This document shows positions 1 through 64,000 of a DNA stretch of 64,000 nt, piece by piece. The DNA lies in the NCBI GenBank assembly GCA_051313645.2, contig JBNRSN020000008.1:38440001-38504000 (forward strand), read 5' to 3'. The position numbers and the translations under genes were made by a program. Positions within the stretch are counted from its first letter, which is position 1; each line of letters begins with the position of its first letter. Under the pieces are notes generated by a model that had not been told where the DNA came from, did no database searches, and was given only the letters and a program-made list of their open reading frames with translations. The stretch comes from Centroscyllium fabricii. Taxonomy: Eukaryota.

Positions 1-717
1 TTCTTATGTTCTTAAAGTCAGGGCTCCCTGGATGACAAAAGGGATAGAGAATATAATGAAGCAGAAAAAGAGTGTGTATGACAGATGTCAGGTTGCAAAT
101 ACATCTGAGAATCAGGCTATATATAGAAAGGTCAGAGGAGAAGTGAAAAAGAAAATAAGAGGGGCAAAGAGAGGGTATGAGAATAGAATGGCTGCCAACA
201 TAAAAGGTAATCTAAAAGTCTTCTATAGGCATATAAATAGTAAAAGGGTAGCAAGAGGATGAGTGGGGCCAAATAAGGACCAAAAAGAAGACCTATGCAT
301 GGAGGCAGAAGGTATGGCTGAGTTACTAAATGAGTACTTTGCATCTGTCTTCACCAAGGAAAAGGATCCTGCCATAGACATAGTGAAGGAGGAGGTAGTG
401 GAGACACTTGATAGGATAAAAATTGATTAAGAGGTATTAGAAAGGCTGGCTGTACTTAAAGTAGATAAATCTCCAAGGGCAGATGGGATGCGGCCTAGGC
501 TGCTGAGGGAATTGAGGGCAGAAATCACGGAGATACTGGCCATAATATTCCAATCCTCCATAGATACAGGGGTGGTACCAGAGGACTGAAGAGTTGCAAA
601 TGTTACACCATTGTTCAAAAAAGTGTGCAAAGATGAACCCAGTAACTACAGGTCAGTCAGTTTAACCTCGGCAGTGGGGGAAGCTTTTAGAAACAGTAAT
701 CAGGGACAAAATTAATA
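1..717 (+). mobile_element. CR1-clade LINE ORF2 fragment, degenerate; continues at 6546
   Basis: CR1-like peptides (AANIKGNLKVFY, DKSPRADG, VANVTPLFKK, NYRSVSLTS) with stops; sequence resumes colinearly at 6546. Confidence 0.85.
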
Positions 718-1343
718 GGGGGAAAAATTCAGTTGGTTGCACCTCCCGTTAGCGCCTTAGGAGGGCGCTAATGGGGGCGCAAAGCAACTAGCGCCCGGGT
801 GCGGCGGGTTTAGCGCTACTTGGGAAATTGATTAGTCATTTTGCAGCGGCGCTAAACACTACCACCGCGATCCCCTGCGCTGGCAGATGGTGACGTCATT
901 CGAGTGAGCAACGCCCCGGACTGGATATTGAGTGGCGCCCCCTGCCTTACCGCCTGCCGCTAACAACGACAGGTTGAGGCGAGCATTCTGCAGTCAGAAA
1001 GGGACTGGGGGAGCGCTATTTAAAGGTGACTGCTTCCTGCCTTTTTTTGTTGGTGACAATTTTGCACCACGCATTCTGAGAGTTTGAGAGAGAAACTTCT
1101 GGAGAGATTCAATACTGTGTGAAGGAGTTTTGGGTACTGAGCAGCACTTTGCAGGTTCATTTTGATTTGCGCTTCCTTGTATCGTTTTAGAAGAGAATGT
1201 GGGGGCTGCACTCTCAGCTCTTTCCCTGGGTCTCTCCATTGTTCTTCCCAGCAAATTTGATGTACCTGTCTCTCCAGGCCGAGATTCAAGGCTGCAATGA
1301 GCAGGATGTGGATGGAGAGCAAGATCAATCCTCCCCTTTAAGA

Positions 1344-1430
1344 TAAAAACAGAATATGCAGGAGAAACTCAGCAGGTCAAGCAGCATCTGTGAAGAGAGA
1401 AACAGAGTTAACGTTTCAGGTCGATGACGA
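1344..1430 (-). ncRNA. Penelope-derived mini-insert with minimal hammerhead motif, split by the Gypsy insertion (other part at 6261-6279)
   Basis: Rejoined minus strand reads AGAGUU-CUGACGA-A-UCGUC-AUC-GACCU-GAAA-CG-UU-AACUCU; flanked by direct repeat CCTTTAAGA (1335-1343 / 6280-6288). Confidence 0.65.
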
Positions 1431-1709
1431 TGACGTATCGTCAATATCTCATAGTAAAAGACTCAACGAGTAGCTACCGTAACTATAGGCTTTTAATCAC
1501 TTACTTAGGAGCTACCCTCCGAACAAACATCTAAGCAGGAATGAGGGAGCCTCAGTCAGTCTCCACCTATAAAGGCCTCACCTGGGGGAGGAGTTAGAGG
1601 TGTGGCCGACCTGGCTCCCGACAGTGTTACAGGGCTGTGTATCACACATACACAGCCAATTATTGGCAACAAGAATACAGTGGTATACATAACATTATGG
1701 GTTACCACA
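1431..1709 (-). repeat. 3' LTR of Gypsy element 1
   Basis: Direct repeat of 5982-6260. Confidence 0.95.
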
Positions 1710-1729
1710 TTCACCCCTTCTTGAAAATT

Positions 1730-4700
1730 TTAAGTCCGGGGGGGTGAATGGACCGAGCAGTTCAATATCAGCCTATCCGGTGGTTGTGCCAGCCTGGAGG
1801 ACCGCCGGAGTTCCGGTGATGATCCTTCATGGTCCGTGCTGCTCGAGTCCGCTGGTGGTGACAGTTGCCCAGGTGCCATGGTTTCGGGTGGTGATGGTCT
1901 CCGCTGGTCCGAGCTATCGGAGTGGTGGTCCTGGGTTGGCCACTGCTGGGGCTCTGGAAAACTCGGAGGCCATTGTAGGTGTAGGGGGTGTTCTGGATAC
2001 TGTGGCTGAGCGGCCTGCTGGCCGACCAGGGGCTCTGCGGTGCTTCCTGCGGGCGCCAGGTCCCTGATAGATACGGTGTCCTCACGCCAGTCCGGGAACT
2101 GCACGAATGCGTATTGTGGGTTCGCATGCAGGAGCTGCACCTTGTCCACCAGGGGGTCGGTCTTGTGGCCATGGACGTGTCTTCGAAGGAAGACCGGCCC
2201 CGGTGTCGTGAGCCATGGAGGAAGAGCTGTCCCCGAAGGCGACTTCCTGGGAAAAGCAAAAATCAAGTCATGAGGAGTTGCGTTAGTGGCCGTACATCGG
2301 AGAGAGCGTATAGAATGCAGCGCGTCTGGGAGGACTGCCTGCCAATGGGCCACTGGAAGGCCTCTGGACTTCAGAGCCAGGGTGACCGCCTTCCAGATGA
2401 TCCCATTCTCCCTTTCTACCTGGCCGTTCCCCCGGGGGTTATAACTGGTCGTTCTGCTCGTGGCAACCCCTTTCTGGAGCAGAAACTGACGCAGTTCATC
2501 GCTCATGAACGATGACCCCCGGTCGCTATGGATGTAGCTGGGGAGACCGAAAATGGCGAACAGCGTGGTGAAGTGTTTTATCACCGTTGCGCTCGTCATA
2601 TCTGCGCAGGGGAAGGCGAAGGGGAAGCGGGAGAACTCATCTACGACTGTGAGGAAGTATGAGTTGCGGTCGGTGGTGGGGAGGGGGCCTTTGAAGTCCA
2701 CGCTGAGACGTTAAAAGGGGCAGGTGGCCTTGATGAGGTGCACCGTGTCTGGCCGGAAAAATTGGGGTTTGCACTCGGCGCAAACAGGGCACTCTCGGGT
2801 CATAGCCTTGATCTCCGTGATGGAGTAGGGGAGGCTATGGGATCTGACGAAGTGGGCGAGTCTGGTGACACCCGGGTGGCAGAGGCGGTCGTGGAGGTCC
2901 TTCAGCCGGTCCAGCTGGGCGTTGGCGCACGTTCCCCTGGACAGTGCGTCCGGGGTTTCATTGAGTTTCCCTGGTCGGTAAAGAATGTCGTACTCGTAAG
3001 TCGAGAGCTCGATCCGCCACCGCAGGATCTTATCATTCTTGATCTTACCCTTCTGTTTATTATTAAACATAAACGCCACCGACCGTTGGTCGGTGAGAAG
3101 GGTAAAACACTTACCGGCCAGGTAATGACGCCAGTAGCGCACGGCCTCCATGATGGCCTGGGCCTCCTTTTCCACTGCTGAGTGGCGAGTTTCGGGTCCC
3201 TGTAGGGTGCGGGAGAAAAACGCTACGGGCCTGCCTGCCTGATTCAGGGTGGCAGCAAGGGCGAAGTCCGAAGCGTCGCTCTCCACCTGGAAGGGAATGG
3301 ATTCATCAACAGCGAGCATGGTCGCCTTGATGATGTCTTCCTTTATCCGGGTGAATGCCGTTTGGGCTTGTACCGAAAGGGGGAAAACGGCAGCCTTGAG
3401 GAGTGGTCTAGCCTTGTCCGCGAACTGTGGGACCCATTGTGCGTAATAGGAGAAAAATCCTAGGCATCTCCTCAAGGCTTTAGGGTTGTGAGGTAGGGGC
3501 AGTTCTTGAAGGGGTCGCATACGCTGTGGGTCGGGGCCGAGGACCCCGTTCTCCACCACGTATCCGAGGATGGCGAGCCGGTCTGTATTAAAGACACATT
3601 TGTCTTTGTTATACGTGAGGTCCAGCTTATCCGCCGTGTCGAGAAATTTGGCCAGATTGGCATCATGGTCCTGCTGGTCGTGGCCGCAGATGGTCACGTT
3701 GTCCAGGTAGGGGAAGGTGGCCTGCAACTCGTTCTGGTCAACCATGCGGTCCATCTCCCGCTGGAACACTGACACTCTGTTGGTCACGCCGAAGGGGACC
3801 CGGAGGAAGTGGTAGAGCCAACCGTTCGCCTCGAAGGCGGTGTAGGGGCAGTCGGCTTTCCGGATCGGGAGTTGGTGATACGCTGACTTAAGGTCGATCG
3901 TAGAGAACACCTTGTACTGGGCGATCTGATTGACCATTTCCGAGATGCGGGGAAGGGGGTAGGCGTCGAGCCCGGTGTAGCGGTTGATGGTCTGGCTGTA
4001 GTCGATCACCAGCCGTTGTTTCTCGCCAGACTTTACCACTACAACTTGGGCGCGCCAGGGGCTGGTGCTGGCTTCAATTATCCCCTCCTTCAGCATACGC
4101 CCGACCTCCGACCTGATAAACGTGCGATCCCCCACACTGTACCGCCGACTCTTGGTAGCAATAGGTTTGCACTTGGGGTCGAGGTTGGCGAACAGTGATG
4201 GGGGGTCGATTTTCAGGGTGGAGAGGCCGCAGGCCGGGCTCTGCTTTGGGAAGGGACTGTCCCGGCTACTGACGGTGAGGGGGGGCAAGGTTCCGCCGAA
4301 CTCCATTGTCACGCTCTTGAGGTGGCACTGGAAATCCAGACCTAGTAAGGCTGGGGCACACAACTGCTGGAGGGTGTACAATTTAAAATTACGGTACACG
4401 CACCCCTTGACTGTGAGCGTGATGGAGCAGTAGCCGGTGACGTCCGCGGTGTGGGACTTTGAAGCAAGGGAGACTTGGTAGTTTGTGGGCAGGATCTGCA
4501 GTCCGCAGCGCTGCACTGTATCGGGGTGCACAAAGTTCTCCGTGCTTCCAGTGTCAAATAGGCAATTAGTAGTATGGCCGTTTATTTTGATGGGCATTAT
4601 TGAGTTAGACAGGGTGTGTGGCCTGTCCTGGTCCACTCTGGGTATGGCTGAAGCAGACGTGTGCTTCTGTGTGTGTGGGCCCCCTGCTGGTTGGTGCTGT

Positions 4701-5955
4701 ACACAAAATGGCGGCGCCCCTGGCTCGCACATGGTGGGGCCCTGGAGACAAAATGGCGGCGCCCCTGGCTCGCACATGATGGGGCCCTGGGGACAAAATG
4801 GCGGCGCCGAGGGGTCGCACATGGTGGGCCGCTGGGGGCGAGATGGCGGCGCCCGTGGTTCGCACGCGGCTGACCACTGTGAGCGCGCTGGCGGCGCCCG
4901 TGGTTCGCACGCAGCAGGCCGCGGTGACTGGGTTGGCGGCGCCCGTGGTTCGCACGCAGTGGGCCGCGGTGGCTGGATTGGCGGTGCCCGTGGTTCGCAC
5001 GCAGCCGGCCGCATTGGGTCTGCTGCTGGCGTTGGGGGGTCGCGCTTGGCCGGCCTTTGCCGCCTCGGGGTGGGAGATGGAGGCGCTTTCCTCCTACCCC
5101 CGGACCGTCGCTGGATCGCGCTGCTATTGCAGCTTACCTGAGGTCTGTCGCTTTCACAGGCTGCGCTGTTGTACCTGGAGTTGGGCGCTGTTGGTGCTGA
5201 TCTGCAAGCCTTTGCGTAATGTCCTTTCTTGGCGCACCTCTCACAGGTCGTGGTCCTTGCTGGGCATCTCACTCTCGGGTGCAGTCCCTGGCTGCAGAAG
5301 TAGCAGCGTTTGTCTTTTGTGGCTGTCGCAGCCATCGTGGGGGTCTCGGCCCGTTGTGGTGCTGCCCAGGCCTGGGTCCGTTGTGGCGCGGCCCACATGT
5401 CATAGGCCTGCGGGTTTGTGCCGCTGTACGCTTGTAGTTTGTTGCGTGCTCCTTCCACGGAGTTAGATATAGCAATCGCATCTTCGAGGGACAAAGTGTC
5501 TTTTTCGAGCAGCCGCTGGCGGGCTTCCACGCACCTTAGTCCAGTTACATACGCGTCTCGGACGAGGAGGTTAGCCTCCTCTTCTGCTGTCCGGGCTTGG
5601 CAGCCACAGACCCGTACCAGGGCCTGGAGCGCTTGCTCAAATTGTTCATTAGTCTCACCTGGTAGTTGTGGTCTGGTCGCGAGCACATGTCTGGCGTAGA
5701 CCGAATGGACCGGGCGCTCGTAGCATTTCCTCAGCTTTTCCACTGCCCCGGGTAGGTTTTGGCGTCTCGGATGAGGGCGAATACTCGGCTGGAGATCCTG
5801 GACCGGAGAACCTGTAGCTTGTTCCCGTCGGTTGTAGCCTTGGCGGCGTCCATATAGGCCTCCAGGAGACCGAACCAGTGTTCGAACGTGGTGGCGGCGG
5901 CAGGGTCCTGTGGACTGATATCCAGCTTTTCTGGCTTTACTGCACCGCTCTCCAT
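1730..5955 (-). pseudogene. Gypsy gag-pol polyprotein with one frameshift near 5745 and one in-frame stop at 2711
   Basis: Two CCHC knuckles (CYFCSQGLHPRVRC, CERCAKKGHYAKAC), protease LFDTGS, RT IDLKSAYHQ / YLDN, RNase H ESDAS, integrase HHCC and D-D-E (DFKGP, SDRG, VERENG). Confidence 0.93.
4706..5010 (-). repeat. 45-bp coding minisatellite in Gag (7 x 15 aa)
   Basis: Units such as PAACEPRAPPIQPPR and PTMCEPGAPPFCVQH. Confidence 0.9.
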
Positions 5956-5981
5956 TTTAAAAAACTTTAAGTGATTAAAAT

Positions 5982-6260
5982 TGACGTATCGTCAATATCT
6001 CAGAGTAAAAGACTCAACGAGTAGTTACCGTAACTATAGGCTTTTAATCACTTACTTAGGAGCTACCCTCCGAACGAACATCTGAGCAGGAATGAGGGAG
6101 CCTCAGTCAGTCTCCACCTATAAAGGCCTCACCTGGGGGAGGAGTTAGAGGTGTGGCCGACCTGTCTTCCGACAGTGTTACAGGGCTGTGTATCACACAT
6201 ACACAGCCAATTATTGGCAACAAGAATACAGTGGTATACATAACATTATGGGTTACCACA
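5982..6260 (-). repeat. 5' LTR of Gypsy element 1
   Basis: Direct repeat of 1431-1709; TATA-like TTTATAGG and ATTAAA on the minus strand. Confidence 0.95.
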
Positions 6261-6545
6261 GACGATTCGTCAGAACTCTCCTTTAAGAATTGGACGGTGC
6301 CAGTGTGTCTGTGTTCCATTGCTGACTGACAGCGCCTGCGCTGCGCCCGCGCTCTGAAGTAGCGCCTCGGTAGACGGCCTTTGCGCCTGAAGAGAGTTGT
6401 GTAGCGCCTGATTTAGCGCTCCAATCACCTCCACGGGCGTTAAAAGTCAAGTTTGCAGTTGGAGGCGATAATTAGCGCCAGGCGCTAAATTTTGCGCACC
6501 GCCCAGAATGGTGCCCCAAATGGGGCGATACCGAATTTTTCCCCC

Positions 6546-7130
6546 ACAGTCTCTTGAACAGGTGTGGATTAATAAAGGAAAGCCAGCACGGATTTGTTAA
6601 AGGCAAATCATGTTGAACCAACTTGTTTTTTGCTGAGGTAACAGAGGATTGATGAGGATATTGCGGTAGACGTGGTGTACATGGATTTCTAAAAGGCGTT
6701 CGACAAAGAGTCACATAATAGGCTTGCCAGCAAAGTTGAAGCCCATGGAATAAAAGGGACAGTGGCAGCATGGATATGAAATTGGCTAAGTGACAGAAAA
6801 CAGAGAGTAGTGGTGAACAATTGCTTTTTAGACTGGGGGAAGGTATACAGTGGTGTTCCTCAGGGTTTGGTTCTAGAACCACTGCTTTTCTTGATACATA
6901 TACGCAGTGAGTGGTATGTACTTCCTGAAAAGGTGGTGGAGGAAGACTCAATCTTATCTTTCAAAAGGGAGTTGGATGAGTGAAGGAAAAACATTTGCAT
7001 GGTTACGCGGAAAGGGCGGGGGAGTGAGACAAGCTGAGGGGCTCTTGCAGAGAGTTGGCATGGGCTCGATAGGCCGAATGGCCTTCTTCCGTGCTGTAAC
7101 CATTCTATGATTCTGTGATTCTATGATTCT
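6546..7130 (+). mobile_element. CR1 LINE RT fragment and 3' tail
   Basis: QHGFVKGKSC and SGVPQG motifs; ends in ATTCTATG-type repeats; internal deletion near 6905. Confidence 0.85.
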
Positions 7131-7268
7131 AATCTTTGTTGCTTGCCAGTGCTCTTTCAAACAGGATATTTCTTTCTAGAATTGCAAGTTTGAAAGTACT
7201 CTCAGTAATACTGTTGTACAAATACTTAGCACACAAGATTGGAAGGCAATATCTGGATGTACAATAGC

Positions 7269-7327
7269 TTGTGATTTCAAATAAAACTGTTGGACTATAA
7301 TCTGGTGTTGTGTAACTTCTTACAATA
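7269..7327 (+). mobile_element. Penelope terminal-repeat fragment with a 13-bp target duplication
   Basis: Nearly identical to 54937-54977 plus 60588-60603; flanked by GATGTACAATAGC (7256-7268 / 7328-7340). Confidence 0.7.
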
Positions 7328-8260
7328 GATGTACAATAGCATAGTTTGACTGGTGGATCAATGAGATCCCCTTGTTATATCAACTGTATATCATGATCGT
7401 TGCACATGCAGTTGTCCATCTTTCCGAAAGGCAGACTGTTCAACGCTTGGTAAGATAAGGCCAGATAAGAATCTTAAAGCTGCTTTATTTTAAGGGCAGT
7501 AAATTAACTTACAGATTAACAGTTATAACAGATTTCATCTCAGTTTAATTCATTTCAGTCTCTCCTCATCATAAAGGAACGATAAACTGCACCGCACTGT
7601 TCTAGTTAGTGGGCTAAAGATCACTTATTTTCTGTCAGACCCAGCTCTGAATTGGACTAAGGCCTGCTCCAGGTCTGGTTGGGTCTCTTAAGGTAAACTG
7701 GCATAGCTTTTTATCTGCCTCGCTCAGCAGAATTTACTAATGGCCTCAGCCATATGTCCCTTGTTCTTTTTTGGCCTCCTGGGGCAGGAAGTTTGGCAGC
7801 GTGACCCCTGACTCCTTTCCTGTCTGGGAGATGGCCATAAGAGCTTCCACTTAAGCCTGCTACTGCCCTTCGTGGATGGGGTCCCCTTGAAGCTAGCTCT
7901 TGCAAAGATCAAAAAGAAGATACATTTCAACCACCAATGTGATTGTTTGCTGTGGCGTTCTTAAAATAAATCTCCAATATCTGAGGCAATCTGAGTAGAC
8001 GCTTCAACTGACTTCTGATCCCTATCCCCAGCATGTCACAGTTCTACAAATCTAATGCTTGAAAACAAACTTTATCTTAAAAGCACATTCTAATGTAACT
8101 TAAATAAAGCTTCCTTACACCCTCCTCCATTCTGTGGTAAAATGGTCAAAAATCCCAGAACACAAGTGAGACTGCTGTTCTACGTAATCATGTTTATGTC
8201 GAGCCGGGGAGGGGCGGCAGGTTCCTTCCCTAAAGGGTCTTAGTGAACCAGTTGCATTTA

Positions 8261-9000
8261 TAGAACATAAGAATATAAGAAATAGGAGCAGGAGTTGGCC
8301 ATTCGGCCCCTCGAGCCTGCTCCACCATTCAATGAGATCATGGCTGATCTTCCACCTCATGGCTACACGGTGGCATAGTGGTTAGCACAGTTGCCTCACA
8401 GCACTGGAGACCCGGGTTCAAATCCAGCCTCGGGTACTATCTGTGTGGAGTTTGCACATTCTCCCCGTGTCTGCGTGGGTTTCCTCCGGGTGCTCCGGTT
8501 TCCTCCCACAGTCCAAAGATGTGTGGGTCAGGTTGATTGGTCATGATAAATTGACCCTTAGTGTTAGGGGGATTGAATATGTGGGGTTACGGGGATAGGG
8601 TGGGATATGTGTCAGTGCAGGTTCGATAGGGTGGGAGATGTGTTGGTGCAGGCTCGATAGGGATCGAGGGATATGGGGAGAGGGCAGGGACGGGGTGCTG
8701 GGTTTGGATGATCAGCCATGATCTCATTGAATGGCTGAGCAGGCTCGAAGGGCCGAATGGCCTACTCCTGCTCCTATCTTCTATGTCTATGTCTATCTCC
8801 ACTTTCCTGCACTATCCCCACATCCCTTCATTTCCTTCGTTCCCCCAAATTTATTGACCTCTGTCTTGAATGCACTCAACGACTGAGCATCCACAGCTCT
8901 CTGGGGTAAATAATTCCAAAGATTCACGACCCTTTGAACGAAGAAATTTCTTCTCATTTCAGTCCTAAATGGCTGACCCCTTATTCTGAGACTGTGACCC
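8261..9000 (-). mobile_element. CR1 3'-end fragment interrupted by a SINE
   Basis: CR1 3'UTR (GGAGCAGGAGTTGGCCATTCGGCCC) continues after 8796. Confidence 0.8.
8361..8796 (+). mobile_element. HE1-type tRNA-derived V-SINE, full length
   Basis: Pol III A box TGGCATAGTGG, B box GGTTCAAATCC, V-domain GTGGAGTTTGCACATTCTCCCCGTG, CR1-derived 3' tail. Confidence 0.9.
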
Positions 9001-9931
9001 CGAATGCAGCAACTTTCATGGCCATTTTTGTTTTGTTACCAGCTCACAAATTATCATTGAATTTCATAACTTGTCATGGTGGGTTTATGAATCTCTGGGT
9101 TACTAGTCCACAACACAACTGTACACTGACCTGAAGGGCTTCAAAAGGTTTAAATTAATTTACTTCAGAAAATGTAACTTTTATGGGCCCCTGTGTGCCA
9201 GGCAGAGTAAAATGTGAAGAGGACGGAGAGTTGAACTTTTCCACCAGCTTAAATGTTGGTTGTGCCTGTGCAAAGGAGACAATCGCTTGGCATAGATTCA
9301 ATGATTGGACTGGGACCAACCATGGAAACCCATCTGTTCCAATGCACATGCTAAACACTAGTGTGGGTCGGGTGGGGGGTTGGGGGGGGGGGGTAAAAGT
9401 CCTGTTTTAACAAAAAGTGGGAGAATGCCTAAATTTCTCCTAATTAAAGTTCATTGCCGTTGGAACACACGGCAATTTTTCACTGAAGGAAGAATTTCAT
9501 CCCATATGTCTCTGAGGTTTGGGAATGTGAATCTGCAATCCACACCAGGGTAAGGTGCCACTTTCAGTGACTCGCCATCCAACTTACTCTTCTTACTGGC
9601 CCAAAAAAAACAATGGTGAAGATGAAACCTGATGAAAGCAATGGGGGGAATAAAACACATAACTTTAGAATGAAAGTGAGAAGAAAATTGGTAAACATTA
9701 CATAAATATATTACCCTATTAGATATTTTTATTAATACATAAGTACTTGCTATGAGACTCAGACACGCACTATGAACATTGGACTATTAGTTTGAAGGCA
9801 GGCTTTCAAGGCGGATATAATTCGGGTACAAACCAAGCATTTTCCCATAAGGAGGCAAGATGGGGCATCGAACGCTAGAGCTTCCTGGATAACAAAGGAA
9901 ATAGAGGTTAAAATAAAACAGAAAAAGGAGG

Positions 9932-10471
9932 TGATGTACCATCAATTAGACCAAAGACAAAGAGTTACCTTAACTAAAAGCTTTTATTCACTGAAGAATG
10001 GAGCGTGTCTCGGCTGAGCTCAGGGCTGTACTGACCGGGGGGATGGTGAGCAGCCACCTATATACCTGGACCCAGAGGAGGAGTCAGAGGCGGGGTCAGC
10101 CGAGGCAAGCTCCTACAGTTATTATCAAGCAGGTATTTACAGATATGTACAGAGTTAGCAGCAAGGTATTTACAGATACTGATGTGACAAAAGAGACCTA
10201 CACATCAATAACTCTAAGCAAAGCTTTAATCAACTATTTACAGAGTTAGAGTTTCACATGCTTACAGGGGAAGCATCATCCCAGACTGGATAGCAGCAGA
10301 ACTTATACCACTAGATAGGAAGTGACGTATATACAGGAAGTGACATGTAAAAAGGAAATGATGCAACAGGAAATACATATGCAGAGTTCATTAGACTTTC
10401 TGCCGGAAGTTTTAATATCACCACAGATACATTATGGTACAACGACAGTGGTATAACACAGGTTTACCACA
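9932..10471 (-). mobile_element. Solo LTR related to the Gypsy-1 LTR family
   Basis: TGATGTACCATCAAT...TTACCACA termini resemble the Gypsy-1 LTR; 5-bp TSD GGAGG (9927-9931 / 10472-10476). Confidence 0.85.
10180..10425 (-). mobile_element. Second solo LTR nested inside the first
   Basis: TGATGTG...CACCACA termini; 5-bp TSD GATAC (10175-10179 / 10426-10430). Confidence 0.85.
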
Positions 10472-10531
10472 GGAGGTTTATGACAAATGTCAGGTACGGA
10501 ATACAATCGAAACCAGGCAGAATACAGCGAG

Positions 10532-10630
10532 AAATAAAAACAGAAAATGCTGGAAATACTCAGCAGGTCAGGCAGCAACTGTGGAAAGTGACACCGAGTT
10601 AACATTTCAGGTCGATGACCTTTTGTCAGA
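10532..10630 (-). mobile_element. Penelope-derived hammerhead mini-insert with decayed core
   Basis: Minus strand CUGACAA-A-AGGUC-AUC-GACCU-GAAA-UG-UU; 14-bp duplication CAGAATACAG(C/A)GAG (10518-10531 / 10627-10640). Confidence 0.7.
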
Positions 10631-11867
10631 ATACAGAGAGTGCAGGGGGAAATTGAAAAGGGATACAAGAAGGGCAAAGAGAGAGTATGAGAAAAGATTA
10701 GCAGGTAACATCAAAGGGAACCCAAAAATATTGTATAAACATATAAAAACAAAAAGGAGAATTAACGAAATAGTGGGGCCAATTAGGGACAAAAAAAGGG
10801 AAATCTTCTTGTGGCTGAAGTATTGAATGAGTACTTTGCATCCGTCTTCACGAAAGAAGAAGATGAAGTTAAAGTCACAGTAGAGGAGGGGGAGTAGAGA
10901 TATTGGAAAGGATACAAATAGATAGAAAGGAGCTGCTAAAAAGGTTGCCAACACTCAAAGTTAACAAGTCACCCGGTCCGGATGGGATGCTGAGGGACGC
11001 TCTGACCACAATTTTTCAATCCTTCTTTAATATGGGAGTGGAGCCAGGGGACTGAAGGATTGCAAATATTGCACCCCTGTTCAAAAAGGGAGAGAAGGAT
11101 AAACCTGGTAACTACAGGCCAATCAGTGGCGGGAAAACTATTGGAGACCATTGTCAAGAACAAAATTAATTCTCACTTGGAGAAGCATGGGTTTATAAGG
11201 GACAGCCAGCATGGATTTGTTAAAGGCAAATCATGCCTGACTAATCTCACTGAGTTCTTTGATGAAGTAACAGAGAGGGTTGTTGAAAGCAACGCAGTAG
11301 ATATATATATGGACTTTCAAAAGACATTTAATAACGAACCATATAACAGACTTATTCAGAAAATAGAAGCACGTGGTATTAAAGGGACATCGGTAACTTG
11401 GGTACGGAATTGGCTAAGGGATAGGAGGCAGAGAATAGTGGTGAATAGATGTTTATCTGACTGAAGAGAAATATGCATTGGGCCCCCCCTCCCCAAGGAA
11501 ATTGAATAAAAAGCCTCCACCAAGAAGAAAGTGCTTGGGACTCCAGAAACATAGTTCATGTGGTCATTCTGAAACCACGAAAAGTTGTGTAATGTTAAGT
11601 TGGACTGCACGTGGAATACAGGGATCATATCCCGCACCGAGTGTTAGGACTATTGCTTTTCTTGGTATATATAAATGACCTGGACTTTGGTATAGAGAGT
11701 ACAATTTCAAAGTTTGCAGATGATACAAAACTTGGCAACGTAGTAAATAGTGAGCATGCTAATAGCAAACTTCAGGAGGACATAGACAGGCTGGTGAAAT
11801 GGGCGAACACATGACAGATGCAATTTAATGCGGGTAAGTGTGAAGTGATGCACTTTGGGAGAAACAT

Positions 11868-12713
11868 GGGGGGTAATTTTGACGGAAGGGCGGGAACCTG
11901 GCGGGGATTGGTCTGGGCGGCTTCCGGTCCCGCCCACCCAAACAGCTGGGAAGGCCACGCAACTTTAGTTTAATTAGGTCGTAAAATCCCCGTTGGCGGC
12001 AGCGGGAGGTAATTAGGTCAATCGAGTCGGGCTGCAGCGGAGCTGCGAGCACTTTGATTGACAGTTCCAGCACTGGTTGTTGTCAGTTCCCGTGGAAACA
12101 CTCCACTGTGACATCACAGTGGAGTAGAGCCAATGGGAAAGGCCAAGTGCTGGTGACTGACAGGTGGGTGGGCGGGCTTAGAATCCCTCACAACGTGCAG
12201 CGACTGTGAGGCACTGTTCAGAGCTGAGATTGCTCAGTTTCTGCTAACAGCTGCTGCTTAAGCCAGAACAGAGTTACTTACTTCTCTAAGGTGCTGGAGG
12301 CATGCTAAGCATTTGGCAGCATATCCTTCACACCTTTAAGGAGAAAGTAATGAATTCAAGAAGTCACACAACACCAGGTTATAGTCCAAAAGTTATAACC
12401 AGTGCTGTGCTCCCACTGGGTTTCACCCAGCGGGGTTTAAGGTGGCGGGGTTAGGGCGGAAAACAGTGCAAAATGGCTGAGGGCCCTTAAAATGGCATTA
12501 AAGATGCCAATTAAGGGCCCTTAACGAGGTGACAACCCATCCCCACCGGTCGGCGGTGGGAAGGTTTCGGGGCAGGGAATCTGGGCGGGCAAAAATGTGA
12601 AAGCGGCGGGGATACGGCGGGGGTGGGGGGGGGGGTGGGACCTGCCGGTTGCGCTATTTTGCCGGCCGGGCCGCCGAAAACCCCGCCTCACGGGGACATG
12701 AAAATCACCCCCC
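11868..12713. mobile_element. Harbinger-like MITE (family B/C)
   Basis: TIR GGGGGGTAATTTT / AAAATCACCCCCC; CAT/ATG duplication; interrupts a CR1; homologous to 31338-32266. Confidence 0.75.
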
Positions 12714-13276
12714 ATGGAGAGGCAGCATAATCTAAACAGTGCTATTTTGAGGGGCGGGTGCAAGAACAGAGGGACCTGGGGCTGCATATTCACAAATCTT
12801 TGAAGGTGGCAGGGCAAGTTGATATGGTAGGTAAGAAAGCAAATGGGATACTTGGCTTTGTAAATAGGGGCATTGAATACAAAAACAAGGAAGTCATGCT
12901 AAACATTTACAAATCACTGGTTAGGCCTCAGCTGGTGTATTGTGTACAAATCTGGGCACCACACTTCAGGAAGGATGTCAAGGCCTTGGAGAGGGTGCGG
13001 AGGAGGTTTACCAGGATGATACCAGGGATAAGTTGCGTTATGTGGAGAAGCTGGGATTGTTCACCTTAGAGCAGAGAAGGTTAAGGGGTGACCTAATAGA
13101 GGTATTCAAAATTATGAGGGGTTTTGATAGAGCAAGTGGGGAGAAACTGTTTCCTCTGGCAAGTTGGTTGGAGGTCACATATTTAAAATAATTGGTAAAT
13201 GAACGAGAGGGGAAAAGAAGAGCAATATCTTCATGCAGAGGATGTTAAGCTCTGGAACGCATGACCTGAAAGAGTC

Positions 13277-13531
13277 ATAGAAACATAGAAACATAGAAGA
13301 TAGGAGCAGGAGTAGGCCATTCGGCCCTTCGAGCCTGCTCCGCCATTCAATGAGATCATGGCTGATCATCCAAACCCAGTACCCTGTCCCCATATCCGTC
13401 TCGAGCCTGCATCGACACATATCCCACCCTATCCCTGTAACCCCACATATTCAATCCCCCTAACACTAAGGGTCAATTTATCCTGGCCAATCAACCTAAC
13501 CCGCACATCTTTGGACTGTGGGAGGAAACCG
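13277..13531 (-). mobile_element. HE1-type SINE, 5' truncated
   Basis: Matches the 3' part of 8361-8796. Confidence 0.85.
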
Positions 13532-14250
13532 GATGGAATCAGATTCCGTAGGAACATTGGTTATATACTGGAAACTCTTTGGTATTCGGCACCGACGGGA
13601 CCGGATGATGGAGAGTGTTATTTACCGTGGCTATTTTTAACAAACAAAAATAAAAAAATCAAGTAATGAGCAGTATACAGTATACAGTAATCGGACTTCC
13701 GACAGCGCCAAGAAGTTGAGTAGTGGTAGTTTGGAGAACTACCCCCACTGACTAACTTGGCCACCGCGAGAGACTCCGACTCAGACTCAGCAACATTGCC
13801 GACTATTGAGGTGTTGTTTTCAGAGTATGAATTTTGCCAGTTGATAGAGAATTCCGGATATTTAGGTGCCGTTTAAACGAGAGTTTCCTGTACTTGAAGC
13901 GGACTAATTTACAGGGTTTTGGGGAAAACGCTGAGGTGTGGGACTACATTGGTCAGCTCTTTCAAAGAGCCAGCACTGGTGTGATGGGTCAAATGGCCTC
14001 CTCCTGTGCTGTAAGATTCTGTGATGCTGTGGCACGCTTCAGTTAATAGATGCCACATTAAGCAGGATTTCATGTCTAATTGAACTGCAATATTTTCATA
14101 CTTTGGTGATTAACACACGCATCATGCAATAATTAGGTGAGGTCATGCATTTTAATGTGTGTGGACTCTAAAGGTTTATATGTCGAAGCTGAGTCATTCT
14201 CACTCTGGAGAACAAGGCAAGAGAAACAGATCCTTTAGTGAATCTTTATA

Positions 14251-14862
14251 CGGGTTGAAGTTCATTAATCCGGCAGGGTCGGGACCAGCACCCTGCCGGA
14301 TTGTTGAAAACGCCAAATTATTGAAGTCACGGTGGCGCATGCGCAGAGCATTCAAAATGGCTGACGCGAAATTTTCAATGCTCTGCGCATGCGCTCGCCG
14401 GTACCTGGCAGTTGATTTTCGGCCCAAGGGTCGGGTGGAACTCGCACTCGATTCTGCTGCGGGTCAGGGAGCGGGCTGCACAGCTCCAGTGGGCTTGAGG
14501 CCCAATGCGTGGCTCAAGCCCGGCTCACGTGACTCCACCGCAAGCCAGCTTCGGAACGCGGTGACGTCAGCACGCAGCCAGGCAGGGGTCTCCGGCAGCG
14601 ATGGGCACCGAGAATTGTCTGTATCGCGTCCTGCGAAAGGCGGCTGGCACAACAGCTCATCTTCTGGGCCTGGGATTCACCATCGGCATCGGGGTGGTCA
14701 CTAAGCCGGGATCCAGTGAGTATATGTTAGGTGAAAGGGAAGCCCAGCCCCGACGGCGGCCATTTTGAATTGTCTGCGCATGCGCCGGGCAGTCGGGAAA
14801 ATCTGTGCCGAACGACTGAAGCTGCTGGTTTTTCGGGTGCTGGATTAATGAACTTCAATCTG
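14251..14862. mobile_element. Tc1/pogo-like MITE (TA target duplication)
   Basis: About 25-bp TIR CGGGTTGAAGTTCATTAATCCGGCA / TGCTGGATTAATGAACTTCAATCTG, TA on both sides. Confidence 0.85.
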
Positions 14863-15651
14863 TACAATACAAGCAACTCTCTTTTTTAACACTAAGAAAT
14901 ATCTGTATAAACCAGTCACAGTGAGACTGGGCTGCATTTTGGGGAGGTGGATTTTATTAAATTGGCGAAAAAAGAACAGAAAATTGGTGAAACTGAAAAA
15001 ATATACTGCATTAAAAATAATTTTATATATTTGTTAAACTGTAATTTTAAAGGGTGGCGCAGGTTTTGCTGGAGATTTTCCATCCTCCCTTCCTCACACA
15101 AGATAAATACTTCCCTCGCTCCCCTGTATTTTATTGCAGTGTTGTCCTGCAGCTCTGTGTGGCTCAATCCTGTACCATAGAGTTGTCAATCTCGGAAGTG
15201 TTGCTCCAGAGAAGCACCAGAGCACAGCCTGGGTTCATTTCTCATCTCGTTGGCAGGGAGGGCCGATTGACAGGAGAATCATATCGAGGCTGCTCCTCGA
15301 CACCTTCTAATGGCCTGCTCAGAGTCACAAATGCAGAGGTGGGGCTGCAGATATTCCTCTCAAATGTAGATGGTGCACGGCATCAAAATAACTTACAAAG
15401 AGGGAGTCATCCCTCAAACAAAAGCATGTAGGCAGCTCATTGCTACATTGCAGAATATGGCAGCCAGGTATGGGCAAAAGACGTACTTTCACTCCCTAGA
15501 GTGGGTGAGCTGTGGGATACACATACTGTAATCATTTTGAAAATTTAAGAAAGACTTGTATTTATATAGCACCTTTCATGACCACAGAGCATCCCAAAGT
15601 GCTTTAAAGTGTAGTCACTGTTGATTTATCACAAACCCTTATAAATACGTT

Positions 15652-16491
15652 GGGCCAGAAATTCCAGTGTGCCGGTTTGTGCGGGTGCAAGGACCCTGCG
15701 GACACCTATAGCACCGCACCACCATCTCACTTTTTTTACGTCCAGACCTTCCTCTTGGCTCCGCCCCGTTCCTGCACTGCCTGGCAGTCCAGCCACGCTA
15801 GGAGCGCAGTATATGCGCTGCCGTCGTGCGTGCGTGGCAGTGATGCCCCTCCCACAGATCCCTAATTTAAATAAAAAACGCCCCCTGCTTCACAGTCGGA
15901 CTTCTTAGAGAGCAGGGACGTGAGGCCGTTATTAGGACCACGCCCACTGCTGCACCCACAGACTCGGCAGTGAGCACTGCGGCCAGAGCAGCTTTTCAAT
16001 GTCGGTAAGTCTTAGCGATTTTTTCTCTTAGTTTTTTAAATTAAGGAAATAGTTAAAAATTTCTGAACTTTAAATTTAAAAATAAGCGATTTGGAATAGG
16101 TATAGCAATTGAAATTTGGAGTTTTAAATTAAAAAAAAAAAATTTAACAGCCAAATTTAATGATAGCGATCTGGCCACATTACTCCAAAAAATTGATAAA
16201 TACTTAAAATTAAAGTTAAAAAAGTCAATTACCTTGTTTAGTAAGGCACTGCTCTCCCTCACGTATGAGTTACTACTGCTTTTCTCCCGTGCAGCTCCAG
16301 GCCCAGTTGCCCACAGATGAACGCACAGAATCACACCCAAAAACATCGGGATTTTTGGGTGCAATTCTTTTGTGCGTTCCATGTTGAGGCCTCTTCTCCA
16401 TCAGCATCGGAAAGCTCCGATCCATGGGCGGGGCATATTGGCCCCCCTCCGTGCGGGTGCAGCTAGGCCCAGGCACCCGAATTTCTGGCCC
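15652..16491. mobile_element. Harbinger-like MITE (family D)
   Basis: Perfect 13-bp TIR GGGCCAGAAATTC / GAATTTCTGGCCC; GC-rich arms around an AT-rich core; relatives at 22942, 33466, 35151, 36249 and 63580. Confidence 0.8.
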
Positions 16492-16777
16492 AATGTATAT
16501 TTTTATTTTTTAGTAGCAAGCAAGTAGTAGGTCACACTTTGTATCCGAAACGAGTGAGCCTTACTGTAAATGAGTGAGCCTCGATAGGTCTGTTATATGA
16601 TCCAGATATTGGCAGTCAATTACCTTTTTTTTGATAATTGATTATTTTCATGACATAAAGTCATAAAGAAAGTGTAAGGACCTTGAATCTGCTTTCAATG
16701 GGAGCTGGATAGCCAATAACATTCTTCAATGTTACTCAGTCTCCCTCAATAATTCTTTTTATCATTTATTTTATTAG

Positions 16778-16854
16778 GAAGTCCAGTGGGAACTCTTCTT
16801 CCAGCCTCGGTGATATGGTGTCTGGTACGTGGCGCTCTCCCTCCCCTTCTGCAG
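16778..16854 (+). CDS. CACNB3: Voltage-gated Ca2+ channel beta subunit (CACNB3/CACNB4 clade), HOOK-region exon, 77 nt
   Basis: ttattag|G...GCAG|gtgaat; encodes KSSGNSSSSLGDMVSGTWRSPSPSA, matching the Cav-beta HOOK segment; phase fits the next exon. The paralog (beta-3 vs beta-4) is not certain. Confidence 0.9.
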
Positions 16855-17109
16855 GTGAATTTGTTCTTGCTATTTAATCACACCTGGAGTATTCGATTTG
16901 CAATTTCTCAACTGACTTTAACTCTGTGGGTATCACTGTGTGCACTACATTACAAAGTAAGTAAAACATTGAGGAGTTCAGAAACTGTAATAAACCAGGA
17001 AAGTGAAACTCAAGTGGTTTATCAGTGTATTCTGAACCCTAAGAACTCTTATATGTACATATAATGAGTCTCTTACTATTTTACCGAAATAAGATTACTG
17101 CTCAGTATA

Positions 17110-18092
17110 GGGAATGTGGTTGACATCGCTGCAGGAGTTTCTCAGGGCAGTGTACTAGGCCCAACCACCTTGAGCTGCTTCATCAATGACCTTCCCTCCA
17201 TCATAGGGTCAGAAGTGGGGATGTTCGCTGATGACTGCACAGTGTTCAGTGCCATTCGCAACTCCTCAGATAATGAAGCAGTCCATGCCCGCATGCAACA
17301 AGACCTGGACAACATTCAGGCTTGGTCAAGTGGCAAGTAACATTGGCGCCACGCAAGTGCCAGGCAATGACTATCTCCAACAAGCAGAAGTCTAACCACT
17401 GCTCCTTGACATTCAACGGCATTACCATCGCCGAATCCCCCACCATCAACGTCCTGGGGTGTCAGCATTGACCAGAAACTTAACTGGACCTACTACATAA
17501 ATACTGTGGCAGGCCAGAGGCTGGGTATTCTACAGCGAGTGTCTCACCTCCTGACTCCCCAAAGCCTTTCCACTATCTACAAGGTACAAGTCAGGAGTGT
17601 GATGGAATACACTCCACTTGCCTGGATGAGTGCAGCTCCAACAACACTCAAGAAGCTCGACACCATCCAGGACAAAGTGGCCTTCTTGATTGACACCTCA
17701 TCCACCACCTTAAACATTCACTCCCTCCACCACCGGCGCTCCATGGCGGCATCTAGAAGATGCACTGCAGCAACTTGCCACGGCTTCTTTGACAGCACCT
17801 CCCAAACCCACGACCTCTACCGGCTAGAAGGACAAGGGCAGTAGGCGCATGGGAACACCAGCACTTACAAGTCACACACCATCCTGACTTGGAAGTATAT
17901 CGCCATTCCTTCATCGTCGCTGGGTCAAAATCCTGGAACTCTTTCCCTAACAGCACTGTGGGAGTACCTTCATTGCACGGGCTGCAGCGGTTCAAGAAGG
18001 TGGCTCACCACCACCTTCTCAAGGGAAATTAGGGATGGGCAATAAATGCTGCCCTTGTCAGCGACGCCCACGCCCAGGAACAAATAAAAAAA
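17110..18092 (+). mobile_element. Non-LTR retrotransposon 3' fragment (CR1/L2 group, different family from the CR1s here)
   Basis: GVSQGSVLGP, FINDL, FADDCTV and YKVQVRSVMEY motifs; AATAAA and A-rich end; same family at 46070-46580 and 61755-61930. Confidence 0.85.
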
Positions 18093-18425
18093 GAGGAAGT
18101 ATATCCAGTCCAAAATGGATGCCAAGCCTGTCTGATTCAAACTGCAGTGTCATTGTACTCTGTATCTTGTATTCTTGCCATGTTTTATATCATTGAATTT
18201 GTTACTGAGAAATAGCAAACCCAATGAAAACATTCTGTGCATCATTTCTACAATATAATTATCAGCAATTATTATGTTGTGGATGTTATTTGAAATTATG
18301 CAGATTTTGACAGCTGGTATGACCTTTCTTATTCAACTACTTGAGATTTAATGCAACAGAATTTGCATGCAGTAATATCCAGGACCAGACCATTTGTTCT
18401 TTAAAATGTTCTTTTTCCATTGCAG

Positions 18426-18445
18426 CAAAACAGAAGCAAAAAGTG
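18426..18445 (+). CDS. CACNB3: Cav-beta 20-nt micro-exon (AKQKQKV)
   Basis: ttttccattgcag|CAAAACAGAAGCAAAAAGTG|gtgagt; the AKQKQKx micro-exon is typical of CACNB genes; frame joins both neighbours. Confidence 0.92.
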
Positions 18446-18556
18446 GTGAGTCTGTTTTCCATTCTTTTGACGGCTATCAACATGATCAGTAGACCTGCTT
18501 CAGTCACTGACTGTCAGGCTGTCACCAGCAGTGAGGCTGTGTGATAAATAGTGACA

Positions 18557-18733
18557 CAGGTTGTAAATCCATTGAAATAAAAAGAGCTAATGCGCGTTGT
18601 ACGGTAATCAGATTGTAACCCCATCGAAATAAAGAGAGCTGAATGCGTTATACAGTATCAGACTGTAAACCCATTAAATAAGGAGAGCTGAATGTGTGTT
18701 CTACAGCATCAGATTGTAAACATGTTGAAATGA
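18557..18733. repeat. About 50-bp tandem repeat, about 3.5 degenerate copies
   Basis: Unit resembles CAGATTGTAAACCCATTGAAATAAAGAGAGCTGAATGCGTTATACAGTAT. Confidence 0.8.
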
Positions 18734-18909
18734 ATGCAAACATCACAGACTTTTCAGAAAACCTTTAACTTTCTTTTGATAGAAGTTTTGTTTTCTGACC
18801 ATTTCCAAAATGCTTATTAGCAAAGGCCGGGTCATATTGACAGAAACTCAGAGATTAACAGGATCAAGAAAGACTATTGCCATCCATCTGGCAGTGTCTA
18901 GGAAATATA

Positions 18910-19580
18910 AGCCCCGATTTGAACTCGGGGTGGGAGTCGGGCGTATGGGGGGTCTGAGACGAGCGATGAACTGTCCTGACCTCGGCAGAGTGAGGCCCGG
19001 GAGATTTGAATTCCCAGGTCTCACCTGCATAGTCTCAGTCAGGTTCCTGGCCAAAACCGGTGGGAAGCAGTATAATGGGAGCGCAATGTTGCGTGGCAGG
19101 ATGCTGCCAATGGACAGAAGGGATGGTCCTCAGGACTCGGGTAAGTCTCGGAGAGAGGGTTCAGGAGAGCTTCGCCATCAGGGGAGGGGAGCAAACCAGA
19201 CATGGGAGGCATAAACTTCCTTGTGGGGCCTGGAAAAGCATTCCTGTTCCTCCGGGCCCCACGAGGAAAGTTAAAAAGTAAAACAACTTAACTTTTTGGA
19301 CCTCTTCTGCCCCGACTCCTCCTCCTTCTTGGTTGGCCTGGTGGGAGAGCCACAGCGGCATCCCTGCACAAACCTCTGGTTAAAATAGCAGTTGGGCCCT
19401 GATGACATCATCGGAGCCCGATCTGCATATTTAAAGAAGGACGTCACTGGTTTCAGGTGTCCTTCCCACCTGTTCAGAAGAGCAGGTTAAAATCGGAACC
19501 TGATGGAAGACGGCATGACCTCGGTGGGTATGTCCCATGGGCAAATATAACTGCCCGCCTACCCGACTAAAATCGTTGCT
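18910..19580. mobile_element. Old Harbinger-like MITE
   Basis: Imperfect TIR AGCCCCGATTT / AAATCGTTGCT; 3-bp flanks ATA/GTA; GC-rich body. Confidence 0.55.
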
Positions 19581-19637
19581 GTAATCTTAGAACAGCAGTG
19601 TTAGTTTTGTGTTACATTTTGTGGCTTTACAGAAGTA

Positions 19638-20174
19638 CAGGTTGAAGACCGTTAATCCGGTAACCGAAAAGCCGGCAGCTTCAGTCATCCGGCATAAATT
19701 GCCCTGACTGCCCTGCGCATGCGCAAAATGGCCGCCGCGAGTGATGCTTTGGTGAATGATCTGAGCATGCACCGGCGAACGGCGAGCGCATGCACAGATC
19801 ATTCAAAATGGCCGCCGGAAGTTTTGAATGATCTGCACATGCGCCGCCGAATGGCGAGCGCATGCGCAGACCATTCAAAACTTCCGGTGGCTATTTTGAA
19901 TGATCCGCGCATGCACTCGCCATTTGGCGGCACATGCGCAGACCATTCCAAACTTCTGGTGGCCATTTTGAATGATCTGTGCATGCGCTCACCGTTCGGC
20001 GGCGCATGCGCAGATCATTCAAAATTTTGCGGCGGCCATTTCCAATGTTCTGCGCAGGCGCACGGCCATTTTGAATGGTCTGCATGCGCACTGGACGCCT
20101 TCATTCTTCCGGCTTTTTCACTATACCAGCGCGGGCCTGGTCCCACCCATGCCGGATTAACGGTGTTCAACCTG
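19638..20174. mobile_element. Tc1/pogo-like MITE with an internal hairpin array
   Basis: TIR CAGGTTGAAGACCGTTAATCCGG / CCGGATTAACGGTGTTCAACCTG, TA TSD. Confidence 0.88.
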
Positions 20175-22941
20175 TACTGTTTTATGACCCACCAACACGC
20201 TATGAAAAGAACCAAAGAAAAAGGCATTAACCAGCAAAGAACAGATTAATATGACGATAACAGTGAGACACCAATCTGCAACTGATTAGTCTGATGCCAA
20301 ATCTACCTGGACTAGCACATAAGTTACTGCATTATGTGAGATTCTGGTGCAGCTAAGGTTATTCGTTTAACTAACTAATGGGTTCTGTGAAAATTAGATG
20401 CCAGATAAAACAGGCACAAAGTCAAATGACAGAAACATCAGTGACAAAATACAAGTTCCTGTGAATATAAGAGTTGCCCATAGGTTCATCCAAATAGAAT
20501 ATTTTGATCTGTAGTCGTGTTTCTTATTTACGACAACGTTGTTTCCATATTAATAGTTGCCCACGAAAGGAATATCTGTGAATTCTGATATATTTGGGGC
20601 GATCTGGCATGTGTGCTTGTGGCAGCGAGTATCAGTTGGCAGAATGTCTACTGGCCTGGGGCTGAATTTGTAGCCAGAATTTCTGCTTTCATGTTTATGC
20701 TGAATGTCTTCAAATTTTGCGCACGTGGCTGCATGTGTCAAGAAAAGGGGGTTGCAGTTTGAGGGTTTTATGGAACCATTTCTCTCAACCATTGAACAGT
20801 AGTGAAGGGAATTGGCAAGGTGGTTGGGGAACAACTCTTCCCTCTAGCAGGGGATTCACAGAATATGAGAACATAATCTTAAGATGCAAAATGGAGGCAG
20901 TTAAAAGCAACCCAGGAAAAAAAAACTTCACACACAAAGGCTTGTGAGGATGTGGTACAAACTGTCGCAGATGGCCCGCAGATGCAGAATCAATTGAGGG
21001 GAGAGGGATACTTGGGAAGTAAGAGATAGGGAGAAAGGGCAGGGAATTGGATTAAAAGGATCAAGAGGCTGCCTTGGAATGGAGGGCCTACTCCTGTTCT
21101 GACATTTCTAGATCCCTTAAGTGGACTCAGTCTCCCTTGATCTGGAAGCTGTACTTTTTCTGTAATCTGCTCTTTCACAGCTGCATATCCAGATGGCTAA
21201 TTACACAATCTGTGTTTTGACAATTGAGTTTAAAAAAAAATTAACAGATGGAAAATAGCGGGAGGGGTGCCTGTAGTTTCCCCAACATACTCTTCTAATG
21301 GGTGAGGCTCCACACTGGAAGCACACATTTGGAAAATCAGCCCTCTCGTCTCACTATTGCACTCACGTCAGAAATGGCAGACATTGCACTTGAGTAGGCA
21401 GATTACAATAACGAATATTTTTACAAATTAAATGCATGAGTCACAAAGGTTTGGCAAATATTTAACAGTGAAACTCTCAGAACAGTAGCATGTTCCCGCT
21501 TTTAACCCAATCAATTCCTTTGGAATCCGGTTTCAGTCAAACTTAAGAATGTTTATACTCATTTGTCAATAAGCACGTTAATTCAACAAAAGGCAGATGG
21601 CTGAATAAATAATTACGCAAGCATGCAACTTGATCAAATTCACACGTTATCCAGCAAAAACACATTTCAGTCTGAGTATCTCCCATTCCTGTCATATGTT
21701 TCCAGACAAATGATTTAATCAGCTCTATAACAAAAGATTAACAACTGTCGCCCATCAGCCCTTTCAGCATTCAGAGACTCGAGCTATTTACATCAAATGC
21801 AACAATAGACTTTTCAATCAAAATTTTTCCCAAAGTACCAGACACAAAACAATCAGAAAAAATTACAATTCAATTTAACCTCTTTTTTTCCCCCCCACTA
21901 TTTATTGCAGTTGATTGTTAGGAAAAGCATTTTGACTTAGCAATTGGAATATGCCAGAATCCTGGCATGATCCCGGTGCAACTAACGCACTGCGTGCGCC
22001 TAATGAGGCAAGATCACGTAAAATTGGTCTGCCGGGCTCATTAGGATATTACCGGTGAGGTGTGGGTGCCAGTCACGGCCCCAGCGACAGCTCGCCGGTC
22101 ATGGAGAGGAAGCGAGTTCGAAAACTTGCCAAAAACCTCAGTTGAACCCGGGAGGGTAGCAAGCGGTTTTAATGTGGAGCCGGGAGGAGTACTCCTGCTC
22201 CTCCTAACTCCACGTTAAGGTAAGTAAAGAAAAAATTCAAACTTACCTTTTGTATGGCAGCCTTTAAGGACCGCTGGTTTGGCTACTGTACGCCTGAAAA
22301 AAGCTGACGGCAGCACGCACGGCGCATGCTGCGGTCAGTCACTGATGAAGGGGCCCGAAAGAAGCATTAGGCCACCAATTTGCATAAGCAATGAGCCTAA
22401 CACCAGTTTCAGGCGGATGCAGGGCACCCCAACCAATAATATGGTATGTTGCGCACTTCCAGCGCAGAATAAGCGCAAGCACGCTGCGTGCCATATTGGG
22501 TCATATTCAGGCGCAAAACGGGTGCTGTGCAATTAAAATTGCAGGCGTTTGTTTCACAATTGAACCTGATGATGTAACGCAAAGGCTGCATCCAACAGTG
22601 TGAACAGAGTGTCAACACACACAGAGCAACTATTTTCTAATAGCGTCCTCCAGCAATCTAAAGGGGGATTTCCGAAATAATCACCTTTTTAAAGTAACTC
22701 TCCACGTGTCGTCTCCTGAAGGAATACCCTAGTGATAACTTAAAGGGCTTCCCTATGGTTCACTGTAACCATTCAATCGACCTGGTATTCAGGTCAACCC
22801 CGGTCAATGTATTCTATTGGGAAACTTTGCTGGATATCAGGCAATTAGTCTGTCGCAATCCACAGAAGAGCTACTTTGGCAGGTGAGTATTCTTAACAAG
22901 ACCCATTTGAACGTTGTGGGGAACATAGAGGTAAACATAAT

Positions 22942-23651
22942 GGCCCGTATTTTCCAATCTGGAAAAATCTGCGCCCTTACCTGAGGGCTCACGGACGCGC
23001 ACGTTTCCGCTCCTGGGCCTCTCCAAACTGCCGGTGCGCAGGGCCCACGTATCCCAGGGGCACAGGTAGTTCGCAGCGTCCCTGGGATCACGTGGGCCAT
23101 GGGGAGCCAATCAAAGAAGGGAATCTCCCTTCATACATTTGACAGGAAGACCTGTCAAATATATGAATGGAGATCAGCCCCAAAAACATAGTAAAACTTT
23201 AAATACATTTTTTTTAAATCACATTTTTAAAATGACTTGAAATTATAATTAATAAATTCAGAATTTTAAACAAAAAAATTATTTTTTGAAAAAAAGAATT
23301 AAAGATTTTTACGGGGCTAAAAATACTTAGCTTTTTTAAAAGTATTTTTAAATGATAAATCAGTGTAAACATTTTTTAAACTTTCTTCAACTCTTACCCC
23401 TATGTCTGCTTTTACCAGGTGTAAGAATTGTAAAGGTTTTCAGCGGGCGGAGGGTCTCCAAAAAGCGGAACTATCCGCCCGCAGAGGCCCTTCTCCCAGG
23501 CAGCCAGAGGATCTGTCAAGGCTATTCTTGACAGATCGGAAATGCTGGTTTTCAGCGCACGCGCTGTGCAGGCCTAAACCCGGCATTTCCAATGTCCCTA
23601 CAGGTGGGTACACAGCGCGCACTCGCCCCTAGGGATCGGACTATCTGGGCC
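22942..23651. mobile_element. Harbinger-like MITE (family D relative)
   Basis: GGCCC...GGGCC ends with AAT/ATT flanks; internal segments shared with the 33466 and 35151 copies. Confidence 0.65.
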
Positions 23652-23768
23652 ATTGTGTTGCGCTTCAAGTGCTGCCTCCTACAGTAACATTGCTATTTAA
23701 ATAAAGTATGGGCTTGTTTAAACTATTGGGATTTAATGAGTATTCTCATGCATCATTACTGTTTTTAA

Positions 23769-23918
<150 letters not shown>

Positions 23919-24469
23919 TGATAACTTTAGCAACAAAGTTCTTTAGGTTCTCACATGCCCGCGAGCCACTACAAATTGTTGTTTGACATTGTGGCATTGC
24001 TGTTGTGCCTGGTATGGATGGGACTGAAACTAGCAATCAATTTGAACTGGGCAATTCAGATCTATTCGCGAATCTCTTGCTTTCATCCAATTCAGAAATG
24101 TTGTATTTGGGTGGCTTAGAAAAACATCTCAGAGTGTGCTCAACTTCATTTTTGTATTTTCTCAATCTATGAATGTCTAGCTTATTTGATATATCGATGA
24201 AAGTATATTGTCAGCTTACACCCCAAAACAGTCTTTGGTCCCAAATTTCCTTGGAGTTTGAGGGTGCACATCTGTGAATCTTATCTGAAAAATATCTGAG
24301 ATAGTAGGCCTCGGGGCAAATAGTGAACCCTTATTCCATCGGGTATGCACTGGCAGTGTACAGGATTCCATTACATACTCCCGTATATCCAAATTGGTGA
24401 AAAGAAATCGCAGTGACTATAGTTTGGGCTACACTACTAATTCCAATTTATTATAAGAAGTGAAGTTAT

Positions 24470-25213
24470 ATAAGAGTACAATTCTAAAGGGGGTGCATAA
24501 ACAGAGAGACCTGGGGGTATGTGTGCACAAATTGTTGAAGGTGACAGGGCAGGTTGAGAAAGTGGTTAAAAAGCATACAGATCCTGGGCTTCATGAATAG
24601 AGGCATAGAGTACAAAAGCAAGGAAGTTCTGATGAACCTGTATAAAACACTGAATTAGCCTCAACTGGAGTATTGTGTCCAATTCTGGACACTGCACTTT
24701 AGGAAGAATGTGAAGGCCTTAGAGATGGTGCAGAAAAGATTTACAAGAATGGTTCCAGGGATGAGGGACTTCAGTTACGTGGATAGACTGGAGAAGCTGG
24801 GGTTGTTCTCCTTAGAGCAGAGAAGGTTGAGAGGAGATTTGATAGAGGTGTTCAAAATCATGAGGGGTCCAGACAGAGTAGATAGAGAGAAACTGTTCCC
24901 ATTGGCAGAAGGGTCGAGAGCCAGAGGACACAGATTTAAGGTGATTGGCAGAAGAAACAAAGGCGACATGAAGAAAAACTCTTTTACGCAGCGAGTGGTT
25001 AGGATCTGGAATGCACTGCCTGAAAGGGTGGTGGAGGCAGATTCAATCATGGCTTTCAAAAGGGAATTGGATAAGTACCTGAAGGAATTTTTTTTTGCAG
25101 GGCTATGGGGAAAGGTTGGGGGAGTGGGCCTGGCTGAAGTGCTCTTGCAGAGAGCCGGCATGGGCTCGACGGGCCGAATGGCCTCCTTCTGTGTTGTAAC
25201 CATTCTATGATTC
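24470..25213 (+). mobile_element. CR1 LINE 3' fragment
   Basis: KRFTRMVPGM...LFSLEQRRLRGDLIEVFK...FTQRVVRIWNALP; ATTCTATG tail. Confidence 0.9.
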
Positions 25214-26364
25214 TACTTTCACAGGTCCATTAATCTGTTCTCTAAGCCCAACATAAAACTTAATGCTTTTTTGATTTTTTAAATTGTTTTATCAGAACAT
25301 TTTTAACTGAAGTTATGTACTGTCGATGGACTCTAAGCACCATGGAGTTCCAGCTCACTGCTACAAAATGAAGCGAAGTGGTTGAATCATGTGAGGACAC
25401 TTTGGCTGCCACATACCTAGATCAAGTAGCTTGCTCGCACCTCTGAATAAGTCTTTCCCTTGTTAAGCAAATTTGTTGAAGAAGAACCCAATCCTTTCTC
25501 AATAAGCAGTTAGACAAGTTTTTGATCAATTATATTTTCACAATAGAGTGTGCACTGCTGGCTTTTGACATGAGGATGGATGTTGAACATCTGACTCTTG
25601 ATAGGGATTACAGAATAACACATCAATTGCTTTTTAAAACCGGGATGTCCAAGCTTTTGGCTTCATGGGTCACATAAGTACATACCATGGAACCTCAGGA
25701 GCCATATAGATTGCATTGTTGGATTCAGCGACTGGGCAAAACTGTGGCAGATGGAGTCCAACATGAGGAAGTTTGAGGCCATCCACTCTGGACTTAAGAA
25801 AGATAGATCAGAGTATATTCTAAATGGTGAGAAGCTCGGACTGAGTTGCCTGGTCCTCGAGGGACCGATGGCCAGGGCTCAGGGACCGTCTGTGACCGTA
25901 GGGCCGCACTTGGACACTCCTGCTAGGAAGGAATTTTAATTTGATTATCTGTTGTTCAAAGGGCTACAAGGGTTTTAAATGACCTGACTTTGAATTACAA
26001 CTTACAGAAATAATAATAGCTTCCTGCAGGGAGCTGCTGGCTGAATCCCATTTTAGAAAACCTAGATAACAGTTCATATAGAGAGATAAAATAACTGATT
26101 TCCATTTCACTTGACATTCGACCAGTCCTTGAATCTGCCACAATAACGTTATTTGAATGTTTTTTGTCTGTGATTATTTATGAAGTTAAAGATTTTGTCC
26201 AATAAATTGGCTCTAATATGGGTGACATGAGAATAAATTAATTCTGATACTTTTATGTTGACAAGCGAGATCAACAATTAATATTGTGTATCCCACCAAT
26301 GTTATTTTCTGATATTGTACCATCTGATATGGTTGTCTAGTTAAATATTTAATTTCATCATTTT

Positions 26365-26525
26365 AATGTCTCATCTAAAAGATAGTGCCTCCAATAGTGC
26401 AGCACTCCCTCAGTACGATACTGGAGTGTCAGCCTAGATTATGCGCTGAAGTCTCTGGAGTGGAACTTGAACCCACGACCTTCTGACTCTGAGGCAAGAA
26501 CAATACCACTGAGCCCAAGCTGACA
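26365..26525 (-). mobile_element. Deu-SINE (SacSINE1-like) tRNA-derived head
   Basis: Minus strand GGCTCAGTGG (A box) and GGTTCAAGTTCC (B box), followed by a Deu-SINE-like body. Confidence 0.55.
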
Positions 26526-26828
26526 CCTATCAAAGTTAGTTCACCAAGTCCTTAATTAATAACATAGAATTACATAGATATACAGCACAGAAACAGGCCA
26601 TTTGGCCCAACCAGTTTATGCTCCACTCGAGCTTCTTCCTGTCTTTATTCATCTAACCCTATCAGCATAACCCTCTATTCCCATCTCCCTCGTACGCTTA
26701 TCTAACCGCCCCTTAAATGCATCGATACTATTCGCTTCAACCACTCCCTGTGGTAGCGAGTTCCATATTCTCAACATTCTCTGGGTAAAGAAGTTTCTTC
26801 TGAATTCCCTATTTGATTTCTTGGTGAC

Positions 26829-29800
26829 TGTGGCGGCACGCCCACTGGGACACCGAATCCGCCACGGGAACTCCGCGGAGCAGAGCCCCGCTCATCCGGG
26901 TGACGCGACGACGTCACCACGTCTGCCTGCGTGATGACGTCACCAACGGCGGGCAGTTTAAATAAGCTTGTTGCGAGTGGTTCACTCTCTTTCCTGTTTA
27001 ACTCTTATGCATTAAACAAGTGTTTTCTCTAGCTCTCTGGCTCACGCGTGGTTTCTAGGCCTTGCTGGCGCTACAGTGGTGACCCCGAATTGGAACGACT
27101 TCCAAGTAAAAAAAGCTGCCGCAGGATCAAGGATCACCAGCCAAAGAACATTTTAAAACAGAAAACATGGCAAGAGCAAGGAACCAAGCTCCACGAACCC
27201 AAGGACTTGGCCAGAACTTCGGACACAGACTAACTCTACCGGAGTTCTGGGAGCAACGGCCAGCGGCCTGGTTTATGTGCATCGAAACCAGCTGCCGCAC
27301 ACATGGCATCCAGGGGGACGACCGCTACGACCTGGTGTTCTCAGCCCTACCGCAATCGACGATCGATCGGATGTGGTCAAAAATACAGCGTGTGCCCACT
27401 ACAGGCAGGTACGAATCCCTTAAGGCCGCGCTCATAATTTTTTTTACCCCCTCTCAATTCGAGCGTGACTGCCAGCTCCTTGACCTCCCCGAACTCGGGG
27501 ACGCAGACCCATCGGACCTTTTAGGTCAGATGCAAGCGCTCACCGCCAATCCCGCCTCCCTGTTCCGCACCGTTTTCCTCCTCAAATGCCCCGCTCCATC
27601 AGACCGGCCTTGGCGGCCCTTGGCCAGCGGAGCGACGACGAGCTCGCTGAGGAGGCCGACAGGCTCATGGAGGCACAGCGCACCCGCTCAACCACGTGCG
27701 ACCCTAACTCGGCATCCATAGAGCGCAACCAATCGCCCCCCAGGCCTAACTTCATGCCTGAACCTAGGGCCCCGCGCCCACCCAGGCAACCGCGTCCCTC
27801 TAGCACCGGCTGGTGCTACTACCACACGCGGTTCGATAATAAAGCGCACCGCTGCGTCCAGCCATGCGCATTCAAGCCACGGCCCACCTCAACCCCCACT
27901 ATGTCTGTAGGACACACAGGAGCACTGCTCTTTGTTACAGACAGCGGCACAGGCCTCCAATTCCTCTGCGACACAGGCGCACAGCACAGCATCGTGCCAG
28001 CCTCCCCTGCAGAAACCAAACAAGGCACCCGGGGCCCGCCACTCGCAGCGGCCAACGGCTCCAATATCAAAACGTACGGCACCCGCAAGCTCACGATTAC
28101 GCTCGCAAGCCACACGTACACCTGGGACTTTGTTACAGCCCAGGTCACTTCACCCCTTCTCGGAGCAGATTTCCTCTGCGCCTACGGCCTGCTGGTCGAT
28201 ATGACCCGGCGCCGCTTGGTCAACATGAATAACATGTCGACCATCCCATGCTTCACAGGGCCCGCACTCCTGGTCCACGCGGCCGCCCAATGCCGCTCTC
28301 GGAACTCCAATGCCTACGGCACACTCCTAGCAGAGTTCCCCGCCCTAACCAACCCCACGTTCACCGCCCGCCGGGCCAAACACGGGGTAGAACACTTTAT
28401 AACTACCACAGGCCCTCCCGTCCATGCCCACGCCCGCAGGCTCGACCCGGCCAAACAGGAGATCGCGCGCACCGAGTTCCGCACCATGGAGCACCTCGGT
28501 ATAATCCGCCGCTCCAACAGCCCCTGGGCCTCTCCTCTCCACATAGCCCCCAAGCCAGACGGGGGTTGGCGCCCCTGCGGCGACTACCGCCGCCTAAACA
28601 ACGCCACTACCCCGGATAGGTACCCCGTACCCCACATCCAGGATTTTTCCACCAGATTAGCGGGCTGTACGATCTTCTCCAAGATCGACCTGGTGCGTGG
28701 CTACCACCAGGTTCCGGTGCACCCGGCGGACATCCCTAAAACGGCCGTTATCACTCCCTTTGGGCTCTTCGAGTTTCTCAGGATGCCCTTCGGCCTTAAA
28801 AACGCGGCCCAGGCCTTCCAGCGCCTCATGGACTCGGTCCTACGGGACTTGAAGTTCATTTTCGTCTACTTAGACGACATCCTCGTGGCCAGCACCTCCC
28901 CCCAGGAACACCTCCTGCACCTCAGGACCCTGTTCCAGCGCCTGGCCGAACACGGCCTTATATTAAGCCCTACCAAGTGCAAATTCGGCCTCCAAACCAT
29001 TGAGTTCCTCGGCCACCGCATTTCCCAAACCGGGGCCATACCCCTGCCCTCCAAGGTGCAGGCGGTACAGGAATTCCCCTGCCCGCACTCCATTAAAGGG
29101 CTGCAGGAATTTCTGGGGATGGTCAATTTTTATAACCGCTTTATCCCGGGAGCAGCCGCTCTCATGGCCCCCTTATACCAGGCCACCCGCGGGCAGTCCA
29201 ACAAGGCTGCGGTTGAGTGGACGGCCGACGCCGCCACCGCCTTCACCGCAACTGAAACCGCCCTGGCTAACGCCACCCTCCTAGCCCACCCTAGGCCCAA
29301 CGCCAGAGTAGCCCTCACCACCGACGCCTCCGACCACGCGGTCGGGGCCGTATTTGAGCAGTGGACCGGCAACTCGTGGCAGCCCCTGGCCTTTTTCAGC
29401 TGGCAACTCCGGCCCCCAGAGGTCAAGTACAGCGCCTTCGATAGGGAGCTCCTCGCTCTCCATCTGGCATTGCGACATTTTCACTTCCTCTTGGAGGGCC
29501 GCCACTTCACAGCCTTCGTCGACCATAAGCCACTCACCTTCGCGATGGCTAAGATCGCCGAACCCTGGTCGGCCAGGCAGCAGCGCCAACTCGCGGCCAT
29601 GTTGGAATTTACGACCGACATTCAGCATATCTCCGGCCGCGATAACGTGGTCGCTGACTGCCTCTCACGCCCCACCATTAACGCCACCCAAATGGCGGTT
29701 GATTACGCCTAGCTGGCCGCTGACCAGCTGGCCGACCCTGACCTGCTCAACTCAGCAGCAAATCTCCCTGGCCTCCACTTGGCCAATATCACGCACGGCC

Positions 29801-31283
29801 CCGCTGCCACCGTCGTCTGCTGCGACGTATCCCTGCCGCAGCCCAGGCCCGTTGTCCCCCACGCTTGGAGGCGACACATTTTCAAGACCCTCCATGACCT
29901 GTCCCACCCCGGCACCCGCGCGTCCATCAAACTTATCTCGGCCCGGTTCGTATGGCGCGGCCTGCGCAAGGATGTCCGCGCCTGGGCCAACTCCTGCATT
30001 GCCTGCCAGCGCTCCAAAGTGCATAAGCACATCAGGGCACCGCTGGAAACTTTTAAAGTGCCGGCCAGACGCTTTGACCACGTCCACATTGATCTCGTCG
30101 GGCCACTACCGCCATCCCGGGGCCACACGCACGTAATGACCATGGTCGACCGCAACACTCGCTGGCCAGAAGCAGTCCCCCTCACTGCCACCGGCACCAC
30201 AGACTTGGCCAGGGCGTTCATCGCCACCTGGGTCGCCCGCTTCGGCATGCCCACCGACATCACCTCCAACAGAGGACCCCAGTTCACGTCAGCACTATGG
30301 GCGGCCATCGCCCACGACCTCGGGGTAACCCTACATCGAACCACCGCATACCACCCACAAGCGAACGGGCTCTGCAAATGGTTCCACCGCTCAATGAAGG
30401 CATCACTGCGAGCCACACTCAAGGACGCGTCTTGGACCGACCGTCTCCCATGGGTTCTCCTCGGGCTGCGCTTGGCAGTTAAAGGGGACCTAAATGCCTC
30501 AGCAGCAGAACTTGTCTACGGCCAAGCCCTAACAGTGCCGGGCGAATTTCTAGCCGAGCCAAACGCTCCCTGGTCAGCCGACCAGTATTTAAAAGACTTT
30601 GCCAACCCGGCACGAGCTTTCCAGCCACTACCAGTGGCCCGGCATGGAGAGCCGGCAGCACGAGTGCCGGACGGCATCAAAAACGCAAAATTCGTGTTTG
30701 TCCGGCGCAACGGACACCGATCTCCACTACAGGATCCATACGATGGCCCCTATAGAGTGCTTCGGGCGGGAGCTAAAGCTTTCCAGCTTCAAATGGGCAA
30801 CAGGACAGAAACTGTTACAATAGACCGGCTCAAGCCGGCACACGTTATAGCGGGCGAGACGACTGTCCCCGCACAGCCACCACAACGCGGTCGCCCTCCC
30901 GCAACAACACCTGCCCACACTCCACCGCAGAACCAGAAGCAACACGCAACACGGGCTGGCCGCATCATCCGGCCACCCCAACGGCTCACATAGACTCTTT
31001 TTCTATTACTCCCGGACGGATTCTGGGGGGGAGCTGTGTGGCGGCACGCCCACTGGGACACCGAATCCGCCACGGGAACTCCGCGGAGCAGAGCCCCGCT
31101 CATCCGGGTGACGCGACGACGTCACCACGTCTGCCTGCGTGATGACGTCACCAACGGCGGGCAGTTTAAATAAGCTTGTTGCGAGTGGTTCACTCTCTTT
31201 CCTGTTTAACTCTTATGCATTAAACAAGTGTTTTTTCTAGCTCTCTGGCTCACGCGTGGTTTCTAGGCCTTGCTGGCGCTACA
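26829..31283 (+). mobile_element. Gypsy LTR retrotransposon, CsRn1 clade
   Basis: 247-bp LTRs (26829-27075, 31037-31283; 1 mismatch seen), 4-bp TSD TGAC, tRNA-Trp PBS TGGTGACCCCGA at 27077, G-rich PPT, CHCC Gag motif [18 protein letters not shown]. Confidence 0.97.
27167..30993 (+). pseudogene. CsRn1-type gag-pol with a frameshift near 27585 and an in-frame TAG at 29710
   Basis: Protease LCDTGA, RT YLDD, RNase H TTDAS, integrase HHCC and GPY module; two integrase catalytic residues mutated. Confidence 0.93.
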
Positions 31284-31337
31284 TGACTATCTTATATTGA
31301 TGGCCTCTAGTTTTGCTCTTCCCCACAAGTGGAAACA

Positions 31338-32266
31338 GGGGGGGATTTTCCTTGGGCCGTGAGGGCGGGTTTCCGGTGGAGCGGGGCCTAAAATCCCCAA
31401 ACCGGGGGGGTCCCGAGCCTTCCCGCCGGATCCCCGCCGCTTTCTGGCAGCGTGTCCAGCCGACCCGAATCTTTCCCGCCCGCCACCAGCGGGGTGATCG
31501 TTGAGGTAATTAGGGGCCCTTAATTGACATGGGTAATCCCATTTTAAGGGCCCCTCATGATTTTTAAGCCCTTCCCACCCATTTCCCACCATCCTGAAAC
31601 CCCGCCGGTGAAAGCTAGCGGGATCTCAGTTGGCTTGGTCACTTTCACCTTCAAGGCATTGAAGGACCTACAGCAGAATGCCTTCCAGGCCTTCAACACC
31701 CTGGAGGTGTAAGTGACTCACTTGGGTGAAGACCAGCTGTGGAGAAAACACTGAAAAGACTTAAAATGATAACAAAATACTGCAGATGCTGGAAATCCGA
31801 AATAACAACATAAAATGTTGGAAAAACTCAGAAGTTCAGGCAACATCCATAAGAGAGAAATAGGAGTCAACGTATCAAAAAGACTTACATTGACAGATGC
31901 TGCAATGCTTCATAGAGAGACGGCCCCTCACTGTGAAAGCTTTGCAGCGTGTCCTTAGACCTGTCACTCAACCCACTTGGGCTTTGAGATTGGTTGCACT
32001 CCATTGTGATGTCACAATGTACTGTTTCCATAGAAACTATCAACACACAGTCCCTAGAACTGCCAATCAAACCTCCGGCTGTCATCTGCAGGCCGCTGCT
32101 TTCCGACTAGAAATTGTGTATTGGCAGGGGCTTCCCACACGCAGGCAATTAATTGGCCAATTAAGCCAAAATTGCATGGGGTTCCCAGGCCCTCAAACAT
32201 TCGTGTCAGAAAACTGACACGCCCAAAACCCACCAGCTTCCTACACCTTTGCGAACGCCCCCCCCC
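31338..32266. mobile_element. Harbinger-like MITE (family B)
   Basis: G-run and C-run termini; interrupts a CR1; reverse complement of 40511-41257. Confidence 0.75.
31764..31876 (-). mobile_element. Penelope-derived mini-insert inside the MITE
   Basis: 10-bp duplication AAAAGACTTA (31754-31763 / 31877-31886); absent from the homologous position near 40825. Confidence 0.75.
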
Positions 32267-33465
32267 TCTCTCTGTATCTACTCTATCAAAACCTTTCATG
32301 ATTTTAAAGACCTCTATCAGGTCACCCCATTTATCACATTTATCTGTGTTGAATTTCATTTGCCAATTATATGCCCATTTTGCAAGTTTATTAATGTCTT
32401 CTTGTAATTTGTTGCAGTCCTCCTCAGTATTGACTATCCTCCGCAATTTGGTGTCATCCGCAAATTTAGAAATTGTGTTTTGGATTCCAAAGTCTAAATC
32501 GTTAATATATATTGTGAACAACCGTGGTCCCAGCACTGGTCCTTGTGGAACACCACTTCCCACCTTCTGCCACTGTGAATAGCGAGCCTTTACCCCTACT
32601 CTCTGCTTTTTGTCTTGAAGCCAGCTAGCTATCCATTCTGCCCTGACTCCGCACTCCCTGACCTTATTCAGTAGTCTATTATGTGATACCTTATCGAAGG
32701 CCTTTTCAAAATCTAGATAAATTACATCTACCGCATTACCCTTGTCTACTCTCTCTGTTACCTCTTCAAAAATTTCAGTGAGGTTGGTCAAGCAAGACTT
32801 TCCCTTTTGAAATCCATGCTGACTATTTATTGTTATATTTTTCATTTCTAGATGTTCTTCTATTTGCTCCTTTAGTAGGGATTCCATTAATTATCCTACC
32901 ACTGATATATAGCTGACTGGCCAAAGGTTCCCTGGACATGTTCTATCTCCCTTATTAAATAGAGGTATTATGTTTGCTATTCGCCAGTCCTCTGGCACTA
33001 CAGCTTTTCCTAAGGAATTACGGAATATGTGTAATAATGCCTCTGCTATTTCTTCCCTAGATGCTTTTAAAATGCGTGGTTGTAATCCAGGGGTTTATCC
33101 TCTTTGAGTTTCATTAGTTTATTTAGTATATCTCCTCGTTTTATTTTAATGCAATTCACTCATTACTAATCTCATCATTCGATGTCATCTCCACCTGTTC
33201 TATCTCCCTGGTAAGTACTGAAGCAAAGTAATTATGTCCCTCTGCCTGTGGTATTATCCTCTCCATCCCTTCGTGGCCCTATTCCCATCCTGGCCTTCCT
33301 TTTATTATTGATGTGCCTGCAAAATATTTTACTGTTTTGTTTTATGTTCCTTGATAATTTAATTTCATAGTTCCTCTTTGGCTTCGTAATTGTTTTTTTG
33401 ACTTCTCTCCTAATCCATTCATATTCTCCCTTATCATGCTCTCCCCTTCTGTCCAAGTACTTAAT

Positions 33466-34176
33466 GGGCCAGAAATTCGGGTTGGCGGCTTCCCGCGAGT
33501 GCAAGCCTCCAACCCACACTTACGGAGCGCACAGAACATTCTCCTCTACTGGGATTTGAAATCCCGATTTCTGGCCCAGCTCCAAGCCCCACACGCCGCG
33601 CTGAGGCAACTCAGCGTCGGAGATAGTGCGAGGCTCCGCGTGGGACCACGTGGTCCGCGGGGAGCCTATCGGAGCAAAGAATGCTCCATTCATAAAACAA
33701 GAGCCCCAAAAACACACTAAACATTAAAATACATTTTTAAAAACCATCACATTTTTTAAAATTACTATAACGAACATAAATTAGCTATTTTTTTTTTTTT
33801 TAAATGATTATTTTTTTTAACCTGTCTAAAAACAACTTTATTTAAAAATGAAAAACCTGTGGAAAAAAATGTTTACATTGAATAAAATAAAGACTTACCT
33901 GATGAAAAGGGGTCGTTACGGCTGATATTTTCATCCGTAACTTTCCCGAACCATACCCTGATAAAAAAGTTAGAAAAAAATTGCGATTTCAGTGCGCACC
34001 TCCTACTGCGCAGGCCAACGCGCTCCGGCTCCTGACCCCTTCTAACAGGGGATCGGAATTTCCAGTTTCGTGCGCATGCGCGGTGCATGCCAGAAACCGG
34101 CAATTCCGATGGCCCGACGCGTGAGTACACCGTCCGTATTCACGCGTTGGGCCCCGGGGCCATCGGAATTTCTGGG
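33466..34176. mobile_element. Harbinger-like MITE (family D)
   Basis: GGGCCAGAAATTC / GGAATTTCTGG ends; AAT TSD inside the CR1. Confidence 0.78.
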
Positions 34177-34248
34177 AATGTATGCCTCTTTTCTTACCCT
34201 CAATTTTTCACTATGGCTTTATTCATCCACGGTGTCTCATTAGTGTTT

Positions 34249-34641
34249 AACATAGAAGATAGGAGCAGGAGTAGGCCATTCAGCCCTTCGAGCCTGCTCT
34301 GCCATTCAACGAGATCATGGCCAATCATCCAAACCCAGTGCCCTGTCCCTGCCCTCTCCTCATATCCCTTGATCGCTATCGAGCCTGCACCGACACATAT
34401 CCCACCCTATCGCCGTAACCCCATATATTCAGTCCCCCCAACACTAAGGGTCAATTTATCCTGGCCAATCAACCTAACCCGCACATCTTTGGACTGTGGG
34501 AGGAAACCGGAGCACCCGGAGGAAACCCACGCAGACACGGGGAGAATGTGCAAACTCCACACAGATAGTACCCGAGGCCGGATTTGAACCCGGGTCTCCA
34601 GTGCTGTGAGGCAACAGTGCTAACCACTATGCCACCGTGCC
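34249..34641 (-). mobile_element. HE1-type V-SINE
   Basis: Full copy with A and B boxes, V-domain and CR1 tail. Confidence 0.9.
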
Positions 34642-35150
34642 GTTTAGCTTGGTCTTGTTTATTAGCGGAAAATATTTTTCCTGGACTCTGTTGAACACTG
34701 TTTTAAATGTTTCCCATTGCTGTTCTACATCATTGTTTGCCAATACTATTGTCCATTTTATTTTCCCAAGTGCTATTCTAAGCCCCTCAAAATCAGCTTT
34801 TCTCCAACCTATTACCCTGGTCTTTGTCATGTCTATGTCCTTCTCAATTTATTATCTTAAAATGTTACTAGATCCCCATTACTAGATCCAATAGCAAATC
34901 CTCCCTTGTTGGGCTTTTTGCATACTGGGTTAGAAAGGAGTCTTGTACACATTGTAGGAACTCCATTCCCTTATCCCCTTTACCTACCTCTTCTGTCCAA
35001 ATAATATCTGAGTATTTGAAATCTCCCATGATTATTATTCTATGCCATTTTACTAATTTTCCTAATTTGTTTGCATATTTCTTGCTCCACCTCCCTTCCA
35101 CTATTAGATGGTCTGTAGACCACCTCTATTAGTGTGATTAATCCTTTGTT

Positions 35151-35895
35151 GGTCCAGAAATTACCCTCCGATGCTTGCTGCACTTACGGAGCGCACCTGC
35201 CGTTGTTCTCTTTTTGGATTTGAAATCCCGATTTTCTGGCCGGCTCCAAGCTCCACGCGCCGTGCTGAGGCAACTCAGCGTCGCAGTTAGTGGGCAAGCT
35301 CCGCGCGGGACCACATGGTCCGCGGGAGCCAATCACTAACAAGGATCCTCCATTCATAACTTTGACAGACAGATCTGTCAAAGTTAATGAATTACAAGAG
35401 CCCCAAAAACACACTAAACAATAAAATAATTTTTTTTAAAACACCACATTTTATAACATTACTATTCCTAACATAAATTACCTGTTTTAAAGAAAAAATA
35501 AAAATTTAGATTTTTTAAAAAAAGTTTTTAACTGGCCTAAAAGAATACTTAGCTGTCTTTAAAGTTAAAAAAAATTAGAAACCTGTTGAAAAAAATACTT
35601 AAATTCTATAAAATAAAGACTTACCTGCTAAAAACAGGTGGTTGCGGCTGATATTTTTCAGCGTAAAATCTTCAATACTTACCCCGATAAAAAACTTGGA
35701 ATAAAATCAGAATTCCACTGCGCACCTCGTGGTGCGCAGGCGAACGCAATCCAGCCAGCTGCAGCTCGCGATCCCCCGCTGGCCGTCATCGTGATTACAG
35801 GTAGCAGCGGGAAACGGCTGCTACCTGCAATTCGGAGCCAAGGTGCGTGAGTACCCGGCTCAAAGACCTCCTGCAGTCACCCTAGTTTTTGGGCC
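35151..35895. mobile_element. Harbinger-like MITE (family D)
   Basis: GGTCCAGAAATT...TTTTTGGGCC ends; body homologous to 33466-34176. Confidence 0.72.
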
Positions 35896-36337
35896 ATTAT
35901 CTTTTATCTCTATCCACATGGATTCTACTTCTGTCTTGCTGGTAACTGCTCCAGTTTTTTCTACTGCCATTATGTTATCCCTAAAAAGTATACATACTCC
36001 ACCTTCCCTTTTCCCCTCTCTATCTTTTCTAAATATGTTAGAGCGTGCAATGTTTAATTCCCAGTCCTGATTTTCCTGTAGCCATGTCTCAGTAATCCCT
36101 ACTATGTCTGGTTCCTCACAACGCATGATTGCCTCATTTTATTGCGGACACTGTGTGCATTGCTGTAGAAACAGATTAACTCATTTTTAACAGCAGTTCC
36201 TCTCACTTTATTATTAACCATCTTTTTAAACTCCTGTTCTATAACTCTGGCCCAGAAATTCCGGTTGGAGGCTTCCCACGGGCGTAAGCCCCCGACCTGC
36301 ACAAACGAACCGCGCCGACTGTAATGCTCTGGGACGG

Positions 36338-37340
36338 CATAGAATTAGAAACATAGAAGATAGGAGCAGGAGTAGGCCATTCGGCCCCTCGAGCCTGCTG
36401 CGCCATTCGATGAGATCATGGCTGATCATCCAAACTCAGTACCCCGTACCTGCCTTCTCCCCAGATCCCTTAATACCTTTAGCTCTAAGAAATATATCTA
36501 ACTCCTTCTTGAATATATTTAATGACTTGGCCTCAACTACATTCTGTGGTAGAGAATTCCACAGGTTCACCACTCTCTGGGTGAAGAAATTCTTCCTCAT
36601 CTCTGTCCTGAATGGCTTACCCCTTATACTTAGACTATGACCCCTGGTTCTGGACTCTTTGACCATCGGGAACATTCTTCCTGCATCTAGAGATCCCCTC
36701 TCATTCTTCAAAACTCCAGCGAGTATAAGCCCAATCGACCCAATCTCTCCTCATATGTCATTCCTGCCATCCCAGGTATCAGCCTTGTGAATCTTCGCTG
36801 AACTCCTTCCATGGCAAGAACATCCTTCCTCAGCTAAGGCGACCAAAACAACACACAGTACTCAAGGTGTGGTCTCATCAAGGCCCTTTACAACTGCAGC
36901 AGGACATCCTTGTTCCTGTACTCAAACCCCTTCGCTATGAAGGCCAACATACCATTTGCCTTCTTCACCGCCTGCTGCACCTGCATGCTTACCTTCAGCG
37001 ACTGGTGCACAAGAACACCCAGGTCTCATTGCATTTCCCCTTCTCCCAATCTATTGCCATTCAGATAATAGTCTGCCTTTCTGTTTTTGACACCAAAGTG
37101 GATAACCTCGCATTTATCCACATTATATTGCATCTGCCATGCTTCTGCCCAATCACCCAACCTGTCCAAATCATCCTCGAGTTTCTCGGTATCCTCCTCG
37201 CAGCACAAACACCCACCCAGCTTTGTGAAATCTGCAAACTTGGAGATATTACAACTAGTTCCCTTATCTAGATAATTAATAATGTATATTGTGAATAGCT
37301 GGGGTCCAAGGACCGATCCCTGTGGTACCTCACTAGTCAC
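36338..37340 (-). mobile_element. CR1 3' fragment nested in a family-D MITE remnant (36249-37378)
   Basis: SEVPQGSVLGP, FADFTKL, RGKPFRTEMRKNFFTQRV; same subfamily as 51521-53415. Confidence 0.88.
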
Positions 37341-37454
37341 AGCGTGTACACACCTGTAGGGAATGGAATTTTGGGGCCCTATTTATTCCCTAACCATCAA
37401 TGTCCTCCCTTACTTTAATCTTTCCTATGCTCTTCTTTCCTGTTTTGTTTATAT

Positions 37455-37900
37455 TTAGGCTTGTTTCATTTCTTTTAGATCCCTCCCCCATCTTACTAGT
37501 TTAAAGCCTATGTCACGGGTCCCATCCCAGTTCAGGTGGAGCCTATCCCATCGGTACAGGTCATTTCTGTCCCAGTACTGGTGCCAGTGTCCCATACCAG
37601 CTTCCCACCATACTTCCCACACCAGCCCTTTGGCCACATGTTAATTCTCCTGATCTGACTGTTTCTATGCTAATTTGTAGGTGGCTCCAGCAATAATCCA
37701 GAGATTATTACCCTCGAGGACCTGCTTTTTAATTTAGCTCCTAACTTCTGATACTCCCTCAGTAGGATCTCCTCCCTGTTCTTACCTAAGTTGTTTGTTC
37801 CGAGATGGACCACGACAACTGGATTTACCCCCTCCCATTCGAAATTCCTCTCCAGCCGCCACAAAATATCCCTTAACCTGGCACTGGGTAAGCAGCACAC
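37455..37900 (-). pseudogene. CR1 ORF1 SGNH-esterase domain remnant
   Basis: CLPSARLRDI...VVVHLGTNN...VIISGLL and LYRWDRLHLN motifs typical of CR1 ORF1p esterase. Confidence 0.8.
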
Positions 37901-38236
37901 CCTTTGGGATTCTCATTCTTGGCTGCAAAGGACACTCTCTATCCCCCAATTATAGAATCCCTATCATTACCACATTTGTATTCTGCTCTTCACCCGCCTT
38001 GGACAGCCTTCTGAGCCACGGTGCCTTGGTCTGCATTGCGGCTGTCCTCCCCACAGTCTTTCTCCTTGTCTTCACACGTAGCGAGTACATCATACCTGTT
38101 GGACAGGACCAGTGTCTGTGGGGCCACCTTCTCAAACTCTCCTAAGCCCCTGCTACCCGGCTCCCTAAGAGTCACATCCTCCCTTTCCTGAACCTGTGCT
38201 TTCTTCTGGGGTCTGACTGTATTCTGGATAAAACAA

Positions 38237-38478
38237 AGATGTGCTGGTTAGGTTGATTGGCCATGATAAATTGACCCTTAGTGTTAGGGGGATTGAATGT
38301 GGGGTTACGGGGATAGGGTGGGATATGTGTCGGTGCAGGCTCGAGAGGGATCGAGGGATATGGGGACGAGGCAGGGACAGGGTACTGGGTTTGGATGATC
38401 AGCCATGATCTCATTGAATGGCGGAGCAGGCTCGAGGGGCCGAATGGCCTACTCCTGCTCCTATGTTTCTATGTTTCT
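38237..38478 (+). mobile_element. HE1-type SINE, 5' truncated
   Basis: Matches the 3' half of the other copies. Confidence 0.85.
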
Positions 38479-38768
38479 AGGTACCCAGAAATTCCTCCCT
38501 GTCCCTTATGTTTGGGAGCGTCTCTAACTCGTACTCCAACTCAGTGACTCTGAGCCAGAGTGACTGAAGGCTGAGACAATTCCTGCAGATATGGGAATCC
38601 GGAACCGTCTTACTGTCCACAAACTCCCTCATAATACAGTCCCTGCCCTGCCATCTCTAGACTTTATTTATTTGCTTATTTAATTAGTTAAAGTTTATAA
38701 TCAAATAATTATTTAGTTATATTAATTATTTAGTTTATCTAGTTAAGTTAAAATTTAATAACTTATGA

Positions 38769-39153
38769 GGGGTGGCATAGTGGTTAGCACTGTTGCCTTA
38801 CAGCACTAGAGACCCGGGTTCAAATCCGGCCTCGGGTACTATCCGTGTGGAGTTTGCACATTCTCCCCGTGTCTGCGTGGGTTTCCTCTGGGTGCTCCGG
38901 TTTCCTCCCACAGTCCAAAGATGTGCGGGTTAGGTTGATTGGCCAGGATAAATTGACCCTTAGTGTTAGGGGGATTGAATATGTGGGTTTACGGGAATAG
39001 GGTGGGATATGTGTCAGTGCAGGCTCGAGAGGGATATGGGGACAAGGCAGGGACAGGGTGTTGGGTTTGGAAGATCAGCCATGATCTCATTGACTGGTGG
39101 AGCAGGCTCGAAGGGCCGAATGGCCTACTCCTGCTCCTATCTTCTATGTTTCT
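38769..39153 (+). mobile_element. HE1-type V-SINE
   Basis: A and B boxes, V-domain, CR1 tail. Confidence 0.9.
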
Positions 39154-39645
39154 AACTTAATAGTTATAGTTCCCCAGCTCTTATTGCGCTACTCACCCAC
39201 CACTCACCTACCTGCTGTCCTGTGACATCACCCCTTGTTTTATTTTAATTGCCACTCTGGTCCGCTGTGTCCGCTCTTTATATCCGCTCCTCTCAGTAGA
39301 TTCTCCCGCTCTTGTTATACGCTCCTCTCAGCCGCTGTGTCCCGCTCTTTATATCCAGACTATGAATCCACACAAAGATACCGGCCAGGAATTTCCTTGA
39401 ACCTGCTCAAACTCTGCTGCCATAACCTCCCTGGAAATCCCGCTTATGGCAAATATATATACCATCTAGTTTCCCTGACTGAGGGGTGAAATTGTTCGCA
39501 TGAAATTCCACAGCGCACTACTTTAAAGCATCTGTGATCCCATTTAAACTAAATAGTTTAATGAATGTGTTAAAAAGAACAATTTCACACCAACGTGGTG
39601 ATTCGGTCATTATAAATGTCGCTGAGAACAATTTCAACCCAATGT

Positions 39646-39789
39646 CTGAAAATGCTGGAAAAACTCAGCAGGCCCAGGCAACATCCGTGAAGAGAGAAAT
39701 AGAGTCAGCGTTTCGTGTCACGAAACGCTGACTCTGTTTCTCTCTTCACGGATGTTGCCAGGCCTGCTGAGTTTTTCCAGCATTTTCAG
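39646..39789. repeat. Near-perfect inverted repeat (arms about 72 bp) of the Penelope-derived motif
   Basis: Arms 39646-39717 and 39719-39789 around a 1-nt centre. Confidence 0.9.
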
Positions 39790-39838
39790 TTGTTATTTCG
39801 GATTTTCAGCATCCGCAGTATTTTGCTGTCAACACAAT

Positions 39839-41257
39839 GGGGGGGGGGGGGCGGAATTCAGTTGGGCGCTAATGGGGGCGCAAAGCAACTAGCGCCCGGG
39901 CGTGACAAGTTTAGTACCGCTCAGGAAATTGACTAGGCATTTTGCGGCGGCGCTAAACACTACCGCCATGATCTCCTGCGCCGGCAGATTGTGACGTCAT
40001 TCGAGTGCGTAGTGCCCCGGAACAGATATTGAGTGGCGGCGCCTGCCGCTAGCAACGACAGGTTGAGGGGAGCGCTCTGCAGTCAGAAAGGGACTGGGGG
40101 AGCGCTATTTAAAGGTGACTGCTTCCTGCCTTTTTTTGTTGGTGACATTTTTGCACCACACATTCTGAGAGAGTGAGAGAGAGAGACTGCTGGAGAGATT
40201 CAACGCTGTGTGAAGGAGTTTTGGGTACTGAGCAGTACTTTGCGGGTTCATTTTGATTTGTCCTTCCTTGTATCGATTTAGAAGAGAATGTGGGGGCTGC
40301 ACTCTGAGCTCTTTCCCTGGGTCTCTCCATTGTTCTTTCCAGCAGATGTGATGTACCTGTCTCTCCAGGCCGAGATTCAAGGCTGCAATGAGCAGGATGT
40401 GGATGGAGAGCAAGATCAACCCTCCCCTTTAAGATAAAAACAGAAAATGCCAGAGAAACTCAGCAGGTCAAGCAGCATCTGTGAAAAGAGAAACAGAGTT
40501 AACGTTTCAGGTTTTCTGACTCGAATGTTTGAGGGCCTGGGAACCCAACGCAATTTTGGCTTAACTGGCCAATTAATTGCCTGCGTATGGAAAGCCCCTG
40601 CCAATACACAATTTCCAGTCGGAAAGCAGCCGGCTGGAGTTGACAGCCGCAGGTTTGATTGGCAGTTCTAGGGACTGTGTTGTTAGTTTCTATGGAAACA
40701 GTCCATTGTGACATCACAATGGAGTGCAACCAATCTCAAAGCCCAAGTGGGTTGAGTGACAGGTCTAAGGACTCGATGGAAGGCTTTCACAGTGAGGGGC
40801 CATCTCTGCAGCAGCTGTCAAGGTAAGTCCTTTCAGTGTTTTCTCCATAGCTGCTCTTCACCCAATGGAGTCACTTACACCTCCAGGGTGTTGAAGGCCT
40901 GGAAGGCATTCTGCTGTAGGTCCTTCAATGCCTTGAAGGTGAAAGTGACCAAGACCACTGTGATCCCGCTGGGTTTCACCGGCAGGATTTCAGGATGGCG
41001 GGGTATGGGTGGGAAGGGCTTCAAAATCGCGAGGGGCCCTTAAAATGGGATTGCCCATGTCAATTAAGGGCCCCTAATTACCTCAACATTCAACCCCGCT
41101 GGTGGCGGGCGGGAAAGATTCGGGTCGGCTGGACACGCCAGCTGAAAACCGCAAAGCGGCGGGGATCCGGCGGGAGGGGTCGCGACCCCTCGGTTTCAGG
41201 ATTTTAGGCCCCGCCGTGCCGGAAACTCGCCCTCACGGCCCTCCGAAAATGCCCCCC
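39839..41257. mobile_element. Chimeric Harbinger-like element (family A left part + family B right part)
   Basis: 39839-40510 matches 718-1420; 40511-41257 matches the reverse complement of 31338-32215. Confidence 0.78.
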
Positions 41258-41325
41258 TAGAATCCAGCACTGCAACTACCAGACTGAAAGAGCGCCTTAT
41301 AGGAGAACAGTATTGTAGATGGTAG

Positions 41326-44300
41326 TGTAGCGGCGCTACCCAGGGAAACCACCAGGGCTCCCCCTCTCAGGCATAATTCCCATGAAACGGTCGGTCCCAC
41401 CCCCGCAGATCGATTGGACAACTGGTTTGCCAGCCTCGGTCCCTCAGTGTCCTAAGGAACTGCCACTCAGACCGACTCATGTGCCCCAGAGTGCTTTGCG
41501 GATTCGCGGGCTTTTTCAAACAGTTTCCTTCTGAGCAAATGTAATAAAGACGTGTTGTACCTGTGCTCCCGCACCCCGCTTCTTTTTACTTTTAAAAGCG
41601 AGTAGGTTGTCCGCCGACTCCCACAGTTGGTGACCCCTGATGTCGGCCCCCAAAGAAGCCGACTCGAACACACAGCCTGCGGCCAACCCGACGCTGACCG
41701 CCGAAACCGCGGCCACTCTAACGCCGGCCGCCGACTGACCCTGCATCTTCAGCGTCCCTGCCTTCTGAGAACTCCAGGCAGCTGCATGGTTCCTCCAGGC
41801 AGAGGCCCAATTCGAGCTCAGCAGCGATGCCGATCGCTACCTCCTCGTTGTGGCAGCACAGCCCAGCCACGTAGCAGCGGACATTGTTGACCTCCTGCGG
41901 CAGCCGCCGCAGGCCAACAGGTATGAGACCCTCAAAGCACGCCTGCTCCAGACCCACGACCTGCCCGAGGACGTGTGGGCCCGATGGCTCCTCGACCTCC
42001 CGGTGCTCGGGGACTCTACACCCACACGCCTCATGAACAGGATGCTGGCCCTCCTCGGTGACCACAGAGACTGCCCCTTGTTCCGAGCTTTGTTCATCAG
42101 CCTGCTACCGCAGTCGATTCAAACGGCCCTGGCGAACTCGAAGGGCCTCACCTACACCGACCTGGCGGTCGCGGTAGACCACATCCAGCTCTGTGGGACC
42201 GCGGACTGTGCAGCCACAAGGCTCCCTCCCCCCACGCGCAGGCCCACGCCATAACCGCAGGCGGGCCTGTGTTATTACCACGCTCGGTTCGGGCCCCAAG
42301 CCAAGCGCTGCAGGCCGCCATGCTCGTTCGCGCCCGCACAGGCTGCCACAGCGCCACGCCACCGACAGGGCCCAGCCGCCGCCAACGCCGTCGGTTCGGC
42401 AGGGAAGCTGCTTTTCGTGACAAATTCCCATTCGGGGCGCCGATTCCTCTGCGATACCGGCGCCCAGTGCAGCATCCTGCCAGCCACACACCTCGACCGC
42501 CAAGCCGGCCCCACAAATTTATGCCCACGCCAGGCGACTAGACCCACGAAAATGACGGCGGCCAAGGAAGAGTTCTCGGCCATGGAGAAGCTCTGCATCA
42601 TCCGCCGCTCCAACAGCCCATGGTCACCGCTGCTCCACATCGTCCCCAAGCCCGGTGGCGGCTGGAGGCCATGCGGGGACTACAGACGCCTCAACGACGC
42701 CACCATGCCAGACCGGTACCCAGTACCACACATACAGGACCTTTCGGCCAACCTGGCGGGTAAGTCGATTTTTTCTAAGGTCGACCTCGTCCGGGGCTAT
42801 CACCAGGTCCCAGTGCACCCCGATGACATCCCGAGGACGGCGGTAATCACCCCCTTTGGATTATAGGAATTCCTGTGCATGCCATTCGGCCTAAAGAACG
42901 TGGCATAGGCGTTCCAACGACTCATGGACTCAGTCCTCCAGGACTTGGACTTCCTATATGTGTGCTTGGACGATATTCTGGTTGCGAGCGCGGACAAAGC
43001 ACAGCATGTTGTTCATTTACACGTTCTGTTCCAGCGGTTGTCACAGCACAGCCTGATTATCAATCTGGTTAAGTGCCAGTTCGGCCTCACCGAGGTCGAT
43101 TTTCTAGGCCACCGCATTTCGGCAGCTGGCGCCATCCCGCTGCCGGCCAAGGTCCAGGCGGTCACAGACTTCCCCTGCCCCAGCACGGTCCGGGCCCTTC
43201 AAGAACTTCTGGGGATGATAAACTTTTATCACCGTTTCCTCCCCGGTGCGGCGTCCACCATGCGCCCCCTCTACGAGGCCACCAGGGGTAAAACCGGTAA
43301 GGACACCCTGGTTTGGACGACCGACATGGCAGAGGCTTTCAGCCAAACCAAATTGGCCCTCGCTGAAGCTACCCTGTTGGCCCACCCCATCACGGGTGCC
43401 CCACTGGCGCTTACCACCGACGCCTCGGACCACGCCATCAGCGCGGTCCAACAGCAGTGGGTCAACGGGTCCTGGCAGCCCCTCGCGTTCTTCAGCCACC
43501 AACTGCGGAAGAACGAACTGGCAGACAGCACCTTTGACCGGGAGCTGCTGGCCCTGTTCCTCGCGGTGCGGCACTTCCGTTTCCTACTCGAAGGCCGCCC
43601 GTTCACGGCCTACGTTGACCATAAGTCCCTCACCTTTGCAATGGCCAAAGTCTCCGAACCCTGGTCGGGGCGCCAACAGCACCATCTGAACTTCATTTCA
43701 GAGTTTACGACCGACATCCGCCACATGTCCGAGAAAGACAACGTCATCGCCGACTGCCTTTCCCGACCTTCCCTCCACGCGGTCCAGGTCGGAGTCGACT
43801 ACGCCGACATGGCACAGCCCAGCGGGCAGACCCCGAACTCCAGGCCCTCCGCTCCACAGCCACGGGCATGACCCTGGCCGATGTCCATTTCCACGCGGCA
43901 GGGACCACACTGTTATGCGACACCTCCGTGCCCCAACCCAGGCTCCTGGTCCCCGCCTCATGGTGCAGGTGGCTTTTCGACCTCATCCACAGCCTCTCCT
44001 ACCCGGGCATGCGAGCTTCCCAGAAGCTCATGTCCACCAAGTTTGTTTGGCCCGGCCTGCACAAGGACGTGCGGGATTGGACCAACACTTGCCCCGACTG
44101 CCAACAGGCCAAGGTGCACCTCCACACCAAAGCCCCCCTCCAACACATCCTGGTCCCCAAACACCGATTTGACCACGTCCACGTGGATTTGGTCAGCCCC
44201 CTGTCCCCCTGACAGGGTTTCTCACACCTCCTCACCGTGGTGGACCGTACCACCAGGTGGCCCGAGGTCATTCCCCTGTCCTCCACCACCGCGGCAGATG

Positions 44301-45340
44301 TGGCCCGTGCCTTCATCTCCGCCTGGGTGGCCCGGTTCGGCGTCCCGTTGGACATTACCTCCGACAGGGGCCCCCAGTTCACTTCACAGCTCTGGGGCGC
44401 CATCGCCGCCGGTCTGGGATCTACCCTGCACCGCACAACGGCCTACCATCCCCAATCCAACGGCTTGTGCGAGCGCTTCCACCACGCCCTCAAGGCCTCC
44501 CTCCGCACCAGCTTGGCTGACGCCAACTGGCTCGACAGACTCCCCTGGGTCCTGCTCGGGCTGCGAGCAGCCCCCAAAGAAGACCTCGGTGCCTCCTCGG
44601 CCGAATTAGTCCTAGGCCAACCCCTCCGCATCCCCGGGGAATTCCTCCCCTCCGCCACCGAGGGTTGGACGGCGGCCGAGCAGCTGGCCCACAGCAACGA
44701 CATGGCCCACCGTCTGCTCCCCGCACACACGTCGTCCCACGGGGCCCGGCAACCCATCTGCCCGCCGAGCTGCGCCAGGCCCGTTCCGTCTTCGTGCGCC
44801 GGGATGCCCACCAGATGCCACTCCAGGCACCATACACTGGCCCCTTCCGCGTCCTGGAGGCTGGGGACAAAGCCTTCCTCTTCGCAGTCGGTGGGAGGAA
44901 GGGCCTGGTGTCCAGCCCCGCCCGCCACGGCCACACCCCGGCCGGATCCCATCCCCGTCCGTGACACGCCCGCGGGCTACCACACGCGCTCCGGCCGCCT
45001 GGTCAAACCTCCCTGCAGGCTGACCTTCCATGTACATGGGGATTCTGGGGGGGCGTATGTTGTGGCGCTACCCAGGGAAACCACCAGGGCTCCCCTCTCA
45101 GGCATAATCCCCATGCAACGGTCGGTCCCGCCCCCGCAGTTCGATTGGACAACCGGTTTGCCAGCCTTGGTCCCTCAGTGGCCTAAGGAACTGCCACTCA
45201 GACCGACTCATGTGCCCCAGAGTGCTTTGCGGATTCGCAGGCTTTTTCAAACAGTTTCCTTCTGAGCAAATGTAAATTTCCTCCCGCACCCCGCGTCTTT
45301 TTACTTTTAAAAGCGAGTAGGTAGTCCGCCGACTCCTACA
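41326..45340 (+). mobile_element. Gypsy LTR retrotransposon, CsRn1 clade, internally deleted
   Basis: LTRs 41326-41625 and 45058-45340, 4-bp TSD GTAG, PBS TGGTGACCCC, CHCC motif, PR-RT deletion near 42515, multiple stops and frameshifts. Confidence 0.95.
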
Positions 45341-46069
45341 GTAGCACTGTTAATGTGAAGTCCTTTTTAAAGCCTAGCGGATAGAACATTTCATTCGAGT
45401 GCAAAACAAAATAGGAGATGCTTTGCCATGCTAAAAGAGACTGACTCCATATGCTTTAAGCTTCAAACCTAACGAGATTACAATGCTCAGAGTACAATAG
45501 GCCACATTTACATACTTTATATATGAAGTAGGTCATTGAAATTAGAAACCAATTTTTCAAATGAAACGAGACGTATGTTCATCTTTACATGATGAAACTT
45601 CAGTTGTAGACACCCGTCCACAGTTAAATCTGATGGGAACAGGGAATGATAATTGGCCTGATATTGCCAAAGATTAGACTCCCTCCCTCACTCAGCTCTC
45701 AAGCCCCAAACATTAAAATTATATAAATTCCTTTTTTGAGCTACCTACCTTAATGTCAGTGCCTCCAGCATAATACTTAAGTGCGGTGACTGACTGGCCA
45801 TTATCTGCCCTGACAGGAGGACAATGGAAGAGGAACATTTTGTTCCTCCGCACCTGTGGACGATCTCTTCCTCGGTTATGGCCTCAGACACTTGCTGATC
45901 CTTGTCTCTTGGTCTTCATTCAATGCTCAACTGACTTGAGTGTTACTGGAGATTGGATTAAGGGAAGATTTTCCACTTCAGTGCTCCCAGCACATGCCAG
46001 AGGCACATATTGTGAGATTGTGCTCTCCCAGACCATGATTTTCTGTCAGTAATGGACTTGAGGTGTGCG

Positions 46070-46580
46070 GTCTCCCAATTGCCTGGATGAGTGCAGCTCC
46101 AACAACACTCAAGAAGCTCGACACCATCCAGGGCAAAGCAGCTCACTTGATTGGCACCCCATTCACCACCTTAAACATTCACTCCCTCCACCAACGGTGT
46201 ACCATGTCTACAGTGTGTACCATCTACAAGATGCACTGCAGCAACTTGCCAAGGCTTCTGCGGCAGCACCTCCCAAACCCGCGACTTCTTCCACCTAGAA
46301 GGACAAGGGCAGCAGGCGCATGGGAACACCACCACCTCCAAGTTCCCCTCCAAGTCACACATCATCCTAACTTAGAAGTGTATCGCCGATCCTTCATCGT
46401 CGCTGGGTCAAAATCCTGGAACTCCCTACCGAACAGCACTGTGGGAGCACCTTCACCACAGGGACTGCAGCAGTTCAAGAAGGCAGCTCACCACCACCTT
46501 ATCAAAGGCAACTAAGGATGGGCAATAAATGCTGACCTTGCCAGCGACACCCACATCCCATAAACAATTTTTCTTTTTGT
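46070..46580 (+). mobile_element. Non-LTR retrotransposon 3' fragment (same family as 17110-18092)
   Basis: AWMSAAPTTLKKLDTIQ; shared 3'UTR. Confidence 0.85.
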
Positions 46581-47301
46581 GTACTCCTAGGTATGCGGGG
46601 AGCACCAAAGCAGATATTTTCCCCTTTAGTGCTTTTGATTTCCAGTGATAAAAAGTAATGAAAAGCTAAATAGATGGGCGTGAATGGCTTTTCTAGCATG
46701 CATAGCACAAGCAGAAGAGCCACTCAGTAATCGTCCACTGCACCATGAAGTCCGCAACTCACAATATAGGGTTCCAGAGATGTATATCTGTGCCCCATCA
46801 CTGTGGGGCAACATCCTGGAGCATCCCTGAGAGTGCTTCTTCAATAAGAACACAACACACTGTGAGTAAGATTAATCTACATGTCTGCTCGGTTTTATTT
46901 TTAAAAAATACAGTCAACTTAGACCCCAAAATAATCTGAACTGAGCTTATGTCCACTAATTGTAGATTTATGTGTAAAGGTCTCAGTTTGGGCTACTTCG
47001 GGATATCAATCTGATTCACATTTCACTGGTAATTGTAAGTGACAGTTTGAACAGAACTCAATTGTAAATGTACCTTCGGGGTATACTGACCCTTTAATGC
47101 TTTACTGTGTTATTGACATTTAACACAAATTACGGTGACCTGACCCTTTCTATTTGTTACAGCTCCTTTCAAGTTGAATCGAAAGTGTTTTTGGAACAGT
47201 TAATGTCACAAAACCAGACTCATTTTAGACCTCAGTCTGAGATTGCACCTTAGACTTTGAGGTGCAATTTGAAATTTTTGGCTGGCAACGAATAAGGACA
47301 C

Positions 47302-48232
47302 TGTGGTGCCCCGATCACAGAACGGACACAGTCCGCTTTTCGGTCTGTAGACTTTAAATCAGGCGCCATGCCTTTAAGAGGCATCGCACCTTTAAGAGAC
47401 CCTGCCGGTATATAAATAGCCCAAGGGCGGTAAAATACCAGTGGAAGCTACTGTTCAAAATAAAGTAGTCTTACTGTTCGTGTGCCTCCCGACTCCATTT
47501 TGTGTTCAGCTCTTAGCTTCCACATTGGTGACCCCGACGCTCAGGATGATTCCTAAGCGAAACCATGGATGACACAAACACAGTTTCACTGAAGCTGTCA
47601 GAGTTTTGGGAGAACCAGGCTACCGCCTGGTTCCTTCAGGTCGAATCGCAATTCTGACTCTGCGGCATCACCGCCGACACAACAAAGTATGCCATGACGC
47701 CCACCGAGGCCCTCTATGGCCCCCATACGACGGACCCTACAAGGTTCTCCAGATGGGGAACAAGTTCTTCCTCCTCGAAATGGCCGGCAGAACCGACAAG
47801 GTGTCGGTCGACCGGCTCAAACTGGCGCACCTGGAGCCCGGCGAACCGGTTCAAGTGGGCGAGCCCCCACCGCGGGGCAGACCGCCTAAGAGCCCGACCC
47901 GTCCGACCGCCCCGCACTCTACAGCAACCGCCAAGAGCCGTCCCGGCCGTGCCATCAAACCGACACACCGGTTCGTACACTCCCTACTAGCGGATTCTGG
48001 GGGGAGCTGTGTGGTGCACCGATCACAGAACGGACACAATCTGCTTTTCGGTCTGTAGACTTTAAATCAGGCACCATACCTTTAAGAGGCATCGCACCTT
48101 TAAGAGACCCTGCCGGTATATAAATAGCCCAAGGGCGGGAAAATACCAGTTGAAGCTGCTGTTCGAAATAAAGTAGTCTTACTGTTCGTGTGCCTCCCGA
48201 CTCCATTTTGTATTCAGCTCTTAGCTTCCACA
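47302..48232 (+). mobile_element. Miniature LTR element (TRIM-like CsRn1 deletion derivative), 931 bp
   Basis: 223-bp LTRs (47302-47524, 48010-48232), tRNA-Trp PBS TGGTGACCCCGACG, PPT, TSD ACAC/ACAT; 485-bp interior = Gag N-terminus fused to integrase GPY tail. Confidence 0.92.
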
Positions 48233-48744
48233 ACATAAGAAATAGGAGCAGGAGTAGGCCATCCGGCCCTTTGAACCTGCTCTGCCATTCAATGAGATCA
48301 TGGCTGATCTCCTACCTCAACTCCCGCCCTATCCCCATATCCCTTGATTCCCTCCTGGGTCCACTCCTGAATCCTGCATAACTTATTTAAAAGGCCACCG
48401 CTCCTGATGCCCTGTATTGTATTGCCTGAACAGTGATTTCTTTGATCTACTTTAACCCTTACACAGAGTGGATAAAAAATCTGACATCAACAAAAGCTCA
48501 AGGAAATCCCACTTGCACATAACCTGTACACCATAGTCTATTCATGTACAAGGTGCTTTTTAAACTAATCTCCATTCACTGATCAAGTAGGTGCGAGGAA
48601 ACTGTTGCACAAGAGTACAACTGGTCCAATAGAAGGCTAAGAGCACTTAGGGGAGAAGTTTACCCTATTGCTCCCGACCCAGGATTCATTAATATAAATG
48701 GAGCAATTTTGTGAGTTGGTTGAAGTAGGGGCCCCTAGTTCTAG

Positions 48745-49410
48745 AAGATAGTCACTGAATAGGGAATTCAGGAGAAACTTCTTTACCCAGAGAGTGATTA
48801 GAATGTGGAACTCAATACCCTGTACCACAAAGGATAGTAGTTGAGGCGAATGGCAGAGATGCATTTAAGGGGAAGCGAGATAGACACATGTGGGAGAAAG
48901 GAATAGAAGGATACAGGTTGAGCACCGGTAATCTGGCACCCGATGGTCCGGCAACTTCAGTGGTTCGGCACGAATCGAAACTGGCGGCCTTCAGTTTGTG
49001 GCGCAGCCGCTCGGCGGCGCCGCCGTTTCCCGTGAAGGGTGGGCAAGCGCCGAAGGCGTCGGGCGTTTGGGTTGCTGGTTTTTCAGTTCTTGAATGTGTT
49101 CTATCCCCGGGCTCCCTCCCGGGGAGTGTTCTGTCCGCGCGCTCCGGGCCCCGGGGAGTGTTCTACCGCGCGCTCTGGGCCCCGGAGAATGTTCTACCCG
49201 CGCGCTCCCCCCGAACCTTCAGTGGTTCGAAATTTTCAGTGGTCCAGCACCGGCCTGGTCCCGTGGGTGCCGGATTACCGGTGCTCAACCTGTATGTTGA
49301 TAGGGTTAGACGAAGAAGGGTGGGAGAAGGCACGTGTGGAGCATAAACACCGGCATGAACCTGTTGGGTCGAATGGCCTGTTTCTGTGCTGTAAATACGA
49401 TGTAATACTA
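48745..49410 (+). mobile_element. CR1 3'-end fragment
   Basis: EFRRNFFTQRVIRMWNS and 3'UTR; interrupted at a TA by a MITE. Confidence 0.75.
48914..49292. mobile_element. Tc1/pogo-like MITE
   Basis: TIR CAGGTTGAGCACCGGTAATCTGGCACCC / GGGTGCCGGATTACCGGTGCTCAACCTG, TA TSD; four internal tandem units of about 32 bp at 49095-49210. Confidence 0.9.
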
Positions 49411-50179
49411 TGCACATACATAGTATCTACCACACCTGCCGTGCATGTTGAATGCTCATTACCACAGCTCTCAGACCGGGTGCCTCCAGAGCTAAGCCTT
49501 TGGAAGGGCTGCTTCCAGTTGTGAAAGCTGCGCCTCATTTCGACTGATAGGTGGCTTCATTAATAGAGGAGATGGTCTAGTCAGAGTAAAGAAAAATGAA
49601 CACCTCCAGCCCATTGCCAGTCTCTCAGCAGTTGTAACCTTAAATTGACCACATGAACAGCAAGGGGGAAAAAAAGAGTTTAAAATGCTGTACATGTGTA
49701 GTTTTAAAAATAGATCACTTTTCGCACATTTTTTGCTGCTTATTTTTTATGAGATCCAAAGAAAAGGCTTTTCCGTATACTTTAAATTGTAAAGTATGGA
49801 CAGGGGTATGAAAGTATGTGCTGGTGATGCCCATAATTTTGCCACCACAGAACCAGTAGTTGGAACCCACAAACAGCGGCAGAAATTCTACATTTAGCCT
49901 GTTTGAATCGACGAAACAAACCAAAAATGTCAATTAAGCTTCATCCACAGGGAGTAAAAGTGCTGTTTGTAGTTACAGACAGGAAGTATTCAAAATATGT
50001 TTTACTAATTCAGCTCCTATTTCTACATGAACTTCCTTTGTTGCGACCATGTTAGTTCTGTTTTAGGACAGGCGTGAACAGATCTATACGAATTCTCTAC
50101 AATTACTTTCATCTTCTGCGATTCTCTCTTTCTCTGCTCAACATCTGTTCTTCCCTTTCCATCCCTTCCTCTTGTACAG

Positions 50180-50238
50180 GTAACAGACATGATGCAGAAA
50201 GCTCTCTTTGACTTCCTAAAGCACCGGTTTGATGGAAG
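50180..50238 (+). CDS. CACNB3: Cav-beta GK-domain exon, 59 nt
   Basis: long pyrimidine tract + tacag|GTA...GGAAG|gtgagc; [19 protein letters not shown](R). Confidence 0.96.
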
Positions 50239-50387
50239 GTGAGCAGAATCCTTTCCCACATTTCTCTTCCAGCCCTTCGTGGCCTGTCTTCTTTTGACTA
50301 AGTTTGCACGCCAACAGGCAGGTTTTAAAATCACATTGCACAACGTCAACAAGATTTTATTTAGTTCTAAATAAAGTATTTTATAGA

Positions 50388-50785
50388 AACATAGAAACTA
50401 GGAGCAGGAGTAGGCCATTCGGCCCTTCGAGCCTGCTCCGCCATTCAATGAGATCATGGCTGATCATCCAAACCCAGCACCCCGACCCTGCCCTCTCCCC
50501 ACATCCCTCGATCCCTATCGAGCCTGCACCGACACATATCCCACCCTATCCCCGTCACCCCAACTATTCAATCCCCCTAACACTAAGGGTCAATTTATCC
50601 TGGCCAATCAACCTAACCCGCACATCTTTGGACTGTGGGAGGAAACCGGAGCACCTGGAGGAAACCCACGCAGACACGGGGAGAATGTGCAAACTCCACA
50701 CAGATAGTACCCGAGGCTGGATTTGAACCCGGGTCTCCAGTGCTGTGAGGCAACAGTGCTAACAACTGTGCCACCGTGCCGCCCC
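50388..50785 (-). mobile_element. HE1-type V-SINE, full length
   Basis: A and B boxes, V-domain; 11-bp TSD TA(T/C)TTTATAGA. Confidence 0.92.
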
Positions 50786-51114
50786 TACTTTATAGAGTAG
50801 AGCTAGAGAATTCCGTGCAACTGTAAAACTCTTTCTTAATGCACAATATTCTACAAACAAGAAAAACTGACAACTGGAAATCAGAAATAAAAACGCATAG
50901 CTGATCGGGAGGCATCTGAAAGAGAACGAGAAGTTAACATTTCAGATAGGGCCCTTCACCCGAGTAGAATATGCTCTACACTTTAGGCCATTCTAACTTA
51001 GTGTTTTTTGTGTCAGAGAACTGACAGGTAAATTAAATACCTGTGACAACTGATGACCACAATTAGCAAAACTGCCTGACTGAACAAGTATTGCTTGCTT
51101 GCTTTTTGTTATAG

Positions 51115-51224
51115 GATATCAATTACACGGGTGACAGCGGACATATCCCTGGCCAAGCGTTCAGTCCTAAATAATCCCAGCAAGAGGACAATAATGGACC
51201 GTTCCAACACGCGCTCCAGTATAG
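51115..51224 (+). CDS. CACNB3: Cav-beta GK-domain exon, 110 nt
   Basis: ttgttatag|G...ATAG|gtatga; (R)[36 protein letters not shown]; the KRT and RSSI residues are beta-3-like. Confidence 0.95.
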
Positions 51225-51520
51225 GTATGACTCAAACTTGTTTTTTGTGTAGCGAAGTTAATTTTCAACGTTATTTCAATCTGGACATTAATTTCCACGC
51301 AATCATGAAACATAACAAACTGAAGCCGATTTTTGCATCATACAGCTTTACAATTTTACTCAATTATATCTTTCAAAAAAATTTCCCATTCCATTCCAGT
51401 TTGTCTTTTCATGTTTAAAGAATGGCAAAATTCACAATCCATGAGATAAAATACCCTCAAATGCAGGAATACTGAAATTAAAGCAGAAATGTTGGCATCT
51501 GAAACATTTTGGATGGGATC

Positions 51521-53415
51521 ATAGAATCATAGAATCATAGAAGATAGGAGCAGGAGTAGGCCATTCAGCCCTTCGAGCCTGCTCCGCCATTCGATGAGAT
51601 CATGGCTGATCTTTAGCAAGCTAGTACCCCGTCCCCGCCTTTTCTCCATAACCTTTAATCTCTTTAGCTTGAAGAAATATATCCAATTCCCTCTTGAATA
51701 TGTTTAATGAACTGGCCTCCACCGCCCTCTGTGGCAGGGAATTCCACAGGCCCACCACTCTCTGAGTGAAGAAATTCTTCCTCATGTCTGTCCTAAATGG
51801 TTTACCCCTTACCCTTAGACTGTGGCCCCTGGTTCTGGACTCACCCGCCATTGGAAACATTCTCTCTGAATCTAACCTGTCCAGACCTTTCAGAATATTA
51901 TACGTCTCAATGAGATCGCCTCTCAATCTTCTAAACTCCAACGAGTACAAGTCCAGACTACACAATCTCTCCTCATATGTCATTCCTGCCATTCCAGGAA
52001 TCAGCCTGGTGAAACGCCGCTGCACTCCTTCCATGGCAAGAACATCCTTCCTCAGGCGAGGCGACCAAAACTGTACACAATACTCGAGGTGTGGTCTCAC
52101 CAGTGCCTTGTACAGCTGCAGTAAGGTATCCTTGTTCCGATACTCGAACCCCCTTGATATGAAGGCCAACATACCATTTGCCTTCCTAACCGCCTGCTGC
52201 ACCTGCGTGCTCGCCTTCAGCGACTGGTGCACAAGAACACCCAGGTCTCTCTGCACCTCCCCATCTCCCAATCTATTGCCATTTAAGTAGTAATCTGCCC
52301 TCCTGTTTTTGCCCCCAAAGTGGATAACCTCACATTTATCCACATTGTAGTGCATCTGCCATCTATCTGCCCAGTCCCCCAACTTATCCAAATCGCCCTG
52401 TAACTTCCTGACACCCTCTTCTGAGCCTGCCCCCCCTCCTAGTTTGGTGTCGTCCGCGAATTTGGAGATATTACATTCAATTCCCTGATCCAGATCATTA
52501 ATATATATTGTAAACAGCTGAGGTCCCAGGACAGACCCCTGCGGTACTCCACTAGTCACCGGCTGCCACCCAGAAAACGAGCCGTTAATTCCAACTCTCT
52601 GTTTTCTGTCTGCCAACCAGTTCTCTATCCACATCAAAACTTTGCCCCCAATCCCATGAGCCTTAATTTTACATGCTAATCTTTTATGTGGAACCTTATC
52701 GAAAGCTTTCTGGAAGTCAAGGTACACCACATCTACTGGCTCTCCCCCATCTATTTTCCGAGTTACTTCCTCAAAGAATTCTAATAGATTAGTTAAACAT
52801 GATTTACCTTTTGTAAACCCATGTTGACTCTGTCCGATCTCATCCCTACTTGTCAAATGCTCCGAGATTACATCCTTGATGATGGACTCGAGCATTTTGC
52901 CCACTACTGATGTAAGGCTTACTGGTCTATAATTCCCTGCTTTCTCTCTGCCCCCCTTTTTAAATAGTGGGGTAACATTAGCCACCCTCCAATCCGTGGG
53001 TACTGATCCAGAGTCTATTGAGTTCTGGAAAATGATCCTTAATGCACCCTCTATTTCCGGGGCTACCTCTTTAAGTACCCTAGGATGTAGATTATCAGGC
53101 CCTGGGGATTTGTCGGCCTTCAATCCCTTCAACTTCCCCAAAACCATCTCCCTAGAAATACTGATATCTGTCAGCTCCTCCCTTGCATTGGACCCTATGT
53201 TCGCTGCTATCCCTGGGAGGTTGCTTGTGTCATCCTTTGTGAAGACAGTACCAAAATATGAATTTAGTTGGTCTGCCATTTCTTTATTCCCCATTATATA
53301 TTCCCCTGAATCGGACTGCAAGGGACCGACTTGGGATTTTACCAATCTTTTCCTCTTGATATACCTATAAAAGCTTTTGCAGTCAGTTTTTATGTTTGCC
53401 GCAAGCTTCCCTTCA
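51521..53415 (-). mobile_element. Young 5'-truncated CR1 (HER1-like) LINE
   Basis: ATTCTATG-repeat tail, candidate TSD GGATC, uninterrupted reading frame. Confidence 0.93.
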
Positions 53416-53426
53416 GGATCGTTCAT
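51621..53426 (-). CDS. CR1 ORF2 reverse transcriptase and C-terminus (601 codons, endonuclease missing)
   Basis: DKSPGPD, NYRPVSLTS, QHGF, YLDFQKAFD, GVPQGSVLGP, FADDTKL; no stops. Probably not expressed as such because the element is 5' truncated. Confidence 0.85.
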   Translation of the reverse strand: MNDPEGKLAANIKTDCKSFYRYIKRKRLVKSQVGPLQSDSGEYIMGNKEMADQLNSYFGTVFTKDDTSNLPGIAANIGSNAREELTDISISREMVLGKLKGLKADKSPGPDNLHPRVLKEVAPEIEGALRIIFQNSIDSGSVPTDWRVANVTPLFKKGGREKAGNYRPVSLTSVVGKMLESIIKDVISEHLTSRDEIGQSQHGFTKGKSCLTNLLEFFEEVTRKIDGGEPVDVVYLDFQKAFDKVPHKRLACKIKAHGIGGKVLMWIENWLADRKQRVGINGSFSGWQPVTSGVPQGSVLGPQLFTIYINDLDQGIECNISKFADDTKLGGGAGSEEGVRKLQGDLDKLGDWADRWQMHYNVDKCEVIHFGGKNRRADYYLNGNRLGDGEVQRDLGVLVHQSLKASTQVQQAVRKANGMLAFISRGFEYRNKDTLLQLYKALVRPHLEYCVQFWSPRLRKDVLAMEGVQRRFTRLIPGMAGMTYEERLCSLDLYSLEFRRLRGDLIETYNILKGLDRLDSERMFPMAGESRTRGHSLRVRGKPFRTDMRKNFFTQRVVGLWNSLPQRAVEASSLNIFKRELDIFLQAKEIKGYGEKAGTGY

Positions 53427-54029
53427 CAGAATTCAGTTCTGACTTCAGCCAAAACATTCAGCTCTCTTTTTGTCTGTATGAGGCGCTGGCTGCCTTGTTC
53501 TTTATTGCCAGCACTTGCTGCTGCCATTTCAGTATTTATGAAGCTGCATATTGATCGACTGCCCAGGATAGGGTTTGAACGCACTAACGGAGCGGTGAAA
53601 ATTAAGTGCTAATCAGTGTCTAGCATAATATTGGAGCTGCATTTTGGTGGGGTAAACAGGACCAAGAGAATCTGTGGGAGAATGTTTCTGAGGTAGATGA
53701 CAGGTTGTAGACCTCAGACACAGCTGCAGTCCTGCTGTAATACAGAACACCTGCAGGCAACAGCACCACGGTACCATTTAATACATCATTCCTTATACAT
53801 AATCCAGCCATCAAAAGGTACCTGTGCTTGATGTTGACAGACAAAACACACAAACGATTGGCCATAATTGCTCTTGCTAACTGGATTTTAAGTACAAAGA
53901 TAGGTTTTTTGCCTGGATGAAAACACCCAGCTCCAATCCGATTATGGAACATGATTCCAGTCTCTCCACATTAATCCAACTAACCGCTGCAGAGCATAAC
54001 ACAGAGCAGGATGTAGGGAAGAAGATGTT

Positions 54030-54437
54030 AGAAACATAGAAACATAGAAATTAGGAGCAGGAGTAGGCCATTCGGTCCTTCGAGCCTGCTCCGCCATTCA
54101 ATGAGATCATGGCTGATCATCCAAACCCAGTATCCCGCCCCTGCCTTGTCCCCATATCCCTCGATCCCTATCGAGCCTGCACCGACACATATCCCACCCT
54201 ATCCCCGTAACCCCACATATTCAATCCCCCTAACACTAAGGGTCAATTTATCCTGGCCAATCAAGCTAACCCGCACATCTTTGGACTGTGGGAGGAAACC
54301 GGAGCACCCGGAGGAAACCCACGCAGACACGGGGAGAATGTGCAAACTCCACACAGATAGTACCCGAGGCTGGATTTGAACCCGGGTCTCCAGTGCTGTG
54401 AGGCAACAGTGCTAACCACTATGCCGCCGTGCCGCCC
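54030..54437 (-). mobile_element. HE1-type V-SINE, full length
   Basis: A and B boxes, V-domain, CR1 tail. Confidence 0.92.
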
Positions 54438-54766
54438 ATGGCAGATGTTGAAATGCTCTTGCATTCTACTTTTGGGATCGATTTTTAAATTTAGTTCTGA
54501 TTTATTTTCCTCACTGTGCCTGCCCTTCGGGTATGCATTGCCTACAACAAGAGCGAATTGATTTGTTTTTTATATGATTCATATTTATAAATCCTCAGAA
54601 TATTGTCACTGATAATGAATGTTGAGCAGTATTAGATAATCCTCCCTGTAATACATGGGTATTCTGCAGCTCTACAAGTCAACTGCTTGATTGCAAAGTA
54701 GAACATTGAGTTCCTCGACAGACTCGCCTCAGTTAAGTGGCTTCTTTGGCTGACCACTAAAGGGAG

Positions 54767-54977
54767 ATAGTCAGAAAACAATGCTAGATGATAGGTAATT
54801 TTTCTAATGGCCCTTTATCACACCTCGGCCGTTAGAAAAATTACCTGTAATCATCTAGCATTGTTTTCTGACTATATATGCCGTGCCTACGCGCATCTCT
54901 TCACTTCACCTGAGGAAGGAGCAGCGCTCCGAAAGCTTGTGATTTCAAATAAAACTGTTGGACTATAACCTGGTGTG
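54767..54977 (+). mobile_element. Penelope-like pseudo-LTR with an inverted 5' extension; continues at 60588-60645
   Basis: Inverted repeat 54767-54812 / 54827-54875, hammerhead motif, AATAAA, tail shared with 7269-7327. Confidence 0.75.
54906..54942 (+). ncRNA. Minimal type I hammerhead ribozyme motif
   Basis: UCAC-CUGAGGA-A-GGAGC(AGC)GCUCC-GAAA-GC-UU-GUGA: intact core, 5-bp stem II, 4-bp stem I, palindromic AAGCUU stem III. Confidence 0.75.
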
Positions 54978-57900
54978 TGTTAAGTCCACGCTTTCGATCT
55001 ATAATAACAGCGGACTAGACTCCAAGGTATGAAACCAAGAGATGTTTATTCAATCGTTACAGAGTCTGGAACTGAGCATATCGCTCCACGTATGAACGCT
55101 ACACGTGTGGTAGACCGCGGTACTGCAATATTATGGCACTACACAAAGTAGTGCCCAGTACAATTCTCTTAAAGGTACATACACCACATTCCTCCCCTCT
55201 TAATTTACCTTTACGGTACAACATTTCAGGATACGAGGGGACTAACAATTAACTATTTATATAACAGTAAGTGCCACGTCTTCTGTGGTATTATCGTGGC
55301 AGATCGTCTGTTCCGTCGGTACCGTGGTTTGGGGCAACGCTTTATTGGCTACCATAGCCTTCACGATTTGGTCAGCGTGTCTTCTAATTTGCCCCTCTGG
55401 AGTGTCCACCGTGTATGATAATGGTCCTTGTCGATGACTGATAGTTCCAGTCTGCCATTTGTCATTTCGATAGTTTCTGGCAAACCATTCTTGACCCACC
55501 TCGAAGCTCCTGATTTCCCTGTCAGAAGCTTTTTGGAATATTCTGTTTTCCACATCACGTCTGATGTTAGGTTGTAACAGATCCAATCTACTGCGTAATC
55601 TCCTATTAAAAAAACAAGACTGCAGGCGCTTGATTAGTTATTGCATGGGCAACGTTACGGTATGCAAATAGAAAATTATATATTTTATGTTGTAAATCCA
55701 ACTTTCCTCCCCCCATGGCCTTGATTGCCTTTTTGAACGTCTGGACGAACCTTTCGGCCAATCCATTAGTGACTGGGTGATACGGTGCCGATCTGTAATG
55801 CCGTATTCCGTTCCTTTTTAAGAACGCTTGAAATTCCTCAGACACAAATTGAGGTCCGTTATCAGAACAGATTTGAGTGGAATCACCACTCTGGCCCCGC
55901 ACATTAACTGGCGAACATGGTCCGGAGAACCGCGACTGTCTTCTCCGCTGTGGTGGAGGACATTTTTATTACCTCTGGCCATTTAGAATGGGCGTCCACT
56001 ACCACCAGGAACATGGCATCCATAAATGGCCCCGTGAAGTCAATATGGATTCTTTGCTATGGGGATGATGGCCACTCCCAAGGGTGTAGGGGTGCCTGGG
56101 GCAGTGCATTCTGTACCATCTGGCAACCTGTACATTTTTTTGCCAGTTGTGCGATGTCTTTATCGATTCTAGGCCACCACAAGTATGCTCTGGCTAGGGA
56201 CTTCATCTTAACCCCGCCCAAGTGTCCCTCGTGTAAATCAGTTAAAAATTGTTTACGTAATTTGAGTGGAATCACCACTCTGGCCCCGCACATTAACGTG
56301 CCCCGGCAGACCGTCAACTGGTCTTTTCTAGTCACGTAATCTGGCCATAGATTAAGATCCTCCCTGGACCATCCTTTTATGGTGATGCTATGGATTTTAG
56401 ATAGAATGGGGTCATCTCTAGTTTCCCTTTCTATTTGTTGGCTGGTAACTGGTAATTGTTCCACCACTGCCGTGTGATATAGTTCTAGAGGATCTTGTTG
56501 TCCCCCCTCTCCTGTTTCTGGCAGAGGTAATCGAGACAGGCCATCCGCAATACCATGCCGCTTGGTTCCTTTGTGTTCTATGGTGTATTTGTGTGCACCC
56601 AAGAACAATGCCCATCATTGCAGCCTTTGAGCTGTCATCTGGGGAACCCCTTTTTCTGGGTGAAATATCGATACCAAGTGTTGGTGATCAGTTAATAGAG
56701 TGAATTTTTGCCCGTGTAAGTAGTGGTGAAACTTTTTCACCCCCCACACGAGGCTGAGTGCTTCTCGGTCTATCTGGGCATAGTTTTTCTCTGCAGTAGT
56801 GAGTCATTTAGACGCAAATGCGATTGGTCTTTCTGACCCATTGGGGCATTTGTGTGATAGCAGCGCAGCAATGCCATACGGGGATGCATCGCATGCCAGT
56901 TTGATGGGTAAGTTGGGATCAAAATGAATCTGTACCTCTCTTGAGGTGATCATGTTTTTGCTTTTCTGGAAAGCGGCCTCACAGGTTTTCTCCCACCTCC
57001 AGGGTGTTCCCACTTGGAGTAGTGCATTCAATGGATAAAGCACTGTTGATAAGTTGGGTAGAAACTTATGATAATAATTTATGAGTCCCAGGAATGACCG
57101 TAACTGGGAAACGTTTTCTGGGTGTAGAGCATTTACAACGGCCGCAATCTTGTCTGGCGATTTATGGAGGCCCTCGCTATCTATTTCATGCCCACAGTAT
57201 GAAATGCGGTCTTTGAAAAATTCGCACTTTGTTTGTTGGCCCGCAGACTATACAGGTTGAGCACCGTTAATCGGGCACGGGCGGGACCAGGCCCGTGCCG
57301 GGAAATGGAAAAAACCGGGAGAACGAGTTTGGACACTGCGCATGCGCGCCAGGCAAAATGGCCGCGCGCATGCGCGCAGCATTGCGATTGGCTGGCGCGC
57401 GAATGCGCAGTTCGGGCCCGGGTCCGCCGTCCCTCTCCATCGCCTTTGGGGTTGCTGCTGCCGCCGAGCGGGACTCAGGCTGACAGCTGTTGCTTAGTGA
57501 CTGTCCGCCTCAGTCACTAAGCAACAGCTGTGTGACTATGATCATTTTGAAGTAATAACAGAAAACGCTGGAGAAACTCAGCAGGCCAGGCAGCATCGGT
57601 GGAGAGAGAAGCAGAGTTAACGTTTCAGGTCGATGACCTTTCTTCAGATGCTGCCTGGCCTGCTGAGTTTCTCCAGAGATTTCTGTTGTTTCGGATCGAG
57701 AAAATAACGGGCGGCCGTATTGAATTATCTGCGCATGCGCTAACCGTCCGGTGACGCATGCGCAGATCATTCAAAACACCCGCAGCTGTTTTGAATGATC
57801 TGCGCATGCGCTCGGCGCATGCGCAGATCATTCGCTGAAGCCACGATGGGGGCTGCCATTTTGCGCATGCGCAGTGCAGTCGGGGCAGTTTGTGCCGGCA

Positions 57901-60587
57901 GACTGAAGCTGCCGGCTATTCGGGACACGGATTAACGGTGCTCAACCTGTATTCCTTTAGTCTCTCTAATACTGTTTCTAGATTGGCCAAATGTTCCCCA
58001 TCCGTTTTTCCCGTAACTAAAATGTCATCCAGGTAGCATTGTGTCCCTGGAATACCTTGCAATACCTGGTCCATGGCCTTCTGCCATATGGCTGGAGCTT
58101 ACACAATTCTGAATACCATTCGGTTGTATTGATACGGCCCTTTATGTGTATTGATGGTCAGCAGCTTTCTGGAATCCTGCTCCACCTCCATTTGAAGGTA
58201 CGTTTGCATAAGGTCAATCTTACTGAAGCGTTTTCCACCTGCTGAAGAAGCAAAAATGTCTTCAATTCTTGGTAATGGGCACTGTACGACCTTTAGAACA
58301 GGATTAATGGTCATTTTGAAGTCCCCACAAATGCGGACCTTTTTCTGTTCACCCTCCTTGTTTTGCGTTCTTTTAATTACTGGCACAATGGGCGTTGCCC
58401 ACTCGCTCCATTCGACCTTTGACAAAATCCCTTCTGCTTCAAGGTCTCTAGCTCTGCCTCCACAGCCGTTCTTATGGCGTAAGGTACTGACCGTGCTTTC
58501 GCAAATATTGGGGTTGCCCCTTGTGTAATCAACACTCTAGCGTTAATATTTTTTAACTTCCCCAGGCCAGGTTGGAAAACCTCTGGGTTTTTCTCCAATA
58601 TTGTTTTTAGTCTCCCATCAACTGATGGTTTATTATCGGCCTTACTCGAAATCTGGGGTTTGTTTATTGTACTCCAGTCGAGGTGGATCCTCCTGATCCA
58701 TTCCCGCCCCAGAAATGGTGCTCCCCCATCTTTCAGGACATATCAGTACAGTCCCTTTATTTGTTTTCCCATATATTGGACTGTTATGGGCAGCCTCCCC
58801 ATTGTCCAAAATTGTTGTCCTGTATATGTTTTTAGGATGACTGGGGATTCTTCTAAAGGCGCCCCCTGAATGCCTTCCTGTAAACTTTTTCGTTGATCAC
58901 CGAGAGTGCTGACCCCATGTCTAATTCCATAGATATCTCAACTCCCGCAACCTTGAGGGGAACCCATATCACACTACGATCTGTAGCATTCACCAAGTTG
59001 TGGACCTTGAGAGTTCCAAGACCCCATTCTTCTCTATTGGAGTTTTCTGATTCGTTACCCGAAACATCTTCAGAGAGTTTGTGTACTTTCTTACGCCTGG
59101 CCTGTTTCTGCAGCATTTTAGGTAGTTTCCCCGAGCTGCAAGCTGCCGCTATGTGGCCTATCTTGTCACACTGTCGACAGTCCTTGTCTTTAGCCCGACA
59201 CCTACTCTGATCGTGTGTGGTCTTGCCACAGCGGTAGCACTTTTTAGTGCATGTTGTAATTTCACGGGTATCGTAGTAGATCCCCTTGCTCCTTATCGTG
59301 GCTGCCCCGCAGCAGCTGCCTCGTGTGCTGCTGCAGTTTCTATCGCCTGGTCCAGTGTGAGCGTCTTTTTAGCTAAAAGTTCCTTTTGTGTAGATTCATC
59401 CAAAATTCCACACACAAATCTGTCCCTTAAGTATTTTGTCAGTTCTTCCCCAAATTCACAGTTTTTAGACAGTCTTCTGAGTTCCGTTATGTACTCTGAC
59501 TGTGACTCTCCTTTTTGTTGATCCCTTTTAAAGAACTTGAAGCGTTCTGCTATAAATGGGGGTTTGGGGTTTAAATTCTCTTTTAATATGTTAATAATCT
59601 CTTGCAGTGTTTTGTCTGCTGGCTTGTCTGGGGACACCAGGGTTCTCAACAACCCGTAAGTTTCAGGCCCCATTGCATTCAACAGAGTGTTTACTTTGTT
59701 GGCATCAGTTACTGTCTGTACTTTACAATAGATGTCAAAGCGTTCTAGGTATGCCTCCCAGTCTTCCTTCTCTAGCTGGAAGGCCCCGAAAGTGTTTAAT
59801 TTAGCCATGGTTGAAGTACTCCGAAGCGTTCAAAATGGCGTTTTCGTGCCTTTTTGCTTCTCTTCTGGTGCTTTTCCCGCCTCAAAATGGCATTTTCCCG
59901 CCCTTTTACTCTCCTTCCCCACTGAGTTTCCAATTTCCCCGCGATCATTGGGAAGGGTTGCACTCTACCTGCACTTTCCCGTTGTCCTGTGGTTGGAGGA
60001 CCACCCTTGATCCTCGACAACCTTCGTGTACGACTGCCTCTGTCGTTCTGGAACTTCTGTGTCGACCCCCGATGTGTGACTGTTTCTGTCATTGTCTACC
60101 TCTTGGTCGACATCCGATGTCCGACTGCTTCTGCTGGGCCATGTCCTCGATAGTGCCAACGCCACTCCCGATGTTGGAGTGCTGGCTGTCTTCGTTCCCT
60201 CTGCGTTACTGGAGAATCGCTGCTGCTCCCTCTTTTGGAGTGCAGGGTATGTTGCAGTGGTCGATGGTCGACTGTAAGAAATGAAAATTTTTCATTCTTT
60301 CTTTTGTAAGCCGATTACACTGCTGTGGATTCGACCGACCTCATCGCCATTGTTAAGTCCGCGCTATCACTCTATAATAACAGTGGACTAGACTCCAATG
60401 TATGAAACCAAGAGATGTTTATTCAATCATTACAGAGTCTGGAACTGAGTATATCGCTCCACGTACGAACTTATATATACACATGTGGTAGACCGCGGTA
60501 CTGCAATATTATGGCACTACACGAAGTAGTGCCCAGTACCCTTGAGTATTGTGTGAGTATTGTATTCTTAAAGGTACATACACCACA
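54978..60587 (-). mobile_element. Gypsy LTR retrotransposon, Mag-like, degenerate
   Basis: LTRs 54978-55188 and 60351-60587, PBS TGGCGATGAGG (tRNA-Ser-like), PPT AGAGGGGAGGAA, TSD about (T/G)TGTG; gag (LRDRFVCG), two knuckles, PR ELDMGS, RT, RH LACDAS, IN SDNGPQF. Confidence 0.93.
57253..57949. mobile_element. Tc1/pogo-like MITE inserted in the Gypsy RT; carries a hammerhead-type insert
   Basis: TIR CAGGTTGAGCACCGTTAATC / GATTAACGGTGCTCAACCTG, TA TSD. Confidence 0.9.
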
Positions 60588-61104
60588 TTGTGTGACTTCT
60601 TACATTTGTCCACCCCAGTCCAACACTGGCGCCTTCACATCATGTGTAGAAGGACTCAGATTAGAAGTCAGACTGTCAGTGTTTGACAGCTTCAAACAGC
60701 TGTGAAACACTGATATTTCAGCTGTCAAGACCTCTTGACAGATGAAATATCAATCTGTGATGTCACCTGTTGCTGGGTGGCCTTTATTTGGCCTGCTGGG
60801 CGGGTTCAACAAGGTCAATCAAGTTAAAATTGCGTGGGTTGGCCACATCTCAATGGAGGCAGGACTACAAGCCCGAAAGTTGTAGTCCTGCCTCCGGCGT
60901 TAAAATCATCACCGTTATATGTAAATTTTCACCAAAATACAATACAATGGGGTAAAGATTGCCAGGGTACCTTCGCGGCTGATTTTCCGAGATAGCGCCC
61001 TGAGAGGGAGGAGGGGTACTTCTGGAAGTGCCCCGCGTCCCTCTTGGGGCCCGGAGAAGCCAATATCGCGGCACTATGTGCCGCAGTACTTCCTCCCCTT
61101 GTTA

Positions 61105-61672
61105 ACATAGAAACATAGAAGATAGGAGCAGGAGTAGGCCATTCGGCCCCTCGAGCCTGCTCCGCCATTCAATGAGATCGTGGCTGATCATCCAAATTCA
61201 GTACTCTGTCCCTGCCTTCTCCCCGTATCCCTTGATCCCTTGATCCCTTTAGCCTTAAGGAATATATCCAACTCCTTCTTGAATATATTTAATGAACTGG
61301 TCTCTATCGCCCTCTGTGGCAGAGAATTCCACAGGTTCACCACTCTCTGTGTGAAGAAATTCCACCTCGTCTCAGTCCTAAATGGCTTACCCCTTATCCT
61401 TAGACTGTGACCACTGGTTCTGGACTCCCTGGCCATCAGGAACATCCTTCCTGCATCTAGTCTGTCCAGGCCTGACAGAATTTTATAGGTTTCGATGAGA
61501 TCCCCTCTCAATCTTCTGAACTCCAGTGAGTATAAGCCCAATCGACACAATCCCTCCTCATACTTCATTCCTGCCATCCCAGGTATCAACCTGGTGAATC
61601 TTCGCTGCACCCCTTCCATGGCAAGAACATCCTTCCTCAGATTAGGCGACCAAAACTGCACACAATACTCAA
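61105..61672 (-). mobile_element. CR1 3' fragment
   Basis: QFWSPNLRKDVLAMEGVQRRFTRLIPG...; 3' tail. Confidence 0.9.
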
Positions 61673-61754
61673 GGGGAGGGGCCTTGCACAGCGCTCTTGG
61701 AGCGCCAACGGGAGGTAGAAATCAACCAAATTTTGCCCCCAATATGTTCAAGTT

Positions 61755-61930
61755 CCTGGGTCAAAATCCTGGAACTCCCTACCGAATAGCATTGTGAGAG
61801 CACCTACATCACACAGACTGCAGTGGTTCAAGAAAAAGGCGGCCAACCACCTTCTGAAGAGCTGCTAGGGGATGGGCAATAAATGCTGGCCTTGCCAGTG
61901 ACCCCCACATCCTGAAAATGATTTTTTTTT
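61755..61930 (+). mobile_element. Non-LTR retrotransposon 3'UTR fragment (17110 family)
   Basis: GGGTCAAAATCCTGGAACTCCCT...GGGCAATAAATGCTGGCCTTGCCAG. Confidence 0.8.
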
Positions 61931-62824
61931 AAATACAGAGAAGATGTAATTTTTCTTTGTGTGTGTGTGTGTGTTTTGGAGCCTCTTCTCTCATCTTGTC
62001 ACGGGTGGATTTCAACAAAATATTGTATGACTAGTCCTGCGAATTACTCTTAAGTGGATCATAGTCTGCTGGACCTTAAAGCAAAAGACCCCTCCCCAAA
62101 GCAGTGAGGTTATGTTGTATTTACCTGACACAGGTGTGTTGACTTTTGCAGCAGCGCTGGAAGGTGTATGTGATGGCACTGTTGTCTCCAGTGGCATTGA
62201 GATGCAACTGAAGAGATGATTCTTCCCAGCAGCTCTGGAGGCAGTAGTGCCAATATAGTCGTCATCCAGCAGGGCACCATCATCTCTGGCTGCTGATGGG
62301 CTGAGTGTTCAGCCAACTCACAGATTAGCAATACACAGTTTCTCAGCTGGTGGTGTGCACATACCTTTCCCAGCTAATTGACAAAACTACAGCAGGCCGA
62401 AAATGTCTAGCCTGTTGCATTGTTCCACGGAAGCTCAGCGTAAACTCGAGGAACAGCACCAAACCGAAATCCCGAGTTGCGCCAAAATAACCATTTTTTT
62501 TCTTAAATAAATTGAAGGAAGTGACCAGCTTCAGCAGAAAAAATATGTTTTTACCTTGATGCCGTGCTGTTGATGCCGTGCTGAGGAAATAAACGGCCGA
62601 TATGCCGTTCCAAACGACCGATATGCCGTTCCCCGACTGCAAACTGGGCTGCAAACACAGCAATGTGCATGTGCATGTGATCTGCACATGCGCACTGGGC
62701 AAAATCTAAAAACTGAAAAATCCCGAAAACCGAGACCCACCCGGTCCCGAGGTTTTCAGATAAAGGGTTGTGTACCTGTATATATGTGTGTATATATATA
62801 TATATATATACATATACAGCTATA

Positions 62825-63569
62825 CAGGTTGTGCACCATTAATCCATTACCCAATAAGCCAGCAGCTTCAGTCTTCCGGAACAAATTTCCCCGAGTGTCC
62901 TGCGCACGCGCAAAATGGGTCGCGTGATCGATGCTTCGGCAAATGATCTGCGCATGCGCCGCCGAACAGCAAGCGCATGCGCAGATCATTCAAAACGGCC
63001 GCCGGAAGAGAAGTGCTGCCTGTGCTCCCAGAATGCTGCGGCTGGGCGGGTGAGGAAGATGGCGCTGAGCGGTCGGCGGTGCAGATACGGGGCAGCTCCC
63101 TTGTAAAAGCTGGGCTGAAGCCGGTGGGAGAATAATGTGAGTGTGAAATGTTTCCCTCGCCGACGTTGTGGATGAAAAGTCCTGCTCCCTCTATGTACGC
63201 GAGGAGTGAGAAGCTCCGCGGCTGCAGCTATCACATCCATAAACATTCCCCCACAAGCTTTAAAATCTTTCTCCCCTCCCGGCTTCTCTAGTTTTGAAAA
63301 AAGGTCATCGACCTGAAACGTCAACTCTGCTCCTCTCTCCACCGATGCTGCCTGGCCTGCTGAGTTTCTCCAGCATTTTTCTGTTGTTATTTAACATTTC
63401 TTTAGGACTCCTCAAAACTTCACGGCGGCCATTTCCAATATTATGCGCATGCGCGTGGCCATTTTTAATGGTGCGTGCATGCGCACTGGCCGGCTTCATT
63501 CTCCAGGTTTTTTCGGTATACCGGCACAGGCCTAGTCCCACCCGTGCCGAATTAACGCTGCACAACCTG
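62825..63569. mobile_element. Tc1/pogo-like MITE with a Penelope-derived insert (about 63290-63392)
   Basis: TIR CAGGTTGTGCA...TGCACAACCTG, TA TSD; ends homologous to 19638-20174. Confidence 0.85.
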
Positions 63570-63579
63570 TAATTATATT

Positions 63580-64000
63580 GGGCCAGAAATTCCAGTCCAT
63601 CGCACGATTAGCACCCGCAGGAGTGGCGCCTAATTCCCCGTGCTAGCTATCGCACGGGGCATGCGCACGAATCCGGGCTTTCCGATGCTGAGGCAGAAGA
63701 GGCCTCAGCATCCAACGCACAAAAGAATAACACCCAAAAATCACAATGTTTTTGGGTGTTATTCTGTGCGCTATCTGTGGACAACTGGGCCTGAAATAGC
63801 ACGGGAAAAAAGGAGTCGTTAACCGTGCGTTAGTGAGAACAGTGCGTTCTTCAAGACGGTAAGTGACTTTTTTAGCGTTTAATTTAAAGTTTTATCAATT
63901 TTAATTGGCTTTTATGATTTATGTGGGCAGTTCACTATTATTTTTTGTTGATGTTAAAGTGTTTTGAAAAATGTTAAAAATCGGATTTTCAATTTTTTAT
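63580..64000. mobile_element. Harbinger-like MITE (family D), runs off the window
   Basis: GGGCCAGAAATTCC start; homologous to the reverse complement of 16230-16491. Confidence 0.75.

Follow-up and report, generated by a model that had tools for sequence, protein, structure and literature searches.

The short hammerhead-type inserts of a 64,000-nt stretch of the Centroscyllium fabricii genome (the window, meaning the whole of the DNA analysed) are very probably 5′-truncated ends of two Penelope-like elements (PLEs), with a unit-length class of cDNAs that likely run to the capped start of uncleaved element RNA. On sequence grounds, the two families of inserts, A and B, are the hammerhead-bearing pLTR plus tail of two abundant EN+ PLEs (PLE-A and PLE-B), because the same sequence is found downstream of RT/GIY-YIG reading frames. 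The initial annotation had read the inserts as mini-retroposons mobilised on their own; this is unlikely, and they appear to be ordinary Penelope footprints.

Positions within both families are counted from the predicted hammerhead cut (the base just before the cut is 0, and C3 is -28). Profile searches (E-value cut-off 0.001) returned 11 family-A and 4 family-B matches in the window, and a 1.4-Mb control of reversed sequence gave no match; the family-A match at 53447 was marginal. The sense strand of most family-A copies was the minus strand. Sequence inspection and profile search both recovered the two repeat families where the initial annotation had placed them, and every stretch on its list was present, but it had overlooked the family-B fragment 60588-60644 (Table 1).

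Table 1. Family-A and family-B copies in the window and the LTR retrotransposon that splits one of them
Position	Strand	Feature	Basis
1344..1430	-	3′ part of a family-A (PLE-A) end: short 3′ end, stem III, partial stem II; within a host repeat	profile, host comparison
1431..6260	-	LTR retrotransposon encoding protease, RT, RNase H, and integrase; its LTRs are 1431-1709 and 5982-6260
6261..6277	-	5′ portion of the 1344 family-A insertion; begins close to the predicted initiator (-33 to -30; TSD microhomology)
10531..10632	-	Single-arm family-A insertion of the unit-length class, with 3′ end short and 5′ end near -31; microhomology at a TSD of about 14 bp
31764..31877	-	Single-arm family-A insertion, long tail, 5′ end -8, no CUGANGA, 10-bp TSD
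39646..39830	.	Two-armed head-to-head family-A insertion: short arm plus long-tail arm, starts -7 to -13, no CUGANGA
40432..40513	-	Copy of the 1344 insertion, duplicated along with the host repeat; 5′ part gone
50874..50965	-	Old diverged family-A relative, E about 2e-5
57546..57696	.	Two-armed family-A insertion, arms -29 to +71 and +20 to about +74; within TA-flanked TIR MITE 57253-57949
63249..63400	+	Family-A end that extends to -73 and includes a TATA-like box (63259), a predicted initiator A (63290), and a U3-A8 hammerhead variant
7263..7327	+	Single-arm family-B (PLE-B) insertion with a 13-bp TSD; 3′ end short, start near the cut site, core absent
12353..12396	-	Family-B fragment +13 to +56 within a host repeat that carries the fragment at further loci
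54766..54983	+	Family-B insertion in which an inverted UTR segment is followed by a sense arm that starts near -111; 3′ end cut short
60588..60644	+	Family-B tail-only fragment

Real retrotransposition with target-site duplications (TSDs), as annotated, was found at 31764, 1344/6279, 7269, 10532, and 39646. The empty homologous site reported near 40825 for the 31764 insertion was clean, with a TSD of 10 bp. The TSD of the 1344/6279 insertion was approximately 12-13 bp, and host copies were empty at four loci (L178, L006, L163, and L101); that of the 39646 insertion was 8-9 bp and imperfect. The LTR retrotransposon at 1431..6260 entered stem II of the 1344 copy with a 5-bp duplication and is a later event, outside family A. 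Among single-arm copies, TSD scores of at least 8 were obtained for 6/50 in family A (null 3%) and 6/26 in family B (null 6%). Older copies mostly showed no detectable TSD, and the TSD of two-armed inserts was often 12 bp.

The listed copies were not all independent insertions, and 4 of the 11 (40434, 57555, 63290, and 12355) were passengers of multiplied hosts. The 1344 insertion has host-borne duplicates at 40434 and at locus L094, and the host repeat of the 12355 fragment carries the same fragment at L161, L216, and L247. Hitch-hiking in MITEs was borne out by the 57555 and 63290 copies, both inside TA-flanked TIR MITEs; the latter is fixed in a 745-bp MITE (62825-63569) and was multiplied together with it. 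The proposed unit size of 60-115 bp is too small for the 63290 copy, which reaches 5′ to -73, and for the 54876 copy, which reaches -111. A motif search of the window, together with a look at individual candidate exons, turned up no recognisable calcium-channel exon, an outcome that neither confirms nor refutes the calcium-channel intron of the initial annotation.

Penelope-type minimal type I hammerheads with a palindromic stem III are present in the window. Read in sense, both families contain a CUGANGA box followed by one unpaired purine, stem II of 5 bp, GAAA, and a palindromic NNUH; stem I has 4 bp. Instead of the several whole ribozymes announced, a strict descriptor retained one (54910), to which a whole U3-A8 variant (63290/63294) can be added. 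The retained motif, in the insertion at 54766..54983, has a TATA-like box at 54873, a predicted initiator A at 54903, C3 at 54910, and a predicted cut after 54938. Other window cores were defective (G8 mutated to A at 10532, 5′ strand of stem I missing at 57555, LTR-split at 1344) or contained no CUGANGA (31764, 39646, 40434, 7269, and 12355). Structurally whole motifs represented 24/46 of the distinct motifs in family A and 11/19 in family B. Within the 46 distinct family-A motifs, the 3-8 pair was C3-G8 in 26 and U3-A8 in 11, the first pair of stem II was A-U in 29 and G-C in 8, and the first pair of stem I was U-A in 36 and C-G in 3, counts that stem from few independent events. Covariation across copies, which the initial annotation had named as a test, was seen in the stems and the 3-8 pair across subfamilies; therefore, the ribozyme is probably functional in the parent elements. 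A search against Rfam (E up to 10) returned no hammerhead family, only hairpin look-alikes, and monomer folding of four window motifs was uninformative (z-scores -1.7 to +0.2).

The connection with complete elements was found for both families. Genomic relatives of the 10532 insert varied in upstream extent and had two fixed downstream ends, and one of them reached the end of a reading frame. The PLE-A protein as query gave 127,111 first-look candidates in the genome. At 24 of 30 loci picked by protein alone, family A lay downstream of the GIY-YIG C-terminus or stop codon on the same strand, mostly after a gap of 270-390 bp. One PLE-A locus (L093, minus strand) showed, in order, pLTR, tail, ORF start, a nested fragment, the remaining ORF, and a second pLTR; a pLTR on both sides of the ORF, with the tail being the start of the next unit, was observed for PLE-A only, at this locus. 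Family B was found behind a second GIY-YIG frame, mostly 366-401 nt downstream, and a GIY-YIG C-terminus was present upstream of 17/150 family-B matches; the PLE-B protein is known here from its C-terminal part. Motifs of RT and of a C-terminal GIY-YIG in one ORF were present in the frames of L092 and L093. Atlas look-alikes of both proteins, which are leads, were RT/GIY-YIG clusters (RVT_1, HTH_animal, GIY-YIG) at 0.97; the PLE-A protein matched 0 Pfam families and nothing useful in the PDB. Upstream of GIY-YIG, both proteins have a Cys-x4-Cys-x2-Cys linker motif, which may point to the Neptune/Nematis clades. The inserts also showed EN+ PLE traits: 5′ truncation, an inverted 5′ copy, a one-sided 30-40-bp tail, and a short TSD. 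In an unselected sample of 1.4 Mb (140 evenly spaced 10-kb stretches), we observed 58 family-A and 55 family-B matches, equivalent to approximately 300,000 ends per family in the 7.2-Gb genome if the sample density holds genome-wide.

In the same unselected sample, 5′ ends formed a continuum from beyond -800 to +64, which lies inside the tail. The initial annotation had stated that a random spread of ends would mean plain truncation debris; this spread was found in large part, but with a peak at the 5′ edge of the ribozyme, so that a preferred ribozyme-plus-tail length class did emerge. Genome-wide, apparent family-B 5′ ends in 6-nt windows numbered 3770 at -36 to -31, 1066 at -21 to -16, and 278 at -46 to -41, with patterns that require three non-consensus upstream bases and a -46 to -41 control limited to one subfamily. 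By eye, approximately one-third of the edge matches listed were hairpin junctions with microhomology and one-tenth were subfamily variants. Normalised pattern counts had denominators of 2-21 sample matches and were too noisy to indicate more than direction. Family A showed a similar trend: the ends of approximately 15 short copies with the whole core lay at -36 to -29, with few further upstream (by eye). A sharp pile-up at the cleavage site, which a few two-armed inserts had hinted at, was considered and rejected, the family-B ends being 578 at +1, 516 at +4, and 240 at -3; family-A ends at +1 numbered 124, a figure with no control count alongside.

Unit-length copies of the one family-B subfamily compared did not form a lineage with a fixed 5′ end and diagnostic variants, as a SINE-like family would. 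When 42 unit-length and 40 promoter-bearing long family-B copies were compared (one subfamily, both sets picked by a common motif), polymorphisms were common to both and had matching frequencies; three columns at P = 0.02-0.05 were gaps in the long copies. The 5′ junctions, fillers, and TSDs of unit-length copies varied by locus, which argues against a master copy with a fixed junction. A TATA-like box lies upstream of the unit start, and the unit-length copies do not include it.

An initiator A was found at -35 in 34/43 long family-B copies, 30 of which have a TATA-like box at a distance of exactly 30 nt on the 5′ side, and at -32 in 11/12 long family-A copies, with a TATA-like box 30-32 nt upstream in 6 of these. 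Genome-wide, 631 family-B copies started exactly at the initiator A. Among those listed, a G preceded the A in 83/100 (by eye; 80/97 without a duplicated locus), as compared with 9/100 at the control end position +1 and approximately 18/100 at -3, also among the matches listed, the permitted letters differing between the patterns. The first 20 listed loci had the G in 14 cases: the abutting opposite arm could supply 7, 5 came from neither arm nor TSD, and 2 had no TSD. A further 20 loci were picked because they had a G and no obvious arm; of these, 15 had the G from neither source (one doubtful), 2 had it from the target, and 3 had no TSD. Filler was present at 8 of the unselected junctions and ended in G at 5 of them. 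In family A, no G excess was seen among approximately 15 short copies with the whole core; here, a splice-acceptor-like CAG coincides with the initiator (polypyrimidine tract plus CAG at -33 to -31). In the assembled contigs of four runs, loose ends at -33 were confounded by subfamily UTRs and gave no RNA start.

The extra G at the family-B initiator likely marks the capped start of the element RNA. We infer run-off of the cDNA to this start because the peak at the initiator is accompanied by the extra G, and in L1 an additional G is the mark of the cap in insertions of full length (PMC11702581). The promoter of Drosophila virilis Penelope is internal (PMC2377424), and a copy that has lost the TATA box is therefore not necessarily silent. 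A literature search that covered freely accessible papers found no PLE insertions described with a G derived from the cap or with a peak of ends at the transcription start. The end maps in the supplement of PMC11167929 may bear on the novelty of the junction signature.

The 3′ ends were bimodal in both families, with two fixed sites approximately 35 nt apart, and the long 3′ end was confirmed in assembled contigs of four runs (their status as RNA being a guess). Two-armed inserts combined one short and one long arm in 27/30 cases in family B and 13/15 in family A (expected, 48% and 45%), and long+long pairs were absent; this set is not an unselected one, because it includes loci from similarity searches, and 14 loci were dropped from it because they duplicated the window, a longer extract of the same locus, or an identical segmental copy. 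The exceptions look as if they were cut short later. In a second set, short+long pairs were again the most frequent (19/25), followed by short+short (3), unclear (2), and long+long (1). An arm aligned from +1 in 5 of the 30 two-armed family-B inserts.

A mechanism can be proposed from these junctions. Target-primed reverse transcription would start inside the RNA at one of the two fixed sites. The putative transcription start is the initiator, which precedes stem I by 0-3 nt and lies 30-31 nt behind the TATA-like box, and the element protein may bind the pLTR/ORF-start region at the RNA 5′ end. The protein would nick both target strands approximately 12 nt apart and prime one strand per start site, and the cDNA would extend 90-140 nt up to the cap. 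Initiation at the downstream pLTR of a tandem transcript could yield the long, variably truncated copies. Unit-length copies, having no TATA box, would be dead ends, and their later multiplication would be passive, inside MITEs and other host repeats. In vitro, an anole PLE initiates internally at two sites, has both strands extended, and uses uncleaved RNA as substrate (PMC11167929); the short copies here probably also derive mostly from uncleaved RNA. We lean slightly toward the full version of this proposal, in which thousands of “strong-stop-like” Penelope cDNAs arose when a protein dimer primed both strands of a 12-bp staggered cut, with one start site per strand, and read uncleaved RNA past the ribozyme as far as the cap.

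Truncation debris with a hot spot is an unlikely source of the peak. It would require RT stalling or arm annealing at the base of stem I, or a splice acceptor, with the G supplied by opposite-arm microhomology. Many edge junctions do use short complementarities within the ribozyme region, an arm that could supply the G adjoins half of the 14 Gs in unselected loci, family A has its polypyrimidine tract and CAG, and a D. virilis intron ends at helix I (PMC4209133). Family B, however, has no AG before -35, and a shared upstream exon was seen in neither family. The rarity of G at the other end positions and the fillers that end in G also argue against this explanation, and cDNA is synthesised from 3′ to 5′, so the ribozyme has already been passed by -35. 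Run-off from ribozyme-cleaved RNA, or from a circular retrozyme-like RNA, is very improbable as the origin of the short copies. The arms that start at +1, the excess of +1 over -3 ends, and the covariation that suggests functional parental ribozymes agree with cleavage, but ends at +4 were nearly as frequent as those at +1, and the cut site was read through in most copies. Neither a cap-to-circle junction nor a tandem unit array was seen in the window, and ribozyme mutants insert normally in vitro (PMC11167929). Cleaved or circular RNA may contribute a minor share in some subfamilies.

It is likewise quite improbable that the inserts propagate themselves, as ribozyme-plus-tail mini-retroposons whose unit copies are transcribed from an internal promoter and mobilised in trans. 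The preferred 5′ boundary at the ribozyme edge and the proportion of whole motifs would fit such a family, and both an internal promoter (D. virilis Penelope, PMC2377424) and non-autonomous PLE derivatives (bioRxiv 10.64898/2026.07.22.740005; PMC8557442) are described. Against a self-mobilised family stand the occurrence of the same sequence at the end of ORF-bearing elements, the continuum of 5′ ends, the polymorphisms shared at equal frequencies with long copies and the lack of private variants, the locus-specific junctions, fillers, and TSDs, and the position of the predicted core promoter upstream of the unit. The run-off of cDNA to a capped start remains the preferred reading of the unit-length class.

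The solo pLTRs, tails, inverted arms, and TSDs of PLEs are all already published. Described EN+ PLE insertions share with those reported here a C-terminal GIY-YIG, a pLTR, heavy 5′ truncation, an inverted 5′-truncated copy, a 30-40-bp tail at one end only, short TSDs, and solo pLTRs (PMC8557442, PMC3846280, PMC8969392), and a TATA box and initiator were noted in the pLTR of Adineta Pen2a in that work; what differs here is that the short+long pairing was counted and that the 5′-end peak has an extra G at the initiator. The minimal type I hammerheads of metazoan PLEs share the CUGANGA core, the unpaired base before stem II, the palindromic 15.2-16.2, and the U3-A8 variant (PMC4209133). Most single hammerhead motifs are described there as “probably related to truncated PLEs”; here, the predicted ribozyme is located in the first 40 nt of the putative transcript. 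The Anolis Poseidon element, of a clade likely different from the families here, shares in vitro the two internal RT start sites that set the tail and the cutting and extension of both strands. Its report describes no strand preference between the start sites, and a term search of the report's accessible text found no discussion of one-site-per-strand events, the cap, or the transcription start (PMC11167929).

Animal non-LTR retrozymes are likewise PLE-derived and non-coding, with a type I hammerhead and dispersed monomers, but need at least two tandem ribozyme-bearing units, whereas the inserts here are single or head-to-head and grade into ORF-bearing copies (bioRxiv 10.64898/2026.07.22.740005). 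No retrozyme-type tandem array of whole-hammerhead units was found in the window, the inserts examined all being single or head-to-head. Full-length L1 insertions likewise have a cap-derived additional G at their 5′ junction and, through twin priming that involves the second strand, inverted arms with a discrete TSD; L1, however, primes at the 3′ poly(A), whereas the two arms of an insert here are copies of one short region, begun at two fixed internal sites (PMC11702581).

As elements, these are two further ordinary Penelope-like families, and their value lies in the junctions. The formation of inverted pLTRs and one-sided tails and the role of the hammerhead are named as open in the PLE papers cited here, and what the junction signature adds to the PLE mechanism is modest but testable. 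If the model of copying to the cap is true, DNA alone would place the start of transcription in a vertebrate PLE at the hammerhead base. If the extra G is the cap, the RNA 5′ end would be fixed, the templates would be uncleaved, and there would be a simple reason for the many solo hammerheads. The cap reading predicts that approximately half of these motifs lie in sense within introns, with neither promoter nor partner; therefore, most of them are unlikely to affect host transcripts. If the model of a dimer that copies to the cap is true, a single mechanism would account for the asymmetry of the tails, the inverted pLTRs, and the abundance of solo hammerheads in animal genomes.

At least 72% of the window consisted of repeats, and matches to family A, the hammerhead-bearing ends (pLTR plus tail) of the Penelope-like element PLE-A, were approximately 4-times denser there than in the genome sample (11 matches in 64 kb vs. 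58 in 1.4 Mb). Three LTR-retrotransposon remnants were also present (table). The LTRs of the remnant starting at 1431 were 98% identical and those of the remnant starting at 26829 were 100% identical over 247 bp; thus, both are young.

Insertions of Penelope-like ends into Penelope-like elements were observed at loci cut out of the same genome. A decayed pLTR fragment of the family-A type was located in the 3′ UTR of PLE-B, directly behind the stop codon (L163, L211, and the long family-B profile); this fragment is an old nested insertion now fixed in the active element. At L093, the 3′ end of a different PLE-A subfamily was nested within the RT region of a full-length PLE-A.

Positions of family-B (PLE-B) 5′ ends were counted from the predicted hammerhead cut (last base before the cut, 0). 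In several two-armed inserts, or head-to-head pairs of ends (L116, L139, L126, and L106, three from one subfamily), an arm began at +1; some subfamilies may thus have a 5′-end peak of their own at the cleavage site. In another subfamily (L214, L149, L024, and L038), both arms started near −38 to −41, where an initiator-like motif was found; the 5′-end peak may move along with the initiator in this subfamily. The family-B region 3′ of the cut also composed the tandem arrays on contigs C420 and C224.

Coordinates of nested insertions, arrays, and other repeats
Feature	Source	Position	Details
Decayed family-A-type pLTR fragment in PLE-B 3′ UTR	L163	6654-6739	minus
Same	L211	260-358	
PLE-A 3′ end nested in PLE-A	L093	~3390-3895	minus; target duplicated
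Tandem array	C420	25949-26373	period 50 bp
Tandem array	C224	21304929-21305070	period 38 bp
TA-flanked TIR MITE	window	62825-63569	745 bp; further copies among L002-L030
72-bp palindromic tandem units	window	19742-20056, 14755, 57710, 62929	
LTR-retrotransposon remnants (n = 3)	window	1431-6260; 26829-31283; ~42000-45300	RT, RNase H, integrase

Members of the TIR MITE family were approximately 91% alike and had the 72-bp palindromic tandem units in common; these units are the source of the miRNA-like Rfam matches in the window. The family-A end fixed inside this MITE family retained the TATA-like box, the initiator, and a hammerhead with the U3-A8 core variant. In contrast to unit-length copies, which start at the initiator and lack the upstream box, the MITE-borne end could in principle be transcribed and act as a template.
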